From: Dehalococcoidia bacterium
GTDB lineage: Bacteria > Chloroflexota > Dehalococcoidia > UBA2979
Direction: 5' to 3'
NCBI GenBank assembly: GCA_965262725.1
Contig: OZ253555.1
Span: 2,144,001 to 2,208,000, forward strand
DNA length: 64,000 nucleotides
Part shown: positions 1 through 64,000 of the stretch, in pieces
Layout of the letters: each line of letters opens with the position of its first letter
Numbering within the stretch: position 1 is the stretch's first letter
Program-made: the position numbers and the translations under genes
Notes under the pieces: model-generated
The model's database searches: none
What the model saw: only the letters and a program-made list of their open reading frames with translations
What the model was told of the DNA's origin: nothing

Positions 1-200
1 CGGTCGCCCGCATCGAGAGCCCTTGCAGCTGCGCCTGCTGAATCGCCTTCCAGCGGGCGAGCTGCCGGGGCGTCGGAGCAGGGAGTTGCTTGCCGTTGGT
101 CTCCGGCCTGACCGCAGCGCCGTTGCCGGCCGCAACCGAGGCTACCGCGGAGGTCACGTCCTCGCCCGAGATTGTGGCGGAACTCCGGCGTCGCAAGAAC
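1..200 (-). mobile_element. Transposase C-terminal/HTH relic, runs off the window edge
   Basis: Minus strand reads ...APTPRQLARWKAIQQAQLQGLSMRAT, resembling the C-terminal HTH tail of ISNCY-like transposases of Chloroflexota. No upstream catalytic part before the relE stop at 220. Confidence 0.4.
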
Positions 201-219
201 TACCAGCCACTCGCCAGCT

Positions 220-525
220 TTAGCGGGTGAAGCGTCCGCCCCGGCTCTTGCGCCAGTCGGGATGCAGGCCGACGTATTCGATGAAGAACATCTTTTCCTG
301 CTCGTCGACCCGGTAGATCACCCGGCGCTCTCGGTCGACGGAGAACTGATAGTAGCCGCGGTACTCGCCCCGTAGCTGCTTGAGCTTCCCTGGAACGTGA
401 GTCGAGGGGGTGCGGCTCACGTGGTCGCGCAGAAACGCCAGCACCTCATCAAGGCGGCGTTCTCCCCAGGACTCGAACTCCCTCCAGTGAGCGTCCTCGA
501 TCTCAATCGACGGTGGGACGGCCAT
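220..525 (-). CDS. RelE/ParE-superfamily toxin-like protein, no adjacent antitoxin
   Basis: 101 aa; KLKQLRGEYRGYYQFSVDRERRVIYRVDE...IEYVGLH matches the RelE/YoeB pattern. The ATG lies inside the duplicated mutL fragment. Confidence 0.7.
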   Translation of the reverse strand: MAVPPSIEIEDAHWREFESWGERRLDEVLAFLRDHVSRTPSTHVPGKLKQLRGEYRGYYQFSVDRERRVIYRVDEQEKMFFIEYVGLHPDWRKSRGGRFTR

Positions 526-590
526 GCGGGCAGCTCTGCAGCGGTGCCGCCGCCTCCAGATCCTCGAGCAGCGCGCTGCTCCTCCGGCGC
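508..590 (-). repeat. Diverged direct copy of the mutL 3' end (1885-1969)
   Basis: cgacggtgggacggccatgcgggcagctctgcagcggtgccgccgcctccagatcctcgagcagcgcgctgctcctccggcgc aligns to mutL with about 10 mismatches and a 2-bp deletion by hand count. Encodes ..LEDLEAAAPLQSCPHGRPT vs LHDLEAAESPQSCPHGRPT. Confidence 0.9.
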
Positions 591-1603
591 TACTCCGGGA
601 AACCGTCCCGGATCTCCTCTCGCGCTTCGGCCAGCGCGGGGGTGTCTCCCAGGGAGAGCCCGATACCGAGCCCCTCCGCGATCGGCTCGACCAGCTGCGC
701 CGATCTCATCGAGTCGACGACGATCTCTCGAGGAAGCGCGTCGACACGCTCCAGCAGGGCCAGAAGCGTGTCCCGCTTCTCGGTTGCCGACGGGCGTGCG
801 CCCAGGATCTCGCCGCTCAGCACGAGCCCCGAGCGCCCGTCCACGACCAGAATCATGGTCGGGTAGTAGGGTCGTTCGCCCTTCCGTTCCTGAATCGGTG
901 TGCGCATATTGAAGCTGTCCCATTCCCAGACGGCCGCGCCCCGTGTGTCCGACCGCGCCACCTGCCGAAGCCGCTCCTGGCGCGGGTAGTCCGGGACGGG
1001 CGCCGTCGGCGGGAACGGCTCCCCCGCTCCCCACTCGCTCTGCTCCGGGCCGTCCCCGAGAGGCGGGAACGAGATGAGAGCGGGCCCGGGTTCCGGCGCA
1101 GCCGCCTCGTCCCGGCTCGCACGGTGCGATGCGACCTCGATGACGGCTCTCAGTGCCAGCGTCAGGAACGCGGCCTCGTCGGCGTCCAGGTACCAGGGCA
1201 CGTAGCCCGGCATGAGCCGCCGGAACAGCGGCCAGCGGCCCCGTCCCCTGTACCGCAGTCCCAGCGTGCGAATGACGGCGAGATCCGCGGCCGCGAGGTC
1301 CTCTCGGTCGGTGAGCAGCGCCGAGGCGGCATTCAGCATGTCGAACGCCTCCTCCGGATCCGGCTCCACCGCGTCCGCCATCGTCGCCAGGTAGGTCGCG
1401 AGCCCCTCGTCGCCGAGATAGAGGGCCAGGCCGTACTCGAGCCCGGCCGCCCCCATGACGACGCCGTGGCCCGTCTGGCCTCGAGAGGGATCCTCCACCG
1501 TCACCACGTCCTCATCGTCCATGACGTGCCACGGCTCCGCGCGGCAGAAGTCCGCGAACGCCGCGTGCAGATCGCGCCACTGCCCGGTTGTGGGGTCCGT
1601 CAC
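590..1603 (-). CDS. Conserved hypothetical protein (DUF7309/DUF6930-like)
   Basis: WRDLHAAFADFCRAEPW...VVMGAAGLEYGLALYLG...RGRGRWPLFRRLMPGYVPW...RPYYP motifs. GTG start at 1603 chosen; the ORF extends to 1750. Confidence 0.65.
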   Translation of the reverse strand: MTDPTTGQWRDLHAAFADFCRAEPWHVMDDEDVVTVEDPSRGQTGHGVVMGAAGLEYGLALYLGDEGLATYLATMADAVEPDPEEAFDMLNAASALLTDREDLAAADLAVIRTLGLRYRGRGRWPLFRRLMPGYVPWYLDADEAAFLTLALRAVIEVASHRASRDEAAAPEPGPALISFPPLGDGPEQSEWGAGEPFPPTAPVPDYPRQERLRQVARSDTRGAAVWEWDSFNMRTPIQERKGERPYYPTMILVVDGRSGLVLSGEILGARPSATEKRDTLLALLERVDALPREIVVDSMRSAQLVEPIAEGLGIGLSLGDTPALAEAREEIRDGFPE

Positions 1604-1825
1604 CTCGCAACGCCCCTCTCCCCTGCCGGTCTTGGAGGCCTCGCGGGCGCTCGCCGGGAGCTGCGCGCCGTCCCTCGCCACGCCCGTGTGCGGCGCGCCG
1701 TCGCCCCAGCGTAGACGGCCCGGGCCGGTACCAGCATCACCCCGCCGCACGGGAGGGAGCGCGGGGGCGACGGCGCCCCCGGCTGCGGCCGCGAGCGGGT
1801 GGAGGAGCCCGCAGCCGTGCGCGGC

Positions 1826-3688
1826 CTACCGGCGCTGCCCGGGCCTGCGGAAGGAGCGGTCGAGGGCGTCGCGGGTGAGGTGCACGACGGTGGGGCGGCC
1901 GTGCGGGCAGCTCTGCGGCGACTCCGCGGCCTCCAGGTCGTGGAGCAGCGCCCGCTGCTCCTCCGGCGCGAGCCGGTCGCCGGCCATCACGGAGGCGCGG
2001 CAGGCGAGGGTCGCCAGGGCGCGGTCGGGGCCGGTGAGGCGCTCCTCGGCGTCGAGGGCGTCGAGGTAGTCGACGAGCGCCCGCGCCGGATCGCGGCTCC
2101 CGAGCGCCGCCGGCACGGCGCGGAGCAGCACGGCGCTCCCGTCCATCTCCGTGAGCTCGAAGCCGAGCGCCTCGAGATCGGTGGAGACCCCGGCCGCGAG
2201 CGCCGCCTGGGCCGGCGCGAGCGCGACCATGACCGGATCGAGCAGCGGCTGCCGCTCGGGCCGCCCGCGCCCCTGCGCCGCCAGCACGCGCTCGTAGAGC
2301 ACGCGCTCGTGCGCGGCATGCTGGTCGACCAGGTAGAGGCCGTCCGGTCCCTCCGCGACCAGGTAGAGCCGGTCGAACTGCCCGAGCGGCCTGAGCGCCG
2401 GGAGCCGCTCCCCGAGCGGGAGCGTCACCCGACCCGCGTAGGGCTCGCCGGAGGGGAGCGCGGTCCGGGCGGAGGCGCCCGAGGGGTCCGACCCGTGGCC
2501 GGGGAGCGGGGGCGGGAGGTGGAACGAGCGCGACGGCTGCGCGGAGGCGAGCGCCTCGCGACCGCGGCGCGCGGCGGGGGCGCGGTCCTCCTCGCTGCCG
2601 GCGGGAGGCCCCTCGAGCCAGGGGGCCTCGGGGGCGGGAGCCCCGGCGAGCGCCTCGCGCACAGCCTCGGAGACGGTGGCGTAGACGAGCTGTTCGTGGC
2701 GGAAGCGCACCTCGGCCTTGCGCGGGTGGACGTTCACGTCGACCTGCTCGGGCGGGACCTCGACGCGCACGAGCGCGACCGGGTGGCGGCCGGCGGGCAT
2801 CAGCGAGCGGTAGGATTCCTCGATGGCGTGGACGAGCGCCCGCGAGGAGATGGTGCGGCCGTTCGCGACGAGGTGCAGGTAGCGCCGGCTCCCGCGGTGA
2901 AGCGTCGGGGGGCCGACCAGGCCGCCGACCACGCAGCGCGGCTCCTCGCCGCCGGGGTCCGTCGCCGGCAGGCCGCGGTCGGCTGAGGCGGGGAGCAGCA
3001 GCTCCGCGACGGCCGCGCCGTAGACGGCCGCGACCGCGTCCAGGGGCGCGCCCGTCCCCGGCGTGTTAAGCGACTGCCGCCCGTCGACGCGGAGGCGGAA
3101 GGAGACCCCGGGCCGGGCGAGCGCGTAGTCGGTCACGACCTCGCTCACCGCGCGCGCCTCCGCACGCGGTGAGCGCAGGAAGCGCCGGCGCGCCGGGAGG
3201 CGGGCGAAGAGATCCCGCACGTCGACGGTGGTGCCGGGGGCGGAGGCGGCGCTCCCGGGAGCCTCCGCGCTCCCCGAGCGGTAGCGGGCGATGACGGCGC
3301 CCTGCTCGCCCGCGGGACGCGTCGTGAGATCGACGTCGGCGGCGGCCGCGACGGCCGCGAGCGCCTCCCCCCGGAAGCCGAGCGTCCGGACGCGGAAGAG
3401 ATCGGAGTCGGTGGCGAGCTTCGAGGTCGCGTGGCGGAGGAAGGCGCGTGCGACCTCGCCCGGCGGGATCCCGCGCCCGTCGTCGCGCACCCGCATGCGC
3501 GAGGCTCCCCCCTCCTCGATCTCGACCTCGATGACCGCGGCGCCCGCGTCGAGCGCGTTCTCTAAGAGCTCCTTCACCACCGACGCGGGGCGCTCGATGA
3601 CCTCGCCCGCGGCGATGCGCGCCGCCACCTCGGGCGGGAGCACGCGGATGGGCGGGGGCCGGTCGGGCCCGGTCGCGTCAGTGCTCAT
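1826..3688 (-). CDS. mutL: DNA mismatch repair protein MutL
   Basis: IAAGEVIERPASVVKELLENALDAGA, GFRGEAL, VDVNVHP, DQHAAHERVLYE endonuclease motif, ACR, CPHGRP. Confidence 0.97.
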   Translation of the reverse strand: MSTDATGPDRPPPIRVLPPEVAARIAAGEVIERPASVVKELLENALDAGAAVIEVEIEEGGASRMRVRDDGRGIPPGEVARAFLRHATSKLATDSDLFRVRTLGFRGEALAAVAAAADVDLTTRPAGEQGAVIARYRSGSAEAPGSAASAPGTTVDVRDLFARLPARRRFLRSPRAEARAVSEVVTDYALARPGVSFRLRVDGRQSLNTPGTGAPLDAVAAVYGAAVAELLLPASADRGLPATDPGGEEPRCVVGGLVGPPTLHRGSRRYLHLVANGRTISSRALVHAIEESYRSLMPAGRHPVALVRVEVPPEQVDVNVHPRKAEVRFRHEQLVYATVSEAVREALAGAPAPEAPWLEGPPAGSEEDRAPAARRGREALASAQPSRSFHLPPPLPGHGSDPSGASARTALPSGEPYAGRVTLPLGERLPALRPLGQFDRLYLVAEGPDGLYLVDQHAAHERVLYERVLAAQGRGRPERQPLLDPVMVALAPAQAALAAGVSTDLEALGFELTEMDGSAVLLRAVPAALGSRDPARALVDYLDALDAEERLTGPDRALATLACRASVMAGDRLAPEEQRALLHDLEAAESPQSCPHGRPTVVHLTRDALDRSFRRPGQRR

Positions 3689-3716
3689 CTTGTCCGCCCC
3701 CCCTGGTGTACCTACG

Positions 3717-5201
3717 ATGACGGCGAGCCGAGCTCCCGACCGGCGCCTGGCCTGCGGCGCATGCGGGCGGGAGCGCACGGGGGAAGGGACGGCCCGCCTG
3801 CTCACACGGATCGCGGCGGCGACGCTCAGTGTGCTGCTGGTGGCGCTGGCCGCGAGCGACGTCCCGCGTCCCCCGGACGCGGAGGTCCTCCCCCCGCTGC
3901 CAGGCGCTGACGTCCTGCTGGCGCTGCCGCGAGCCGGCATCGAGCCCCACGAGCTCGCGCGGGCGCTTGCGCGACTCGGCCACGAGACGCTCCCCGTCCC
4001 CGGGCTCGCCGGCGCCGCGCGCGTGCGCGTCCCCGCCGGCACGGACCCCGGTGAGCTCGCCCGCGAGCTGGCCGCGAGTGGCCTGGCGCGCGCGGTCGAG
4101 GAGGACGGCATCGTCCGCGTGAGCCGCACCCCCGGCGACCCGCTCTACCCGGAGCTCCAGTCCTCCTATATGGAGGTCGTGAGGGCGCCCGAGGCGTGGG
4201 AGCGGACCGGCGGCTCGCGCGAGGTCGTCATCGCCGTCATCGACACCGGCATCGACTTCGGCCACCCCGACATGGCGCAGACGCTCTGGGTGAACGAGGA
4301 GGATGACTTCGGGAACCGGCGCGACGACGACACAAACGGCTGCGTCGACGACACCTACGGCTGCTCCTTCGTCTCGCTCGCGACGGCCGACCCCTCCTGC
4401 GGGTACCAGGTCGCCTCCCCGAACTGGCTCATCGACGACGACGAGGGGCACGGGACCTTCGTCGCCTCCATCGCCGCCGCCTCGGGCGACGACGACCGGG
4501 GCATCACCGGGGTCGCCTGGGAGACGCGGCTGCTCGCGGTGAAGGTGCTCGACTGCACGGGCACCGGGCGCATCTCGGACGCGGCGGCGGGGATCCGCTA
4601 CGCGGCCCGCGCGGGCGCCGACATCATCAACGTCTCCTTCGGATCGCCGCGGGACTCGCGCCTCTTGCGCGAGGCCATAGCGGCGGCGACTCAGGCCGGG
4701 GCGCTCGTCGTCGCCTCCGCCGGGAACGAGGGGCCGGGCGACGCGACCTTCCCGGCGCGCTACGAGTCGGTGCTCTCGGTCTCGGCGAGTGGGGCGCGCG
4801 GCGAGGACGGCGCCATCGACTACCGGCTCGCGGCCTCCTTCGCCTCGACGGGTGCCGGCGTCGACCTCTTCGCGCCGGGGCTCGATGTGGCGGGCGCGGT
4901 CCCGGAGCCCCTCTGCGGCCAGGGGACCTGGCGCTGCCACGGCGCCGAGCCCTACTCCGTCGCCTCGGGCTCCTCCTACGCGGCGCCGGTCGCGGCGGGG
5001 GCCGCGGCGCTGCTGCTCGCCGAGCGGCCCTGGCTCACGCCGGCGCTCGCGCGCGGCCTCATCGTGACGAGCGCCCACCGCCGGCCCCGCCGTCCGCCGA
5101 TCCTCGACATCGCGGCGATGCTCGACGCCGAGCTCTACGGCGCCGGGGTCGCCAGCACCTCCCGCCCCGGCGGGCCCGCGGCGCGCCCGCCCGAGCCCTA
5201 G
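3717..5201 (+). CDS. Secreted S8 (subtilisin-like) serine peptidase
   Basis: Hydrophobic N-terminal segment; triad VIDTG / HGTFVA / SGSSYAAP; oxyanion ASAGN. Start approximate. Confidence 0.9.
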   Translation: MTASRAPDRRLACGACGRERTGEGTARLLTRIAAATLSVLLVALAASDVPRPPDAEVLPPLPGADVLLALPRAGIEPHELARALARLGHETLPVPGLAGAARVRVPAGTDPGELARELAASGLARAVEEDGIVRVSRTPGDPLYPELQSSYMEVVRAPEAWERTGGSREVVIAVIDTGIDFGHPDMAQTLWVNEEDDFGNRRDDDTNGCVDDTYGCSFVSLATADPSCGYQVASPNWLIDDDEGHGTFVASIAAASGDDDRGITGVAWETRLLAVKVLDCTGTGRISDAAAGIRYAARAGADIINVSFGSPRDSRLLREAIAAATQAGALVVASAGNEGPGDATFPARYESVLSVSASGARGEDGAIDYRLAASFASTGAGVDLFAPGLDVAGAVPEPLCGQGTWRCHGAEPYSVASGSSYAAPVAAGAAALLLAERPWLTPALARGLIVTSAHRRPRRPPILDIAAMLDAELYGAGVASTSRPGGPAARPPEP

Positions 5202-5245
5202 CGCCGCTCCGTGGCCGGCGTTGGCCTGGCCCCTCGTTGCCCCGC

Positions 5246-7954
5246 TCATCCCTCGCCGCCCTCGAGCCGCCGCGCGCGGGCGCGGAGCTCGTAGAGCCGC
5301 TGGAGCGCCTGAAGCGGCGAGAGGCCGTCCGGGTCGAGGGCGGCGAGCTCTTCTGCGAGCGACTGCGCGCCGGCCGCGGCGAGCGGGAGCTGGGCGGGGG
5401 CGGCGCCGTCCGCGGGCTCGGCCAACGCCCGGCGCCTCGCCTCCGCGTCGAGCTCGGCGAGGAGCTCCCTCGCGCGCGCGACGACCGGCCCGGGGAGCCC
5501 CGCGAGCTCGGCGACGTGCACGCCGTAGGCGCGGTCCGCCCCGCCGGGGACGATGCGGTGGAGGAGCACCACCTCACCGCCCTCGTCGCTGACCGCCACC
5601 GAGCGGTTCTCGACGCGGGGCAGCAGGCCCTCGAGCTCGGTCAGCTCCTGGTAGTGCGTGGCGAAGAGCGTGCGGGGCGTGCCTGAGGGCAGGTTGTGGA
5701 GGTGCTCGACGACTGAGCGCGCGATGGCGAGGCCGTCGTTGGTGGAGGTGCCCCGCCCGACCTCGTCCAGGATTACGAGCGAGCGCGCCGTAGCGTTATG
5801 TAATATGGATGCCGTCTCCAGCATCTCCACCATGAAGGTCGATCGCCCCGCTGCGAGGTCGTCCTGGGCCCCCACCCGCGAGAAGATGCGGTCCACCATC
5901 GCGATCCGCGCCCTCTTGGCCGGCACGTAGCAGCCGCACTGCGCGAGCAGCACGATCAGCGCCGTCTGCCGCAGGTAGGTCGACTTCCCGCCCATGTTGG
6001 GGCCGGTGAGGACCACGATGTCGGAGTCCTCGCCTAGGACACAGTCATTGGGGACGAAGGCGCCTGACGGGAGCTCGGCTTCGACGACCGGGTGCCTGCC
6101 GCCCTCGATCTCGATGGGGCCGGACTCGGCCAGCTCCGGCCGGACGTGGCCGAGCTCGACGGCGGCCTCGGCGAGGGTGGAGGCGACGTCGAGCCGCGCC
6201 ACCGCCTTACTCGCCCGAGCGATGCGCTCCCCCGACTCCGCGACCTGCGCGACGATCCGGGCGAGCGCCGCTCGCTCGGCGGCGAGCAGCCGCTCCCTCG
6301 CCGAGAGGATCTCGCTCTCAAGCGACGCGAGTGCCGGCGTGCGGAAGCGCTGCGAGCCGCTGAGCGCCTGCCTGCGCTCGAAGTCGTCGGGGACGCGCTC
6401 CGCCTGCGAGCGGGGGACCTCCAGGTAGTAGCCGAGCACGCGGTGGTAGCCGACGCGGAGCGAGGAGATCCCGGAGCGCTCGCGCTCCGCCTGCTCGAGC
6501 GCGGCGAGCGCCGAGCGGGCGCCCGTGGCAAGCGCGCGCAGCCGGTCCACCTCGGCGTCGACGCCGCTCCGTATCGTGGGCTGGTCGCCCGGCTCGGCCG
6601 GCGCGTCCTCCGCGATCACCGAGGTGATCGCCTCTGCGATCTCCTCACAGCCGCCGAGCGCCGCGGCGATGGCTCGGGGCGGGTCGCCGGCTTCCCCGGC
6701 CCGCTCCCGGAGGGCTGTGAGGCGCGCGAGGCCATGGGCGAGCTGGAGCAGGTGCCGCGCGCCGGCGCTGCCGGAGCGAACGCGGCCGAGCAGCCGCTCC
6801 AGGTCGGGGACGCCCCTGAGCCCCTCCCGCGCGCCGGAGCGGGCGAGCGTCGCGTTGACGAAGGCTTCCACCTCGTCGAGACGCGCCCCGGCCTCCGCGG
6901 CGCTCCGGAGCGGTCGGCCGAGGCGCTCGCGCAGGAGCCGCCCGCCCATCGCGGTGCGCGTGCGGTCGAGCGTCGCCACGAGCGAGACGTCGCGCTGTCG
7001 TCCGTCCGCGAAGAGGTCGAGGTTGTGGCGGGTCTGACGGTCGAGGTAGACGTGACCGGCACCGCGGACCGCGCGTGGAGGCCTGAGCGTGGCGAGTGCC
7101 TGGGGCCATCCCTCCTCCAGGTAGGCGAGGAGTGCGCCGGCGGCGCCCACTGACGCTTCCATGCCCTCCAGCCCGAATCCGTCGAGCTCGGAGACGCGGA
7201 AGCGCTCGGCAAGACGCTCGGCCGCCCGGCGGGGAGCGAAGTCGCGGGGCGGCCGCGGGGTGCGCGCGCAACCGGCTGGCGGGGTCGCGGCCGCAAGCGT
7301 GGCGCCACTTGCCTCCGGCTGGTCGGGGAGGAGCAGTTCGGCGGGGCGCAACCGCGCCCATTCACCGGCGAGCTCGCTGGCGGGCAGCAGCTCGAGCTCG
7401 AGCTCGCCCGTGGTCACGTCGCAGCGCGCAACGCCCCACGGCGCGCCCTCGCGTGCTGGGGACCTAGCCAGAGATGCGGGTGCCGCAGCGACGAGCCAGT
7501 TGTGGGCGATCCCCTCGACGGCCGCCCCTGTGTCGACGGTGCCTGGCGAGACGACCCGCACGACGCGGCGCTCCATGAGCCCCCGGCCGGGGGGCGAGAC
7601 TTGCTCCGCAATCGCCACTCGGTGACCGGTCGCCACGAGTTGCTCGACGTAGCGGTCGAGCTGGTGGTGCGGCACACCTGCCAGCGGAAGGCGCCCCTCC
7701 TCTCGTCCCATCGGGCGGGAAGTGAGCGCGATGCCCAGCACATCCGAGAGAACCTTCGCGTCGTCGTCGAAGCTCTCGTAGAAGTCGCCCATGCGGAACA
7801 GGAGCAGCGCTCCCGGGTGTTGAGCGCGTAAGCGTAGGTATTGCTCACGGGCCGGAGTGGACAGGATCGCGCGCCGATCACGGGGAGGACGTGCTGATGG
7901 TACGGTCGCTGACGGCTCATCGGCCAGCTTCACGGGTACCACGGCTAGAATCAC
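5246..7954 (-). CDS. mutS: DNA mismatch repair protein MutS (start uncertain; homology begins about 7864)
   Basis: FRMGDFYE, GPNMGGKST, STFMVEM, DEVGRGTST, LFATHY, YGVHVA. Confidence 0.97.
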   Translation of the reverse strand: MILAVVPVKLADEPSATVPSARPPRDRRAILSTPAREQYLRLRAQHPGALLLFRMGDFYESFDDDAKVLSDVLGIALTSRPMGREEGRLPLAGVPHHQLDRYVEQLVATGHRVAIAEQVSPPGRGLMERRVVRVVSPGTVDTGAAVEGIAHNWLVAAAPASLARSPAREGAPWGVARCDVTTGELELELLPASELAGEWARLRPAELLLPDQPEASGATLAAATPPAGCARTPRPPRDFAPRRAAERLAERFRVSELDGFGLEGMEASVGAAGALLAYLEEGWPQALATLRPPRAVRGAGHVYLDRQTRHNLDLFADGRQRDVSLVATLDRTRTAMGGRLLRERLGRPLRSAAEAGARLDEVEAFVNATLARSGAREGLRGVPDLERLLGRVRSGSAGARHLLQLAHGLARLTALRERAGEAGDPPRAIAAALGGCEEIAEAITSVIAEDAPAEPGDQPTIRSGVDAEVDRLRALATGARSALAALEQAERERSGISSLRVGYHRVLGYYLEVPRSQAERVPDDFERRQALSGSQRFRTPALASLESEILSARERLLAAERAALARIVAQVAESGERIARASKAVARLDVASTLAEAAVELGHVRPELAESGPIEIEGGRHPVVEAELPSGAFVPNDCVLGEDSDIVVLTGPNMGGKSTYLRQTALIVLLAQCGCYVPAKRARIAMVDRIFSRVGAQDDLAAGRSTFMVEMLETASILHNATARSLVILDEVGRGTSTNDGLAIARSVVEHLHNLPSGTPRTLFATHYQELTELEGLLPRVENRSVAVSDEGGEVVLLHRIVPGGADRAYGVHVAELAGLPGPVVARARELLAELDAEARRRALAEPADGAAPAQLPLAAAGAQSLAEELAALDPDGLSPLQALQRLYELRARARRLEGGEG

Positions 7955-8036
7955 CGTCGTCGTCGGCTGCTCCAGCCAGCAGTCGGCACCGCGGTCTCAG
8001 ACCGCACTCCAGGGGAAGCAGGGGCAGGGCTACCCG

Positions 8037-8220
8037 TTGACCGTGGAGATCGTCTCTTGGACCTTGCCTATCGGCCGGAGCCGTGGCGGATCCTCGGTGA
8101 GATCGAGGCTGACGTCGCGCTGCTGCGGGAGGCAACTGAACCGCCCCCCGACGTACCCGAGAGAATCGATGTCGACTCCGCCCCGTGGTCTACCGCTGGC
8201 GCGGATGCGACGCGCCTGAG
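8037..8220 (+). pseudogene. N-terminal fragment of an endonuclease/exonuclease/phosphatase-family protein, frameshifted
   Basis: LTVEIVSW/(fs)LAYRPEPWRILGEIEADVALLREA resembles the EEP start motifs (SWN ... DVALLQE); ends abruptly. Confidence 0.5.
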
Positions 8221-8284
8221 CGCCACGCAAGAGCATCACGGGGTCACTATTGAGTAGTTTTACTCAGTATCGTATCTTGGCTCC

Positions 8285-9220
8285 ATGGATCGATTCCAGC
8301 GCGAGAGTGTGGCAACCCTCGTCTCGCGGCTCGAGGAGCCGCCGAACCGGCTGATCGCGGTCTTCGGGCCTCGACAGACCGGCAAGACCACGATGGTGCA
8401 CCAGGCACTTGCCCAAACCGATCGGCCGAACCAGTACCTCGCGGTCGATGAGCCGGCGCCGTCGGCTCCCGGCATCTCTGTCGTTGCGCCCATCGAAGAC
8501 ACTGCCCCACTTGCCGAGGAGCGCGACAGCGCCTGGCTCGTTCGCACCTGGGAGCACGCCCGGCAACGGGCGCAGGAATCGCCACAGGGCTTCGTGCTCG
8601 TCTTCGATGAGATCCAGAAGATCCCGGACTGGTCCGCCACCATCAAGGGACTCTGGGATGCCGACCGCGCCCGGAGCGTGCCCCTGCACGTCGTGGTTCT
8701 CGGCTCGGCCCCGCTGCCGATGCAGTCAGGGCTGAGCGAGAGTCTGGCCGGCCGGTTCGAACCGATCCGCATCACGCACTGGGCGTTCCCCGAGATGTCC
8801 GCAGCGTTCGACGTGACCCTCGACGAGTACCTCTACTTCGGCGGCTACCCGGGCGCCGCCACCCTCATCAGGGATGAGGAGCGGTGGCGGGACTACATCC
8901 TGCACGCGCTTGTCGAGCCCCATCTCGAGCGCGACCTCCTCGCGATGACCCGAGTGGACAAGCCGGCGTTGCTCAAGAACCTGTTCGAGCTGGGGGCGGC
9001 CTATTCCGGGCAGGTTCTCTCGTACAACAAGATGCTCGGGCAGCTGCTGGACGCCGGCAACACGACGACGCTGGCCCGCTATCTCCAGCTGCTGTCGACG
9101 GCTGGTTTGCTCACGGGACTGCCGAAGCACTCAGAGAGCTCGCAGCGCCGCAGGGCGTCGAGCCCCAAGCTCAACGTCCTCAACACGGCTCTCATGACGG
9201 CCGCGTCCGGCTACTCCGTC
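8285..9220 (+). pseudogene. AAA_14/DUF4143-type ATPase, 3'-truncated (reading frame continues into unrelated sequence to 9526)
   Basis: GPRQTGKTT Walker A, VFDEIQK Walker B, LGSAPL, ESLAGRF, GGYPGA. Family-like sequence stops after ALMTAASGYS. Confidence 0.8.
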
Positions 9221-9244
9221 GGTGCCCGCGGATCCACTCGGAAT

Positions 9245-9430
9245 CGCCCCCGGGAAACTCGCCGATGGGCCACGCTCTGCGGCGTGCCAACCGGTGGCCC
9301 ATCGGCGGAGGCGCCGGCATCCAACTGGCCGGACCTAGACGAGGGCATCAGTGTCGATGGCTTGCTCGCGGGCCGTCCGTCGGCCGAGAGCCAAGAGTCC
9401 TTCCAGCGCTGGCTCGAGGCCAAGCGGGCC
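9245..9430 (+). pseudogene. DUF2442-family C-terminal fragment
   Basis: IGGGAGI/(fs)WPDLDEGISVDGLLAGRPSAESQESFQRWL matches the DUF2442 signature GIHWPDLDEDISV. Confidence 0.7.
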
Positions 9431-9565
9431 CGGCTGCCCCGTGGGGTGCGACCTCCCGCTTCAGCCAGTCGTCAGTCCCCGAGATTAGGATCAGGCTGGG
9501 CGAGGGTCAGCCCTAGCAGAGGTTGATTAGCCTCTACTGCCTAGCAAGGAGCTGTTGACTCGACG

Positions 9566-10365
9566 GAGATATCGTCAAGAGTTGTGGATCGCTGGCCAGG
9601 GCAAGTCAGGCGGCGTACCTCCCGTGGCGTGCGTCGTCGCTCGCATCCGGGCTGACGGCTCGCTCCTGTAGGACGCCATCGACGAAGACTCCGCCCGCCC
9701 GGACGACGGCGACGAGATGCGGGGCATTCACCCGCCGCCAGCGCTGCTGCGCCGCGTCGAGCAGCTTGTAGGCCATCGCCAGTCCCGCCGACCGCGAGCC
9801 GGCGCCCTTCGTGACGCGCTGGCGCAGCCGCACCGTCGCGAAGGTGGACTCGATCGGGTTCGTTGTGCGCAGGTGCACGTGGTGCTCGGACGGGAAGTCG
9901 TGGAACGCGAGCAGCCGTTCGAGGTCGTCGGCGACCTTCGCTGTCGCCTTCGGCCACTGCGCGAACTGCCCGGCGAAGGTGCGCGCCGCATCCAGCGCCC
10001 CGGCGCGTCGCGGCTCCGGAGACGGCGTGGAGCGCCCGCGTCGCTTCCCCCTGGACGCGCTCGGGCAGCGACGCCAGGACGTTCGCGGTCTTGTGCACCC
10101 AGCAGCGCTGCTCACGGGTCCGGGGGAAGACCTCCCGCAGCGCCGCCCAGAACCCGAGCGCCCCGTCGCCGACCGCCAGCTCGGGGTCGCGCATGCCCCG
10201 CTCGCGCAGGTCCCGCAGCAGGTCGAGCCAGAACTGGGTGTCCTCACGGTAGCCGTCCTGCACGGCCACCAGCTCCTTGCGGCCGTCCGGGCGCACCCCG
10301 ACCAGCACCAGGCAGCAGAGCCGGTCCTCCTCGCACCTCCGAACCCGACCGTGACCCTCAGCAAC
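9566..10365 (-). mobile_element. IS256-family element relic: 5'-truncated, frameshifted transposase with one terminal repeat
   Basis: GRKELVAVQDGYRE, LAVGDGALGFW, QRCWVHKTANVL, then in another frame HLRTTNPIESTFATVRLR. Putative IR gagatatcgtcaagagttgtggatc at 9566-9590. Confidence 0.9.
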
Positions 10366-10378
10366 GTCGTGTGCGGCG

Positions 10379-11050
10379 CTAGGTTGCCGCGGCCACTTCG
10401 AAGCGTCGCCGCATCGCGACACTGTACGCATCACTACCGTCGGGCATTCGAAACAGATGGTTGTCGGCGAGGTCCGATGCCGCTTCAGGAGACACGAGAA
10501 AATGCACGCCGCGGTTCAAGAGCCCTTCGACTAGGTAGAGGTAGGGCTCGTCGTCCTCGTTGAAGTCGACAGCAAACAAGCCCCAACACTCGTGGATGAA
10601 CGGGTCAAGTACGGAGTAAATATAGTGGATCGCCTCTATGCCGAAGTCCATGCCTGTCGGGGGCAAGAAATGCTGGATGGAGTTGCGAAGCCGACCAAAC
10701 TCCCCATATCTGGCCAGCGCTGGAACAGACACGCCTGCAGCGGCGAGCAGTCGGCTGGGCAGGTCACCGTAGCTCACGGTCCGGCCCTCATGGGCGAGTA
10801 GCGACGAGTCGAGGATTGTGTCCTCGGAGACTTCTGGGAATCTCTCGAAAATGAGGAGAGGATGCTCCTCGGCGATGCGGGCCTTAATGAGAAGCTCCCC
10901 GGCGTGCGCTGCCTGCAGCACTGACAGTTCCGGCCAGTAATCATTGGTATAGGACCAGTAGTTCGCGTGCCAGTTCGCGTGGGCGAGTGCGCCAAGCCCG
11001 AGCGCCCTCATGTGCGCAGCGATGCTGCCGATGCCGTCCCCATTCGACAC
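10379..11050 (-). CDS. Hypothetical protein with HEPN-like RNase motif
   Basis: AHAGELLIKARIAEEHPLLIF and RNSIQH (R-x4-H); visibly lower GC than the backbone. Confidence 0.65.
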   Translation of the reverse strand: MSNGDGIGSIAAHMRALGLGALAHANWHANYWSYTNDYWPELSVLQAAHAGELLIKARIAEEHPLLIFERFPEVSEDTILDSSLLAHEGRTVSYGDLPSRLLAAAGVSVPALARYGEFGRLRNSIQHFLPPTGMDFGIEAIHYIYSVLDPFIHECWGLFAVDFNEDDEPYLYLVEGLLNRGVHFLVSPEAASDLADNHLFRMPDGSDAYSVAMRRRFEVAAAT

Positions 11051-11082
11051 TCTGTCACCTCCCGACTCGCCAGCGAGCGATG

Positions 11083-11161
11083 CGACCCGGTGCCGTCTCG
11101 CTCAACGGGGAGTGAGCCTGTCACAGTGTAGAGTTCGGGGGTTCGAGTCCCTCCGGGTCCA
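11083..11161 (+). pseudogene. Degenerate tRNA-like sequence (Asp-GTC-like)
   Basis: Good T-arm GGGGG-TTCGAGT-CCCTC; acceptor CGACCCG/CGGGTCC pairs 6/7; CTGTCAC loop. Anticodon stem does not pair and there is no CCA. Confidence 0.4.
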
Positions 11162-11168
11162 CGATTCT

Positions 11169-11194
11169 GGCCATCGCGTACTGTACTGCGAACT
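11169..11194 (+). repeat. Repeat motif copy 1 (ggccatcgcgtactgtactgcgaact)
   Basis: 18-bp core cgtactgtactgcgaact identical to 12979-12996; 23/26 overall. Confidence 0.85.
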
Positions 11195-11233
11195 GGTGTG
11201 GAGCCACCCTGTGATGTGGTCACGCCAGTCCAT
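11195..11233 (-). pseudogene. Possible first codons of a DUF433-family gene cut at the repeat motif
   Basis: MDWRDHIT resembles DUF433 N-termini; only 8 residues support it. Confidence 0.3.
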
Positions 11234-11576
11234 GGCCGGCCCCGTTCCCGAGCGCCGGGCGTGTTCCTCTTGAGCCACTTCGGCTGCCAAAGACCGTGGC
11301 CCCGCCGCCCAGCGTCGGGGCCGTGCGCGGCCTGCCATTGGGGGGGCGCCCTGTCGCCGACCAGCCCGCGGGCGACGTGCCATTCTTGGATGTTCGGAGC
11401 CTTCTCTACTCTCAACACTGGCAGTGACGCCGCCAATGAACCCCCGCCGGGCACGACCTCCGCCCCTGCGAAACGCGTCAGCGCGTTGTCGGTTCTGGGC
11501 GCAGGCCTCGCTGCCCGCGGGTGCACCCATCACTGCAGATCACGTGAAGCCCCGCGGTCTTGATCGCAAAGGAGGG

Positions 11577-12944
11577 TCAATCGCCCGCCCTCGTGCGATG
11601 CAGTAATGCCTCCCGGCTTGCGATGGCAAGCACGGTGCTGGGGTTCTTGACAAGTACTTCCCCCGGTATGCCCAACGCCTGCATGATCGCGACCCAAACG
11701 GTGAACGCAGTGTCGTTAAGTGAGCTCTCGTCCTCCTTGGGTACGTGGTCTAGCTCCGGGGCAGAAATAAAGCCTTCTGGCCAACGGCCCGGGGGAGCTG
11801 TCAGGTCTGAGTCTTGAACTACGGGTACGTCGAACGTTTCCAAGTGGTCCATATACTCGGCAGTATCGATAAACGGTACGGCCCGCCAGACATTGTCGAT
11901 CGTGGCCTTGATGAAGAACGGTCCTTTCACCCCTGCGCGGCCAGCCAGCGTTCGGTGTCGGGCGATTACTCCCGCGAGAATGGAAATCAGGAGATTGAGA
12001 TTCAGTACGCGCGTAGAGCTCAGGTTCCGCTCGGCAAGGAACACCGCAAAGGACTTACCGTACTCGTAGTCAGTCCATGGTCCGAAGTCCGTCGACGCTT
12101 CATCGGAGTTAACGGAGGGGACGACTAGGTTGGGGATTGGCACAGTCACGAAAGAGTTGACCCTTCTGGAGAACTCCCAGGTGAACAGTCTGTGCTGGCG
12201 CCGATTGCTGCGTGCCTGCCTTGCCACCATTCCGTCTTGCGAGGTGTAGAAGTTGTCAAAGGGCAGAGGTTCTGAGGCCATGACAGAAACAAATTCTGAG
12301 AACGGTTCGGCGAAATAGTGGTCTAGGATCTGAAAGGGGTCGGAGGAAATGACCAAGTGTAGGTAGCTATTGTCCCTTTCGGCTTCGGACACCGCTGGTC
12401 TCCGGCCGATAAGGCTTTCCAGCAGGGAAGTTTTTTGTTCAGCTTTGCGAAGCAGCAGGTCGAAAGTGGCCCTGTCCTTTGCAGGAACCGGCGACGCGGA
12501 ATCCCCTGTTCGAACGTAGACTCGACCATCGTTGTGCACGTAGGGGGTGCTGGCGCCTTCGGGAATGCGGATCAGGACTACTGATCGTCCTTGCTCGAGA
12601 GATATGCCGTGCAGCGGCCCCTGCAGGACATGGTGGACGAAGGGCACGCTGGGCTGGAGAAGATCCTTCGCGGCGTTCCTCAGCTGCACTATGGCATCTG
12701 GGACGTCCAAGTCCGATATGCCGGGGAAGCTCTGGGCGGTGTTGTTGACGGAGTCTTCCTGCACACCAAGAAAGAGCCAGCCTCCATATCGGTTGGCGAA
12801 CGATGAGAGGCTCTTGGCCAGGTCGCGCGTCTTGGGGACTTCGGACTTGTACTCGACATACCACCCTTCGGCGACTTCTCGTAGGCTGGCCAGATGGGCT
12901 TCGGTGACTTTATGCAAGTCGGTGTCGAAGGGCGTGTAGCGCAA
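11577..12944 (-). CDS. Schlafen/AlbA_2-domain protein with uncharacterised C-terminal domain
   Basis: EGWYVEYKSE, LAKSLSSFANRYGGWLFLGVQE, PYVHNDGRVYVRTGD. TTG start with GAGG upstream; low GC. Confidence 0.85.
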   Translation of the reverse strand: MRYTPFDTDLHKVTEAHLASLREVAEGWYVEYKSEVPKTRDLAKSLSSFANRYGGWLFLGVQEDSVNNTAQSFPGISDLDVPDAIVQLRNAAKDLLQPSVPFVHHVLQGPLHGISLEQGRSVVLIRIPEGASTPYVHNDGRVYVRTGDSASPVPAKDRATFDLLLRKAEQKTSLLESLIGRRPAVSEAERDNSYLHLVISSDPFQILDHYFAEPFSEFVSVMASEPLPFDNFYTSQDGMVARQARSNRRQHRLFTWEFSRRVNSFVTVPIPNLVVPSVNSDEASTDFGPWTDYEYGKSFAVFLAERNLSSTRVLNLNLLISILAGVIARHRTLAGRAGVKGPFFIKATIDNVWRAVPFIDTAEYMDHLETFDVPVVQDSDLTAPPGRWPEGFISAPELDHVPKEDESSLNDTAFTVWVAIMQALGIPGEVLVKNPSTVLAIASREALLHRTRAGD

Positions 12945-12970
12945 GGGCACCCTCGCAAACTTCAGTGGTC

Positions 12971-12999
12971 GGCCTACACGTACTGTACTGCGAACTCTC
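12971..12999 (+). repeat. Repeat motif copy 2 (ggcctacacgtactgtactgcgaactctc)
   Basis: Direct repeat of 11169-11194; inverted relative to 14658-14677. Confidence 0.85.
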
Positions 13000-13009
13000 G
13001 CCAGAGGAC

Positions 13010-13200
13010 GTGCCGCTGTCGACGGCGAACGCCGACGCCTCGGCGAGAGCCAGCGCGCGCTCATCTGGTCGATCTTCGTACGCGTCCGCTCCGAGCTCGC
13101 CGCGCGTGACCTCCTCAACCTGGCCGTGGTCTTCACGGCGGCTGCCAAGTACGTGGCGACGAGCGCCGAGAGCCTGCACGACTTCGGCGGTTGAGATCCG
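13010..13200 (-). pseudogene. Gene fragment, possibly the C-terminus of a TPR/NB-ARC-type ATPase
   Basis: EEVTRGELGADAYE...RALALAEASAFAV resembles 'RAALGEEAF...GRALSLDEAVAYAL' tails. Confidence 0.25.
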
Positions 13201-13290
13201 CTACCCTGCACTGCGGTCTTCGCCGCCGCCGCGGCCGGCGACGCCCGCGCTCGTCCTATCCTCGGCTGTCGTTTCTTCAGCCGACGGTGC

Positions 13291-14409
13291 TCACCACTCG
13301 TCAGAGGGATCGCCGAGTTCGCTTGCTACGCTCTTGGCCGCGGCCTGAGCTGGTTCGATCTCGGGTAGCCGGCATTGTGCCCAGGGTCGCCCAAGGTATT
13401 CGCAGTGCAGCGGCGCCCTCGAAGAAACGCAGTCAGGCCATGCGCACTTGGTCTTCCCCTCGGGAGCCATCTTGAACGGAATGCACAGAAGTTCGCGGTC
13501 CGAGTCCCCGAACATCTTGATTAGGTAGAACTCGTCCGGGCGGTGGTAGAGGAACACCTTGTGGCACTGTAGAAGGCTCACAACCTCGGAAATCCAACCA
13601 GGGACCGCATCTATGAGTGACGGGTAGTCGGTTTCCTTTCCCATGGGATTCTCGGCATGAAGGATGTTGCCGAGCCGCCCGTAGACCGCTATCAACTTGT
13701 CTTCGCTCAGGAACCCATCTGCCCGATCTACCGGTTCGCCTCCTGCGGAACGCTTCTCCGGGTCTAAGGGCCGTGGGTAGAAGTTGGAGTGGAGGCGCTT
13801 GAGCTCCCGCAGCTTCTTGCTTATGTCCTGAGAGCTCTGAAGCTCCTTCTTCGATTTCTGCCATACGTCCTTGTTGGACACGAGGGAGCTAAACACAACG
13901 AGTTCGAGCAGCATTCGGAGTTGAAGGCAGATCGACTCAACCTGGGTTCGACTACTGATTCCTGGGATGGCCAATAGATGATCGATCGATTCGAGCCTCG
14001 ACTTGACCTCTTGCATGAGTTCGCAGTATTGGCCGATGTCGAGGCTCTCTGCCTGCTTTTTCTCCCAGTCGCAGTCTGGGCAGACTATCTTCCATCCCCA
14101 CTCGGAAAGACCCCTACCCTGGAGTTCCAGACCGTCCTCCCCACACGCAGGGCAGGTCGTGTATTCTTGTCCGTCGACCCCTTTGATCGGTTTGTCCGGG
14201 CTGAAATCGAGGCTCATCGCGGCATTGCTGAACTCGGGTATCTCCCCACACTTGGGGCATGGCTCGGTGGGCTGGATGCCGCGCATCATGAAGGCCAGCG
14301 CCGCTTCCTGATGCCCATTCGGGCATGCTCCCAAGGGAACATCCCGAGGTTCTGCCTCGCCCGCCTCAGCAAACAACGCCTCGGCCCTCCCCGCGGGTCT
14401 TCGATCCAC
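13291..14409 (-). CDS. Hypothetical protein: N-terminal Zn-ribbon repeats plus helical, possibly HEPN-like domain
   Basis: CPNGH, CPKC, CPAC, CPDC; ESICLQLRMLLELVVFSSL; NFYPRP; YGRLGNILH; C-terminal Cys cluster; low GC. Confidence 0.7.
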   Translation of the reverse strand: MDRRPAGRAEALFAEAGEAEPRDVPLGACPNGHQEAALAFMMRGIQPTEPCPKCGEIPEFSNAAMSLDFSPDKPIKGVDGQEYTTCPACGEDGLELQGRGLSEWGWKIVCPDCDWEKKQAESLDIGQYCELMQEVKSRLESIDHLLAIPGISSRTQVESICLQLRMLLELVVFSSLVSNKDVWQKSKKELQSSQDISKKLRELKRLHSNFYPRPLDPEKRSAGGEPVDRADGFLSEDKLIAVYGRLGNILHAENPMGKETDYPSLIDAVPGWISEVVSLLQCHKVFLYHRPDEFYLIKMFGDSDRELLCIPFKMAPEGKTKCAWPDCVSSRAPLHCEYLGRPWAQCRLPEIEPAQAAAKSVASELGDPSDEW

Positions 14410-14657
14410 GTGTGTCGCGACTCCTGTGCCAACGCCTGCGACTTGTAGCTGGCTATCGCGATACTAGCGCGCCGTATCGGCTACATCTCCAGGGCAAGGT
14501 AGTGCGCCCCAGCTTGGTCGCTGTGTCCACGGTTGAAGGCCGAGGCGACGGCTAACCTTGTGGCGGACTACCGATCGTCCATGGGTCACGGACGAGGAAC
14601 TCCAGCATTCGACGGCCGGCGGTACTGACCGCATGCTCACATCGCGACTGGCTAGCG

Positions 14658-14677
14658 GAGAGCTCGCAGTCTAGTAC
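14658..14677 (-). repeat. Repeat motif copy 3, inverted (gagagctcgcagtctagtac)
   Basis: 17/20 match to the reverse complement of 12980-12999. Confidence 0.6.
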
Positions 14678-14678
14678 C

Positions 14679-14751
14679 TCCATATGCTCGGCAGTGTCGA
14701 TAGACGGTACTGCTCGCCAGACATTGTCGATCGTGGCCTCGATGAAGAACG
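14679..14751 (-). repeat. 73-bp copy of an internal piece of the AlbA gene (11848-11920)
   Basis: 67/73 identical by hand alignment, no gaps. Confidence 0.9.
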
Positions 14752-14789
14752 CCGGTCCGGATGTGAGAATCGGGGTGGATTGACGCGGC

Positions 14790-15320
14790 GTGCAGACATC
14801 GCGAGTGGCTACAACCCCGCGAACCTCACCGCCCGCCGTTTCATCCCGGGCGCAGGGAGCGCGTCAGAGAGGCCGAGGCGATCTGGCATGATGAGCCTCC
14901 CGCTTTTCTGTGCCGGTGACCTGGATGCGGTGCAGAGCATCGCTGCCCTGAATCTCGACAAGACCTGGACCGCTTACGTGAACGGTGCGCCGGAGTTCGT
15001 GAACCGTGGCTTCACGCCCCTCTACATCACGCAGGAGCCGCAGGCGCCTCTGGAGCCTGAAGAGGCTGGCTATTGGCTCCTCGAGGACGGCGTGGCCACG
15101 CTTCAATCCGATCGCACGATGCCTAGCGGTCGCCGTGATGCCGTCACTCTCCGGCTCACCTGCGAGGGTGAGCGCCCGTCAGTGGCCGTGGGATCAAGTC
15201 ATGTTTCTTCGACCGACCATGGAGGCGAGCTGTACCGAAAGCGCAATGGGCCAGGAGGTTCGTCACTACGCACAGCGGAACAGTCATGCCGATGTTCGTG
15301 CACCGGTAGAGGGTGACCCA
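14790..15320 (+). pseudogene. Fragment of a probable secreted/surface protein
   Basis: SIAALNLDKTWTAYVNGAPEFVNRGF...LRLTCEG looks protein-like; no convincing start, and the frame degenerates. Confidence 0.35.
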
Positions 15321-15338
15321 CGAAGATGGGAGACGGTC

Positions 15339-17375
15339 TTACGCCAATCGCCGCGACAAGCTCCGCAACCCCGCAAGCCCCCCCTCCCCGCGCACGATAG
15401 TCGTCACGCGGGGAGCAACGTCGGCCGACCCGAGGCGGTAAGCAGCGCGGAGCCGCAGCCGCGCCGCGTTCGAACGCGGAACCGCGGGGTGGAATTCGGT
15501 GCCGGCCGGCGCCGGCTCGCGGCGCATCCCGCGCGGCGCCACGTCGGTGCAGGCGCCGCAGCGGATGCAGAGCGAGTCGTCCACCGAGCGCTCGCCCGCC
15601 TCGCCCGCAATCGCCCCCGTCGGACATATCGAGGCCGCCTCCGCGAGCAGCGGATCCTCCTGGTCGACGACGGCGAAACGCGAGAGGCCGGGGCAGCCGA
15701 GCGACTCGCACCGGCCCTCCGCCACGTGCGCCTCGTACTCCTCCTCGAAGAGAGTGATCGTGTTGCGCATGATGGTCGGGCTCGCCTGCCCGTGGACGCA
15801 GTTCGAGTAGAGCAGCGCGTCGCCGACCAGCTCGAGGTTATGTCTATCCTCGCGCCGGCCGCCCCCCTGCCCGATGCGCCGGAAGACCTCGGCCATCCGC
15901 TGGTTGCCGCCGTGGCAGGTCGTGCAGCGCCCGCACGACTCGTCCTCGAGGAACTCCGCGAACATCGCGTTCAGGTCGATGGAGCAGGCCCGCTCCGAGA
16001 CGAAGACGATCCCGCCCGCCCCCACAAGCGCCCCGTGCGGCCGGAATGAGTCGGGCTCGAGCGTCAGCGTCTCCGCGACGTCGGCGGAGAGGTAGCCGGC
16101 GAGCGGCCCCCCGGCCTGGAGCGCCTTCAGCCGCCCGCCTTCCGAGATCCCGCCGCAGGCCGCAAGCACACCCGGGAGCGGCACGCCCCAGGGAAGCTCC
16201 GAGAAGCCGGTGAAGCGGACGTCGCCCGAGAAGGAGAAGATCTTGGTGCCGGAGGCCTTCTCCGTGCCCAGCTCGCGGAACCACTCCCCGCCGTTCCGCA
16301 GGATCAGCGGCACGTTCGCGTAGCTCTCGACGTTGTTGACGTTGGTCGGCTCGTAGTAGATGCCGGAGGCGGCCGGGAACGGCGGCTTGGTGCGCGGCAT
16401 CCCGCGCGCGTCCTGAACCGAGGCGATGAGCCCCGTCTCCTCGCCGCAGACGTAGGAGCCGGCGCCGCGAACGACCTCGAGCGTGAACGAGAACCCCGAG
16501 CCGAGCACGCTCGCACCGAGCAGGCCCACCTCCTCCGCCTGCGCGATCGCGAGCCTCATCCGCTCCACGGCGAGCGGGTACTCGTTTCGGATGTAGATGA
16601 AGCCGTGCTGCGCGCCCGAGGCGTAACCCCCGATCAGCATCCCCTCGATCACGAGGTGGGGGTCGCCCTCCAGCAGGATGCGATTGACCCACGCGCCGGG
16701 GTCGCCCTCGTCGGCGTTGCAGACCAGGAAGCGCCGTGGCTGCTGCGCGCCGGCGAGGAATCCCCACTTCACGCCCGTCGGGAAGAAGGCGCCGCCTCTG
16801 CCGGTGAGCCCCGCGTCCATGACGAGCTGGCGCACCGCCTGCGGCTCCAGGTGGCGCTCGATCATCCGGTTCGCGGCGAAGTAGCCGTCTCGCGCGATGT
16901 AGTGGGAGATCTGCTCCGGGTCGATGCGCCCGATGTTCGCGAGCAGGCGTCTGCCCTGCTCGTTCTGAAGGAACGGGTGCCGCTCTATGGCAGGGATCCC
17001 CGGCCGCTCGCCGGAGAGCACGCCGATCGCGAGCTCCGCGGCGGCGCCGACCCGCCCCGTCGCCTCGTCGATGAGAACCCCGACCGAATCAGGCGTGACC
17101 GGCCCGAAGAGCACGGTCGTCCCGTCCGTCCAGGTGATCTGAGCGAGGGGCTGGAGCCACTGCAGCCCGTAGCCGGCCGTCCGACCGACCTCGACCGCGG
17201 CGCCCCGCTCCTCGATCGCGGCGAGCAGCGCCTCGCGCGTGGACTCGCAGCCGGCGGCGAGCGCGGAGGTGTCCCACGCGAGGTCGATGCGCGGGATCTC
17301 GGGGTGCGTCCACGCCTCGTACTCGGCGCGGGAGCGCTCCAGCATCTCCTCGAAGTAGGCCTGGGGCTCAGCCAC
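15339..17375 (-). CDS. nuoF: NuoF/HydB-like NADH-binding flavoprotein with ferredoxin extension
   Basis: GLTGRGGAFFPTGVKW, CNADEGDPG, GAGSYVCGEET, ESCGRCTTC, CIRCGAC. GTG start overlaps the nuoE stop. Confidence 0.9.
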   Translation of the reverse strand: MAEPQAYFEEMLERSRAEYEAWTHPEIPRIDLAWDTSALAAGCESTREALLAAIEERGAAVEVGRTAGYGLQWLQPLAQITWTDGTTVLFGPVTPDSVGVLIDEATGRVGAAAELAIGVLSGERPGIPAIERHPFLQNEQGRRLLANIGRIDPEQISHYIARDGYFAANRMIERHLEPQAVRQLVMDAGLTGRGGAFFPTGVKWGFLAGAQQPRRFLVCNADEGDPGAWVNRILLEGDPHLVIEGMLIGGYASGAQHGFIYIRNEYPLAVERMRLAIAQAEEVGLLGASVLGSGFSFTLEVVRGAGSYVCGEETGLIASVQDARGMPRTKPPFPAASGIYYEPTNVNNVESYANVPLILRNGGEWFRELGTEKASGTKIFSFSGDVRFTGFSELPWGVPLPGVLAACGGISEGGRLKALQAGGPLAGYLSADVAETLTLEPDSFRPHGALVGAGGIVFVSERACSIDLNAMFAEFLEDESCGRCTTCHGGNQRMAEVFRRIGQGGGRREDRHNLELVGDALLYSNCVHGQASPTIMRNTITLFEEEYEAHVAEGRCESLGCPGLSRFAVVDQEDPLLAEAASICPTGAIAGEAGERSVDDSLCIRCGACTDVAPRGMRREPAPAGTEFHPAVPRSNAARLRLRAAYRLGSADVAPRVTTIVRGEGGLAGLRSLSRRLA

Positions 17376-17913
17376 GGAGAGAGCCCTCCCCTGAAGCGCC
17401 CGGCGACACGACGCCGGGCCCACCGATCCGGGCCGGATCCTCGCTCGCCGTGAGGCGCCTCGCGATGCGCACGCCCTCGGCGGCGGTGAGGTTCCCGACC
17501 ACGCGCCCGTCGATCCAGATCTGGGGGGCGCGCTCGCAGCTCCCGTTGCACTGCTGGAGCTCGATCTGGAGGCGGCCGTCCGCCGTCTTCTCGCCGAGCT
17601 CCGTCCCGAGCACCGCGAGCATCGCGTCGCGGATGCCGGCGCCGTTTCGGAGCCGGCACGCCGGGCCGCTGCACCAGCCGACCACGACCTGCGCGGGCGG
17701 CTCGACGCGGAAGTCGGCGTAGTAGGTGACGGTCCCGTAGACGTGCGCCGGCGGGAGCTTCAGCTGCTCCCCGACGACCTCCATCGCCTCGGCGGGGATG
17801 TAGCCGTAGCGGTGCTGCACGCGGTGCAGCGCCTCGAGCAGGTCGGCGTCGTCGGGGCGGAGGTCTGAGACCAGTGCCCGGATCTCGGCGGTCGCCTCGG
17901 TCTCGAGCGGCAT
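17368..17913 (-). CDS. nuoE: NuoE/HydC-like 2Fe-2S subunit
   Basis: LHRVQHRYGYIP, VYGTVTYY, CSGPAC, CNGSC. Confidence 0.9.
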   Translation of the reverse strand: MPLETEATAEIRALVSDLRPDDADLLEALHRVQHRYGYIPAEAMEVVGEQLKLPPAHVYGTVTYYADFRVEPPAQVVVGWCSGPACRLRNGAGIRDAMLAVLGTELGEKTADGRLQIELQQCNGSCERAPQIWIDGRVVGNLTAAEGVRIARRLTASEDPARIGGPGVVSPGASGEGSLRG

Positions 17914-18318
17914 CGGCTCTCCCGACCCGGCGCGCGCTCGCGCGCCGCCTCGTTTCAGGCGCAACTATCGCGCGCCGTTCGTGCGCGTTCAAGGAGCAGC
18001 GACGCGCGCGAGGGGAACTGGCCGCCCGGGGGCCGGGGCTCCGTCCCGGGTCCCGCCCGCCGCTGCGCCCTGCTCGAGCGCGGCCGAGGGCGGCGACGGT
18101 GTCGACGCCGAGGGCCGGCGAGCCGCCGGTGGCCCCGGGCTCGCGCAGGGATGTGACGGCGGGGGTCCCGGCAGCGGAACGACCGCGCCGGAGATCGCAT
18201 ATGTGTCGGTGATAGGCTGCGCCCCGCCTCTCGGAGTGCCGGTGGAGTCCGCAGCGGCGGGCGCGGCGCGGCGCCACGGGCGATCCGAGCGTGCCGGCAC
18301 GTCCGGGAAGGACCCCCT

Positions 18319-21300
18319 GTGAGACCGGGAGCGGCACCGCGGTACGGAACCCTGGGCGCCCTCCTGCTGGCGCTTGTGCTCATCGCCGGCCCCGCTCCAG
18401 CCTCCGCCAATGCCGGCGCCGCTACCGGCACCGTCGACGTGCACGTGCGCGTCTGGCAGGACGTGAGCGACCCCCTGCGCCTCTTCATCAGCGCTCGCCC
18501 CGCGGGTGGCCGCTGGGACACGCTGGGGACCATTCGCCTCCTCCTCGACGACGGGCTCAGCAGCAGCCGCGACGACCGCTTCGGCGACGTCACGGTCGAC
18601 GGCGTGGAGGTTCGCGTCTCGCAGCACGTGCACGAGCCGTTTCGGATCCACGTCGGCGCGCGCGTCACGGGCGGCGACCGGGACGCGCTGGGAGAGATCC
18701 GCCTCCTCCTCGACGACGGGCACAGCCCCGGCGGGCACTACCGCTACGGCGACATCACGCTCCGCGTGCCCGTCCCCGACCCCGGTCCCCCCGTGACCGT
18801 CTCGCCCGGCGGCGAGGACGTGCCGCGCCTCGCAGCCCTGACGATCGCCTTCCGCGATCCTCCGCCCCGGGCAGACGGCGGCTCGCTCGTCTCCATCGAT
18901 CCGCCCATCGAGGGCTCGTTCGCCTGGCTCGACGACCGCACGCTGCTCTTCCAGCCGGACTTCCCCGGGTGGCAGCGCGGCCAGGCGTACCGGGTCGTCG
19001 TGGACGCCGGCGCGGCGGGCCTTGCGGCCGACCACGTGCACGCGTTCACCGCCGAGGGCCGGCTCGAGGTCTCCTACGTCATACCGGGGGACGGGGACGA
19101 AGAGGTCCCCGCGAGCGCCCGGATCCTCGTCCAGTTCAGCCGCTCGGTGGCGCCCCTGACGGTGTTGCAGGAGGGCCCCGCGCCTGCGGTGCTCGAGTTC
19201 GACCCGCCGCTTGCGGGTCGGGGCGAGTGGCTCAACACCTCGCTCTACCGCTTCATCCCGACCGATCTCCGGCCGCACACGGAGTACACCGTGCGCGTCC
19301 GCTCAGGCCTGACCTCCGCCTCGGACGGAGTGCTCGGCTCCGACTACAGCTGGAGCTTCACGACGATCCAGCCTGCCGTCGCGGGCTTCGAGCCCCAGGA
19401 CGGCGCCATCCACGTGGAGCCGGATGCCCACGTCGTCGTGACCTTCAACCAGCCGATGGACCACTCCTCCGTGGAGGCGGGACTCTCGCTCAGCGAGGCG
19501 TCCGGGGAGGCGCCGAAGGAACCGATCGCGAGCTCGTTCGCGTGGAGTGAGGACTCCACCGTGGTCACGCTCATCCCCGACGAGCCGCTCGCGCTCGGCA
19601 CCGACTACGAGGTGGTCGCCCGGGGCGGCCTCAGCGGCGCCGACGGCGGTGCGACGCTGGCCGAGCGCTCGTCCGGCTTCAGGACCGTCCATCCGCCGCG
19701 GATCACCGGCACCTCTCCTCAGGACGGCGAGGAGAACGCGTACTGCTGCACCATCCGCATCTCCTACAACAACCCGATGGACCGCGAGTCCTTCCCCGGG
19801 CGCATCCTGGTCAACGGCTCCCCCGTCGAGGAACGCTCCTTGGGGAGGAGCGACAGCGCGGTCCGGATCTACGGCGCAGTCCAGCCCGGGGGCCACTACA
19901 CGGTGCGACTCGAGGAGGGGGTTCGCGACCGTGGCGGGCGGGTCCTCCCGGCCTACGAGTTCTCCTTCACCACGCGTCCCCCGCGCGTCGCTCTCCGCCT
20001 CCAGGCCGGGGACGCCGTCGCGATCTTCCCGTCGGGCGACGAGCAGATCCTGGAGTACCTCGCGACGAGCGCAGAGGAGGTCCAATTCCTGCTGCACCGG
20101 CTCTCAGGCGAGGAGGCCGACGCCCTCCTGCGCCGGGGCTTCATCGACGACGACTTCGCGCCCGGCAGCGTTCCGATCCGGGAGTGGACGGAGGCGATCG
20201 ACGACGACGACGAAGACGGCGGCACGCCGAGGGTCCGCGCCACCTCCCTCGGGGGCGGCGAGCCGCTGGCGGAGGACCACTACCTCCTGAGCGCGACGGC
20301 GCTGGGACCGATCAGGGATGACCGGGATCCGGAGAATCTTCCGCCGTCCCTGCGTGGCGCGCTCCCGGATCCGACGTGGGGGCGGGACTCCTCCCGGCGT
20401 GAGCTCGTGCTCAGCGTCGTGGACACGACGATCGTGACCAAGCTCGCCCACGACGAGCTGCTCGTGTGGGCGCTCGACTACGAGAGCGGGGAGCCGCTCG
20501 CCCACGTGGAGGTGCGCGCCGTTTCCGCCGGGGATCCCCCCTACAGCACCGCCGGGAGCGAGGTCACGGACGAAGACGGGCTCGCGCGGTTCGCCATTCC
20601 CCCCGAACGCGGCCACTACTGGAGTCCCTACGGCGACTACCTGGTCCGCATCGACGGTGGCGGTCGCACCGGCGTGGCGCTCACCTGGTGGGAGAGCGGA
20701 AGCCGTCCGTATCGCCTGGGGGTGCCCGTCTCCGGGTACTTCGCCGGGCCGCTGGGCCATCTCTACACCGAGCGGCCCATCTACCGGCCGGGCGAGACCG
20801 TCTTCTACAAGGGCGTCGTGCGCGAGGACGACGACGCCTCCTACTCCGTGCCCGATCCCGGCTCGGAGTTCACCGTCCGGATCCGCGACCCGCGCTACCG
20901 CTGGCTGACGGAGACGAGCGCTCCCGTCAACGCGCTCGGCGCCTTCGTCGGGGAACTCCCGCTTCCGGCCAACGCCCCCACCGGCAGGTACTCGATCTGG
21001 TTGCGTGACGGCGGGGGACGCCACGTCACGTCGACGTCCTTCACCGTGGCCGAGTTCCGCGCCCCCGAGTTCGAGGTCGACGTGGAGGCGGCCTCCGCGA
21101 GCTACATCGCCGGCGAGCAGATCGCGATCGAGGCGGAGGCACGCTTCTTCTTCGGGGGTCCCGTCGTGGATGCGGACGTCACCTGGGCGGCGCACTCCTC
21201 GCCGACGTTCTTCCGGGCCGAGGGCTACGAGGGCTACTCCTTCTCCGAGTACCGCCGGAGCGACGTGGATCCCCGGCGCGCGCGTGGCAGCGCTAAGACG

Positions 21301-24300
21301 GACGAGGCGGGTTCTGCCGAGATCGACGTCCCCTCGGTCCTCGAGACCGGCGAGGGGACGCAGCTCTTCACGATCAGCACGACCGTGACCGATCAGAGCG
21401 CGCAGGCCGTGGCGGGGAGCACGACGGTCACGGTCCACCCCGCCGCCTGGTACGCGGGTATCCGGACCGACTCCTACGTCGCCACGGCCGGCGAGCCGGT
21501 GACGGTCCGCCTCGTCACCGTCGACACCGCCGGACGGGCGGCGCCGGACCGGCCGGTCACGGTGCGCACCGTCGAGCGCGAGTGGATCACGACGCTCGAG
21601 AAGACGGAGGGCGGCGACTACCGCTACCGGAGCGAGCTGCGCGAGACCGAGGTCGAGGTGCGCTCCGTCACGACCGGCGAGGACGGCGAGACGTCGACGG
21701 CGTTCACGCCGCCGTCGGCGGGGAGCTACCTGCTCGTCGCCGAGTCGACCGACGAGCAGGGGCGCGTGGCGCGCTCGGCCCGCTCGCTGTGGGTGAGCGG
21801 CTCGGGGCACGCGCGGTGGTTCGTGCGCGACGACAACCGTATCGAGCTCGTCGCCGACCGTGAGAGCTACGAGGTCGGTGACGTCGCCCGGGTGCTCGTC
21901 CCCGCCCCCTTCGCGGGTGCGACGGGCCTCGTCACCGTCGAGCGCGGGCGTGTGCTGAGCGCCGAGGTCCGCACCTTCGACACCAACAGCGAGGTGCTGC
22001 TCATCCCCATCGAGCAGGGCCACCTGCCCAACGTCTACGTCGGCGTCGTCCTCTACCGGCCCCCCACCGAGGAGGATCCGCTGCCGCGCTACCGCATCGG
22101 TTACGTCAACCTCCCGGTCGCGACGGATCCGGTCGCGCTCGACGTGCGCGTCGAGCCGGATCGGGAGCAGGCGATCCCGGGAGAGACGGTGCGCTACGAC
22201 GTCCACGTCACCGACTCCGAGGGACGCGGCGTCGCGGCCGAGGTCTCGGTCGCGATCGTCGACGAGGCGGTCCTCTCGCTGGCGGCTGAGGTGGGCCCGG
22301 ACGGCCTGGGTGCGTTCTGGAGCGAGCGCCCGCTCGGTGTCAGGACGGCATGGTCGCGCGCGCCGGCGGAGCGCCAGGGCGGGGGCGACTCCGACATGGC
22401 GGTCGCCGAACCGGCCGCCGCCCCGGCCGCCGCCCGGGCCGAGTCGGCCGCGCCCGGGGATGACGCCGCGCGCATCCGCTCCGACTTCCGGTACACGGCA
22501 CTGTGGCTGGGGCAGCTCACGACCGATGCGGATGGCCGGGCCAGCTTCGAGCTGGAACTCCCCGACAACGCGACGACGTGGCGGGCCACGGCGCGGGCCG
22601 TCACCACCGAGACGCAGGTCGGCCGGGGTGAGAGCGAGCTCCTGGTCACGCAGCCGCTGCTGGTGCGACCGGCCCTTCCCCGTTTCCTGCGCGTCGGCGA
22701 TCAGGTCTCGCTGCGCACGCTCGTCCGGAACGGCACGCAGGAGGCACGGGACCTGGTGGTCACGATCGAGGCGGAGGGCGTGGTCCTCGACGCGGACGCC
22801 ACGCAGTCGGCGACGGTCGAGTCAGGCGACTCCGTCCTCTTCTCCTGGCCCGCCCGCGCCGTCTCCGAGGGCACGGCCACGGTGCGCTTCCGCGCGACCG
22901 CCACCGGCGGCTACGGCGACGCGGTCGAGCTGAGCCTTCCCGTCTACCTCGACGTGACGCCTGAGACGACGGCGACCGGGGGCGTCGTCGACGATTCCCC
23001 CGTCATCGAGGCGCTCTACCTGCCGGACTACGTCATCACCGGGCAGGGCTCGCTCGAGATCTCGCTCCAGGGGTCGCTGGTGGGCGCGCTCGATGAGGAG
23101 CTGCGTGCCTTCAGGCCCTACACGTGGGAGTCGAACGAGAGGATCGCGAGCCGCGTCGTCGCCACCGTCGCCGTCTCGCGCGCGAGCCCGAATGGCCTGA
23201 CGGAGGCGCAGGAGAGCCAGCTTCGGGCCGACATCGAGAGCCTCGCCGGGGCGCAGAACTACGACGGCGGCTGGGCCTGGTGCCGCGAGTGCTCGGGGAC
23301 GAACATCTGGGTCACCGGCTGGGTGCTGCTCGCCTTCGGGGAGGCGCGGGACGCCGGGTACGCCGTCCCGGGGCACGAGTACTCGCGCACCGTGGACCTC
23401 ATCACGGAGCACGTGAGCCGCGAGACGGACGTCGAGCGCCCCGCAGACCCCAACCAGCACGCCTTCCTGCTCTACGCGCTCGCGAGCGCCGCGAACGAGG
23501 GCGGAACGGTGAGCGACCTCGCCAGGGAGCAGGCCGCCATCGGGCGAGAGCTCGTGAACGAGCAGAGGGCGCAGCTTGCGAATTGGGGCCGGGCCTACGC
23601 GCTGCTCGCTCTCCTCGCGAGCGGCCACGACCCGGGCGACGGGGCGGTGCGAGCTCTCCTGAACGACCTGGCCGCGAGCACCGTCGCGAGCGCGAACGGC
23701 AACCACTGGGAGGATCCGCACGTGCCCGGGTCGATGCACAACACGAGCGTCCGCGCGACCGCGCTCGTGCTGCGCGCCCTGACCGAGGCCGCCCCGCGGC
23801 ATCCCCTCATCGAGGAGACCGTCCGCTGGCTCGTGCTGGCGCGCTCCGAGAGGCGCTGGAAGACGTCGGTGGAGCGGGCGCAGGGCATGGCCTCCCTCGG
23901 GGCGTTCGCGGAGCTCACCGGCGAGACCCGCGGCGCCTACGACTACCAGGTGCTGCTCAACACCCGGCGCGTCCTCGACGGCGACTTCGACGTGCCGGCG
24001 GGCGACCGCTCAGACGGTGTCGCGCTGCCCCTCGGGCAGCTGCCGGTAGGCGAGGTGAGCCTGGTGCAGATCGGGCGGGGCACCGGCCAGGAGGGTCGCC
24101 TCTACTACGCCCTCAACCTGCGCTACGTCACGCCCGCGAAGGAGATCGGGGCGCTCAACCGCGGCTTCGCCGTCTCGCGGCGCTACTCGCTGCTGGGCGA
24201 CCCGGAGACGCCCGTCACCGGCGCCTCGCCGGGAGACATCGTGCGCGTGACGGTGACCGTGGTCGCCCCCGCCGATCGCCTCTTCGCCCGCGTCGAGGAC

Positions 24301-24669
24301 TTCCTGCCCGCCGGCCTCGAGCCCGTCGACCCGCGGCTCGACATCGTGCCGGAGTGGCTCAGGGATCAGCTGCGGCGCGAGCAGGCGGAGGCGCGCCAGA
24401 GGAATGCCCCCTCCTACGTCGCGCCGTGGTACGGCTGGTACTACAACCCCTGGGACCAGGTGGATCTCCGCGACGACCGGCTCGTCCTGCTCGCGTCCCG
24501 GCTGCCCGAGGGCGTCCACGAGTACGTCTACTACGCCCGGGCGACCACGCCCGGCGACTTCTTCGTGGCCCCCGCGCGCGGCGAGGAGACCTACCTCCCC
24601 GAGGTCTTCGGCCGCAGCGACAGCGGCCGCTTCGCGGTCGCGGAGACCGGGCAGGGATCCGCGCCGTGA
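18319..24669 (+). CDS. Alpha-2-macroglobulin-family protein with N-terminal Ig-like (Big_5) domains
   Basis: 2116 aa; signal peptide; YTERPIYRPGETV, FTVAEFRAPEFEV, VAIVDEAVLSL, LPDNATTWRATA, LPRFLRVGD, QNYDGGWAW, YYARATTPGDF, YLPEVFGRS. Confidence 0.93.
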   Translation: MRPGAAPRYGTLGALLLALVLIAGPAPASANAGAATGTVDVHVRVWQDVSDPLRLFISARPAGGRWDTLGTIRLLLDDGLSSSRDDRFGDVTVDGVEVRVSQHVHEPFRIHVGARVTGGDRDALGEIRLLLDDGHSPGGHYRYGDITLRVPVPDPGPPVTVSPGGEDVPRLAALTIAFRDPPPRADGGSLVSIDPPIEGSFAWLDDRTLLFQPDFPGWQRGQAYRVVVDAGAAGLAADHVHAFTAEGRLEVSYVIPGDGDEEVPASARILVQFSRSVAPLTVLQEGPAPAVLEFDPPLAGRGEWLNTSLYRFIPTDLRPHTEYTVRVRSGLTSASDGVLGSDYSWSFTTIQPAVAGFEPQDGAIHVEPDAHVVVTFNQPMDHSSVEAGLSLSEASGEAPKEPIASSFAWSEDSTVVTLIPDEPLALGTDYEVVARGGLSGADGGATLAERSSGFRTVHPPRITGTSPQDGEENAYCCTIRISYNNPMDRESFPGRILVNGSPVEERSLGRSDSAVRIYGAVQPGGHYTVRLEEGVRDRGGRVLPAYEFSFTTRPPRVALRLQAGDAVAIFPSGDEQILEYLATSAEEVQFLLHRLSGEEADALLRRGFIDDDFAPGSVPIREWTEAIDDDDEDGGTPRVRATSLGGGEPLAEDHYLLSATALGPIRDDRDPENLPPSLRGALPDPTWGRDSSRRELVLSVVDTTIVTKLAHDELLVWALDYESGEPLAHVEVRAVSAGDPPYSTAGSEVTDEDGLARFAIPPERGHYWSPYGDYLVRIDGGGRTGVALTWWESGSRPYRLGVPVSGYFAGPLGHLYTERPIYRPGETVFYKGVVREDDDASYSVPDPGSEFTVRIRDPRYRWLTETSAPVNALGAFVGELPLPANAPTGRYSIWLRDGGGRHVTSTSFTVAEFRAPEFEVDVEAASASYIAGEQIAIEAEARFFFGGPVVDADVTWAAHSSPTFFRAEGYEGYSFSEYRRSDVDPRRARGSAKTDEAGSAEIDVPSVLETGEGTQLFTISTTVTDQSAQAVAGSTTVTVHPAAWYAGIRTDSYVATAGEPVTVRLVTVDTAGRAAPDRPVTVRTVEREWITTLEKTEGGDYRYRSELRETEVEVRSVTTGEDGETSTAFTPPSAGSYLLVAESTDEQGRVARSARSLWVSGSGHARWFVRDDNRIELVADRESYEVGDVARVLVPAPFAGATGLVTVERGRVLSAEVRTFDTNSEVLLIPIEQGHLPNVYVGVVLYRPPTEEDPLPRYRIGYVNLPVATDPVALDVRVEPDREQAIPGETVRYDVHVTDSEGRGVAAEVSVAIVDEAVLSLAAEVGPDGLGAFWSERPLGVRTAWSRAPAERQGGGDSDMAVAEPAAAPAAARAESAAPGDDAARIRSDFRYTALWLGQLTTDADGRASFELELPDNATTWRATARAVTTETQVGRGESELLVTQPLLVRPALPRFLRVGDQVSLRTLVRNGTQEARDLVVTIEAEGVVLDADATQSATVESGDSVLFSWPARAVSEGTATVRFRATATGGYGDAVELSLPVYLDVTPETTATGGVVDDSPVIEALYLPDYVITGQGSLEISLQGSLVGALDEELRAFRPYTWESNERIASRVVATVAVSRASPNGLTEAQESQLRADIESLAGAQNYDGGWAWCRECSGTNIWVTGWVLLAFGEARDAGYAVPGHEYSRTVDLITEHVSRETDVERPADPNQHAFLLYALASAANEGGTVSDLAREQAAIGRELVNEQRAQLANWGRAYALLALLASGHDPGDGAVRALLNDLAASTVASANGNHWEDPHVPGSMHNTSVRATALVLRALTEAAPRHPLIEETVRWLVLARSERRWKTSVERAQGMASLGAFAELTGETRGAYDYQVLLNTRRVLDGDFDVPAGDRSDGVALPLGQLPVGEVSLVQIGRGTGQEGRLYYALNLRYVTPAKEIGALNRGFAVSRRYSLLGDPETPVTGASPGDIVRVTVTVVAPADRLFARVEDFLPAGLEPVDPRLDIVPEWLRDQLRREQAEARQRNAPSYVAPWYGWYYNPWDQVDLRDDRLVLLASRLPEGVHEYVYYARATTPGDFFVAPARGEETYLPEVFGRSDSGRFAVAETGQGSAP

Positions 24670-24765
24670 CGGCCTTCCCCGCCGCGCGGGGAGGCGGCGC
24701 AGGAGGGTCGGTTCCTCAGGGCCCGTTCCCAGTCGCCGTGGCCGGGGCCCGCGCCGCCGGCGTGC

Positions 24766-24918
24766 TCACTCGCCGCTCGGCCCCGCCTCGAGCGCGCCGG
24801 CGGGCTCCTCCGCCGAAGGACGCGCGATGGCGCTGATCCCGAGTCCCAGGCGCGCACGCCAGCGCGGCGCCGGCGAGCACCACGCTGATGAGGATCGGGG
24901 CGTGCAGGCCCAGGCGTA
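24766..24918 (-). repeat. Displaced, frameshifted copy of the 3' end of the flippase-like gene (24820-24918 matches 25888-25986)
   Basis: acgcgcgatggcgctgatcccgagtcccaggcg...cgtgcaggcccaggcgta aligns over about 99 bp with two 1-bp indels; continues to its own stop at 24766 (..LGLGISAIARPSAEEPAGALEAGPSGE*). Confidence 0.9.
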
Positions 24919-25099
24919 CCCCACAGCGCGTCGCAGGTAGCACTTGCAGATTGTGCAATCCCAGGGCGCCAGCCGATAATCGAACCTGTGAATCACCACT
25001 TTCCATGCACCACCATGGGGCGGGATCGCCACGGTCATTGAGCTACGCTGGGCGGGCCGGGGGGATCTCAGGCGTCGAGAGACATGAGGAGGCCGGGGC

Positions 25100-25729
25100 G
25101 TGATGTGCAACCAGGATGTTCCGTCGGCGGGCGCGCCTCGCCTCTACGAGATGACGATCTCGCTCATGGACGCCGGCGTGGATATCGAGCGGCGCGTGTT
25201 GGTGCCGGAGCACTATACGCTGACCGATTTGCACCTCATTATCCAGGCCGCCATGGGCTGGACTGATGCGCACCTGCATGAGTTCACCTCGCGCGACGGG
25301 ACCATGTACGGCGAACCCCGGCTCGACGAGGCCAACTTTGTCGATGAGGTGCGTGTGCTGCTCGGAGAGGTGCTTCGCGAGCCCGGGGACGCGCTGCGCT
25401 ATGTGTACGACTTCGGTGACTACTGGGTGCACCGCGTCGAACTCGCTGCGATCCGGGCCTCCGACGGGCCGGCTTGGCCTTCCTTGATCGGCGGTCGCGG
25501 CGCATGTCCCCCCGAGGACTGCGGCGGCGGCTCCGCGTACCGGGAATTGTGTGAAGAGCTGGCCAACCCGGACTCACCCGAATACGAGGAGTTCGCGGAG
25601 TGGGCCGCCGAGATGATGATCGACCTCCCGCTCGACGTGCACGCCTTCGACCTCGACGCGGCGATCGAGGCCGTGCGCCGCCTCACGGGAGCCGCTGGTC
25701 GCAGCGGGCCGACCGGGTCCCGCAGCTAG
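25100..25729 (+). CDS. Plasmid pRiA4b ORF-3 family protein
   Basis: TLTDLHLIIQAAMGWTDAHLHEF, YVYDFGDYWVH, GACPPEDCGG. Confidence 0.9.
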   Translation: MMCNQDVPSAGAPRLYEMTISLMDAGVDIERRVLVPEHYTLTDLHLIIQAAMGWTDAHLHEFTSRDGTMYGEPRLDEANFVDEVRVLLGEVLREPGDALRYVYDFGDYWVHRVELAAIRASDGPAWPSLIGGRGACPPEDCGGGSAYRELCEELANPDSPEYEEFAEWAAEMMIDLPLDVHAFDLDAAIEAVRRLTGAAGRSGPTGSRS

Positions 25730-25803
25730 CTACCCGAGCGAGCGCTGCTGGCGTGGCCGGGGCGGCGGCATCCCGCCGGGCGCTCGCCGGCACCCCCGAT
25801 GAA

Positions 25804-26874
25804 TCACGTAACGTGATGACCGTTGTCGGGACGGCCAGCGGTGGGTCTTCCCGTTCCGTTCCCGGGGCGAGTGTCCTCCCTCGGGGCACGCGCGATGGCG
25901 GTGATCCCGAGGCCCAGGCGCCACGCCAGCGCGGCGCCGGCGAGCACCACGCTGACGAGGATCAGGGCGTGGAGTCCCAGGGCGTAGGCGGTGGCGTCGG
26001 CCGTGGACACCCCGAAGGCGACTGCGACCTCGCGAGCGAAGAACTCGAAGGGGCCGATCCCCCCGGCGGTGGAGGGAGCGGCGATGGCGAGGTTCGCGGC
26101 GCCGGCGATCGCGAGGTAGATGGGCGCCGGGAGACCGAGCCCGAAGGCGAGCCCTATCAGCCAGTACGAGGCCGCCTCCAGGCCCCAGGACGCAGCCGTC
26201 AGCCAGACGGCCGCCCACCAGTCGCGCGGGCCGCGGAGCGTGGTGAGCCCCGCGAGCAGCCCCGTTGCGATCGCCCGGGCCGCCGGTTGCAGCCTCGGGG
26301 ACAGCAGCCCCGCCAGCCGCTCGAGCATCGCACCGAGCCTCCCGGCCCAGCCCGGCCGCTGCGAGAGCATCACGAGGAGCGCCGTGACGAGCACGAACGC
26401 CCCGAGCCCCGCCGCCGCGAGTAGCCGCAGGGCATCGCTCCCGCCGGCGAGGGCGATCGTGGCGGCGAGGAAGACGGCCAGCACCAGCCCGTCGAGCGCC
26501 CGCTCCACCACGATCGTCCCTATGGCGGCGCTCCGGCTCGTTCCGTGGCTGCGCTTGATGAGGAGCGCGCGCAGCACCTCGCCGGCGCGGGCCGGGAGCA
26601 CGTTGTTGGCGGCGTAGCCGATCACCATCGGTGCGAGGGTCCCCCTGGCCCCGAGGGGGAGCTCCGGCCAGAGGATCCGCCGCCAGCGCGCGGCGCGGAG
26701 CCAGAGCGCCGCGGCGTAGACGGGGAGCGATGCCAGCAGCCAGCGCCCGTCCACGTTCCGGAGTGACTCCCAGAGCTCGTCCCGGTCGACGCCGGCGAAG
26801 AGCAGCCCGAGGAAGAGCGCGCTGACGCCGAGCCCGAGCCAGACCCGCACGCCGCGGCTCCCGGGCACGCTCAC
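25804..26874 (-). CDS. Lysylphosphatidylglycerol-synthase TM / flippase-like membrane protein
   Basis: LRAARW, GYAANNVLPARAGEVLR, VVERALD, PSTAGGIGPFE. GTG overlaps the upstream stop (GTGA). Confidence 0.88.
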   Translation of the reverse strand: MSVPGSRGVRVWLGLGVSALFLGLLFAGVDRDELWESLRNVDGRWLLASLPVYAAALWLRAARWRRILWPELPLGARGTLAPMVIGYAANNVLPARAGEVLRALLIKRSHGTSRSAAIGTIVVERALDGLVLAVFLAATIALAGGSDALRLLAAAGLGAFVLVTALLVMLSQRPGWAGRLGAMLERLAGLLSPRLQPAARAIATGLLAGLTTLRGPRDWWAAVWLTAASWGLEAASYWLIGLAFGLGLPAPIYLAIAGAANLAIAAPSTAGGIGPFEFFAREVAVAFGVSTADATAYALGLHALILVSVVLAGAALAWRLGLGITAIARAPREDTRPGNGTGRPTAGRPDNGHHVT

Positions 26875-28862
26875 CGCGCCCCTTCGGCGGCGCGGCGGGC
26901 GGTGGACTCGGGGAAGAGCACCTCGCCGTGAAGCGATCCGATCGCCGACTCGTCGATGCGGCCGGAGAGGAACTGCCACCAGTCCTGAAGCAGCGAGCCG
27001 TCGGCGATCCCCGAGAGCACGCTCCCGACGCTCGCCGACTTGTAGCGCCTCTCGGGGAACCACGAGCGGTGGCGGTAGGGAACGACGCGCCCGTAGGCCT
27101 CCCGCAGGTCGGGCCCCTCGTCCAGCGTCCACGAGGTCGCGATCAGGACCCTCCCCGGCTCCGGCTCCTCCGCGCGCAGCATCTCGCGGGTCGCGTAGAG
27201 GACCTGCGAGTAGTCCCTGAGGTACCACGCCCACGGCCAGGAGAGCGAGGCCGTCGTTTCCACCATGATCGGGAGCCCGAGCCCCGTCCCGGTCGCCTCG
27301 CCGTAGGCCGCGAGCTCGCGCGCGATCTCGGCCACGTCGGGGCTCGTCTGCGTGTAGATGAGGGGCTCGACCGGCGTGGCGGGGTGGACGTAGGAGACCT
27401 CCGTCCCGGTGCGGAGGGTCAGCAGCCCGAGCGCGAGGACGAGGACCGCGGCGGCTCCGGCGACGCCGAGCCGGCGGGGCCCTGCCGGGGCGGCTCTCGC
27501 TCCCGCGGCCCGAAGCCGCGAGACCGCCTCCCCGGCGACGAGGCCCGAGAGGAGGATGAGCGGGAGCGCCAGGTGGACCGTGAGCCACGGCATCTTCTCG
27601 CCGGCGAGCGAGAGGGAGACGAACATCCAGACGAACCACCAGGCGAGGAGCCGCGCGAGGCGGTGGCCGCGCGCCAGCAGCCAGGCGCCGCCCACAACGC
27701 CGGCTGCGAGCGCCAGGGGCTCGTAGAGCGGGAGCATGAAGGCGTAGTAGAAGCCGGGCTGCTGCCCGCGCTGCACGTCCTGCTGCGCCAGCCAGTAGTC
27801 GAGCGAACCCCACAGCCCCGAGTGGAGGCCGCCCGGGTTCGTGCCGAGCGTCGTGTAGAGCGGGACGTAGATCGCGGCGAAGACGGCCGCAGCGGCGAGC
27901 CACCACCGCCGGTTCCAGAGCAACCCGACCGCCGCCGCGCCGCCGACGAGCACGGTGATCGCGACCACCGAGACCGCGCGCTCGCGGCCCTCGGTCAGCT
28001 CACCCACGGCCGCCTCGACCGGGAGCTGGGCGAACGCGGCGATCTGGGTCGCGGTCAAAGTCCCCACCACGACGAGCAGGTCGCAGTCTGAGCTCCACGA
28101 GCCGAGCCCCCACCTCCGGCGCAGCGCCCCGGCGAGCGGCCAGAGCGCGACCAGCGCCCACGCCGCCGGCAGGAGCGCGGCCCAGCAGAGCAGGCGCCTC
28201 CTTCCCGAGAGCCGCTCGGGGACGAGCCTCCACGCGACGGCGGCGTCGAGGTAGAGGAGCAGCATCGCGGCGGTGAGGTAGGCCGTCTCCTTCGTCGTGA
28301 AGGAGAGCGCGAGCGCCGCCGCGGCGAGCAGCAGCCAGCCGCCCCCGCGGATGCGCCTCTCCCCATCCGCGGGCGTCTCTCCGTCACCGTGCCCGCGCTG
28401 CTCGCGGTAGCGCCAGACGGCGGCCGCGAACAGCGTCGTGAAGAGGGCGAAGGGGAGGTCGTTGCGGGCGAAGCGCGAGTAGTAGAGGAGGACCGGCGAG
28501 AGCGCGAGCAGCGCCGCCGCGACCACGACCCCCGTCGTGCCGAGCCGGCGGCGGAGCAGCAGGGGCGCGGCGACGAGCGCGGCGCCGGCCAGGGCGGACG
28601 GGAATCGCGAGATCACTTCGCTCTCGCCGAAGAGGCGGAAGGCGCCGGCCAGCACGTGGAACTGGAGGGGCCCGTGCATGAGGGGGTCGTGGAGGTAGCC
28701 TCGCCCCTCGGCGAAGTACCAGGCGAAGGTCGCGTGCAGCGACTCGTCATGATGCATCGGGCGCGCATCGAGATCGACGAGGCGCATCGCCAGCGCCGCG
28801 GCGGCGAGCGCGAGCACCGACCACGTCACGGCATCCGGCCGGAAGCCCTGGATCGCCCTCAC
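26871..28862 (-). CDS. TIGR03663-family membrane protein (GT-C/PMT-like)
   Basis: RPMHHDESLH, HDPLMHGPLQF, YYSRFARND, GSLDYWLAQQ, GEKMPWL, YTQTSPD, WPWAWYLR. Start approximate. Confidence 0.88.
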   Translation of the reverse strand: MRAIQGFRPDAVTWSVLALAAAALAMRLVDLDARPMHHDESLHATFAWYFAEGRGYLHDPLMHGPLQFHVLAGAFRLFGESEVISRFPSALAGAALVAAPLLLRRRLGTTGVVVAAALLALSPVLLYYSRFARNDLPFALFTTLFAAAVWRYREQRGHGDGETPADGERRIRGGGWLLLAAAALALSFTTKETAYLTAAMLLLYLDAAVAWRLVPERLSGRRRLLCWAALLPAAWALVALWPLAGALRRRWGLGSWSSDCDLLVVVGTLTATQIAAFAQLPVEAAVGELTEGRERAVSVVAITVLVGGAAAVGLLWNRRWWLAAAAVFAAIYVPLYTTLGTNPGGLHSGLWGSLDYWLAQQDVQRGQQPGFYYAFMLPLYEPLALAAGVVGGAWLLARGHRLARLLAWWFVWMFVSLSLAGEKMPWLTVHLALPLILLSGLVAGEAVSRLRAAGARAAPAGPRRLGVAGAAAVLVLALGLLTLRTGTEVSYVHPATPVEPLIYTQTSPDVAEIARELAAYGEATGTGLGLPIMVETTASLSWPWAWYLRDYSQVLYATREMLRAEEPEPGRVLIATSWTLDEGPDLREAYGRVVPYRHRSWFPERRYKSASVGSVLSGIADGSLLQDWWQFLSGRIDESAIGSLHGEVLFPESTARRAAEGAR

Positions 28863-29129
28863 GGCTTCGCTCTCATTCCGGCCGGCGCACGCCCGCGGGT
28901 CCTCCCGCGAGCCACGACGCCCGCCGCGGCGCGGGGCGGACCCCGGTAGATCCACGCCGGTGGGACCCGGCCGCGCGGGAGGCTCCGTGGATCCGCGATG
29001 TCATGCTCACGTCCCCGGCACCGTGCCGCAAGCTCGCCCCGCCTACCCCGCCCACCCCGCCGCGCCACGCGCGATCGCGTGATGAAGCAACGTCGCGCCG
29101 GGCCGCTCGGCGGGAACCCGGCGGATCCG

Positions 29130-29780
29130 TCAGGGCGCCGGCTCGCGCAGCCAGGCGAGGTCGAACTGCGCCAGGTCGTCGATCAGCCAGTCGGGGGTCG
29201 CGAGCGCGTCTCCGCCAGGCTCGCCGCGCAGGAGTACAACGCGCATCCCTGCGGCCCTGGCCGACTGCCCGCCGGCCGGCGCGTCCTCTATGGCGATACA
29301 TGCCGCGGGATCGACGCCGAGCCCGCGGGCGGCCTCGAGGTAGATCTCGGGGTCGGGCTTCCCCGCCGCCACCTCGTCGCCGGCGACGAGGTGCCCGAAG
29401 CACTCCCGGAGGCCGGCGCCTTCGAGTCCCGCCTCGACCCAGCTCCGGGGCGAGGAGCTGGCGACGGCGATCGGGACGCCGGCATCGGCGAGACGCCCCA
29501 CCAGTTCGCGCGCGCCTGGGATCGGCGCGATGCCGGCCCGGTAGCGGGCGGCGATCTGGCCTCCGTAGCGCGCCTCGAAGTCCCCGCGCGGCGCCGTCAG
29601 CGCGTGGCGCGAGCAGAGGGCGTCCCAGGTGTCCACAAGCGTCATCCCGAGCGTGCGGGCGTGGTCTTCCGCCGACCACGGGAGACCCCACGCGGCGAGG
29701 ACCCCGCGCAGCACCACGTAGTGGACCGGCTCGGAGTCGAGCAGCACGCCGTCCATGTCGAAGATGACCGCCGCCGGCAT
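29130..29780 (-). CDS. HAD-family phosphatase
   Basis: FDMDGVLLDSE, ASSS, KPDPEIY, IEDAPAG. Confidence 0.92.
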   Translation of the reverse strand: MPAAVIFDMDGVLLDSEPVHYVVLRGVLAAWGLPWSAEDHARTLGMTLVDTWDALCSRHALTAPRGDFEARYGGQIAARYRAGIAPIPGARELVGRLADAGVPIAVASSSPRSWVEAGLEGAGLRECFGHLVAGDEVAAGKPDPEIYLEAARGLGVDPAACIAIEDAPAGGQSARAAGMRVVLLRGEPGGDALATPDWLIDDLAQFDLAWLREPAP

Positions 29781-29858
29781 GGCCCGCTCCGTGGAACTCC
29801 GTGGCTCGTGCTACGGGGGATAGGGGCTCAGGCTTGGTTCCCCGTCGGTCGCGGACGC

Positions 29859-29891
29859 GCCGGGGGGCGGCGCATCGCGCCGCCCCCCGGC
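29859..29891. terminator. Perfect 15-bp stem hairpin downstream of the solute-binding protein gene
   Basis: gccggggggcggcgc-atc-gcgccgccccccggc; no U-tract. Confidence 0.6.
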
Positions 29892-29918
29892 TTACCGTCC
29901 GCTCGCGGTGTGCGCCCG

Positions 29919-31553
29919 CTAGGCAGGCTCAACCGTGTCGTACTCGATGAACGGGTAGACCCGAGGCGACCAGTCGAGGATGCTCGGGCGCCAGCCCGTG
30001 AGACCTATCGACTCGAGCGTCCACATCGCCGGCGGATCGCTGAAGGCGACCACCGAGGCGTCGCCGTACAGCTGGCGCCTCTTCTCGTCGTCGATCTCCG
30101 AGACGGCGGCGTCGTGCGCGGCCTCCCACTGCGGGTTGTCGTAGAACTTCCCGGGGTTGCTCTTGCGGTACCACGTCATCGCGAAGGAGACCTCCGCGGC
30201 GAAGCACGACCACGGGCTGTAGTGGATCGGAGCCCGCTTCTTGTTGCCGTAGAGGCCGTCCCGCCAGACGTTGAGCTCGACCGGGATCACGCTCGTGCCG
30301 ATGCCGACCTCGTTGAGGAAGCCGGCCGAGGCCTCGGCGAACGGCCTCGTCTCCGGCTGGTACGGCGAGACGAACTCGAAGTCGATGTCGAAGCCGTTCG
30401 GGAAGCCGGCGTCGGCCAACAGCCGCCGCGACTCGTCCGGGTCGTAGCCGTACGCGTCGAGCCGGTCGGTGAACCCGAAGATCCCCTCGGGCGCGATCTG
30501 GCCTCGCATCGGCTTTGTCCGGCCGGACCAGATCGTGTCGACGATCGTCGGGACGTCCAGCGAGTGGCAGATGGCCAGGCGCACGCGCACGTCGGAGGTC
30601 GGACCCTCGAAGTACTCGATGTCCCATCCAAGCTGGCTCGTCGACGATCCTCCCGAGACCGTCACGTCCGGGAAGCCGGAGACGCGGTCGGCCTCGATCG
30701 TCGGGATCGCCGCCACCAGGTCGATCTCGTTGGTCTCGAATGCGGCGATGCGCGTCGTCTGCTCCGGGATCTGGAAGGCGGTGATCTGGGTCACCCCCGC
30801 GTTCCCGTGCCAGGAGCTGCCGCTCGCGGAGAGGTCCGTCCGTGCGTCCAGGAAGTCGTCGACGATGTACGACCCGGTGCCGACGCCGTTCTGTGCCTGG
30901 TGGGCGGGGCCCCTGGCCGGATCCTCGAAGATGTGCTTCGGGATGGTCAGCACGAACATCGCGCGGCGCGGCATGATCGGGTCGAGCGCCTTGGTCTTGA
31001 TGGCGAGCGTCTGGTCGTCGATCACGCGCGTCGACTCGACCGTCCCCACCCGCGAGATCAGCCGCGAGCCGTTGTCCGGGTTGCCGTAGTAGTCGTGGCT
31101 GAACTTCACATCCGCGGCCGTCATCTTCGTGCCGTCGGACCACTCCGCCTCGGTGAGGTTGAAGATCCACTCGAGGTTGGGCTGATCCAGTTCCCACGAC
31201 TCAGCGAGGTGGGGTTCCACATTGCGGTCACGGCCGAGCCGGGTCGGCGCGTCGTAGATGCCCCAGAAGATGTCGTCGGAGGCCGCCGTCGAACTCGGGT
31301 CGAGCGAGGGCGGCTGCCCCGAGGCGCCGTTCTTCAGGTAGAGCGTCTTCGGCGCCTCGGTCGGCGCCGCCGTGGGGGCGGGTGTTGCTGCCGCCGCCGT
31401 GGCCGTTGCCACCGGCGCGGGTGCCGCGTCGTCGTCATCGTCGCCGCAGCCGATCACGGCCGCGGTGGCGAGCCCGACTCCGCCGATGGTCGCTCCGCGC
31501 AGGAACCCGCGCCGCGAGACGCTGCCTGCCAGCAGCGCATGCCGTCGCTCCAT
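29919..31553 (-). CDS. ABC transporter family-5 substrate-binding lipoprotein, Tat signal, no adjacent permeases
   Basis: SRRGFL Tat motif plus IGC lipobox; LAESWE, WSDGTKMTAADVKFS, DVRVRLAI. Confidence 0.9.
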   Translation of the reverse strand: MERRHALLAGSVSRRGFLRGATIGGVGLATAAVIGCGDDDDDAAPAPVATATAAAATPAPTAAPTEAPKTLYLKNGASGQPPSLDPSSTAASDDIFWGIYDAPTRLGRDRNVEPHLAESWELDQPNLEWIFNLTEAEWSDGTKMTAADVKFSHDYYGNPDNGSRLISRVGTVESTRVIDDQTLAIKTKALDPIMPRRAMFVLTIPKHIFEDPARGPAHQAQNGVGTGSYIVDDFLDARTDLSASGSSWHGNAGVTQITAFQIPEQTTRIAAFETNEIDLVAAIPTIEADRVSGFPDVTVSGGSSTSQLGWDIEYFEGPTSDVRVRLAICHSLDVPTIVDTIWSGRTKPMRGQIAPEGIFGFTDRLDAYGYDPDESRRLLADAGFPNGFDIDFEFVSPYQPETRPFAEASAGFLNEVGIGTSVIPVELNVWRDGLYGNKKRAPIHYSPWSCFAAEVSFAMTWYRKSNPGKFYDNPQWEAAHDAAVSEIDDEKRRQLYGDASVVAFSDPPAMWTLESIGLTGWRPSILDWSPRVYPFIEYDTVEPA

Positions 31554-31818
31554 GAATCCGTCCCTCCCGGGCACTGGAGCCCGTACCGCGGTGGTGCAGG
31601 GGGCCCGGACGCGCCCCCTGCTGTCACACGCGGATCAGGCACTAGTCGGCCCGACTTGTCAATCGCGCGCCGGCGCCTGAGCACGAGGGGGCACACGGCG
31701 TGGTGGCGTGCGCGCGCCCGCACGCGCATCCCTCCCCCGTGGGTCCCCCGCAGCGCGCCCTCCGGCGCGCTAGACTGACCCCGCCGCGCGGCGGGCGGTA
31801 GGGGGGGTTGATGAGCGG

Positions 31819-32244
31819 ATGACACGGACGATCTCCGACCTCGAGCTCGGGGAGGCCTTCCCGCCGATCCGCAGGGAGGTCACGGCCGAGTGGGTGGAGC
31901 GCGATGCCGCCTTCAAGCAGGACGAGAACCCGTGGTACACGGGACCCTCGCCGTGGGGCGGACCCGTGGCTCCGGTCACCCTGACCAACGCCGACTTCAA
32001 CCAGTTCCTCCGGGCGAACGGGATCGAGATGTCGCGGCTGATCCCCGTCCACGTCGCCCACGAGTACTTCCGCCCGATGGCGGTGGGGAGCGTGATCGAG
32101 ACCACGTGCACCGTGGTCGAGCGCTCGGAGTCGCGGGGCCGCGACCGCGTCACCTTCGAGTTCGTGACGTGTGACGAGGAGGGCCGGATGCTCATCCGGC
32201 AGCGGGACACGATCCTCCGCATGCCGGCCGGAGGTGAGGGGTAA
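31819..32244 (+). CDS. MaoC/hotdog-fold protein
   Basis: DENPWY...GGPVAP, HEYFRP, VVERSESRGRD. Confidence 0.75.
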   Translation: MTRTISDLELGEAFPPIRREVTAEWVERDAAFKQDENPWYTGPSPWGGPVAPVTLTNADFNQFLRANGIEMSRLIPVHVAHEYFRPMAVGSVIETTCTVVERSESRGRDRVTFEFVTCDEEGRMLIRQRDTILRMPAGGEG

Positions 32245-32246
32245 CG

Positions 32247-32681
32247 ATGGCAGCCGACTCAGCAGCCGGCCCCGGGACCCAGCTTCCCGAGCTGCGCGTG
32301 CGGGCACAGAACGTGCAGGCGCGCGCCGGCCGGGACGAAGAAGAGAACATCCACGACGACGCGACGGCGCAGCGTCTCGGATTCCAGCGCGGCTTCGTCG
32401 CCTTCGGGCAGTCGCTGGGATGGATGTCGAGGATGCTGCTCGACTACTTCGGGCCGGCCTACGTCGAGAGCGGGCGCTTCGAGTGCCGCTTCAGGTCGCC
32501 GATCTTCGACGACGACGATGTCGCCATTCGGGGCGAGATCACCGAGCGCGTCGAGGAGCCGGGGGGCGTCCGCCTCGTCTGCGACGTCTGGATCGAGAAG
32601 GAGGACGGCACCCGTGCCGTCGTCGGGACCGCCAGCGCGCTCGTCTCCGCAGACGGTGGCGGCGTGGCACCCGGGGCCTGA
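32247..32681 (+). CDS. MaoC-family dehydratase
   Basis: NIHDDATAQRLGF, RFRSPIF, VVGTASA. Confidence 0.78.
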   Translation: MAADSAAGPGTQLPELRVRAQNVQARAGRDEEENIHDDATAQRLGFQRGFVAFGQSLGWMSRMLLDYFGPAYVESGRFECRFRSPIFDDDDVAIRGEITERVEEPGGVRLVCDVWIEKEDGTRAVVGTASALVSADGGGVAPGA

Positions 32682-32739
32682 TCGGGCCTGGCCGGAGGTC
32701 CCGTCGTAGCCAGGCGCCCATGCGAGGAATTCCCCGGGG

Positions 32740-33729
32740 CTACCCCTCGCCCGGCGCCGGTCCTCCGGGAACGTCGCCGGCGGGCTCCAGGCGCGTGTAC
32801 CGAACGCCCGTGAGTTCCTCCGACATCGCCCAGAGCCGGTGCGCGTCCGCCTCGCTGCGGGAGGCTCGCGACGATGACACCACGACCGGGTGGCCGCGCT
32901 CCTCGAACGGGCCGCGCGGCCCGTAGTACCGGCCGCTCGTCGCCGCGGGGTCGACGGAGGCGCGCAGCGTCGGGAGCGCCCCCATCTCGGGGCCCTGTAC
33001 GAGGGCATTGAAGAGCCGGAGCACTCCCGGCGGATGCCAGCGACGCGTCAGGTTGTGAGCGAGATTCGTCGCGGAGAGGCCCGGATGCGCCGCGAGGGAG
33101 AGCGTCCCGGCCCCGGCGCGCTCGAAGCGCCGATGCAGCTCGTACGCGAACAGCAGGTTCAGGAGCTTCGACCGGTAGTAGGCCCGCAACGGCCGGTAGC
33201 CGCCCGTCTCGTAGAGCAGGTCGTCGAGGTCAAGCCGCGCCCTCCGGTGGCCCATGCTGCTGACGGTCACGACCCGTGCTCCCGGCGTGTCGAGCAGCAC
33301 GTCGAGCAGCCTGCCCGTCAGGGCGAAGTGGCCCAGGTGGTTCGTTCCGACGTGGCGCTCGAAGCCGTCGTCGGTCACGCCGTAGTCGACCCCCATGATC
33401 CCGGCGTTGTTCGCCAGCACGTCGAGGCGCGAGTAGCGGGCCGAGAACTCCCGGGCGAATCGCTCGACGGAGGCGAGGCTGGCCAGGTCGAGCGCCAGCA
33501 GCTCCGCCCTGGCGGCGGGCACGTCCGCCCGCAGTGACTCCATCGCGCGCGCGCCGCGTTCGGGTGAGCGGCAGGCGAGGACCGTCTCGGCGCCCCTGCG
33601 CGCGAACTCTCTCGCGGCCTCAAGCCCGATACCGCTGCTGCTTCCCGTCACCACCACGACCATCCCGGTCAGGTCCGGGATGTCCGCCGCCGTCCACCGC
33701 TCACGCCTCTTCCTGATCGCCATGGGCAT
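32740..33729 (-). CDS. Short-chain dehydrogenase/reductase (retinol-DH-like)
   Basis: TGSSSGIG, NNAGIM, NHLGHF, YYRSK, AHPG. Confidence 0.93.
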   Translation of the reverse strand: MPMAIRKRRERWTAADIPDLTGMVVVVTGSSSGIGLEAAREFARRGAETVLACRSPERGARAMESLRADVPAARAELLALDLASLASVERFAREFSARYSRLDVLANNAGIMGVDYGVTDDGFERHVGTNHLGHFALTGRLLDVLLDTPGARVVTVSSMGHRRARLDLDDLLYETGGYRPLRAYYRSKLLNLLFAYELHRRFERAGAGTLSLAAHPGLSATNLAHNLTRRWHPPGVLRLFNALVQGPEMGALPTLRASVDPAATSGRYYGPRGPFEERGHPVVVSSSRASRSEADAHRLWAMSEELTGVRYTRLEPAGDVPGGPAPGEG

Positions 33730-34059
33730 CGTGGCCTCGTCCTGCTGGGAGCGGCTGGATTCGGAGAAGCGGATCGTACCCGGGACATCCCGACGGGAAG
33801 GCATGCGCGCGGGCCCCGGGCTGCTCTCGCTCCCGGGCTCTCGCGATCGTAGCAACCGCGCTCCGCCCGGCACTCTCGTCCCCCGGATGCGATGACGGCG
33901 GCCGAGTTCACCACCCCGGCAACACGCCGCCCACGCTCGGCGGGGGCCGCCTCCGCTCGCCCGTCAGGCCACGACCGGCCACCCTGCAGGCGACGGGCAT
34001 CGCCATCCTCGCGGAGCCGCCGATTCTCGCCCCCGCCGGGCCGGCGCCGATCGCCCCGG

Positions 34060-36384
34060 CTACGGCGGCACCTGGACGATGCGGACGCCGGGGGCGTCGA
34101 AGACGACCGGCCAGCCGGAGAAGCGCTCCGCGACGCCCACGCCGTGCTGGCGCCGCTCCTCGGAGCCGAGGTAGACGTGCGTGACGCCGCGCCCTGTGAG
34201 CAGCAGCCGCGTCTCCTCGGTGGCGCCCTCCGCGTAGGCGCGCTCCACGAGCGCGGTGATCTCCGCGAGCGGCGGGTCGCGGCGCCACTGCAGCTGGTGT
34301 CCCGGCCAGCCGAGGAGCGTCGGGATCCCGCTCGCCGCGGAGACGCGGTTGCCGGCGCCGTAGCTCGGGCCCACCGCCTCCAGCAGCAGCGCCCTCGCCG
34401 GCTTGAGCTCGGCGCGCGCCCAGCGCACGGCCGCCGCCTCGCCGGGCGCGACCCGGTCGAGGAAGGCGAGCGCATCGACGCTCGGTACCTGCCCCTCGCG
34501 GCTCCGGGCCACCGCCGCCGCCGGCGCGTAGGCGAGCGACGCGAGGAGCAGCACCAGTCCCGCTCCCGCGAGCGCCGCCGCCCCCGCGGAGAGGGCCCGT
34601 GGCCGCCCCGGCACCGCGACCGCGCGCGGAGCAGCGCCGCGCCACCGCGCGACGGCCAGCCCCGAGGCGACGCCGCCCGCTGCAGCGAGCAGGAGCCAGG
34701 CGTGGAACCAGAGCTTGAAGACGGTGTTCATCCGCGTGCCGAAGGCGTCGGTGAGGAAGAGGAGCTCGGTGGCGAGCAGGAGCGCCCCCGCCCCCGCCGC
34801 GAGCCCGAGCGCCGCGGCCAGGGCGCTGTGCCCCTTCCGGTCGGCCGCGGCCGCGAGCGCCCCGGAACCGCCCGCGGCGAGCACGAGCGCGCACAGCGTC
34901 AGCCAGCCGCTGCCGCGGTCGAGGAGCGGGCCCGGGCCGGCCACGGCGAGGGTCGCCGCCGCCCACGCGGCGACCGGGGCAGCCGCGAGCATCACTCCCC
35001 GCCCGAGCGCGCGGCGGCTCGCCCGCGGCCGGAGCCACGCCCCTGCGAGCGCGACGGGGAGCGCCGGCGCGAGCCAGAAGAGCGCGAAGCGAAGTGGCTC
35101 CGAGCCCCCGCCCGCGACGAGCGCGAGCCCGAGATCCGGCCGCTCAAGGGGGATCACGAAGGGGAGGGCGAGCGCGATCGCACCGAGCGCCGGCAGGAGC
35201 AGGTAGCGCACGCCGCCCAGCAGGGCGAGGGGCCACGGCCAGCCGACGCGCCTGAGAGCCGCCGCCGCCGCGAGCAGCCAGACGGCGCCCCAGGTCACCA
35301 CGTCCCACGAGTTCGTCATGACGAGCGCCGCGTAGAGCGCCGCCGCGAGGCCGAGCCGGGGCGGGTCGGCGAACCAGCGCCGGGGCGAGAGCGGCGTCTG
35401 ACCCGAGAAGTCCCCCGCTGCGAGCGCGAGCGCGGCAACGCCGAGCGGGAGCGCGAGCAGGTGCGCGTGGAGGTCGCCGAGCAGCAGCGAGAAGGCGGGA
35501 AACTCGGCGATCACGCCGGGGAGGAGGCGCGTCGCGTCCCACCACCACCAGAAGCGGTCCGGTACGAGCCCGGTCGCCCCCTCCGGGCCCGGCAGGCCGT
35601 CGACGCCGAGCGCCGAGGCGAGACCACGGCCGACGCCGTTCGCCCCGGCCACCTCTACTGCCCCGGCGAGCGGTGCGAGCCAGAGCAGCGCGATCACGGA
35701 GACGGCGGCGGCGACCGCCGGAGCGAGCCACCGGGGCCCGCCGCCGGCGTTCCCCGGCCGGGAGGCGCGCCGGCGGAGCGCGAGCAGGTCGAGGGCCAGC
35801 CCCGACGTGGCGACCCCCGCCGCGGCCCCGGCCGTCACGACGCCGAGCGTGAAGGCGGGGCCGACGCCCACGGCGGCGAGGGCCGCGAGCGCGTCCACGG
35901 CGACGTGCCCGAGGTAGTAGTAGGAGATCGGCTCCCCCGCGAACCAGGGGTCGGCCGGCGGGAAGACCTGTGCCGAGTCGATGGCCGTGAGCAGCCGCAG
36001 GTCCATCGGCTTCTCGGTGCCGACGACATCGGGCGCGCGCGAGCGCACGAGCACGAGCGCCCCGTAGAGGAGAAGGAAGAGGAGCTCGCCCTGAAGCAGG
36101 AGCCGGCGCTTCGCCCAGACCGCGCGCCAGAGCTCCGGCCGCCGCCACGCGAGGTAGGCGGAGAGCGAGAGGAGCGCCGCGAGAGCCGCCCACGCCGCTC
36201 CCGCCCCGTAGCCGATGCCGACGGCGCCGGGGAGCCAGGCGAGGTAGGCGAGGAGGGCGAGCCCGAGCGCCCGCGTGTAGAGCACGCCCCGGCTGGGGAG
36301 CGACCGGAAGAGCAACGCGGCCGGGAGCAGACTCGCCCCTCCCACGAGCGCGAGCGCCGCATACCAGGAGAGCGCGTCGGCCAT
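34060..36384 (-). CDS. DUF2298 (Chlor_Arch_YYY) membrane protein
   Basis: GTEKPMD, PPADPWFAGEPISYYYLGH, EFPAFSLLLGDLHAH, NSWD, RMNTVFK, GWPGHQLQWR. Confidence 0.9.
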   Translation of the reverse strand: MADALSWYAALALVGGASLLPAALLFRSLPSRGVLYTRALGLALLAYLAWLPGAVGIGYGAGAAWAALAALLSLSAYLAWRRPELWRAVWAKRRLLLQGELLFLLLYGALVLVRSRAPDVVGTEKPMDLRLLTAIDSAQVFPPADPWFAGEPISYYYLGHVAVDALAALAAVGVGPAFTLGVVTAGAAAGVATSGLALDLLALRRRASRPGNAGGGPRWLAPAVAAAVSVIALLWLAPLAGAVEVAGANGVGRGLASALGVDGLPGPEGATGLVPDRFWWWWDATRLLPGVIAEFPAFSLLLGDLHAHLLALPLGVAALALAAGDFSGQTPLSPRRWFADPPRLGLAAALYAALVMTNSWDVVTWGAVWLLAAAAALRRVGWPWPLALLGGVRYLLLPALGAIALALPFVIPLERPDLGLALVAGGGSEPLRFALFWLAPALPVALAGAWLRPRASRRALGRGVMLAAAPVAAWAAATLAVAGPGPLLDRGSGWLTLCALVLAAGGSGALAAAADRKGHSALAAALGLAAGAGALLLATELLFLTDAFGTRMNTVFKLWFHAWLLLAAAGGVASGLAVARWRGAAPRAVAVPGRPRALSAGAAALAGAGLVLLLASLAYAPAAAVARSREGQVPSVDALAFLDRVAPGEAAAVRWARAELKPARALLLEAVGPSYGAGNRVSAASGIPTLLGWPGHQLQWRRDPPLAEITALVERAYAEGATEETRLLLTGRGVTHVYLGSEERRQHGVGVAERFSGWPVVFDAPGVRIVQVPP

Positions 36385-36427
36385 CCACCCCGCCTCAGGG
36401 CTCCGCCGCCTGCCGGGGCGGCTTCCG

Positions 36428-37387
36428 CTATGCGCCGGCGGGTGCCGGCTCCGCCAGCAGGGCGGAGACGAAGCCCGCCGGGTCGAAGGGGGCGAGGTCA
36501 CCCGCCTCCTGGCCGACGCCGACGAAGCGCACCGGCAGACCGAGCTCGCTCGCGACCGCGAAGACGATCCCTCCCCTGGCGCTCCCGTCGAGCTTCGTCA
36601 AGAGCAGGGAGGTGACCTCGGCGACCTCGGTGAAGGCGCGCGCCTGTTCGAGGCCGTTCTGGCCCGTGGTGGCGTCGAGCACCAGCAGCACCTCGTCCGG
36701 CCCGCGTCCGAGCTGGCGCTCGATGACGCGGCGGATCTTCGCCAGCTCGGCCATCAGGTTCTTCTTGTTGTGGAGACGCCCCGCCGTGTCGACGAGGACG
36801 AGGTCGTGGCCGCGGGCGCGCGCCGCCTCCACCGTGTCGAAGGCGACGGCCGCCGGGTCGCCGCCCTGCCGGTGGGCTACAACGTCGACCGAGAGGCGCT
36901 CCCCCCACTCCCTGAGCTGGTCGATGGCCGCCGCGCGGAAAGTGTCGCCCGCCGCCAGGATGACGCTTTGCCCGTCCTGCTGGTAGGCGTGGGCGAGTCG
37001 CGCGATCGCCGTGGTCTTCCCGCTCCCGTTCACGCCGATGACGAGCACGACGGCCGGCGGCTCGGGTGGCTCCGCGCCGGGACCCCAGAGCCGGCCCGGC
37101 GCGCTCGCAGCCGGCCCCTCCAGCAGCGCGACGAGTTCGGAGGCGAGGAGTTCGCGCAGATGCGCCTGATCGCGGGGGCCCGCTGCGCGCACGCGCCCCA
37201 GCACCTCCATGCTCGTGCGCACGCCGGTGTCGGCGCCGATGAGCGCCTCCTCGAGCGACTCCCAGAGCTCGGGGGTGACCCCGCCCCCGAGGAGCCCCCC
37301 GAGCCGGCCGAGCCATGAGCGCCTGGTGCGTGCGAGCGCCCGCCCGGTCGCCTCATCGGAGTCGGCGCGCGGGCGGAACAGTGGCAC
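36428..37387 (-). CDS. ftsY: SRP receptor FtsY
   Basis: GVNGSGKTT, DTFRAAA, DTAGRL, DATTGQN, TKLDGSARGG. Confidence 0.96.
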   Translation of the reverse strand: MPLFRPRADSDEATGRALARTRRSWLGRLGGLLGGGVTPELWESLEEALIGADTGVRTSMEVLGRVRAAGPRDQAHLRELLASELVALLEGPAASAPGRLWGPGAEPPEPPAVVLVIGVNGSGKTTAIARLAHAYQQDGQSVILAAGDTFRAAAIDQLREWGERLSVDVVAHRQGGDPAAVAFDTVEAARARGHDLVLVDTAGRLHNKKNLMAELAKIRRVIERQLGRGPDEVLLVLDATTGQNGLEQARAFTEVAEVTSLLLTKLDGSARGGIVFAVASELGLPVRFVGVGQEAGDLAPFDPAGFVSALLAEPAPAGA

Positions 37388-37574
37388 GGCGACCTCCCAC
37401 GGGATCTCCCGACGGTCCCCCGGCGGGGGCGCGGCGGGGTGAGCCCTCGCCCCGGATCGTAGCGAGTCGCGGCGCACGTGCGCCACGCGGGCCCTGCTCC
37501 TCGCCCTGTGGCACACTTGGCCCGCCAGCCGCGCCGCGGCCGGGGGAACGGGGATTCCGGGCGAGGGAGGATCG

Positions 37575-38051
37575 ATGACGACGACGGCGGAGCGGCGCGA
37601 GCAGATCGCGGACGGCCTGCGCACGAGCGCGGAGCGCGTGCGGGCGCTGCGCGATGAGATGGTGGCGGGCGGCGACAGGCCGCTGCTCCGGGGCGAGTGG
37701 AGCATCCGCGACGCGCTCAGCCACATCGCCGCGAGGTCCAACCCCGTCGCGCTCGTCCACCAGCGCATCGCCGAGCAGGGGCAGGAGCGCACGCTCACGG
37801 TCGACGAGATCAACCACGGCCAGGTCGAGGAGCGAAGCGACCTCACGGTCGCGGGGCTCGTCGACGAGATCCTCACCGGCGCGGAGGCCGCGCTGTCCGA
37901 GCTCGACACGCTCACGGACGACTTCCTCGATCAGACCGTGAAGGTCAGCTTCGGCCCCGGTGAGATGGCGGCGAGCGCGATCGTCCTCTTCGGGGGCCCC
38001 CGCCACTTCCTCGAGCACCTCGGCGACATCGAGGAGGCGCTCCGGGCATAG
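37575..38051 (+). CDS. DinB/maleylpyruvate-isomerase-N superfamily protein
   Basis: WSIRDALSHIA ... HFLEHLGDI; GGAGG RBS. Confidence 0.75.
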   Translation: MTTTAERREQIADGLRTSAERVRALRDEMVAGGDRPLLRGEWSIRDALSHIAARSNPVALVHQRIAEQGQERTLTVDEINHGQVEERSDLTVAGLVDEILTGAEAALSELDTLTDDFLDQTVKVSFGPGEMAASAIVLFGGPRHFLEHLGDIEEALRA

Positions 38052-38073
38052 CCGCCCCGGCCCCCGGGGCGGC
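38051..38073. terminator. Hairpin between convergent genes
   Basis: gccgccccgg-ccc-ccggggcggc, 10-bp stem. Confidence 0.45.
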
Positions 38074-38076
38074 CGG

Positions 38077-41000
38077 TCAGCCGGCGGCGGGGAGATCCTC
38101 CAGGCGTAGCGAGAGCACGCGCGACACGGAGTCCTCGCCCATCGAGATTCCGTAAATCGCATCGGCGTTCTCGATCGTGTGGCGGTTGTGCGAGACAACG
38201 ATGAACTGCGAGCGCGCCGTCAGCTCCCGCAGCGTCTCCACGAAGCGCTCGACGTTCGCCTCATCCAGCGCCGCGTCCACCTCGTCGAGCACGCAGACCG
38301 GCGCGGGATTCACCGAGAGCAACGCGAAGAGCAGCGCCACGGAGGTCATCGAGCGCTCTCCTCCCGAGAGCATCGCGAGGCTCGTGATGCGCTTGCCGGG
38401 AGGCTGCGCCGTGATCTCGACGCCCGGATCGGAATCGCCCGCCTCGGGCGGCTCCTCCACGCCGATGCCCGCTTCTGAGTCCTCGTCGCCCGCCGCTGCC
38501 GAGCGCTCCAGGCGCAGCTCGGCGCGGCCGCCTCCGAAGAAGCGCCGGAAGTACTCGCCGAACGCGGCGTTGACCTGCTCGAACGTCTCCGTGAAGCGGC
38601 GCCGGATCAACCGCCTGAGCTCGGCGATCGCGCCGCGCAGCTCGTGCTCCGCCGCCTCCAGGTCGCGGAGCTGCCCGGAGAGGAACTCGACGCGCTGGCG
38701 CTCCTCCTCGAGCTCGGCGAGCGCATCGACGTTGACGGGTCCGAGCGTGCGGATGCGGGCCCGCAGATCCGAGATGCGCTCGCGGAGCTCCTGAGTGTCG
38801 ATGGTCGTGCCGCCGCGGAGTGGCGGCATCGGCGGCGTGGCGGTCTCGGTTGCCGCCTCGCCCGGGGCGCTCTCGGTCGCGTCGTCATCCTCGTTCCGCT
38901 CGCCCGCGCCCGCGTCGAGCGACCCGTCGTCGAACTCCGACCTGGGCGGGTCGGCCGCGCCGTCGGGGAGCGGAGCGCGCACGTGTCCGCGCTCGTCGAC
39001 CACCATCCCCTCGTCCGCGATCTGCGAGAGAGACGTCTGAACGGCCTCCTCGTGTCGTGCGAGCTGCGCCTCCGCCTCGAGCAGGGCGCGCTCGGTGGCG
39101 AGCTGGCGCAGCTGCGCATCTGAGCGACGCGCCGTCACCTCGCGCTCCGTCTCCTCGACCTCGTCCAGCGCGCTCCGCGCCGGCCCGACGCGCGCGCTCG
39201 CCTCGGCGAGGAACTCGCGGGCACCCTCGAGCCGCTGCCCCAGGCCGGTGATCTGGAGCGCGAGATCCTCACGCTCCCGCCCGGCGGCCGCGAGCTGCTC
39301 GCGCCGCTCGGCGAGGAGCTCGCGGGCCCGGCGCTGCGCCGAGGTGCGCTCCTCGCGGCGTGCCTCGGCCGCCCGGCTCTCCCCCGCGAGGCTCGCGAGC
39401 GAGGCCTGCGCCGACGTGACCCGCTCGATCGCCAGGTCGCGCTCGGCGACAAGCGCCTGCGAGCGGTCGCGCAGCGCTTCGAGATCCCGGGCCACGGTCT
39501 CGACCTGCGTCTCCGTCTCGCGAAGGCGATCCTCGTAGCCGCCGTCGACCCGGGCGGCGGGCGCCCGGAGCGCCCCTCGGATGCCGCGGAGCTCCGCCGC
39601 GACCGGTGCGAAGCGGCGCCCGAGCGACTCCCGCTCGGCGTCCACGTCGCGGCGCTCTTGCTCTGAGCCCTCGATGGCGCGCCGGGCGGCATCGACGAGC
39701 GAGCGGGCGTCGGCCACGACGTCCTCCTGCCGCGTGAGCCGCGCGCGCGCCTCCTCGACCTCGTCGCGCGCCCGCTGCTGCTGCTCCGGAAGCTCGTCGA
39801 GCTCGCGCTTGAGCGAGAACTGCTCGCCGGCGGCGCCGCCGCGCCCGCCGAAGAGCGCTCCGCCCGGGCGCAGCAGGATGCCGTCCCGCGTCACGACGGA
39901 GCCGAGGCCCCGCGTCAGCATCCGCCGCGCCGTGGCGAGGTTCTCGACGACGATCGTGCGCCCGAGGAGCGCGTCGATGAGCGGGCGGTAGGCGCGCTCG
40001 GTGCGGACGAGGCGCGCCGCCACGCCGATGACCCCGCGCTCGTTGCGGAGGTTGAGCGGGGGCGAGCCGCCGATGCGGTCCAGGGGGTAGACCGTGGCGA
40101 ACCCGGCGCCGTGGTCGCGCAGGAACTCGAGCGCCTCGAGGGCCGCCTCGTCGTGCTCGACGACGATCGACCCGATCTGCTCGGCGAGCGCCGCCTCGAT
40201 GGCGTCCCCGAGGTCGTCCGGCACGCGGATCAGCTGGCCGACGGTTCCCACGATCGCAAGAAGCGGCTGCGGCTCCGGCGCCCCGCCCTCGCCCGTCGCG
40301 TGCCCCCCCGCCTGAAGCAGAGCCTGCGCTCCGGCGTCTGAGCCCGGGACCTGTTCCGAGAAGCGCTCGACGAGCCGCTGCCGCTCCTGGAGCTGCTCCA
40401 CCGACGCCTGGGCGTTCGCCAGCGCGGCCGTCATCCGAACGAACTGGAGCCGCTCATCCTCCAGCGCGCGCTCCACCGCGCCGCGCCGCCGTCGCGCTTC
40501 CTCGAGATCACGGGCGAGCGTCGCGGCGCGGGCCGTGAGTGCGCGCATGCGCGCCCCGTACTCGCGCGTGCGCTCGAGGAGCTCCGCGCGCCGCTCGAGT
40601 GCGTGCGTGCGATCGCGGTCCTCGCGCTCGGCGGCCTCTGCGTCTCGCGCCGCCCGCCGTCTGAGCTCGTCTCGCTCCGCCTCGTGCCGCGCGCGACGGG
40701 CCTCCGCCTCGGCGAGCTCGCGCAGGAGCGCCCGCGCCGACTCGTCGCTCGCCGCCAGCGCCTCCCGCTCGCGCTCGGCGAGCTCCCGGGCGGTCGCGTA
40801 GCGGCCCGAGAGTTCGCTCACCTCCTGCGCTTCCCGCTCGTCCCCGTCGGGGACCGCGTCCTGCTCGCTCAGGGCGCCGCCCAGCTCTCCGATGTCGCGC
40901 GAGAGCTCCGCGGCGCGCGCCGCGAGCAGCTCGTCGCGCTGCGTCACGAGCGCGTTCTCCTGCTCGAGCCCGCGCACCATCTCCCGGAGCGTCCGCTCGC

Positions 41001-41865
41001 TCGCCTCTCCCTCGGAGAGCGTGCGCATGAGCGTCCCCCGCTGCCGCTCGAGCGTCTGCGCGCGCTCCTCGATGGAGGTGAGCTCCTGGCGCGCCTGCGC
41101 GAAGGCCTCGCGGCGCTGATCGTGGTCGGCGCGGGTCGCGGCCAGCGCCTCCTGCGCCGTGCGCAGCTCCGTCTCGAGGTAGAGCGAGAGGACGTCCGAG
41201 AGTTCCCGCGCCAGCTCGCGGTAGCGCCGTGCGCGGCGTGACTGCCGCTCGAGCTGGCGGACGCGCGGCTCGATCTCGCGCAGCAGCAGCCGCACGCGGC
41301 CCAGGTTGTCGCGGGTCGCGGTGAGGCGGCGCGCCGCGAGCGCGAGCTGGTGGCGATGGCGCCCGAGATCGGCCGCCTCCTCGACGAGGCCCCGCCGCTC
41401 GCGGGGCCGGAGCGCCAGCACCTCGTCGACGAGCCCCTGCGACATCATGGCGTAGCTGTTCTGGCCGACCTGGGCGCGGCGGAAGAGGTCGAGCACGTCG
41501 CCGAGCCGGACGCGCTGCCCGTTGACGCGGTAATCGTTCTCGCCCGAGCGGTCGGCGCGGCGCGTGACGGCGACCTCGCCGTACTCGACGGGCATCCAGC
41601 CCTCGGCGTTGTCGAGGGTCAGCGTGACCTCGGCCGCGCCCAGCGGGCGCCGCTTGTCGGAGCCGCTGAAGATGACGTCCTCGGTGCGGCGCGCGCGGAT
41701 CTGGCGGGCCGACTGCTCTCCGAGCGCCCAGCGGATCGCGTCCGCGACGTTCGACTTGCCGGAGCCGTTGGGGCCGACCACGACGGTGATGCCGGGCCCG
41801 AACTCGAAGCGCTGGCGGTCGGCGAAGGCCTTGAAGCCGTGCAGCTCGAGCGAGCGCAGGTGCAT
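38077..41865 (-). CDS. smc: Chromosome segregation protein SMC
   Basis: GFKAF, GPNGSGKSN, hinge region, GPVN, LSGGE, LDEVDAALD. Confidence 0.96.
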   Translation of the reverse strand: MHLRSLELHGFKAFADRQRFEFGPGITVVVGPNGSGKSNVADAIRWALGEQSARQIRARRTEDVIFSGSDKRRPLGAAEVTLTLDNAEGWMPVEYGEVAVTRRADRSGENDYRVNGQRVRLGDVLDLFRRAQVGQNSYAMMSQGLVDEVLALRPRERRGLVEEAADLGRHRHQLALAARRLTATRDNLGRVRLLLREIEPRVRQLERQSRRARRYRELARELSDVLSLYLETELRTAQEALAATRADHDQRREAFAQARQELTSIEERAQTLERQRGTLMRTLSEGEASERTLREMVRGLEQENALVTQRDELLAARAAELSRDIGELGGALSEQDAVPDGDEREAQEVSELSGRYATARELAEREREALAASDESARALLRELAEAEARRARHEAERDELRRRAARDAEAAEREDRDRTHALERRAELLERTREYGARMRALTARAATLARDLEEARRRRGAVERALEDERLQFVRMTAALANAQASVEQLQERQRLVERFSEQVPGSDAGAQALLQAGGHATGEGGAPEPQPLLAIVGTVGQLIRVPDDLGDAIEAALAEQIGSIVVEHDEAALEALEFLRDHGAGFATVYPLDRIGGSPPLNLRNERGVIGVAARLVRTERAYRPLIDALLGRTIVVENLATARRMLTRGLGSVVTRDGILLRPGGALFGGRGGAAGEQFSLKRELDELPEQQQRARDEVEEARARLTRQEDVVADARSLVDAARRAIEGSEQERRDVDAERESLGRRFAPVAAELRGIRGALRAPAARVDGGYEDRLRETETQVETVARDLEALRDRSQALVAERDLAIERVTSAQASLASLAGESRAAEARREERTSAQRRARELLAERREQLAAAGREREDLALQITGLGQRLEGAREFLAEASARVGPARSALDEVEETEREVTARRSDAQLRQLATERALLEAEAQLARHEEAVQTSLSQIADEGMVVDERGHVRAPLPDGAADPPRSEFDDGSLDAGAGERNEDDDATESAPGEAATETATPPMPPLRGGTTIDTQELRERISDLRARIRTLGPVNVDALAELEEERQRVEFLSGQLRDLEAAEHELRGAIAELRRLIRRRFTETFEQVNAAFGEYFRRFFGGGRAELRLERSAAAGDEDSEAGIGVEEPPEAGDSDPGVEITAQPPGKRITSLAMLSGGERSMTSVALLFALLSVNPAPVCVLDEVDAALDEANVERFVETLRELTARSQFIVVSHNRHTIENADAIYGISMGEDSVSRVLSLRLEDLPAAG

Positions 41866-41866
41866 A

Positions 41867-42640
41867 TCAGCTCCCCGCCGCCTGCTGGGCGCGGAGGGAG
41901 AGCAGCGCCTCGCGCGCCGCCCCCTTCTCCGCCTGCTGCTTGCTCCACCCGTAGCCGGTGCCGGCCGGCTCACCGTCGAGGCGCACCTCGACCCCGTAGT
42001 AGCGCGCGTGCTCCGGCCCCTCCTCGGCGATGAGGACGTAGTCCGGGCGCACCCCCGCCCCCTGCGCGAGCTGCTGGAGAGCGCCCTTCGCGTTGAGCAG
42101 GTCGTCGTCGACGCCGAGCACCTCGAACTCGTCCGAGAGGCTCTCCCTGACGAAGGAGCACGCCGCGTCGAGCCCGCGGTCGAGCAGGACGGCGCCGACG
42201 AGCGCCTCGTAGGCGCGCTCGAGGTTGCCCTCGCGCTCGTGCCCGCCGGTCGACTTCTCACCCCGCCCCAGCCGCAGCGCCGGGCCGAGCCCGAGCGCGC
42301 GCGCGACGCGGGCGAGCGTCGGGCCGCAGACGAGCTGCGCGCGCCACTGGGTCAGGAGCCCCTCCTGCACGCCGGGGTGCCGGGCGAAGAGCTCGTCGGC
42401 GACCGCGAAGCCGAGCGCCGCGTCGCCGAGGAACTCGAGGCGCTCGTTCGACTCGCCTCCATCATCGGGGTGCTCGTTGACCCAGGAGGCGTGCGTGAGG
42501 GCCGTGGCCAGGAGGGCGCGGTCCGAGAACGAGAAGCCGACGCGGCTCTCGACCGCCGCCAGGGCGTCCCGCCCCTCCGCGGGGGCGCCGCCGCCCGGGG
42601 CCGCCGGATCGCATGCGGGGGCTCTCTCCTGGGCGAGCAC
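41867..42640 (-). CDS. rnc: Ribonuclease III
   Basis: ALTHAS, NERLEFLGDA, EALVGAVLLD, dsRBD with SKQQAE. Start approximate. Confidence 0.95.
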   Translation of the reverse strand: MLAQERAPACDPAAPGGGAPAEGRDALAAVESRVGFSFSDRALLATALTHASWVNEHPDDGGESNERLEFLGDAALGFAVADELFARHPGVQEGLLTQWRAQLVCGPTLARVARALGLGPALRLGRGEKSTGGHEREGNLERAYEALVGAVLLDRGLDAACSFVRESLSDEFEVLGVDDDLLNAKGALQQLAQGAGVRPDYVLIAEEGPEHARYYGVEVRLDGEPAGTGYGWSKQQAEKGAAREALLSLRAQQAAGS

Positions 42641-42803
42641 CGGCAACTCCCTGCCACGCCGGCCGCGCGCGTACGATCGGCTCGCACGCCGGGTCCCCGC
42701 CCGGGTGCGGCCGGCTGCTCGCACGCCGAGGGGGAGCTGCGACGCGTGGCTACCGCGATCGTAGGGAGAGCCGATCGGGGTGTCAATAATCGCTCACCCG
42801 CCT

Positions 42804-44069
42804 ATGCGCCCTACCCCGGTGAGGCTGCGCCGGGTCCTCGCCGAGGATCTCGGGCGGCTCCTCGACGCGGCGGTCGCCGCGGCGCTCGCCCGGGGGCTCG
42901 CGCTGTGGGCGGTCGGCGGGTGCGTGCGCGACGTCGCCCTGTCCGTCCCGCCCGGCGAGGTCGATCTCGCCGTCGACGGCGATGTGGAGCCGATCGCGAG
43001 GAGCGCGGCCGCGGCGCTCGGCCTCCCCCGGAGGGCCGTCCGTTTCGAGCCCCGCTTCGGCACCGCGTCGGTCGAACTTGCGGGCGGAGCCGGCCGGCTC
43101 GATCTCTCCCGGCTCCGCACCGAGCGCTACGCCCGGCCGGGCGCCCTCCCCGAGGTGCGGTTCTCCGCGACCATCGAGCAGGATCTCCGGCGGCGCGACT
43201 TCACGGTGAACGCGGTCGCCCTTCTCCTGAGCGCGCCGGGCGAGGGGCCGCGCGCGGGCGTCGTCGTCGACCCGCTCTCCGGCATCGCCGACCTCGAGGC
43301 CGGCGTGCTGCGCGCGCTCCACCCCCGCTCCTTCGCCGATGACGCGACGCGGATCTGGCGGGGGGCGCGCTACGCGGCGCGCTTCTCGCTTCGGCCCGAC
43401 CCCCCGACGAGGCGCCTGATCGAGGAGGGGGCGCGCCACCTGGCTCCAGTCTCGGGCCACCGGCTGTGGTCGGAGCTCGAACGGCTCGCCGGTGAACGCC
43501 GCGTGGGCGCCGCGCTCGCGCTCCTGGCCGGCTGGGGCGCGCTCTCCGGCACGCATCCCGGTCTGGGGGCGGAGGGAGGGGCGCTCCGCGCGCTGCGCCG
43601 GAGGCGGGGGCCGCTCCCCGCCGATCTCCTCGTCGCGCTCCTGCTCGCGGAGTCCCCCGCCCGGGCGCGTGCGGGCGTTCTGCGCCGCCTCTCCTCGCCG
43701 CGGGGGGCGCGCCTCGCCGTGGAGGGCGCCTCGACGCTGCTTGAGGCGGGCAGGCGGGACGAGAGCCCGCCCGAACCCGCGGAGCTCGAGCAGCTCGCCG
43801 CGACCACCGAGAGCGGGCGCCGGGCCGCGCGCTGGCTCGACCCGGGCCGCCAGCGGCCGCTGCAGCGGGAGCTGCGGCGCTGGGAGCGCACGAGCCCGCC
43901 CCTCGCGGCGCGGGAGCTGATGGCACTCGGCGTGGAGCGGGGGCCGGAGATCGGGCGATTGCTAGCCCTCTTGCGCCGCGAGCGCTACCTCGGCACGCTG
44001 CGGGGCGCGGCGCAGGCGCGGGCCCGGGTCCGATCCGAGCTCGACGCCGCGCGGCGCTCGGAGGGCTGA
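42804..44069 (+). CDS. tRNA nucleotidyltransferase/poly(A) polymerase family protein
   Basis: VGGCVRD, FGTA, RTERY, DLRRRDFTVNA, SFADDATRIWR. Confidence 0.88.
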   Translation: MRPTPVRLRRVLAEDLGRLLDAAVAAALARGLALWAVGGCVRDVALSVPPGEVDLAVDGDVEPIARSAAAALGLPRRAVRFEPRFGTASVELAGGAGRLDLSRLRTERYARPGALPEVRFSATIEQDLRRRDFTVNAVALLLSAPGEGPRAGVVVDPLSGIADLEAGVLRALHPRSFADDATRIWRGARYAARFSLRPDPPTRRLIEEGARHLAPVSGHRLWSELERLAGERRVGAALALLAGWGALSGTHPGLGAEGGALRALRRRRGPLPADLLVALLLAESPARARAGVLRRLSSPRGARLAVEGASTLLEAGRRDESPPEPAELEQLAATTESGRRAARWLDPGRQRPLQRELRRWERTSPPLAARELMALGVERGPEIGRLLALLRRERYLGTLRGAAQARARVRSELDAARRSEG

Positions 44070-44464
44070 TGGACGTGAGTGGTGCCGAGGCCTGCCCGGG
44101 GGGCGGCGTGCCCCCGGCCGGGTGTGCGATCTGCGGCCTGGCGGAGGAGGACCCGCGGCTGCTCGCGCCCTGCTACGGCTGCAGCCGCCCCTTCCATTTC
44201 AACCCCTTCGCGGGTCCCGGCGTCGACTGCGGCTCTGTCTGGGCCGGGAGTTCCCCCGACGACGGCTTCACCGGCCTCGAGTTCTACTGCGCCCCCTGCT
44301 TCGGGGAGCGGCACCCTGAGGCGGTCGCACCCGAACCCGTTCGGCTCCCGGCAATCGGTGCGGCCGGGGGAGAGGCGTCGGCTCGCGGCGAGGGACCGCC
44401 CCCCAGGCCGGAGCGTTCCCGGTGGCCCAGGCGCTACCGCAGGCGCGACGGGGGTGCTCCGTGA
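44069..44464 (+). CDS. Small Cys/His-rich zinc-finger protein
   Basis: CAIC-x12-CYGC-x4-H...C...CAPC; TGATG coupling to the upstream gene. Confidence 0.7.
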   Translation: MDVSGAEACPGGGVPPAGCAICGLAEEDPRLLAPCYGCSRPFHFNPFAGPGVDCGSVWAGSSPDDGFTGLEFYCAPCFGERHPEAVAPEPVRLPAIGAAGGEASARGEGPPPRPERSRWPRRYRRRDGGAP

Positions 44465-44757
44465 GCGACGCCTCCGGCCCACCGCCGCGACGCCGCCGTC
44501 CGGGGCGCGGTGCCCGCCGCGAGCGGCCGCCTCCAGCGCCCCCCGCGCCCGGCGGGCGCTGGTCCAGCCGGGCGCTCGTGCTTGCGCTCCTCGTTGGCGC
44601 CTGGGTGGGGCGTCAGGCGGCCATCCTGCCGGAGGCGGGGGAGCGGATCCTCGACCTCGCGATCGCGGTCGGGATCGCCGTGATGGTCGCGCTGAGCTAT
44701 CGGCGGCTCGCGCGCCGCTACCGGCGGCCCCGCTCCGGGCGATCGAGCCGGCGGTAG
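44461..44757 (+). CDS. Small two-TM membrane protein
   Basis: GTGA overlap with the upstream stop; two hydrophobic segments and a basic tail. Confidence 0.55.
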   Translation: MSDASGPPPRRRRPGRGARRERPPPAPPAPGGRWSSRALVLALLVGAWVGRQAAILPEAGERILDLAIAVGIAVMVALSYRRLARRYRRPRSGRSSRR

Positions 44758-45233
44758 AACCATCCGCACCCCTCGGGGGCGGCCTCCGGCGCGCCCTCCG
44801 CGCAGGGCGCGCCTCCCTCCGGGGGCTCGAGGAGGGGCCGGTATCCGGCGCGGAGCCAGAAGTAGACGCCGCGGCCGTTCCGGCGGGGGACGCTCGCGTA
44901 GACGGCCTGGGAGCCCTCACGGCCCAGGCGCCGCTCGGCGGCGAGCACCGCGCGGAGCCCAACGGCGCGTCCCCGCCGCTCGGGCGCGACCGCGACGGCG
45001 AGCACCGTCGCCGCCGACTTGCCGGGTCCCGGCGTGAGCACGAGCACGCCGGCCGTCTCACTCTCCTCCCGCACCAGCAGAAGCGTGGCCCCCGTCGGAC
45101 GCGGCGGGAGCGGTCCGTCGTAGCCGCGCGCCACCCCGTCGGCGAGCGCGCGCCGGAGGGGCGCTGAGTCCGGCAGCGCGTCGGCCTGGTGGAGCGAGAC
45201 GCCCTCCGCCTCCGACCAGGCGGCGAGGCTCAC
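44718..45233 (-). CDS. GNAT-family acetyltransferase
   Basis: VAVAPERRGRAVG, NGRGVYFWLRAGY; GTG overlaps the dinG stop. Confidence 0.75.
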   Translation of the reverse strand: MSLAAWSEAEGVSLHQADALPDSAPLRRALADGVARGYDGPLPPRPTGATLLLVREESETAGVLVLTPGPGKSAATVLAVAVAPERRGRAVGLRAVLAAERRLGREGSQAVYASVPRRNGRGVYFWLRAGYRPLLEPPEGGAPCAEGAPEAAPEGCGWFYRRLDRPERGRR

Positions 45234-48217
45234 CGCTTGAGCCAGTCCGCCACCGCGGGAGCGATCGCTTCGGCTGAGAGCTCCCGCCGCTCGCAGTCGG
45301 GGAGTGCGCCGAGGAACGAGGCGCCGTAGCCCCGCGTGGTGAGGCGGCCGTCGAGCACCAGGAAGACGCCGCGCTCCCCCGGGCCGCGGATCAGACGCCC
45401 GAAGCCCTGGCGGAAGCGCAGCACCGCCTGCGGGAGCACGTACTCCGTGAAGGGGTCGTCGTACTGCTCCGAGCGGCCGGCGTGGACGGGATCGGTCGGG
45501 ACGGGGAACGGGAGGCGCGCCATCACCAGCAGCTGCAGCGCGTCGCCGCGCACGTCCACGCCCTCCCACAGTGCCGCCGTCCCCAGGACCAGCGTGCGCG
45601 GCTGCGTGCGGAGCTGCCGGAGCAGCTGATCGGGCGACCCGTCGACTCCCTGCGCGAGCACGGAGATGCCCGAGGCCGCGAGCACGGGGCGGAGCGCCCG
45701 CCCGGCGGCGCGCAGCGCCGCGTGCGAGGTGAAGAGGGCGAGCGTCCGCCCGCCGGCCGCCTCCGTCGCCTCGGCGAGCACGCGCCAGGCCGACTCCTCG
45801 TAGTCGGGCGACCCCGGCTCCGCGATCTCCTCTATGTGGAGCGCCAGCACGGCGCGGCGGTAGTCGAAGGGGGAGGGGATGGCGAGCGTCTCGGGACCGC
45901 TCTCCCAGGAGCCCCGGAGCCCGAGCCGGCGCGCCGAGAACGCGAAGGGATCGGTCTCGCCCTCCGGCCGCCCCTCCACGACCGGGGGATCGGCCCGGCT
46001 CCCGCGGCCGCGCGCACGGCGACTGGGAGTGCGGGGAGTCGCGAGCGTGGCGCTCGTGGCGATCACGGTGTCGCAGTCGTCGTAGAGGTCGCGCGCGAGC
46101 GCCTCCCCGACGTCGAGCGGGGCGAGCTCGAGCCGTGTCTGGAGGGGCCGCGGGCCTCCCGCCTGATCCGGCGCCGCGGCCCAGACAACGGCGCCCGCCT
46201 CCGCCGAGAGCACCGTGCGAGCGAGGGTCTCGCGGCGCTCCGCGAGGGCCGCCGCCGAGCGCTCCAGCGCGGCGCGCACCCCCTCCTGGTCGGGAATCGC
46301 CCCGGCGGGCAGCTGCTCGACGGCGAGCACCGCCTCGGTGAGCCGGCGGCCGACGCCGCCGAGCGCGATGTCCAGGTCGAGCGCCGCCCCCTCGGACTCC
46401 TCCCACGGGTGGAGTCCGCGGCGGCCGGGCGTGATGGCGGCGACGAGCTCGGCCGAGACGCCCCCCGCGGCCGGCTCGGAGAAGGTGGCGAGGAACGCCG
46501 AGAGCGCCTCCCCGAGCGGGGCGAGCTGCGTGGCGGCGGCCGTGCAGGCGCGCCTGAGATCGCGCGCGACGCCCTCGAGCGCCGCCGCCGGCGCGAGCGG
46601 CTGATCGCCCGGCGGGCGCACCGCGTGCTCGAGCGGGGCTGCGAGGCCGCGTGGCCCGCGGGGGTCGAGGAGCTCGGCGAGCTCTGCGAGCGCGAGGCGG
46701 GCCCCGTACTGCTGCGTCGCCACCTCCTCCAGGCGGTGCGCCTCGTCGATGACGAGGCGGCGGAACGGAGGGATCGCCTGCTCCCCCACGCTCGCCGCGG
46801 CGAGCAGCAGGGCGTGGTTCACGACCACGACGTGGGAGGCGTGCGCTCGCTGGCGGGCGCGCAGCAGGAAGCAGCTGCCGTCGCGGACGTAGGCGCAGCG
46901 GCGCGAGAGGCAGTCGACGCCCTCGCTGGAGAGCTGCCGCCAGCGGCGGCGGTCGCCGCGGCGGAGTGCGAGCTCGGCCACGTCCCCGCTCTCGCTGGTG
47001 GGGAGCCAGAGCGCGATCTGGGCGAGGAAGCGCGCCTCCTCCTCGTCGAGCGGCGCCTGCGCCTCCCGCGCCTCGACCCAGCGTTCGCGGCAGAGATAGT
47101 TGGCCCGTCCCTTCAGGACGGCCCAGCGGAGCGGACCGGCTCCCGGGCCGCCCGCCTCGTCGTCGAGCGCCGCCGCGCGCTCCACGAGGGCGGCCGCCCG
47201 CGGGAGCTCGCGCTCCGCGAGCTGCTCCTGGAGGTTGAGGGTGTGCGTCGAGATCACGGCGCGGTCGCCCGAGCGGCGCGCGTGGGCGAGCGCCGGGATC
47301 AGGTAGGCGAGCGACTTCCCGGTCCCGGTTCCCGACTCGACGAGGATGCGACCACCCCGGGCGAAGCCCTCGCGCACCGCCTCGGCCATCTGCTGCTGCC
47401 CCGCGCGCGGCTCGTAGCCCGGCAGCAGCCCGGGCGTCCGCTCCGCGAGGGCGAAGAGCCGCGCGAGCGTGCCGGTGCCGAGCGGTTCCCAGTCCTCGAT
47501 CGGCTCGATCGGAGGCGCCGGACGGGCCGCGGGGGCCGTGCCGGTGTGTGAGGCCGCGTCGCCAACCCCGGCCGCGTCGGTCGCCGCGGCCTCCGCGGCG
47601 AGCTCGAAGAGTCGCCGGGCCGGCCATCCCGCGCGCGCAGCGAGGTGCGCGAGGTCGAGCAGCAGCGTGCGCGGGAGCGCGTCGAGTTCGTCCAGCAGCC
47701 TCAGGAAGACGTCACGCGTCGCCTCGGCATCCGCCAGGGCGCGGTGCGGCCGGGCGTTCGAGACGCCGAAGTGAGCGGCGAGAGCCGCGAGGGAGAGGCG
47801 GGGATTCCTCGGCAGCAGCACCGCCGCGAGGTCGTGCGTGTCGTGGACCTCCCCCGGAAGCTCGAGCCCGGCCGCGCGCAGGAAGCCCAGGTCGAAGCCG
47901 ACGCTCTGCCCGACGATCGGGAGCCCCCCGCAGAAGGCGCGCAGCTCCTCCATCACCGTCCGCGCCGCGGGCTCGCCGGCGACATCGGAGTCGCCGATGC
48001 CCGTCAGCTCGCGGATCTCTTCGGGGATGGGACGGCCGGGATCGACGAGGCTCTCGAACGCCTCGGCGCGGCCCGAGCGGTCAAAGCGGGTCGCGCCGAC
48101 ATCGATGATGCGGTCGGTGGCGGCGTCGAATCCGGTCGTCTCGAGGTCGATGGCGACGAAGACGGGCCCCGCCCCTGCGCTGCGGGACGTCCGGGCTGCC
48201 GGCGCCGGGGGCCGCAC
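45230..48217 (-). CDS. dinG: DnaQ-type 3'-5' exonuclease fused to a DinG-family helicase
   Basis: DLETTG, FDLGFL, HRALADA; GTGTGKS, KGRANYLC, DEAH, WEGVD, QGFGRLIR. Start approximate. Confidence 0.92.
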   Translation of the reverse strand: MRPPAPAARTSRSAGAGPVFVAIDLETTGFDAATDRIIDVGATRFDRSGRAEAFESLVDPGRPIPEEIRELTGIGDSDVAGEPAARTVMEELRAFCGGLPIVGQSVGFDLGFLRAAGLELPGEVHDTHDLAAVLLPRNPRLSLAALAAHFGVSNARPHRALADAEATRDVFLRLLDELDALPRTLLLDLAHLAARAGWPARRLFELAAEAAATDAAGVGDAASHTGTAPAARPAPPIEPIEDWEPLGTGTLARLFALAERTPGLLPGYEPRAGQQQMAEAVREGFARGGRILVESGTGTGKSLAYLIPALAHARRSGDRAVISTHTLNLQEQLAERELPRAAALVERAAALDDEAGGPGAGPLRWAVLKGRANYLCRERWVEAREAQAPLDEEEARFLAQIALWLPTSESGDVAELALRRGDRRRWRQLSSEGVDCLSRRCAYVRDGSCFLLRARQRAHASHVVVVNHALLLAAASVGEQAIPPFRRLVIDEAHRLEEVATQQYGARLALAELAELLDPRGPRGLAAPLEHAVRPPGDQPLAPAAALEGVARDLRRACTAAATQLAPLGEALSAFLATFSEPAAGGVSAELVAAITPGRRGLHPWEESEGAALDLDIALGGVGRRLTEAVLAVEQLPAGAIPDQEGVRAALERSAAALAERRETLARTVLSAEAGAVVWAAAPDQAGGPRPLQTRLELAPLDVGEALARDLYDDCDTVIATSATLATPRTPSRRARGRGSRADPPVVEGRPEGETDPFAFSARRLGLRGSWESGPETLAIPSPFDYRRAVLALHIEEIAEPGSPDYEESAWRVLAEATEAAGGRTLALFTSHAALRAAGRALRPVLAASGISVLAQGVDGSPDQLLRQLRTQPRTLVLGTAALWEGVDVRGDALQLLVMARLPFPVPTDPVHAGRSEQYDDPFTEYVLPQAVLRFRQGFGRLIRGPGERGVFLVLDGRLTTRGYGASFLGALPDCERRELSAEAIAPAVADWLKR

Positions 48218-48218
48218 G

Positions 48219-48995
48219 CTACGTGCCCGGGGCTTCCGCGCCCTCTGCGGCCTCGATGCTCCCGGGCTCGAAGCGCACGAGCCGGCCGTGAGCGGTGCGG
48301 TGCACCGCGTGGAAGCGGTAGGCACGGAGCTCCTCGAGCAACCCCGCGGGGTCCGCGACGGGGCGTTCGAAGCCGGTCGCGAAGTAGCCGATGCCGCTGT
48401 CGGAGTGCGCGTCGCTCCCGCCGGTGCCCGGCACGCCGCGCACGCGCGCCACCTCCGCCGCGAAGTAGTTCTCGCGCGGCGTGTTGCAGGCGTTGGCGAT
48501 CTCGATGGCGTCGACGAGCTTGAAGACGGGAAGCTCGGCGGCCTGCTCGGGCGTGAGGGTGAAGGGCGCCCCGCCCGTGCGCATCGCCGTCACCGGATCG
48601 AAGACGTGCCGGAAGGGGTGGGCGACGATGAGGAAGCCGCCGACGCGGTCGGCGGCTGCGCGCAGCCGCTCCGCGCGGTGGATACCGCTCTCGTACTCCG
48701 GGAGCCCGATGGCGAGGATGTGGCCGAGGTCGGTGGAGACCTCCATCCCGAAGTGGGCGAAGAAGCCGGGGTGCGCCTCACGGTACTCCGCCTGGCGGTG
48801 GCGATCCCAGACCTGATCGTGCTCGCTGATGTTGATGCCGCTGAGCCCGCTGGTCCGGGCGAGCTCGGGCAGCTCGTCCGGATCGAGCATCGAGTCGGAG
48901 GAGGCGCCGCGACTGTGGAGGTGCATGTCGATCACGGATGCATCGAAGCCGTCCTGGAGGGAGAACGGTCGGGAGGCCGGATCGGTGGAAGCCAC
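48219..48995 (-). CDS. PHP-domain metallophosphoesterase
   Basis: DMHLHS, ISEHD, GMEVST, AHPFR, GGSDAH. Confidence 0.9.
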   Translation of the reverse strand: MASTDPASRPFSLQDGFDASVIDMHLHSRGASSDSMLDPDELPELARTSGLSGINISEHDQVWDRHRQAEYREAHPGFFAHFGMEVSTDLGHILAIGLPEYESGIHRAERLRAAADRVGGFLIVAHPFRHVFDPVTAMRTGGAPFTLTPEQAAELPVFKLVDAIEIANACNTPRENYFAAEVARVRGVPGTGGSDAHSDSGIGYFATGFERPVADPAGLLEELRAYRFHAVHRTAHGRLVRFEPGSIEAAEGAEAPGT

Positions 48996-49059
48996 ACGGC
49001 GAGGATACGGAACGCCGGGGACGCGGGCCAGCAGCGGCGGCGGCGCGGCGCCGAGCGGA

Positions 49060-49314
49060 GTAGCTGGCGACGTCCGTGCGAGCGGGGGGCCGTCGGGCCT
49101 GGCTCATCTCGCGTGTGCCGGCCTCGCCGTCTCCCCTGAAGAGCCCGATGGCGAGCAGCACGAACCAGAGGTCGATGGTGACGATGACGAGGATCCGCGC
49201 GGCGTCGACATCGAGATCGTGGACCTGCCCGCGGATGATGGCGGCGGCGGCCCCCGCGAGGCCCGCCGCGGCCGCGAGGCGCACCGTCAGGCGGAGCCCG
49301 CGCCCGGGCAGCAC
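49060..49314 (-). other. Possible small membrane protein or fragment
   Basis: Two hydrophobic stretches (LAAAAGLAGAAAAII; ILVIVTIDLWFVLLAIGLF); the frame runs into the PHP gene, so the ends are unclear. Confidence 0.25.
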
Positions 49315-49407
49315 GAGTCGGGCGATGAGGCTCGGTGAGCGCTCTGCCCGAACCAGGGGCGGATCACGGGCCCTGCGCCGGAGGTTGCGGTGTGACCCCT
49401 GGAGCGA

Positions 49408-50127
49408 TCAGTCCAGCGTCTCGAGCCACGCGGGCAGGGCGGCGAGCGAGGGAATGGATGGAGTGCCGGGAGGCGCTTCCCCGGAGCCGACGAGGACGGT
49501 GCGGGCTCCCACGTTCTGGGCCGCGGCGACGAACTCGGGCGTGTCATCGAGCACGAGGGCATCGGCCGGGTTGACCGCGGCGATCATGAAGGCCCTCGCG
49601 TAGTACGCCGCGGCGGGCTTCATGGCGTTGACCAGGTCGGCGCCGAAGAGGATACCGAAGCGGTCGACGATGCCCATCACCGACAGGTAGCCCTGCATCT
49701 CCCAGGACGTCTGGTTCGAGGCGGTGTGGAGCGTGTAGCCGGCCTCGGTCAGTGCGGCGACCGTCTCGCCGACCCGGGGGTACGCGCCCTGCACCCTGCT
49801 GGTGATGTAGGTCATCGCCTCGCGGGCGAGGTCGGCGCACTCCCTGCCTTCGGGTGGAGTGATGCCCATGTACTCGCACATGGCGGTGATCCACGCCCTC
49901 TCGTACGCGCGCTCGCCCTCCAGGTAACGGTCGGGGATCGCCATGACCTGCCTGTAAGCCTCGAAGATCGGCGGGAACATCACGCGGTTCGCCTCGGCCC
50001 AGGCCCGGGACTCGCCGCCGAGGCGCGACGGGAAGAACTCGCCGACCAGTCGGCGCCACTCCGGACCCCGCCGCGTGTTGTCGCTCAGGACGCCGCCGTC
50101 GTCGAGGAAGATCGTGAGGTCGGGCAC
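49408..50127 (-). CDS. HAD-family hydrolase
   Basis: IFLDDGGVLSD, TASN, MKP, LDD. Confidence 0.85.
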   Translation of the reverse strand: MPDLTIFLDDGGVLSDNTRRGPEWRRLVGEFFPSRLGGESRAWAEANRVMFPPIFEAYRQVMAIPDRYLEGERAYERAWITAMCEYMGITPPEGRECADLAREAMTYITSRVQGAYPRVGETVAALTEAGYTLHTASNQTSWEMQGYLSVMGIVDRFGILFGADLVNAMKPAAAYYARAFMIAAVNPADALVLDDTPEFVAAAQNVGARTVLVGSGEAPPGTPSIPSLAALPAWLETLD

Positions 50128-50198
50128 GCCGCGATCGTGGAGTCCGGCGCGGGCACGGGCAAGTATCGATATGCTGCTCCGCGCACGGGAGGCGCGCG

Positions 50199-50573
50199 AT
50201 GACAGTTCACATCCTCAGATCGGACGACGGGGAGACGGTAGAGCGGACGGACGCCCCCATTTTCGAGGGCGGCCGCGTGTGGGGGCGGTCGCTGACGGGT
50301 TCCCACTCGACGCACGTGAGCGTGCAGGTCGTGCAGTTCGGGGCGGGCGCGCGGGCCGGGTGGCACCGGCACACCAGCGACCAGGTGCTCTACGTCGTCT
50401 CAGGGATCGGCAAGGTGGGGGATCGCGAGGGCGAGCACGTGATCAGCGCGGGCGACTGCGCGGTGGTCCCGGCGGGGGAGGATCACTGGCACGGCGCGCA
50501 CGACACGGGCTCGCCGATGTCGCATCTCTCGATCATGCGGGAAGGGTCGGAGACAACGGTCCTGGACTCGTAG
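50199..50573 (+). CDS. Cupin-domain protein
   Basis: WHRHTSDQVL, PAGEDHWHGA. Confidence 0.88.
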   Translation: MTVHILRSDDGETVERTDAPIFEGGRVWGRSLTGSHSTHVSVQVVQFGAGARAGWHRHTSDQVLYVVSGIGKVGDREGEHVISAGDCAVVPAGEDHWHGAHDTGSPMSHLSIMREGSETTVLDS

Positions 50574-50654
50574 ACGCGGGCGTCGGCCCGGAGCAGGTTC
50601 GCCGGCGCCCCGCCTCGCCCTGGGCGCCAGCGCCCCGACGGGGGTCCCCGTGGC

Positions 50655-51128
50655 TCAGCACGCGGTCAGGTAGTCATCCCCGTCAAAGAGTTCGTTGGCG
50701 CGCTGGACCTCCCGCACGTAGCAGGTGATCCTCCGCACGTCGTCCTCCGAGAGGCCGGTGACGGGGGGCATGTCCCCGAACGACCAGTGGTGCTGCGGCA
50801 CTCCGTTACGCACCGCGTTCACGATACTGAAGTCCGCGTGGTGCCCCGGGTGGTAGATCCTGCTGATGAACGTCGGTCCCTGGCTGGTGCCGGTCGCGCC
50901 CGTCCCGTGACAGGCCGCGCAGCTCGCATTGAAGAGTTCCTCGCCCGCACGGGCCGTCTCGGACTGCTCATACACCCTGACCGGGGGGGCCTCTTCGCGC
51001 CCGCGCGATTCCGTGGTGCCGCCCTGGGACGCGCTCTCCTCCCCGCATCCGATCATCGTGAGCAGAACGAAGGCCGCGACCGCGACCAGGGCAGGGAGTC
51101 GGTTGCGCCCGCGCCCGCGTCTCGTCAT
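50655..51128 (-). CDS. Lipoprotein cytochrome c
   Basis: IGC lipobox; CAACH; HHWSFGDMP. Confidence 0.88.
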   Translation of the reverse strand: MTRRGRGRNRLPALVAVAAFVLLTMIGCGEESASQGGTTESRGREEAPPVRVYEQSETARAGEELFNASCAACHGTGATGTSQGPTFISRIYHPGHHADFSIVNAVRNGVPQHHWSFGDMPPVTGLSEDDVRRITCYVREVQRANELFDGDDYLTAC

Positions 51129-51150
51129 GGGCGGGGATTCCTTCGCGGCC

Positions 51151-52518
51151 TCAGTCGAGGAGCGCGCGACCGAGGCGCGCCGCGTCCCCGCGCAACGTGT
51201 CGCTGACGACGACATCATACGGTCGGTCGGCCGCAGGGAGCCCGCGCACGCGGTCTGGCAGACGCGCGATCTCCGATGCCGCCCGCTCGCGTGCGCGCTG
51301 AAGCGACTCCCCACCCGCCGCCAGCCGCCTCCCGCCCCGCATCACCGGCACGAGCAGCGGGTCTCCCTCGTGGTGCTCATCCGCCCGGGCGAGGATGTCC
51401 CGCGCAGGGGTGCCGGATGCGCCCCGCTGCCGGAACACCTGCTTGCGCCCGGGGAGCGTCTCCTTGCCGGTGGAGCGCTTGATCCGCCCCTCGCCGTCGT
51501 AGGCCGCCAGCTTGTAGACCGCGTCGAAGGTCGGCGCGTCGGCGGAGGTCACCGCGTGTGTCCCGACGCCGAAGGCGTCGATCGGCGCGCCCGAGTCGAC
51601 GAGCTCCGCGATCCCCTGCTCGTCGAGGCCGCCGCTCGCGATGATGCGCACCGAGACGAGCCCCGCGGCGTCGAGCAGGCGCCGCGCCCCGACCGCGAGC
51701 TCCGCGAGCGGCTCCGAGTCGAGCCGGATGGCGCGCACGCGGAACGCGTCACCGAGCTCCCGCGCGAGCTCGATCACCGCCCGCACGCCTGCGAGCGTGT
51801 CGTACGTGTCGACGAGCAGCGTGGTCTCGGGGTGCGTCGCCACGAAGTCGCGGAACGCCGTGAGGTCGTCGCCGTGCACCTGGATGTAGCTGTGCGCCAT
51901 CGTGCCGGTCACCGGGATGCCGTACCGGGCCCCGGCAGCCACGCTCGAGGTCGAGGCCATGCCGGCGATGTAGAGGGCGCGCGCCGCGAGCAGCCCCGCC
52001 TCGGTCCCGTGGGCGCGGCGCCCGCCGAAGTCGGCGACCGGCCGCCCGGCCGCCGCCGTCACGATGCGCGCGCCCTTCGAGGCGACCAGCGTCTGGAAGT
52101 GCAGCTGGTTGATGAGGTAGGTCTCGACCACCTGCGCCTCCGCCATCGGCGCCTCCACCACGAGCAGGGGCTCGCCCGCGAAGGCCGGCGTCCCCTCGGG
52201 CATCGCGTGTACGTCGCCGGTGAATCGGAGCTCCCCGAGCCAGTCGAGGAAGGGGGCGGGGAAGCCGAGTCCCTCCAGCGCGGCGAGGGCGTCGGGCCCG
52301 AACCGAAGCCGCTCGAGGTAGGCGAGGGCCGAGTCGAGCCCGCACGCGAGGAGGTAGTTGCGCCCCCCGGGCAGGGTCCGCGCGTAGAGCTCGAACGTCG
52401 CGGGCGCCCGCAGGCCTCGCTCCCGGTAGGACTGGAGCATCGTCAGCTCGTAGAGGTCGGTGTAGAGCGCGGGGTCGCTGCCTCCCGCGTCCGCCCGAGC
52501 ACCGCCGTTGGGACTCAC
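51151..52518 (-). CDS. pncB: Nicotinate phosphoribosyltransferase
   Basis: TDLYELTM, DFGGRRAHG, GTMAHS, LVDTYDT, RLDS, ASGGLDE, VYKL. Confidence 0.95.
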   Translation of the reverse strand: MSPNGGARADAGGSDPALYTDLYELTMLQSYRERGLRAPATFELYARTLPGGRNYLLACGLDSALAYLERLRFGPDALAALEGLGFPAPFLDWLGELRFTGDVHAMPEGTPAFAGEPLLVVEAPMAEAQVVETYLINQLHFQTLVASKGARIVTAAAGRPVADFGGRRAHGTEAGLLAARALYIAGMASTSSVAAGARYGIPVTGTMAHSYIQVHGDDLTAFRDFVATHPETTLLVDTYDTLAGVRAVIELARELGDAFRVRAIRLDSEPLAELAVGARRLLDAAGLVSVRIIASGGLDEQGIAELVDSGAPIDAFGVGTHAVTSADAPTFDAVYKLAAYDGEGRIKRSTGKETLPGRKQVFRQRGASGTPARDILARADEHHEGDPLLVPVMRGGRRLAAGGESLQRARERAASEIARLPDRVRGLPAADRPYDVVVSDTLRGDAARLGRALLD

Positions 52519-53102
52519 TCGAGGTGCGCGCCCGCCTCGCGCATCGCCGCGAGCGCCCGCTCCCCGTCACCGGGAGTCAGGTCGACGGCGCGGATCGCCT
52601 CGCGCAGCACCGTCGTCTCGAAGCCGAGCCGCACGGAGTCGAGGGCCGTCTCCCGCACGCAGTAGTCGGTGGCGAGCCCCGCCACGACCACTCTCTCGAC
52701 GCCGCGCTCGCGCAGCAGCCCCTCGAGCTCCGTCGGCACCTCCTCGCCCCGCTCGACGTCGCGCACGGTGAAGCCCGAGTAGCCGTCCTCGCCGCCGACG
52801 CCCTTGCGGATGCGGGGGGCGTCGGCCGGCGCTACCAGTTCGTCGTGGAGCCGCGCCCCCCAGGAGCCACCGACGCAGTGCACCGGCCAGATCCCGCCGT
52901 CCTGGGCGAAGTGCGGCGTGTGCTCCGGGTGCCAGTCCTGCGTGTAGGCGACGAGCGCGCCCGCCTCCTGTGCCCGCTCTATCTCGCGGTTGGCCGCCGC
53001 GATCGCCCCTGCGGCCCCCGCCACGTAGAGCGATCCGGCCGGGTCCGCGAAATCGTTCTGCACGTCGACAACGAGGAGGACCGTGCGCGTGCCGTACTCC
53101 AC
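52515..53102 (-). CDS. pncA: Nicotinamidase (isochorismatase family)
   Basis: VDVQNDF, TQDWHP, WPVHCV, GYSGF, GLATDYCV; coupled to pncB. Confidence 0.92.
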   Translation of the reverse strand: MEYGTRTVLLVVDVQNDFADPAGSLYVAGAAGAIAAANREIERAQEAGALVAYTQDWHPEHTPHFAQDGGIWPVHCVGGSWGARLHDELVAPADAPRIRKGVGGEDGYSGFTVRDVERGEEVPTELEGLLRERGVERVVVAGLATDYCVRETALDSVRLGFETTVLREAIRAVDLTPGDGERALAAMREAGAHLE

Positions 53103-53188
53103 CGCGGGCCCCTCCCCGGTCGCTGCAGCCGCAGGGTATACGGACCGGCCCACCCTCGACACCGCGGCCGAGGCGGGCGGGACCGGGG

Positions 53189-53614
53189 CTACCCGGCGGC
53201 CGCCAGGTGCGGCAGAACCCAGCCGAACGCGAGCGCGGCGATAGCCCCCGTCTGCACCATCGGCGGCGTCACGCGACCGCGGACGATCCCGGCGAGCCCG
53301 AGCAGCGAGCCGACCGCGACGAGGACGCCGAGCGTGAAGAGGCCGTTCGGGCTGCCGAGCCCGTCGGCCGGCCGCTCCGACTCGGCGCGCAGGTAGGCCG
53401 CGCCCAGCACGAGCCCGGTCGCCGTCCACGCCAGGAGCAGCCCGTTCGCGGCGGCGGCTCCCAGGAGCGGCAGGGGCAGCCGCCGCCCGCCCGCCCGCCT
53501 CCGCCACTCCTCCGACCGCACGAGCGCTCGAAGCGCGACGACGGTGCTCGCAAGCGCCGCGCCGGCTCCGGCGATGAAGCCCCCGAGCAGCGCCGCGCCG
53601 GTCGTTCCGTCCAC
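53189..53614 (-). CDS. Hypothetical membrane protein
   Basis: Four hydrophobic segments; starts 3 bp after the ispE stop. Confidence 0.65.
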   Translation of the reverse strand: MDGTTGAALLGGFIAGAGAALASTVVALRALVRSEEWRRRAGGRRLPLPLLGAAAANGLLLAWTATGLVLGAAYLRAESERPADGLGSPNGLFTLGVLVAVGSLLGLAGIVRGRVTPPMVQTGAIAALAFGWVLPHLAAAG

Positions 53615-53617
53615 CGC

Positions 53618-54580
53618 TCAGGACCCGCGCGCGGTGGCAGTGCCGCTCTCCGCCGAGAGCGGCGGGAGCTCGCGCAGCTCGAGCGCGCCTGAGCGCCCCA
53701 GCGTGCGCGCGGGGAGGACGAGCGCGCCCCGCGCGCGGAACGACTCCGCCAGTTCCGAGCGCTTCGCCCGCTCGTGCACCAGCAGGTAGACGGCCGGTCC
53801 CGCGCCGCAGAGGTGAAGCGTGGGTGCGCCCGCTGCGCGGTAGGCGGCGTAGTGCGCGACGAGCTCGGCATCCGAGCGCTCGACGGAGGCCTCGAAGGCG
53901 TTGACGAGGTCCGCCGCTGGCGGCGGCGCGTGGCGGCGGAGCCGGTGAGCGAGGCGGCGGGAGCGCCCCCCGTCCGTGAAGTCGCGCTCGGTCAGCGCCG
54001 CGTAGCGCCGGGCTGTCTTTCCCGCAAGCGCCGGCACCGGCGGGAGCAGCACGAGCAGCGAGAGCGGCCGGAGGTCGGGAAGCGGCTCGACGCTCTCCCC
54101 CCGCCCGGTGGCGTGCGCGGCGCCGCCTGTGAGGAAGAAGGGCACGTCCGAGCCGAGTGCGGCCCCGAGCTGTGAGAGGCGCTCCCCGGGCCAGCCGAGC
54201 TCCCACAGCGCGTTCAGGCCGCGCAGCACGGAAGCGGCGTCCGAGGAGGCGCCCCCGAGACCGGCCGGCTGCGGGATGCGCTTCTCCACCTCGACGGCGA
54301 GGTCGGGAGAGCGGCCCGCGGCCGCCGCCATCGCGCGCGCCGCGGCTCCCGCGAGCTCGGTGGCCGGATCGATGCCGGAGGCGTGGGGGCCGACGAGGCG
54401 CACCGCGAGACCCGCGCCCCGGGGCTGCGGGTGGAGCCTGACGCGGTCGGCGAGGTCGATGGTGGTGAGCACCGTGTCGATCTCGTGGTAGCCGTCGTTC
54501 CGGGGGCCCAGGACCTCGAGCGCGAGGTTCACCTTCGCGGGCGCGACGAGCTCGACGCCCGCCCCGGCCCCAGCCGGCAT
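53618..54580 (-). CDS. ispE: 4-diphosphocytidyl-2-C-methyl-D-erythritol kinase
   Basis: APAKVNLAL, DGYHEI, KRIPQPAGLGGASSDAA, GSDVPFF. Confidence 0.95.
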   Translation of the reverse strand: MPAGAGAGVELVAPAKVNLALEVLGPRNDGYHEIDTVLTTIDLADRVRLHPQPRGAGLAVRLVGPHASGIDPATELAGAAARAMAAAAGRSPDLAVEVEKRIPQPAGLGGASSDAASVLRGLNALWELGWPGERLSQLGAALGSDVPFFLTGGAAHATGRGESVEPLPDLRPLSLLVLLPPVPALAGKTARRYAALTERDFTDGGRSRRLAHRLRRHAPPPAADLVNAFEASVERSDAELVAHYAAYRAAGAPTLHLCGAGPAVYLLVHERAKRSELAESFRARGALVLPARTLGRSGALELRELPPLSAESGTATARGS

Positions 54581-54581
54581 C

Positions 54582-55535
54582 TCAGCCGGCTCCCAGCGCC
54601 CGGGGGTGGCGCGCCATCAGCACCCGCAGCAGGCGCTCCCAGTCCGTGAGCGCCAGGTGCTGCGCCCGGAGCGAGGGCTCGAGCGCCGCCTCCTTGAGCG
54701 CCGCCTGCAGGAGGTCGGCCGGGAGTCCGAGCGCGGTGGGCAGGACGTTGTGGAGCTGCTTGCGCGGTGCGGAGAAGCCGGCCCGCAAGAGCGCGAGCAG
54801 CGCCTCGCGCTCCCCCGGCGCGAGCAGAAGCGGCGGCGTGGCCGAGCGCTCGACCCGCACCAGCGCCGAGTGCACCTTCGGCTGAGGCCAGAAGGCGGAG
54901 GGCGGCAGCTCGAGGACGACCTCGGCCTCGCCGTAGAGCCGCGTCGCGAGCGAGAGCAGCGACTCGCGCCCGACCCCGCCGACGATGCGGTGCGCGAGCT
55001 CGCGCTGCACGAGCACGACGACGCGATCGGGGGGCTCCTCTGCCTCCAGGAGCCGCCTGAGCACGGGTTGCGTGATGTAGTAGGGGAGATTCCCGACCGC
55101 CAGGTACGGCGGAGCAGCTCCCGCCTCGGCGAGGAGCTCCGGCGCCTCGAAGTCGAGCACGTTCGCGGCCAGCACCTCGAGCCGCTCGGAGGGGACGCGG
55201 CGCCGCGCCAGGTCGGCGAGCTCCTCGTCCAGCTCCACGGCGACGACGCGGCCCGTCAGCCCGACCCGCGCCACAAGCTCCGCGCTGAGGCCGCCGGGGC
55301 CGGCGCCCACCTCGAGCACGGTGTCGCCCGGCCGCACGCGGGCCGCCTCGGCGATCGCAGCGAGCGCCAGCTCGTCGACGAGGAAGTTCTGGCCGAGCGC
55401 CGCCCGCGGCCTGAGGCCGGCGCGGCGCAGCGCGGCCGGGATCTCACCGGGGACCTCGCCCCGGGTGGCTCGGCGCCGACGGCCGGCCGGCTCCTGCGGG
55501 CGCCGCGCACCCCCCGCGGGACGTGCGCCGCTCAT
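54582..55535 (-). CDS. rsmA: 16S rRNA adenine dimethyltransferase
   Basis: LGQNFL, EVGAGPG, GNLPYYIT, FWPQPKVHSA. Confidence 0.95.
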   Translation of the reverse strand: MSGARPAGGARRPQEPAGRRRRATRGEVPGEIPAALRRAGLRPRAALGQNFLVDELALAAIAEAARVRPGDTVLEVGAGPGGLSAELVARVGLTGRVVAVELDEELADLARRRVPSERLEVLAANVLDFEAPELLAEAGAAPPYLAVGNLPYYITQPVLRRLLEAEEPPDRVVVLVQRELAHRIVGGVGRESLLSLATRLYGEAEVVLELPPSAFWPQPKVHSALVRVERSATPPLLLAPGEREALLALLRAGFSAPRKQLHNVLPTALGLPADLLQAALKEAALEPSLRAQHLALTDWERLLRVLMARHPRALGAG

Positions 55536-55577
55536 CGCGGGTGCGCGCCGCCCCTCCCCGGCCGAGGGGCGGTCCAC

Positions 55578-55844
55578 GGTCGTGCCCCGCCGTCGAATCG
55601 CACCACGAGCATCTCCCCGTCCGGCAGCTCAAGCCCGGCACCCCTGCGGCACCCGATAGGACCGACGTACCGCTGCTTCCTTCCGGACCTGACGGGGTTG
55701 GCCGGGTATCGCCGCGCAGGACCAGACTCTCAACGCCGCCTCGCGGGGCGAGCGGCTCCTGATGTCGACCCTCGGGCGGGCATTCAGTCCCGCTGAAGCG
55801 GATTGCGGGTACAGGGCACCGCTAGCTCCCCACCTAGCACGACC
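55578..55844 (-). ncRNA. ffs: Signal recognition particle RNA, large bacterial type with Alu domain
   Basis: Minus strand: 5' ggtcgtgctaggtggggagctagcggtgccctgtacccgcaatccgc...; helix 8 gtcaggtccggaaggaagcagc; 3' gcacgacc pairs with the 5' end. Confidence 0.95.
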
Positions 55845-55985
55845 GCGGCCGATCGTAGGCGCGCGCCCGCCCCCCGGTCAAAGCGCCGGGCCGGGCGCTC
55901 GGGCGCCGGTCGCGACGGCGCTCACCGCAGGCAGCGGATACGATGTCTCGCGGGTTGGCGCGGCAGGGCGCCCGGGAGGCTGACG

Positions 55986-57371
55986 ATGCGCGTGCTCTCG
56001 ATCGGTCATCCGCTGCCCAACTCGGCCGTAGACAACCGCTCGATCTTCGATGCGCCGACGCTCTTCGACTACGAGGCGATCGTCATCGATCTGGCGGCGG
56101 TACAGGAGTCGGTACGCGAGGCCGCCCTGGCGACGGCGCCGCATCAGACCTCCGCCGGCGTCCCGGTCGTGAACGGCGAGAGCATCGGCGGTGCCTCGGG
56201 CCTCGCCGAGCTCCTGAACCGCCGCCGCGACGAGATGACGCGCGCGCTCGAGCGCGGAGCCGTCGTCGCGGCCTACCTCTATCCGACCTCGCTCGTTACG
56301 GAGGTGGCCGGGATGAGCGGTCTCGACCGCTACTTCCTGCTCCCCGCCCCCGCCGGGATGGGGTGGGACGCGCAGACGATCCGGGGTGGCGAGGGCCGCA
56401 CCGGAGCGATCGTCGATCACGCCCATCCCTTCGCCTCCGTCGTGGAGGCGACCCGCAGGCGACTCCACTACCGCGCCTACCTGAACGATCGCGCCCGGGG
56501 TGTGGCCGAGCATGCGCGTGTTTTCGTGCGCTCGGTGGGCGGGGCGCCGATCGGGGCGCAGATGCCGCTGCTCGCCGGCCAGCTCATCCTGCTTCCGGCG
56601 ATCACCTCGGCCAGCTCCACGCAGGCGATGCCCGAGGCGCAGGCCGTGGTCGCGGCGATGCAGGAGGCTCTGGGCCGGGTCGACGACGACCGGAGGCCGG
56701 GCTGGCTCGACGATCAGCCCGTGCCGGGGCTCGCGGAGCGCGAGGAGAAGGTCGACGAGACGCGCGCAGCCCTCGAGCGAGCGCAGGGCGCCTTCGACGA
56801 TGCCCGGGCCGCCGCCGGTGAGCTGAGCCCGCTGCGCGAAGTGCTCTGGCGCGCCGGCGAGCAGGCGCTCATGCCGGCCGTCGTGCGCTGCCTGGAGCTG
56901 CTCGGCTTCAGCGCGCGCGAGGACGGGTCGGGATGGCTGCTGACATCGCCCGAGGGAGAGCTGCTGCTCGAGGCGGAAGCCTCGGAGCGCGAGGTCAGGA
57001 TGGATCCGCACTATCGCCTGCGTGCGCGCGCCGACCGGCTGCTCGAGGAGCGGGCGCGCCCCGCGCGCGGCCTGATCGTGATCTCCGGGCACCGGATGAC
57101 GGAGCCGGTCAGGCGTGAGGCGCAGCCCGGCGACGCGCTCAGGGTCGCAGCCGAGTCTGTCGGCTACGCGCTCCTGACGGTGGACGAGCTCTTCTCGGCC
57201 GCCAGCTCGGCCCTCGCTCACGCCGACGGGACGGAGGGGGGCGCCGACGAGGCGACCCTCGCCGGCTGGCGCGCATGCCTCGTCGCAGGGGAGGGCCTCG
57301 TCACGCTCGCAGGGAGCGATTCCGGGGAGGCCGACGGCGGGGGAGAGGGCGAGCGCGAGGGGGAGGACTAG
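55986..57371 (+). CDS. Conserved hypothetical protein with coiled coil
   Basis: 461 aa, GGAGG RBS, backbone-like codon usage; no recognised motif. Confidence 0.75.
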   Translation: MRVLSIGHPLPNSAVDNRSIFDAPTLFDYEAIVIDLAAVQESVREAALATAPHQTSAGVPVVNGESIGGASGLAELLNRRRDEMTRALERGAVVAAYLYPTSLVTEVAGMSGLDRYFLLPAPAGMGWDAQTIRGGEGRTGAIVDHAHPFASVVEATRRRLHYRAYLNDRARGVAEHARVFVRSVGGAPIGAQMPLLAGQLILLPAITSASSTQAMPEAQAVVAAMQEALGRVDDDRRPGWLDDQPVPGLAEREEKVDETRAALERAQGAFDDARAAAGELSPLREVLWRAGEQALMPAVVRCLELLGFSAREDGSGWLLTSPEGELLLEAEASEREVRMDPHYRLRARADRLLEERARPARGLIVISGHRMTEPVRREAQPGDALRVAAESVGYALLTVDELFSAASSALAHADGTEGGADEATLAGWRACLVAGEGLVTLAGSDSGEADGGGEGEREGED

Positions 57372-58573
57372 GAGCCCGGGGCAGCGACCAGCGGGCGGTC
57401 TACCTCCGTCGGCTCGGCGTAGTCGACGCCCTCCACGCCGAAGCCGAAGAGCTGCTCGAAGTCGCTGCGGTATCCCTGGTAGTCGCTCAACTCACGCAGA
57501 TTCTCCGTGCTCACCTGCTCCCAGATCTCGGCCACGCGCGCCTGGACGGCTGGCTCCATCTCGAGGTCGTCGAGGCGGATCCGCCCCTCCGCGTCGACCC
57601 CGCTCTCGCGGGCGGCCGGCAGGAGCTCGGTGAAGAGGCGGGCTATCTGCTCGGTCGCGTTCTCGTGCGTGCCGCGCTCCTTCATGACGCGGAAGAGGAT
57701 CGCGGCGTAGAGCGCGAAGGCCGGGATCGCCGCCGACGCCTGCGTGACGACCGCCTTGTTGAGCGAGACCCAGGCTCCGCCGCCGTCCCCGGCGAGCTGC
57801 TCCGAGATCGCGTGGGCCGTCGCCTCCAGGTGCTCCTTGGCGCGGCCGATGGTGCCGTGCCGGTAGATCGCCCGCGTCAGGTCGCCCCCGACGTAGCTGT
57901 AGGCGAGGGTGCGCGCCCCCGGCGCCAGCAGCCCGGCTCCCCGGAGATCCTCGATCCAGGAAGCCCAGTCGTCGCCCCCCATCACGCGCACGGTGCCCTC
58001 GATCTCGTCGGCACTGGCCGCCTCGAACGACGCCTCGCGCACCTCGCCCGAGCGCAGGTCGATGGACTTCCCCCGGAACGGGGCGCCGACGGGCTTGAGC
58101 GTCGTCCTCCAGGTCGTGCCGCTCGCCTCGTCGTCGCGCCGCGGCGCGGCGAGCGAGTAGATGACGAGGTCGAGCGGCCCGAAGCGCTCCGCGAGCGCCT
58201 CTCTCACCTGGAGCTTCACGCCGGGCGAGAAGGCGTTGCCGTTCACCGTCTCGAGGTGGCGCCCCTCGCTCGCGGCGATGCGGTGCGCCTCGGCGAGGTT
58301 GTACCAGCCGGCGCTCCCGCCGCGATCGCCCTCTGGCGCCCGCTCCAGGCAGACGCCGAGCGTGGCGGCGCCCGCCCCGAAGACCGAACAGAGCAGGCTC
58401 GCGAGCCCGTAGCCTGTTGAGGAGCCGATCACGAGGACGTTCGCGAGGGGCGGAATCGGGCCGGCGCCACGCACGATCTCGACCTCGCGCCGGACGCGCT
58501 CCGCGCAGCCCTCGGGGTGCGCGGTGAGCGAGATGAAGCCCCGGATGCGCGGCTCGATGATCTGGCGTGGCAT
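57368..58573 (-). CDS. fabV: Trans-2-enoyl-CoA/enoyl-ACP reductase FabV
   Basis: RGFISLTAHPEGC, GSSTGYGL, VMGGDDW, YSYVG, Y-x8-K (YAAILFRVMK), FGF. Confidence 0.95.
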   Translation of the reverse strand: MPRQIIEPRIRGFISLTAHPEGCAERVRREVEIVRGAGPIPPLANVLVIGSSTGYGLASLLCSVFGAGAATLGVCLERAPEGDRGGSAGWYNLAEAHRIAASEGRHLETVNGNAFSPGVKLQVREALAERFGPLDLVIYSLAAPRRDDEASGTTWRTTLKPVGAPFRGKSIDLRSGEVREASFEAASADEIEGTVRVMGGDDWASWIEDLRGAGLLAPGARTLAYSYVGGDLTRAIYRHGTIGRAKEHLEATAHAISEQLAGDGGGAWVSLNKAVVTQASAAIPAFALYAAILFRVMKERGTHENATEQIARLFTELLPAARESGVDAEGRIRLDDLEMEPAVQARVAEIWEQVSTENLRELSDYQGYRSDFEQLFGFGVEGVDYAEPTEVDRPLVAAPGS

Positions 58574-58658
58574 CGCAACCCTCCCCACCGGAACTCTACC
58601 CGCGCCCTGGCCCTCGTGCGATCGTTGGGCGTCCGTCCGATCGGGTACGATCGCGGCG

Positions 58659-59336
58659 ATGACGACACGGCTTCGGGCGGCTGTCGGGATCCGGGCCCGA
58701 CGTGCAGTCCTCGGCGCCCTGCTGCTCCTCGCCGGGGCGCTCGCGGCTGCCTCCTGCGGCGGCGGTGAGGGCGAGCCTCCCCCGACCGGCGCGGCCTCGG
58801 GCGTCCGCCCCGCCGCCACCTCCGGCGGCCCCGCCGCCACCTCCGGCGGCCCCGCCGCCACCTCCGGCGGCCTCGCCGCCGCCTCCGCGCAGGAGATTGA
58901 CGTCTGGGCCCAGGCGATGTGCTCGCTCCAGAGCGAGTTCGAGGCCAGGGCGGCCGCGCTCGCCGACGGCATTGACCCGACCACGCTCGATCTCGAGCAG
59001 CGCAAAGCCCGCTACCGGCGCATCGGGCCCCGGCAGGTCGGGCTCTACGCGGACGTGGCGCGCGCCCTCTCGCAGCTCGATCCGCCGGCCGGCGCCAGCT
59101 TCTTGCACCAGGCGGTCCTGCTTCAGGTGCGGGGCCTATCCGCCGCGCTCGAGCGCCAGGCCGGGCTCGTCGACGCCGCCTCGACGACCGCGGAGATCGA
59201 CGCCACCAACCAGGACGTGGAGCAGGTCCGCCGCCAGACGGGCGCCGAGGTCAGGTTCGCGGAGCAGGCGCTGCCCGGCCCCATCCGCACGGCGCTCGCC
59301 GCCTGCGGCGGCACGGGCGGGCTGGGCGTTCCGTAG
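58659..59336 (+). CDS. Hypothetical lipoprotein
   Basis: LAAASC lipobox, repeat linker, helical domain with two Cys. Confidence 0.7.
   Translation: MTTRLRAAVGIRARRAVLGALLLLAGALAAASCGGGEGEPPPTGAASGVRPAATSGGPAATSGGPAATSGGLAAASAQEIDVWAQAMCSLQSEFEARAAALADGIDPTTLDLEQRKARYRRIGPRQVGLYADVARALSQLDPPAGASFLHQAVLLQVRGLSAALERQAGLVDAASTTAEIDATNQDVEQVRRQTGAEVRFAEQALPGPIRTALAACGGTGGLGVP
58809..58871 (+). repeat. 21-bp tandem repeat x3 (PAATSGG)
   Basis: cccgccgccacctccggcggc, three perfect copies. Confidence 0.95.
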
Positions 59337-59370
59337 GGTCGCGGTGACGGACCGGGTCGGCGCAGCGCGA

Positions 59371-60237
59371 TCAGGGGGAGGTCGCCGCTGCCGGAGCGAC
59401 CGGCTCATCGTTCGTGTCGCGCGCTCTCCACCGCCTGTTCACTACGGCGGCCGCGCCGAAGAATGCCGTGGCGACCAGCGCCATCGCGGGCCCCGAGGGC
59501 AGGTCGGCGTGGAACGAGAGGTAGAGGCCTCCCACCGCCGACGCCGCTCCGATCAGGGCCCCGACGATCATGACTCCGACGAAGCGCCGGGCGAGGAGAT
59601 AGCCGCTCGCCGCGGGCGTGATGAGCATCGCCATCACCAGGACGATCCCAGCGGCCTGGATGCCGATCACGATGACGAGAGCCAGCAGCGCGAGCAGCAC
59701 GTACTCCACGAACCCCGTCCGGATGCCGGCGACCGTCGCCCCCACGGGGTCGAACGTCGTGTACACGAGCTGGCGATGGAAGGCGTAGAGCCCGGAGAGC
59801 ACGACCGCGGTGAGCACAAGCGAGACGAGAACGTCGGTTCGCGAGACGCCGAGCAGCTGCCCGAGCAGGAGGTCCTCGATGTTGACGGTGACGTTGGTGG
59901 CCTTCGAGAGCATCACCAGCCCGAGCGCGAACAGCCCGGCGAAGAGGATCCCGATGGATGTGTCCTCGCTGATGCCGGTGCGCCGGCTGATCGATCCCAT
60001 CAGGAGCGCGATCGCGACCCCGGCCGGGACGGCCGCCAGGAACGGGCTGATGCCGAGGAGGAAGGCGACGACCATCGCGGGGAGCACCGAGTGCGCGAGG
60101 GCGTCCCCCATGAACGCGCGGCCGCGCGTGATGACGTAGGCCCCGAGGACGGGGCACATCACGCCGACCAGCACGGAGACGACCAGCGCCCGCACCATGA
60201 ACGAGTACTGGAACGGCCCGATCACGTAGTCGATCAC
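59371..60237 (-). CDS. Zn/Mn ABC transporter permease
   Basis: FMGDALAHSVLP, EDTSIGI, TFDP, LITPAA. Confidence 0.93.
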   Translation of the reverse strand: MIDYVIGPFQYSFMVRALVVSVLVGVMCPVLGAYVITRGRAFMGDALAHSVLPAMVVAFLLGISPFLAAVPAGVAIALLMGSISRRTGISEDTSIGILFAGLFALGLVMLSKATNVTVNIEDLLLGQLLGVSRTDVLVSLVLTAVVLSGLYAFHRQLVYTTFDPVGATVAGIRTGFVEYVLLALLALVIVIGIQAAGIVLVMAMLITPAASGYLLARRFVGVMIVGALIGAASAVGGLYLSFHADLPSGPAMALVATAFFGAAAVVNRRWRARDTNDEPVAPAAATSP

Positions 60238-60992
60238 GGGCGGCGCTCCCCCGTGGCGCCGTCAGGGTGGGAGAACTCGACACCATGGGAGCCGTAGAGC
60301 TCCTCGAGCACCTCGGGCGTGAAGGCCTCCGCGGGCGGACCGTAGGCGCAGACGTGGCGGTTGATGCAGAGCACCCGATCGAAGCGCTCGGCGAGGTTGG
60401 TGAGATCGTGGGTGGCGAGGAGCACGATCCGCCCCTCGTCGCGCAGCGACTGCAGCACCCGCACGATCCCCTCCTGGGCCGCGACGTCGACGCCGCTGAA
60501 CGCCTCGTCGAGCAGGATGATGCGTGCGTCCTGGGCAAGGGCCCGCGCGATGAAGACGCGCTGGCGCTGGCCGCCCGAGAGCTCCGTCATCAGCGCCTGC
60601 CGCCGATCCCACAGGCGGACGCGCTCGAGGCAGGCGCGGGCCACCTCGCGGTCCTGCGTGCTCAGGCGCCGGTACCACGCGATGTGACTGGACCGCCCCA
60701 TCATCACCACGTCGAGGGCCGTCGCGGGGAAGTTCCAGTTGATGGAGTCGCGCTGCGGGACGTACGCGAGCGCCCCGCGGCGATCCTCCGTTCCGCGCAA
60801 CGTGACCGTGCCCCGCGTGATGGGATGCACGCCCGCGATCGCGTCGAAGAGCGTGCTCTTGCCGGCGCCGTTCGGACCGAGCACGCCCATCAGCGTGCCG
60901 CGATCGACCTCGAAGGTGACGTCCTCAAGCGCCTGGTACCCGTCGTGCTCTACGACGACGCCCGCGACCGCGATCCCGGGCTCAGAGTGCAT
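60234..60992 (-). CDS. Zn/Mn ABC transporter ATP-binding protein
   Basis: GPNGAGKST, YVPQR, LSGGQRQR, LLDE, ATHDL. Confidence 0.94.
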   Translation of the reverse strand: MHSEPGIAVAGVVVEHDGYQALEDVTFEVDRGTLMGVLGPNGAGKSTLFDAIAGVHPITRGTVTLRGTEDRRGALAYVPQRDSINWNFPATALDVVMMGRSSHIAWYRRLSTQDREVARACLERVRLWDRRQALMTELSGGQRQRVFIARALAQDARIILLDEAFSGVDVAAQEGIVRVLQSLRDEGRIVLLATHDLTNLAERFDRVLCINRHVCAYGPPAEAFTPEVLEELYGSHGVEFSHPDGATGERRP

Positions 60993-61070
60993 GCTGCGCC
61001 ACCTCCGCGGCAGCCGCGGCTATCCGCTACCGCGCGCGATTCCTGCCGCGACCCCTGCGCGACAACGCGC

Positions 61071-62276
61071 TCACCTCAGCGCCTCGACGATGCGCGCGAC
61101 GTTCGTGCGCACCATCTCGAGGTAGGTCTCTGCGCCGCTACCCCGGACGCCGAGCGACCCGGAGTAGAGCCGGACCAGCTCCGCACCCGACTCCTCAGCC
61201 ACCGCCGCGGCAAGCCGCTCGCTCACCGTCGTCTCGCCGAAGACGGCCGGCACGCCGAACTCCTCTATCTCGTGGACCAGCTCCGCGAGGTCGGTCGCCG
61301 ACGGCGTTGCCTCGGTGGTGGTGGAGAGGATAACGCCGACCACGTCGAAGCCGTAGAGCGCGGCGAAGTAGCCCAGGCTGTCGTGGGAGGTCAGGAGCAG
61401 TCGCCGGTGCTCCGGCACGGCCACGACCTGCTCCGCCGTCCAGCCGTGCAGCAGGTCGAGCTCCGCCCTGTAGGCCGACGCGCCGGCCCGGTACGCGTCG
61501 CCCCGCTCGGGGTCGAGCTCCGTGAGGCGCGCGGCGATCGCGTCGACGGCGAGCTTCACACGGAGCGGATCGAACCAGAAGTGGGGGTCGTAGAGGCCGT
61601 GGCCGTGGTCGTCGTGCTCGCCCTCCTCCTCGCCGACGAGCCCCTCGATGGCCTCGATCGCGGCGGAGGGCCCCCTGCGCCCGGCCTCGGCCTCCTGGAT
61701 GACCGCGAGGACCATCTCGACTACGTCCTCGTCCGCTTCGCGGTGCTCGTCGTCCTCCCCGTCGCCAGCGAGCATCGCCGCGATCTGCCGCAGGGCCTCC
61801 TCGGCGTCGACCTCGCCCTCCTCGACCTCGTGGACGATCTCCTCCAGCTCCTCGAGGAACACGATCTCATCCGCGTGGGACGCGCCGAACTCGAGGGGAT
61901 CGATGAGCTCGCCGAGCTCCACGATCGCCGACGGATCCTGAGAGGCGTTCTCGAGGAGCTCCACGAGCCACGACCCCTCAAGGCCGAGGCCGACCGCCAG
62001 CACCAGGTGGGCGTCGGCGATTCTCGCCACGTCGCGCGCTCCGGGCTGGAACGAGTGAGGGTCGGCTCCGACCGGCACCAGGCTGAAGACGTCGACGTGC
62101 TCACCGCCGACGTTCTCGACCCAGTCGGCGACGACGTTCGTGGTCGTGACCACGCGGACGCGAGGGTCCGCGCCGGCGCCACCGCCGCCGGAGCTGCCGC
62201 CCCCGCACGCGGCGAGAAGCGCCAGTCCGGCGACCAGGGCGAGCGGCGCGAGCGCTGCCATCGTCGCGTGGCGCAT
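61071..62276 (-). CDS. Zn/Mn ABC transporter substrate-binding lipoprotein with acidic insertion
   Basis: LAAC lipobox, DPHSF, DPHFWFDP, SHDSLGYF. Confidence 0.93.
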   Translation of the reverse strand: MRHATMAALAPLALVAGLALLAACGGGSSGGGGAGADPRVRVVTTTNVVADWVENVGGEHVDVFSLVPVGADPHSFQPGARDVARIADAHLVLAVGLGLEGSWLVELLENASQDPSAIVELGELIDPLEFGASHADEIVFLEELEEIVHEVEEGEVDAEEALRQIAAMLAGDGEDDEHREADEDVVEMVLAVIQEAEAGRRGPSAAIEAIEGLVGEEEGEHDDHGHGLYDPHFWFDPLRVKLAVDAIAARLTELDPERGDAYRAGASAYRAELDLLHGWTAEQVVAVPEHRRLLLTSHDSLGYFAALYGFDVVGVILSTTTEATPSATDLAELVHEIEEFGVPAVFGETTVSERLAAAVAEESGAELVRLYSGSLGVRGSGAETYLEMVRTNVARIVEALR

Positions 62277-62324
62277 CGGGGCGTCCTCGCCGTGCCGCCG
62301 GCCGCGCCGGCGGGCGCGTCCGAG

Positions 62325-62355
62325 TGATACCCTGTATCAGGGAGACACAGTATCA
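62325..62355. promoter_or_regulatory. Putative Fur/Zur-family operator, two tandem boxes
   Basis: TGATAC-CCT-GTATCA palindrome (62325-62339) plus imperfect GGAGACACAGTATCA (62341-62355), about 50 bp upstream of the metal ABC operon. Confidence 0.6.
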
Positions 62356-62459
62356 GGCCGAGACGCGCGGGACAACGCCGGGGGTCGCCCGCTTGTCGGC
62401 CCTTGCGTGGCGGGCTCGGGTCGCCTCGGCGCGGGGCGGGGTCGGTGCCTCGCTCCCCG

Positions 62460-64000
62460 TCAGTCCCGCAGGCGCAGCACGGCCATGAAGGCCTCCTGAG
62501 GGATCTCGACGGAGCCGAGCATCTTCATCCGCTTCTTGCCCGCCTTTTGCGCCTCGAGCAGCTTGCGCTTGCGGCTGACGTCGCCGCCGTAGCACTTGGA
62601 GAGCACGTTCTTCCGGAGCGCGCGCACCGTTTCGCGGGCGACGATCCGCCCGCCGACGGCGGCCTGGATCGGCACGTCGAAGAGCTGCCTCGGTATCAGC
62701 TCCTTCAGGTGCCCGACCATGCGCCGCCCACTCGCCGCCGCATCCCCGGAGGGGACGATCGCGGAGAGGGCGTCGACCGGCTCGCCGTTCACGAGCACGT
62801 CGAGCCGCACCACGCGCGCCGGCCGGTAGGAGGCGAACTGGTAGTCGAGGGAGGCGTAGCCGGAGGTGCGCGATTTCAGCTGGTCGTAGAAGTCGACGAG
62901 GATCTCCGAGAGCGGCACCAGATACGCCGCGAGGACGCGGGCGTCGCCCTGCTCGACGTTGCTTCCGGCGTCGAGGTAGTCGAGCTTCTCGAACTCGCCC
63001 CGGTGCTCCTCCATCAGCCCCATCACCGCGCCGACGAAGCGGACCGGCAGCGTGATCGCGACGCGCACCCAGGGCTCGCGGATCTCGGCGGTGTGGTTCG
63101 GCGGGGGAAGCCTCGCCGGGGAATCGACCACCGACTCCGCCCCGTCGGTGAGCGTGACCCGGTACTCGACGCTCGGCGCTGTCGCGACGAGATCGAGGTC
63201 GAACTCGCGCTCGAGGCGCTCCTGCACGATCTCCATGTGGAGGAGTCCCAGGAAGCCGCAGCGGAAGCCGAAGCCGAGCGCCGCCGAGCTCTCCGGCTGC
63301 CAGGCGAGCGAGGCGTCGTTCAGCGAGAGCTTCTCCAGCGCCTCGCGAAGCTGCGGGTACTGGTTGGCATCGGAGGGATAGAGGCCGGCGAAGACCATCG
63401 ACTTTGCCGGCGCGTACCCGGGGAGCGGCGCCTCGGCGCCGCGCACGGCCGTCGTCACGGTGTCGCCGACGCGCGCCTCACCGACACCCTTGAGGCCGGT
63501 CGCGATATAGCCGACCTGGCCGGTCTCCAGGGCCCCGGCGGGCGTCAGCTGCGGACGGAAGCAACCGACCTCAAGTGGCTCGAAGCGGCGCCCCTGCTGG
63601 ATCAGACGCAGACCCGCGCGCCCGTCGAGGCGGCCGTCGACGACGCGCACGTAGAGCACCACCCCCTTGAACGAATCGTATGCGGCGTCCAGCACGAGCG
63701 CCCTCAGCGGCGCGCTGGCGTCGCCCGAGGGCGGGGGCACGTCGCGGACCACCGCCTCCAGCACCGCCTCCACGCCCTCGCCGGTCCGCGCCGAGGCGAA
63801 GCGGATCTGGTCGCGCTCGAAGCCGATGACGTCGACGAGCTCCTGCGCCACGCGCTGCGGGTCGGCGAGCGGCGCGTCCACCTTGTTGACGACGGGCACG
63901 AGCGTGAGATCGAGCTCGATGGCCTGGTAGACGGTGGCGAGCGTCTGCGCCTGGATGCCCTGCGTCGCGTCCACCACCACCACGGCGCCCTCGCAGGCCG
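62460..64000 (-). CDS. lepA: Elongation factor 4 (LepA), 5' end outside the window
   Basis: VVDATQGIQAQT, NKVD, GFRCGFLGLLHMEIVQERLERE, KCYGGDVSRKRKLLE. Confidence 0.97.
   Translation of the reverse strand, partial: ACEGAVVVVDATQGIQAQTLATVYQAIELDLTLVPVVNKVDAPLADPQRVAQELVDVIGFERDQIRFASARTGEGVEAVLEAVVRDVPPPSGDASAPLRALVLDAAYDSFKGVVLYVRVVDGRLDGRAGLRLIQQGRRFEPLEVGCFRPQLTPAGALETGQVGYIATGLKGVGEARVGDTVTTAVRGAEAPLPGYAPAKSMVFAGLYPSDANQYPQLREALEKLSLNDASLAWQPESSAALGFGFRCGFLGLLHMEIVQERLEREFDLDLVATAPSVEYRVTLTDGAESVVDSPARLPPPNHTAEIREPWVRVAITLPVRFVGAVMGLMEEHRGEFEKLDYLDAGSNVEQGDARVLAAYLVPLSEILVDFYDQLKSRTSGYASLDYQFASYRPARVVRLDVLVNGEPVDALSAIVPSGDAAASGRRMVGHLKELIPRQLFDVPIQAAVGGRIVARETVRALRKNVLSKCYGGDVSRKRKLLEAQKAGKKRMKMLGSVEIPQEAFMAVLRLRD

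Follow-up and report, generated by a model that had tools for sequence, protein, structure and literature searches.

This locus raises the question of how accessory genes came to lie behind two intact genes, mutL and a flippase-like gene, each being followed further on by a diverged copy of the parent gene's own tail. The window, i.e. the whole stretch of DNA analysed (64 kb), contains both sites, and the gene names given in the initial annotation hold: MutL, DUF7309+DUF6930, LPG_synthase_TM (NCBIfam flippase-like domain) and PRiA4_ORF3 (Table 1). The layout is best explained, with a probability of roughly 0.6, by scars of old insertions with a target duplication of 76-113 bp, or equivalently of a single crossover in the gene tail.

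Both gene-tail repeat pairs exist where they had been placed and stand far above background. Indeed, self-BLASTN of the 64-kb window aligned 508-590 with 1885-1969 (85.9% over 85 columns, E 2.8e-20) and 24806-24918 with 25874-25986 (88.6% over 114 columns, E 2.7e-33), and the other direct-repeat families of at least 45 nt reached at most 74% identity, with the exception of one pair. This third pair joins part of a Schlafen/AlbA_2 gene to a fragment located upstream of the intact gene, a layout unlike that of sites 1 and 2. As a control, the same search was run on 80 fetched loci (1,245,458 bases), the criteria for direct pairs being a length of 60-300 bp, an identity of 85% or more and a spacing of 300-6000 bp; it yielded two pairs, both in close relatives of the source genome, and none in the remaining 72 unrelated loci (about 1.1 Mb).

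The geometry of the tails was partly revised. In brief, (i) tail 1 is a copy of mutL, as proposed, but a sub-terminal one, the last 59 bp of the gene not being duplicated; (ii) tail 2, first delimited as about 99 bp at 24820-24918, exists but is longer and continues to a stop codon of its own; and (iii) the polarity said to be common to both sites applies to the tails, both of which lie past the end of the parent gene and on the same strand, but not to the cargos, since the pRiA4b gene is on the plus strand and only the DUF6930 cargo shares its neighbour's strand.

Table 1. Features of the two sites and of the third repeat pair, in window positions (R1, upstream repeat copy; R2, tail copy).
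Feature	Positions	Strand	Remarks
Putative antitoxin ORF (possibly), off left window edge	2..199	-	Translation; no Pfam match
YoeB/RelE-like toxin ORF	220..525	-	Pfam YoeB_toxin 25.9 bits, under the cut-off of 27; NCBIfam
Site 1 tail copy (R2)	508..590	-	83 bp of sub-terminal mutL sequence; 86% identical; 2-bp deletion (frameshift)
Cargo 1, DUF7309+DUF6930 gene	590..1750	-	Pfam
Final 59 bp of mutL, including stop	1826..1884	-	Missing from tail copy; resembles L003 mutL end
mutL, intact	1826..4129	-	Longest ORF, true start probably further in; Pfam MutL_C, DNA_mis_repair, HATPase_c_3
Site 1 upstream repeat copy (R1)	1885..1969	-	Within mutL, 60-144 bp before stop
Third repeat pair, gene copy	11848..11920	-	Within Schlafen/AlbA_2 gene, 271 bp before stop
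Third repeat pair, isolated 73-bp fragment	14679..14751	-	92% identical; edge of low-GC island
Alpha-2-macroglobulin-like gene	18319..24669	+	Pfam; between tail 2 and 2Fe-2S gene
Tail 2 continuation	24766..24805	-	Ancestral-type C-terminal coding stretch, own stop 24766-24768; resembles L003 native gene end
Site 2 tail copy (R2)	24806..24918	-	113 bp; 89% identical; two 1-bp indels
Cargo 2, pRiA4b ORF-3 family gene	25100..25729	+	Pfam PRiA4_ORF3, 1e-48; convergent with flippase-like gene
Present last 70 bp of flippase-like gene	25804..25873	-	23 codons plus stop
Flippase-like / LPG_synthase_TM gene, intact	25804..26874	-	Pfam; NCBIfam TIGR00374; 356 aa as in public gene calls (P0026)
Site 2 upstream repeat copy (R1)	25874..25986	-	Within flippase-like gene

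At site 1, the C-terminus of MutL carries the CPHGRP motif and ends in an F-x-R-type motif, and the tail copy, read in the mutL frame, meets a stop one codon past the CPHGRP motif. The DUF6930 ORF is 386 aa long and its homologues 331-340 aa, which points to a start at around 1600; at the other end of the gene, the natural stop codon (590-592) lies directly against the tail copy. The ATG and first six codons of the toxin ORF lie inside this same copy, in a different frame, and the ATG is owed solely to a C-to-T difference from mutL. The site 1 DNA beyond the tail runs off the edge of the window. At site 2, the unit measures 1.07 kb, and the new 70-bp end of the flippase-like gene has no counterpart in the gene ends of two relatives (L001, L003). 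This end may be a simple read-through into the insert, and as it matches no relative's end, the proposed arrival of the cargo with a foreign replacement 3' end finds no confirmation. The GC3 is 0.86 for the DUF6930 cargo, against 0.94 for mutL, and 0.84 for the pRiA4b cargo, while the neighbours of both cargos are at 0.92-0.95.

The comparison of these loci across relatives, which had been recommended, gave empty sites (L001, L003, L007) and an alternative cargo (L005). The gap between the flippase-like and 2Fe-2S genes is 62 bp in L001 and 156 bp in L003 versus 7.9 kb here, and the genes that follow mutL in L003 are convergent, one of them being of CoA-ligase type, with no DUF6930 gene. Homologues of either cargo, of the toxin or of the macroglobulin were found in 0 of the 80 loci. 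These empty sites in genus-level relatives indicate that both cargos are insertions relative to those genomes, and the earlier view of them as acquired units stands, with no recombinase gene in the units. The alpha-2-macroglobulin-like gene is also absent from the flippase-like/2Fe-2S junction in all relatives, as judged by synteny, and a search for a third tail found no repeat flanking it.

The mutL layout recurs independently, with a different cargo, in the more distant relative L005. There, mutL is followed by a leucine-rich-repeat gene, a 76-bp copy of the mutL end and then LppM; the unit measures 2.0 kb, the tail is 97% identical with a 1-bp indel, and the repeat extends to the mutL stop. 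In L007, which serves as the empty site, mutL is directly followed by LppM. The downstream copy in L005 retains the mutL stop beside the ancestral neighbour, and both L005 copies carry L005-specific bases relative to L007. At site 2 and in L005, comparison of the gene ends identifies the downstream copy as the apparent displaced gene end.

According to the initial annotation, the copies differed largely by synonymous or conservative changes and looked like alleles from another strain. The first of these statements is contradicted by the counts: site 1 shows 10 mismatches (codon positions 2/2/6; 5 synonymous, 5 not) and a 2-bp deletion, and site 2 shows 11 (4/3/4; 4 synonymous, 7 not) and two 1-bp indels. 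Since mismatches are not mainly synonymous and all three tails (sites 1 and 2 and L005) are frameshifted, decay after duplication is enough to explain the divergence, and other-strain alleles are not needed. Most of the differences at site 2 are unique to the tail; where the two copies differ, L001 matches the gene copy about 7 times and the tail about 2 (alignment read by eye), the relatives of the window, at 78-84% nucleotide identity, being too distant to polarise most copy differences.

A related alternative is homology-facilitated illegitimate recombination or allelic replacement, the donor being a related lineage with the cargo already behind the same gene; one end would be a homologous crossover in the gene and the other an illegitimate one upstream of the resident end, leaving the resident tail as an orphan and thus the same final layout. 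The window pRiA4b protein shares 82-85.5% identity with full-length (202-208 aa) members of its allele cluster elsewhere, whereas identity rises to 95-99% for the flippase-like, macroglobulin and DUF6930 proteins that flank it in these assemblies; furthermore, in the closest strains, P0289 and P0281, 1 of 2 and 2 of 3 flippase-protein differences fall in the last 23 residues, beside the cargo. Recombination with diverged donors therefore occurs at the site 2 locus. As an account of the tails themselves this alternative is nevertheless improbable, because allelic divergence would concentrate the mismatches at third codon positions, which is not observed, and because duplication, unlike deletion, is not known to be the usual outcome of homology-facilitated illegitimate recombination.

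An assembly artefact, i.e. two strain alleles joined in tandem during metagenome assembly, deserves consideration as the source is evidently a metagenome-assembled genome from a lineage known only from such assemblies. The recurrence of the junction proteins argues against it and makes it very unlikely. Indeed, over a dozen other assemblies encode the junction proteins with 95-100% identity: the 101-aa toxin, for which tail 1 supplies the first six codons, has exact matches on 17 contigs; the flippase-like protein with the new end was found in 14 of 14 examined among the close assemblies listed; and DUF6930 and toxin matches lie on contigs of the same lengths, 9,511 and 14,425 bp. In addition, the source contig is 3.67 Mb long, and the L005 record, in which the layout recurs, is at chromosome level. 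Among the close assemblies sampled, both insertions are fixed. Neither is recent or visibly mobile, and the suggestion of a working cassette system is not borne out, no sign of current mobility being seen. The description of the cargos as mobile-element passengers suits the pRiA4b family, which is plasmid-associated (2749 of 72,556 plasmid records), but not the DUF6930 protein, which has no plasmid match.

The reported absence of a visible integrase holds in the 64 kb. A domain search detected no integrase or transposase genes in the units of site 1, site 2 or L005, and no recombinase domains in the window except a Mutator transposase fragment at 9541-10434; neither the 64 kb nor the 8 related loci surrounding the sites yielded a cognate integrase. 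The window has no tRNA genes, and PADLOC returned no match for the cargos. The window ends 507 bp beyond tail 1, and the sequence left of position 1, outside the window, could hold an integrase, which counts against the preferred reading.

A functional repeat system (diversity-generating retroelement repeats, silent gene-conversion cassettes or integron-type attC sites) could be invoked, as a near-copy of a gene's 3' part just downstream is also a retroelement layout and ORF-plus-repeat units superficially resemble integron cassettes. It is hardly credible here: neither a reverse transcriptase nor an integron integrase is encoded in the window, the tail has an A at only 1/10 (site 1) and 2/11 (site 2) mismatches, so that these are not confined to template adenines, each tail is single and frameshifted, and the single-strand folding of the six repeat copies is ordinary (z -1.85 to +1.88). 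Terminal inverted repeats are at background level only, and no transposase occurs in the units, unlike in insertion sequences or transposons.

The sites could also be remnants of site-specific integrative elements targeting conserved codons near gene 3' ends, the tails being attR-type and the integrase module lost or supplied in trans by a related element, in a CIME-like arrangement with tandem accretion at mutL. Several observations point in this direction: mutL was hit in two of the four genomes with a visible 3' end (the window and L005, versus L003 and L007), the two mutL repeats overlapping on about 30 bp that encode the CPHGRP motif; the L005 identity block runs from the motif to the stop, as att sites do in tRNA genes; and tail 1 lies between the DUF6930 gene and the toxin-antitoxin module, like an accretion junction. 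However, the integrase is absent from every unit and from the 64 kb, the blocks are 76-113 bp long, and at sites 1 and 2 the homology extends upstream of the presumed core, short of the present gene end, in the reverse direction of a classical attP. As judged by eye, the six junctions have no motif in common, nor do the mutL and flippase-gene repeats, and the units are fixed, not variable, in the population. This origin is possible, if unlikely.

Insertion with long target duplication was reportedly recognised by Nobusato et al. 2000. A later survey defines it on restriction-modification genes, mostly in naturally competent bacteria and with near-identical repeats (Furuta et al. 2010, PMC2853133), and describes repeats of more than 30 bp, often spanning the flanking gene's stop, around inserts without mobility genes, a related genome having the empty site (PMC2853133). 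The present cases share the direct repeats, of 83-85 and 113-114 bp at the two window sites and of 76 bp in L005, and the occurrence of the repeat once and uninterrupted in relatives (for mutL in L003, for the flippase-like gene in L001 and L003, for the L005 case in L007). At site 2 and in L005, the insert is also under 20 kb (units of 1.07 and 2.0 kb) and has no mobility gene, while at site 1 the DNA past tail 1 leaves the window. Unlike in those surveys, the cargos are DUF7309/DUF6930, pRiA4b ORF-3 and leucine-rich-repeat (L005) genes, not restriction-modification genes, and the host belongs to an uncultured lineage of Dehalococcoidia; two of the three pairs are old (86-89%), and one event does not account for site 1.

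CIMEs and tandem accretion (PMC5704250) involve integrase-less units bounded by repeats that hold part of the target's 3' end, as here, and the site 1 repeat between two foreign segments recalls accretion. A CIME-type repeat reaching the gene stop is found in L005, whereas those of sites 1 and 2 end 59 and 70 bp before the present stop; the repeats exceed the usual length of att identity blocks, the homology arms of sites 1 and 2 point the wrong way and no related integrase-bearing element was seen here. Tycheposons and other tRNA-targeting islands (bioRxiv 10.1101/2020.12.28.424599) likewise show partial target copies bordering successive insertions and degenerate remnants that persist, but the targets here are protein-coding, with no tyrosine recombinase, replication module or tRNA. 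SpyCI of Streptococcus pyogenes also targets mutL; it is reported to be phage-like (PMC3430984), encodes its own functions, enters the 5' end and switches mismatch repair off and on, whereas here the 3' end is concerned and mutL is intact. The layout does not amount to a new kind of acquisition route: it fits long target duplication (PMC2853133) and resembles CIMEs (PMC5704250).

Under insertion with long target duplication, accessory DNA would have entered the 3' part of a conserved gene in the ancestor of the species-level population, and recombination would have left 76-113 bp of target on either side of the insert. The copy joined to the gene body would have stayed in use, and the orphaned downstream copy would have decayed by substitutions and frameshifts. 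The crossover could have been the work of the host's homologous recombination, or of a recombinase whose gene lies elsewhere. A single event does not account for site 1, which counts against this reading; two would be needed there, because the final 59 bp of mutL are missing from the orphan copy, which is fused to the toxin-antitoxin module. One possibility is that this module had already truncated mutL, whose end came back afterwards along with the DUF6930 gene; the other is that the orphan copy lost its remainder to a later deletion.

Other points also weigh against it. Long target duplication is a class without an established mechanism, and names a class more than a process. The match of the ancestral end at site 2 is modest, its score against L003 being reached by 5 of 500 shuffles and that against L001 not being significant. 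The overlap of the two mutL cases at CPHGRP hints at a site preference, which would not be expected if the process were random or driven by homology alone. In each of the two same-strand cases the junction falls within the cargo stop codon (590-592 in the window; 18450-18452 in L005), and such stop-codon junctions and the toxin start at the edge of tail 1 are tidier than random breakage predicts; genes in the source genome often abut or overlap anyway.

A further, quite doubtful proposal is that in this Dehalococcoidia lineage the CPHGRP-coding stretch of mutL and similar conserved tails act as landing pads for recombinase-less units of one ORF plus tail, which would travel from genome to genome as circles via host recombination or a recombinase in trans, and that the site 1 event may also have restored a mutL truncated by an earlier toxin-antitoxin insertion. 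If true, such units would be to protein-coding genes what integron cassettes or CIMEs are to their own target sites, and the restoration of mutL would tie the gain of cassettes to a repeated loss and rescue of mismatch repair.

This scar type has already been described in other bacteria, for restriction-modification genes. New cargos and a new phylum, the Chloroflexota, are added here to a class of rearrangement that is known but lacks a mechanistic explanation; it is no new system. Most gene gain in uncultured, streamlined or symbiotic bacteria occurs without a visible vehicle, and orphaned gene tails show, cheaply and from sequence alone, the places at which accessory genes arrived and the order of their arrival. 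In the present case, both insertions are dated by them to the interval between the split from the sister species and the spreading of today's population. Should the recurrence at mutL reflect a true site preference, it would point to recombinase-independent or trans-mobilised addition of single genes behind conserved genes.

Self-BLASTN of the window recovered both repeat pairs reported in the initial annotation, namely positions 508-590 versus 1885-1969 at the mutL end (site 1; 85.9% identity over 85 columns, E 2.8e-20) and positions 24806-24918 versus 25874-25986 at the end of a flippase-like gene (site 2; 88.6% over 114 columns, E 2.7e-33). The GC content of the window is very high (0.57-0.79 per kb), and a repeat search of its 64 kb yielded 20 direct-repeat families of at least 45 nt, all with an identity of 74% or less except site 1, site 2 and a third pair (11848-11920 versus 14679-14751, 92%). 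As a control, the identical self-comparison was run on 80 loci from relatives and other lineages (1,245,458 bases), retaining direct repeats of 60-300 bp with at least 85% identity and a spacing of 300-6000 bp. Two pairs qualified, one in L002 and one in L005, both loci of close relatives of the source genome, and none was found in the other 72 loci (~1.1 Mb), which belong to other lineages; repeats in L047 and L077 (spacing below 300 bp), L078 (a 723-bp repeat) and L065 (inverted) did not qualify. The pairs are therefore not due to chance, and such a density is characteristic of this lineage of uncultured Chloroflexota (Dehalococcoidia). The L002 pair (9195-9262 versus 12166-12233, a 68-bp direct repeat, 90%) corresponds to the 5' coding region of a small Cys-rich ORF (9044-9742), with the second copy 3 kb downstream, past an endonuclease/phosphatase-family gene and a DAO oxidoreductase gene; it is a 5'-end fragment rather than a tail.

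Features at the two sites, in gene order at each site
Feature	Position	Strand	Basis or remark
Site 1: mutL stop	1826-1828	-	first in gene order
Site 1: DUF7309+DUF6930 gene	1750 to 590	-	Pfam
Site 1: tail copy	590 to 508	-	sequence comparison with mutL
Site 1: YoeB/RelE-like toxin ORF	525 to 220	-	3' of tail
Site 1: edge ORF, running off the left end of the window	after toxin	-	translation
Site 2: GT39-type PMT gene		-	Pfam; first in gene order
Site 2: flippase-like LPG_synthase_TM gene	stop 25804-25806	-	Pfam
Site 2: pRiA4b ORF-3 gene	25100-25729	+ (opposite strand to flippase-like gene)	Pfam
Site 2: tail	24918 to 24806	-	two 1-bp indels
Site 2: alpha-2-macroglobulin-like gene, 6.3 kb	18319-24669	+	Pfam

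According to Pfam, the conserved genes of the window all lie on the minus strand. The same polarity had been attributed to both sites; this is true of the tails only, since among the cargos the pRiA4b gene is on the plus strand. The site 1 tail comprises mutL codons up to just past the CPHGRP motif near the MutL C-terminus; it has a deletion of 2 bp and, read in the mutL frame, a stop one codon beyond the motif, and the final 59 bp of mutL are absent from the duplicated segment. The DUF6930 cargo ends with its own natural stop codon, which adjoins the tail, and its homologues terminate at the same residue position. Downstream, the ATG and first six codons of the toxin (508-525) lie inside the mutL tail in a different frame, this ATG being due solely to a C-to-T difference from mutL; there is also a toxin variant with a single substitution at residue 2. 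A Pfam search gave no family match for the left-edge ORF.

Relatives were collected by a genome search with the Nuo51-type gene (15339-17423), located between the two sites; the nearest loci are L001 and L002 (88% protein identity), L003 (81%), and L004-L007 and L024 (66-68%), and the source genome was not among the loci retrieved. BLASTN and TBLASTN delineated a conserved block (PMT, flippase-like gene, 2Fe-2S gene, Nuo51, mutS, mutL) with variable DNA at its junctions. Relatives show empty sites at both genes, in agreement with the insertion proposed initially. Indeed, (i) the gap between the flippase-like and 2Fe-2S genes is 62 bp in L001, 156 bp in L003 and 7.9 kb in the window, where it holds tail 2, the pRiA4b gene and the macroglobulin gene, (ii) in L003, mutS, an S8 peptidase gene and mutL are ordered as in the window and mutL is followed by convergent genes including a CoA-ligase-type gene, without DUF6930, and (iii) homologues of the toxin, both cargos, the macroglobulin and the island genes were found in 0 of the 80 loci by BLASTN/TBLASTN. 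The LppM and CoA-ligase genes that lie 3' of mutL in L003, L005 and L007 have no homologue in the window; therefore, the far end of the mutL-side insertion lies beyond it. The S8 (subtilase) gene lies between mutS and mutL on the opposite strand (window ~4000-5201, L003 15023-16909), and in L005 and L007 mutS adjoins mutL without it. Another variable junction, without repeats, spans 28885-34066 (HAD hydrolase, SBP_bac_5, two unknown ORFs, short-chain dehydrogenase); this segment is missing in L003, with 69 bp between PMT and a DUF2298 gene, and L001 holds a different 4.9 kb there.

An independent case occurs in L005, whose MutL is 56% identical to that of the window. A 76-bp direct copy of its own mutL end (97%, one 1-bp indel) lies 2,027 bp downstream, and between the copies is a 650-codon leucine-rich-repeat gene on the same strand, whose stop overlaps the first two bases of the copy; an LppM-domain gene follows immediately 3' of this tail. 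In L007 (MutL 86% and LppM 72% identical to L005), LppM directly follows mutL, and L007 is thus the empty site for L005. The L005 repeat spans the CPHGRP codons to the stop and that of the window spans 60 bp upstream to just past these codons, so that they overlap by ~30 bp. A mutL tail copy is therefore present in 2 of the 4 genomes with a visible mutL end, with a different cargo in each; the comparison across relatives revealed both empty sites and, in the L005 leucine-rich-repeat gene, an alternative cargo behind mutL.

At site 2, the tail continues (24805 to 24766) into a coding stretch for a short C-terminal end that is acidic, rich in Gly and Ala, and closed by its own stop. This stretch can be aligned with the native end of the L003 gene, stop codons in register (score reached by 5 of 500 shuffles), and resembles the C-termini of the homologous proteins P0031 and P0032; its match to L001 is not significant. 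The current final 70 bp of the flippase-like gene match no relative. This L003-like end with its in-register stop lends modest support to the site 2 orphan copy being the displaced original gene end, as supposed initially. For the new end, a foreign allele and simple read-through into the insert are equally plausible. A third candidate tail of this gene, 5' of the 2Fe-2S gene (18058-18091), was not accepted, its score being reached by 16 of 300 shuffles. The macroglobulin-like protein (2,116 aa) is of bacterial type with Big_5 domains, and its gene contains a tandem repeat of 165 bp (18432-18761). A search turned up no repeat flanking this gene, which is missing from the flippase/2Fe-2S junction in all seven relatives showing that junction.

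Mismatches between copies fall at codon positions 1/2/3 in the proportions 2/2/6 (site 1) and 4/3/4 (site 2), with 9 synonymous and 12 nonsynonymous changes among 21, and a frameshift is present in each of the three tails (site 1, site 2, L005). By-eye reading of the alignments indicated that, where the site 2 copies differ, L001 agrees with the gene copy ~7 times and with the tail ~2 times; at site 1, bases shared with L003 number three for the gene copy and two for the tail. Decay of an unselected copy predicts such a mismatch pattern, the frameshifts and the L001 agreement, and alleles from another strain, as initially assumed, are not required. Template and variable repeats of a diversity-generating retroelement were rejected: no reverse transcriptase was found in the window, and the tail has A at 1 of 10 mismatches at site 1 and at 2 of 11 at site 2.

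The flippase-like protein with the new C-terminus was found in 14 of the 14 listed members examined of its 90% cluster (95.2-99.4% identical), and the next relatives (85, 82 and 81%) end differently. The DUF6930 protein has 14 relatives among the matches listed (95.6-99%), macroglobulin relatives share 94.7-96.4%, and 17 contigs carry an identical copy of the 101-aa toxin, its six tail 1-encoded residues included; small contigs of 9,511 and 14,425 bp are common to DUF6930 and the toxin. The insertions are therefore fixed in a species-level population and missing from its sister species, and chimerism of the assembly is very improbable. The pRiA4b protein of the window is the sole member of its 90% cluster and shares 82-85.5% with the full-length members (202-208 aa) of an allele cluster in other assemblies, unlike the flanking proteins (95-99%). 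Eight contig sizes are common to this allele cluster and the flippase cluster, and 1 of 2 flippase-protein differences in one of the two closest strains, and 2 of 3 in the other, lie within the last 23 residues, beside the cargo. This discordance points to allelic replacement (recombination with diverged donors) or to fast evolution confined to the cassette.

A low-GC island (0.57-0.68; 8000-15338) lies between mutS and Nuo51. An AAA_14/DUF4143 ATPase encoded there matches PDC-S01, a candidate defence family (E 7e-125), and the island further contains a fragment of a Mutator transposase gene (9541-10434), a Schlafen/AlbA_2 gene and unknown genes; the protein collection has no cluster mates for the products of two of its genes (8285-9526 and 10379-11050), hence the island is recent and strain-specific. 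Of the third direct repeat pair (73 bp), one copy falls within the AlbA_2 gene, 271 bp short of its stop, and the other is a stand-alone fragment at the edge of the island, upstream of the intact AlbA_2 gene; the pair resembles a leftover from a replaced AlbA_2-type gene more than a 3'-tail scar. Between mutS and Nuo51, L001 carries Aminotran_5, DUF4007, PAPS-reductase and PLD-helicase genes and L007 carries DUF4276. L003 has a 138-bp imperfect palindrome (81%; 12079-12216) in this spacer, where other genomes hold islands; the palindrome has no counterpart in the window, and the spacer shares no sequence above noise with the island borders of the window.

The common outcome is an insertion with a 76-113 bp target duplication, the upstream copy surviving in the gene and the downstream copy decaying. 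One possible origin is a single crossover in which the gene tail recombined with a homologous tail segment on a circle, and another is insertion with staggered target duplication; both yield the same layout and are not separable by sequence alone. A second step is required at site 1, since the toxin gene, and not the mutL end, follows the orphan copy. A toxin-antitoxin module may first have replaced the mutL end, and a crossover in the leftover homology would then have delivered a complete mutL end with DUF6930; alternatively, the remainder of the orphan copy may have been deleted.

As stated in the initial annotation, no integrase is visible: none was found within the 64-kb window, and no recombinase gene is present in the 1.07-kb site 2 unit, the 2.0-kb L005 unit or the visible part of site 1. 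Remnants of site-specific integrative elements targeting gene 3' ends would account for the recurrence at the CPHGRP codons and for the tidy junctions at ORF edges, but they are an unlikely source given the lack of an integrase in the window and units, the length of the repeat blocks, the homology arms at sites 1 and 2, oriented wrongly for a classical attP, and junctions that by eye share no motif. Tycheposons, which according to bioRxiv 10.1101/2020.12.28.424599 leave partial tRNA copies, are a site-specific analogue of the present tails. The window contains no tRNA or tmRNA gene as a target, the repeats fold ordinarily, against an integron attC or unusual single-strand structure, and terminal inverted repeats around the three units are at background only, against a transposon. 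For integration at the mutL end, the literature retrieved gave only SpyCI islands, which enter the mutL 5' end (PMC3430984), and a joint search on CIME (integrase-less att-flanked remnants), accretion and fda found nothing.

The two window cargos are unrelated to each other (BLASTP E 0.43). Members of the pRiA4b ORF-3 family are frequent on plasmids (2,749 of 72,556 records, each below 60% identity), and the DUF6930 protein had no plasmid match; in an Atlas search the latter retrieved only its own family (scores 0.85), with no informative neighbour. PADLOC gave no match for the toxin, DUF6930, pRiA4b or leucine-rich-repeat proteins.

The closest description of these features is insertion with long target duplication, for which PMC2853133 reports repeats above 30 bp, inserts below 20 kb that lack mobility genes, a related genome with the empty site, and repeats often lying across the stop of a flanking gene that survives; the class is defined there on restriction-modification genes, with the mechanism still open. 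Conserved gene tails acting as landing pads for compact recombinase-less ORF-plus-tail units seem quite improbable, and this idea stays alive because of the mutL recurrence and the compact units themselves. The new, active cassette route put forward initially gives way to insertions that are old, fixed and of a known class: with a probability of about 60%, we read the features as old fixed scars of that class and not as a new active acquisition route.
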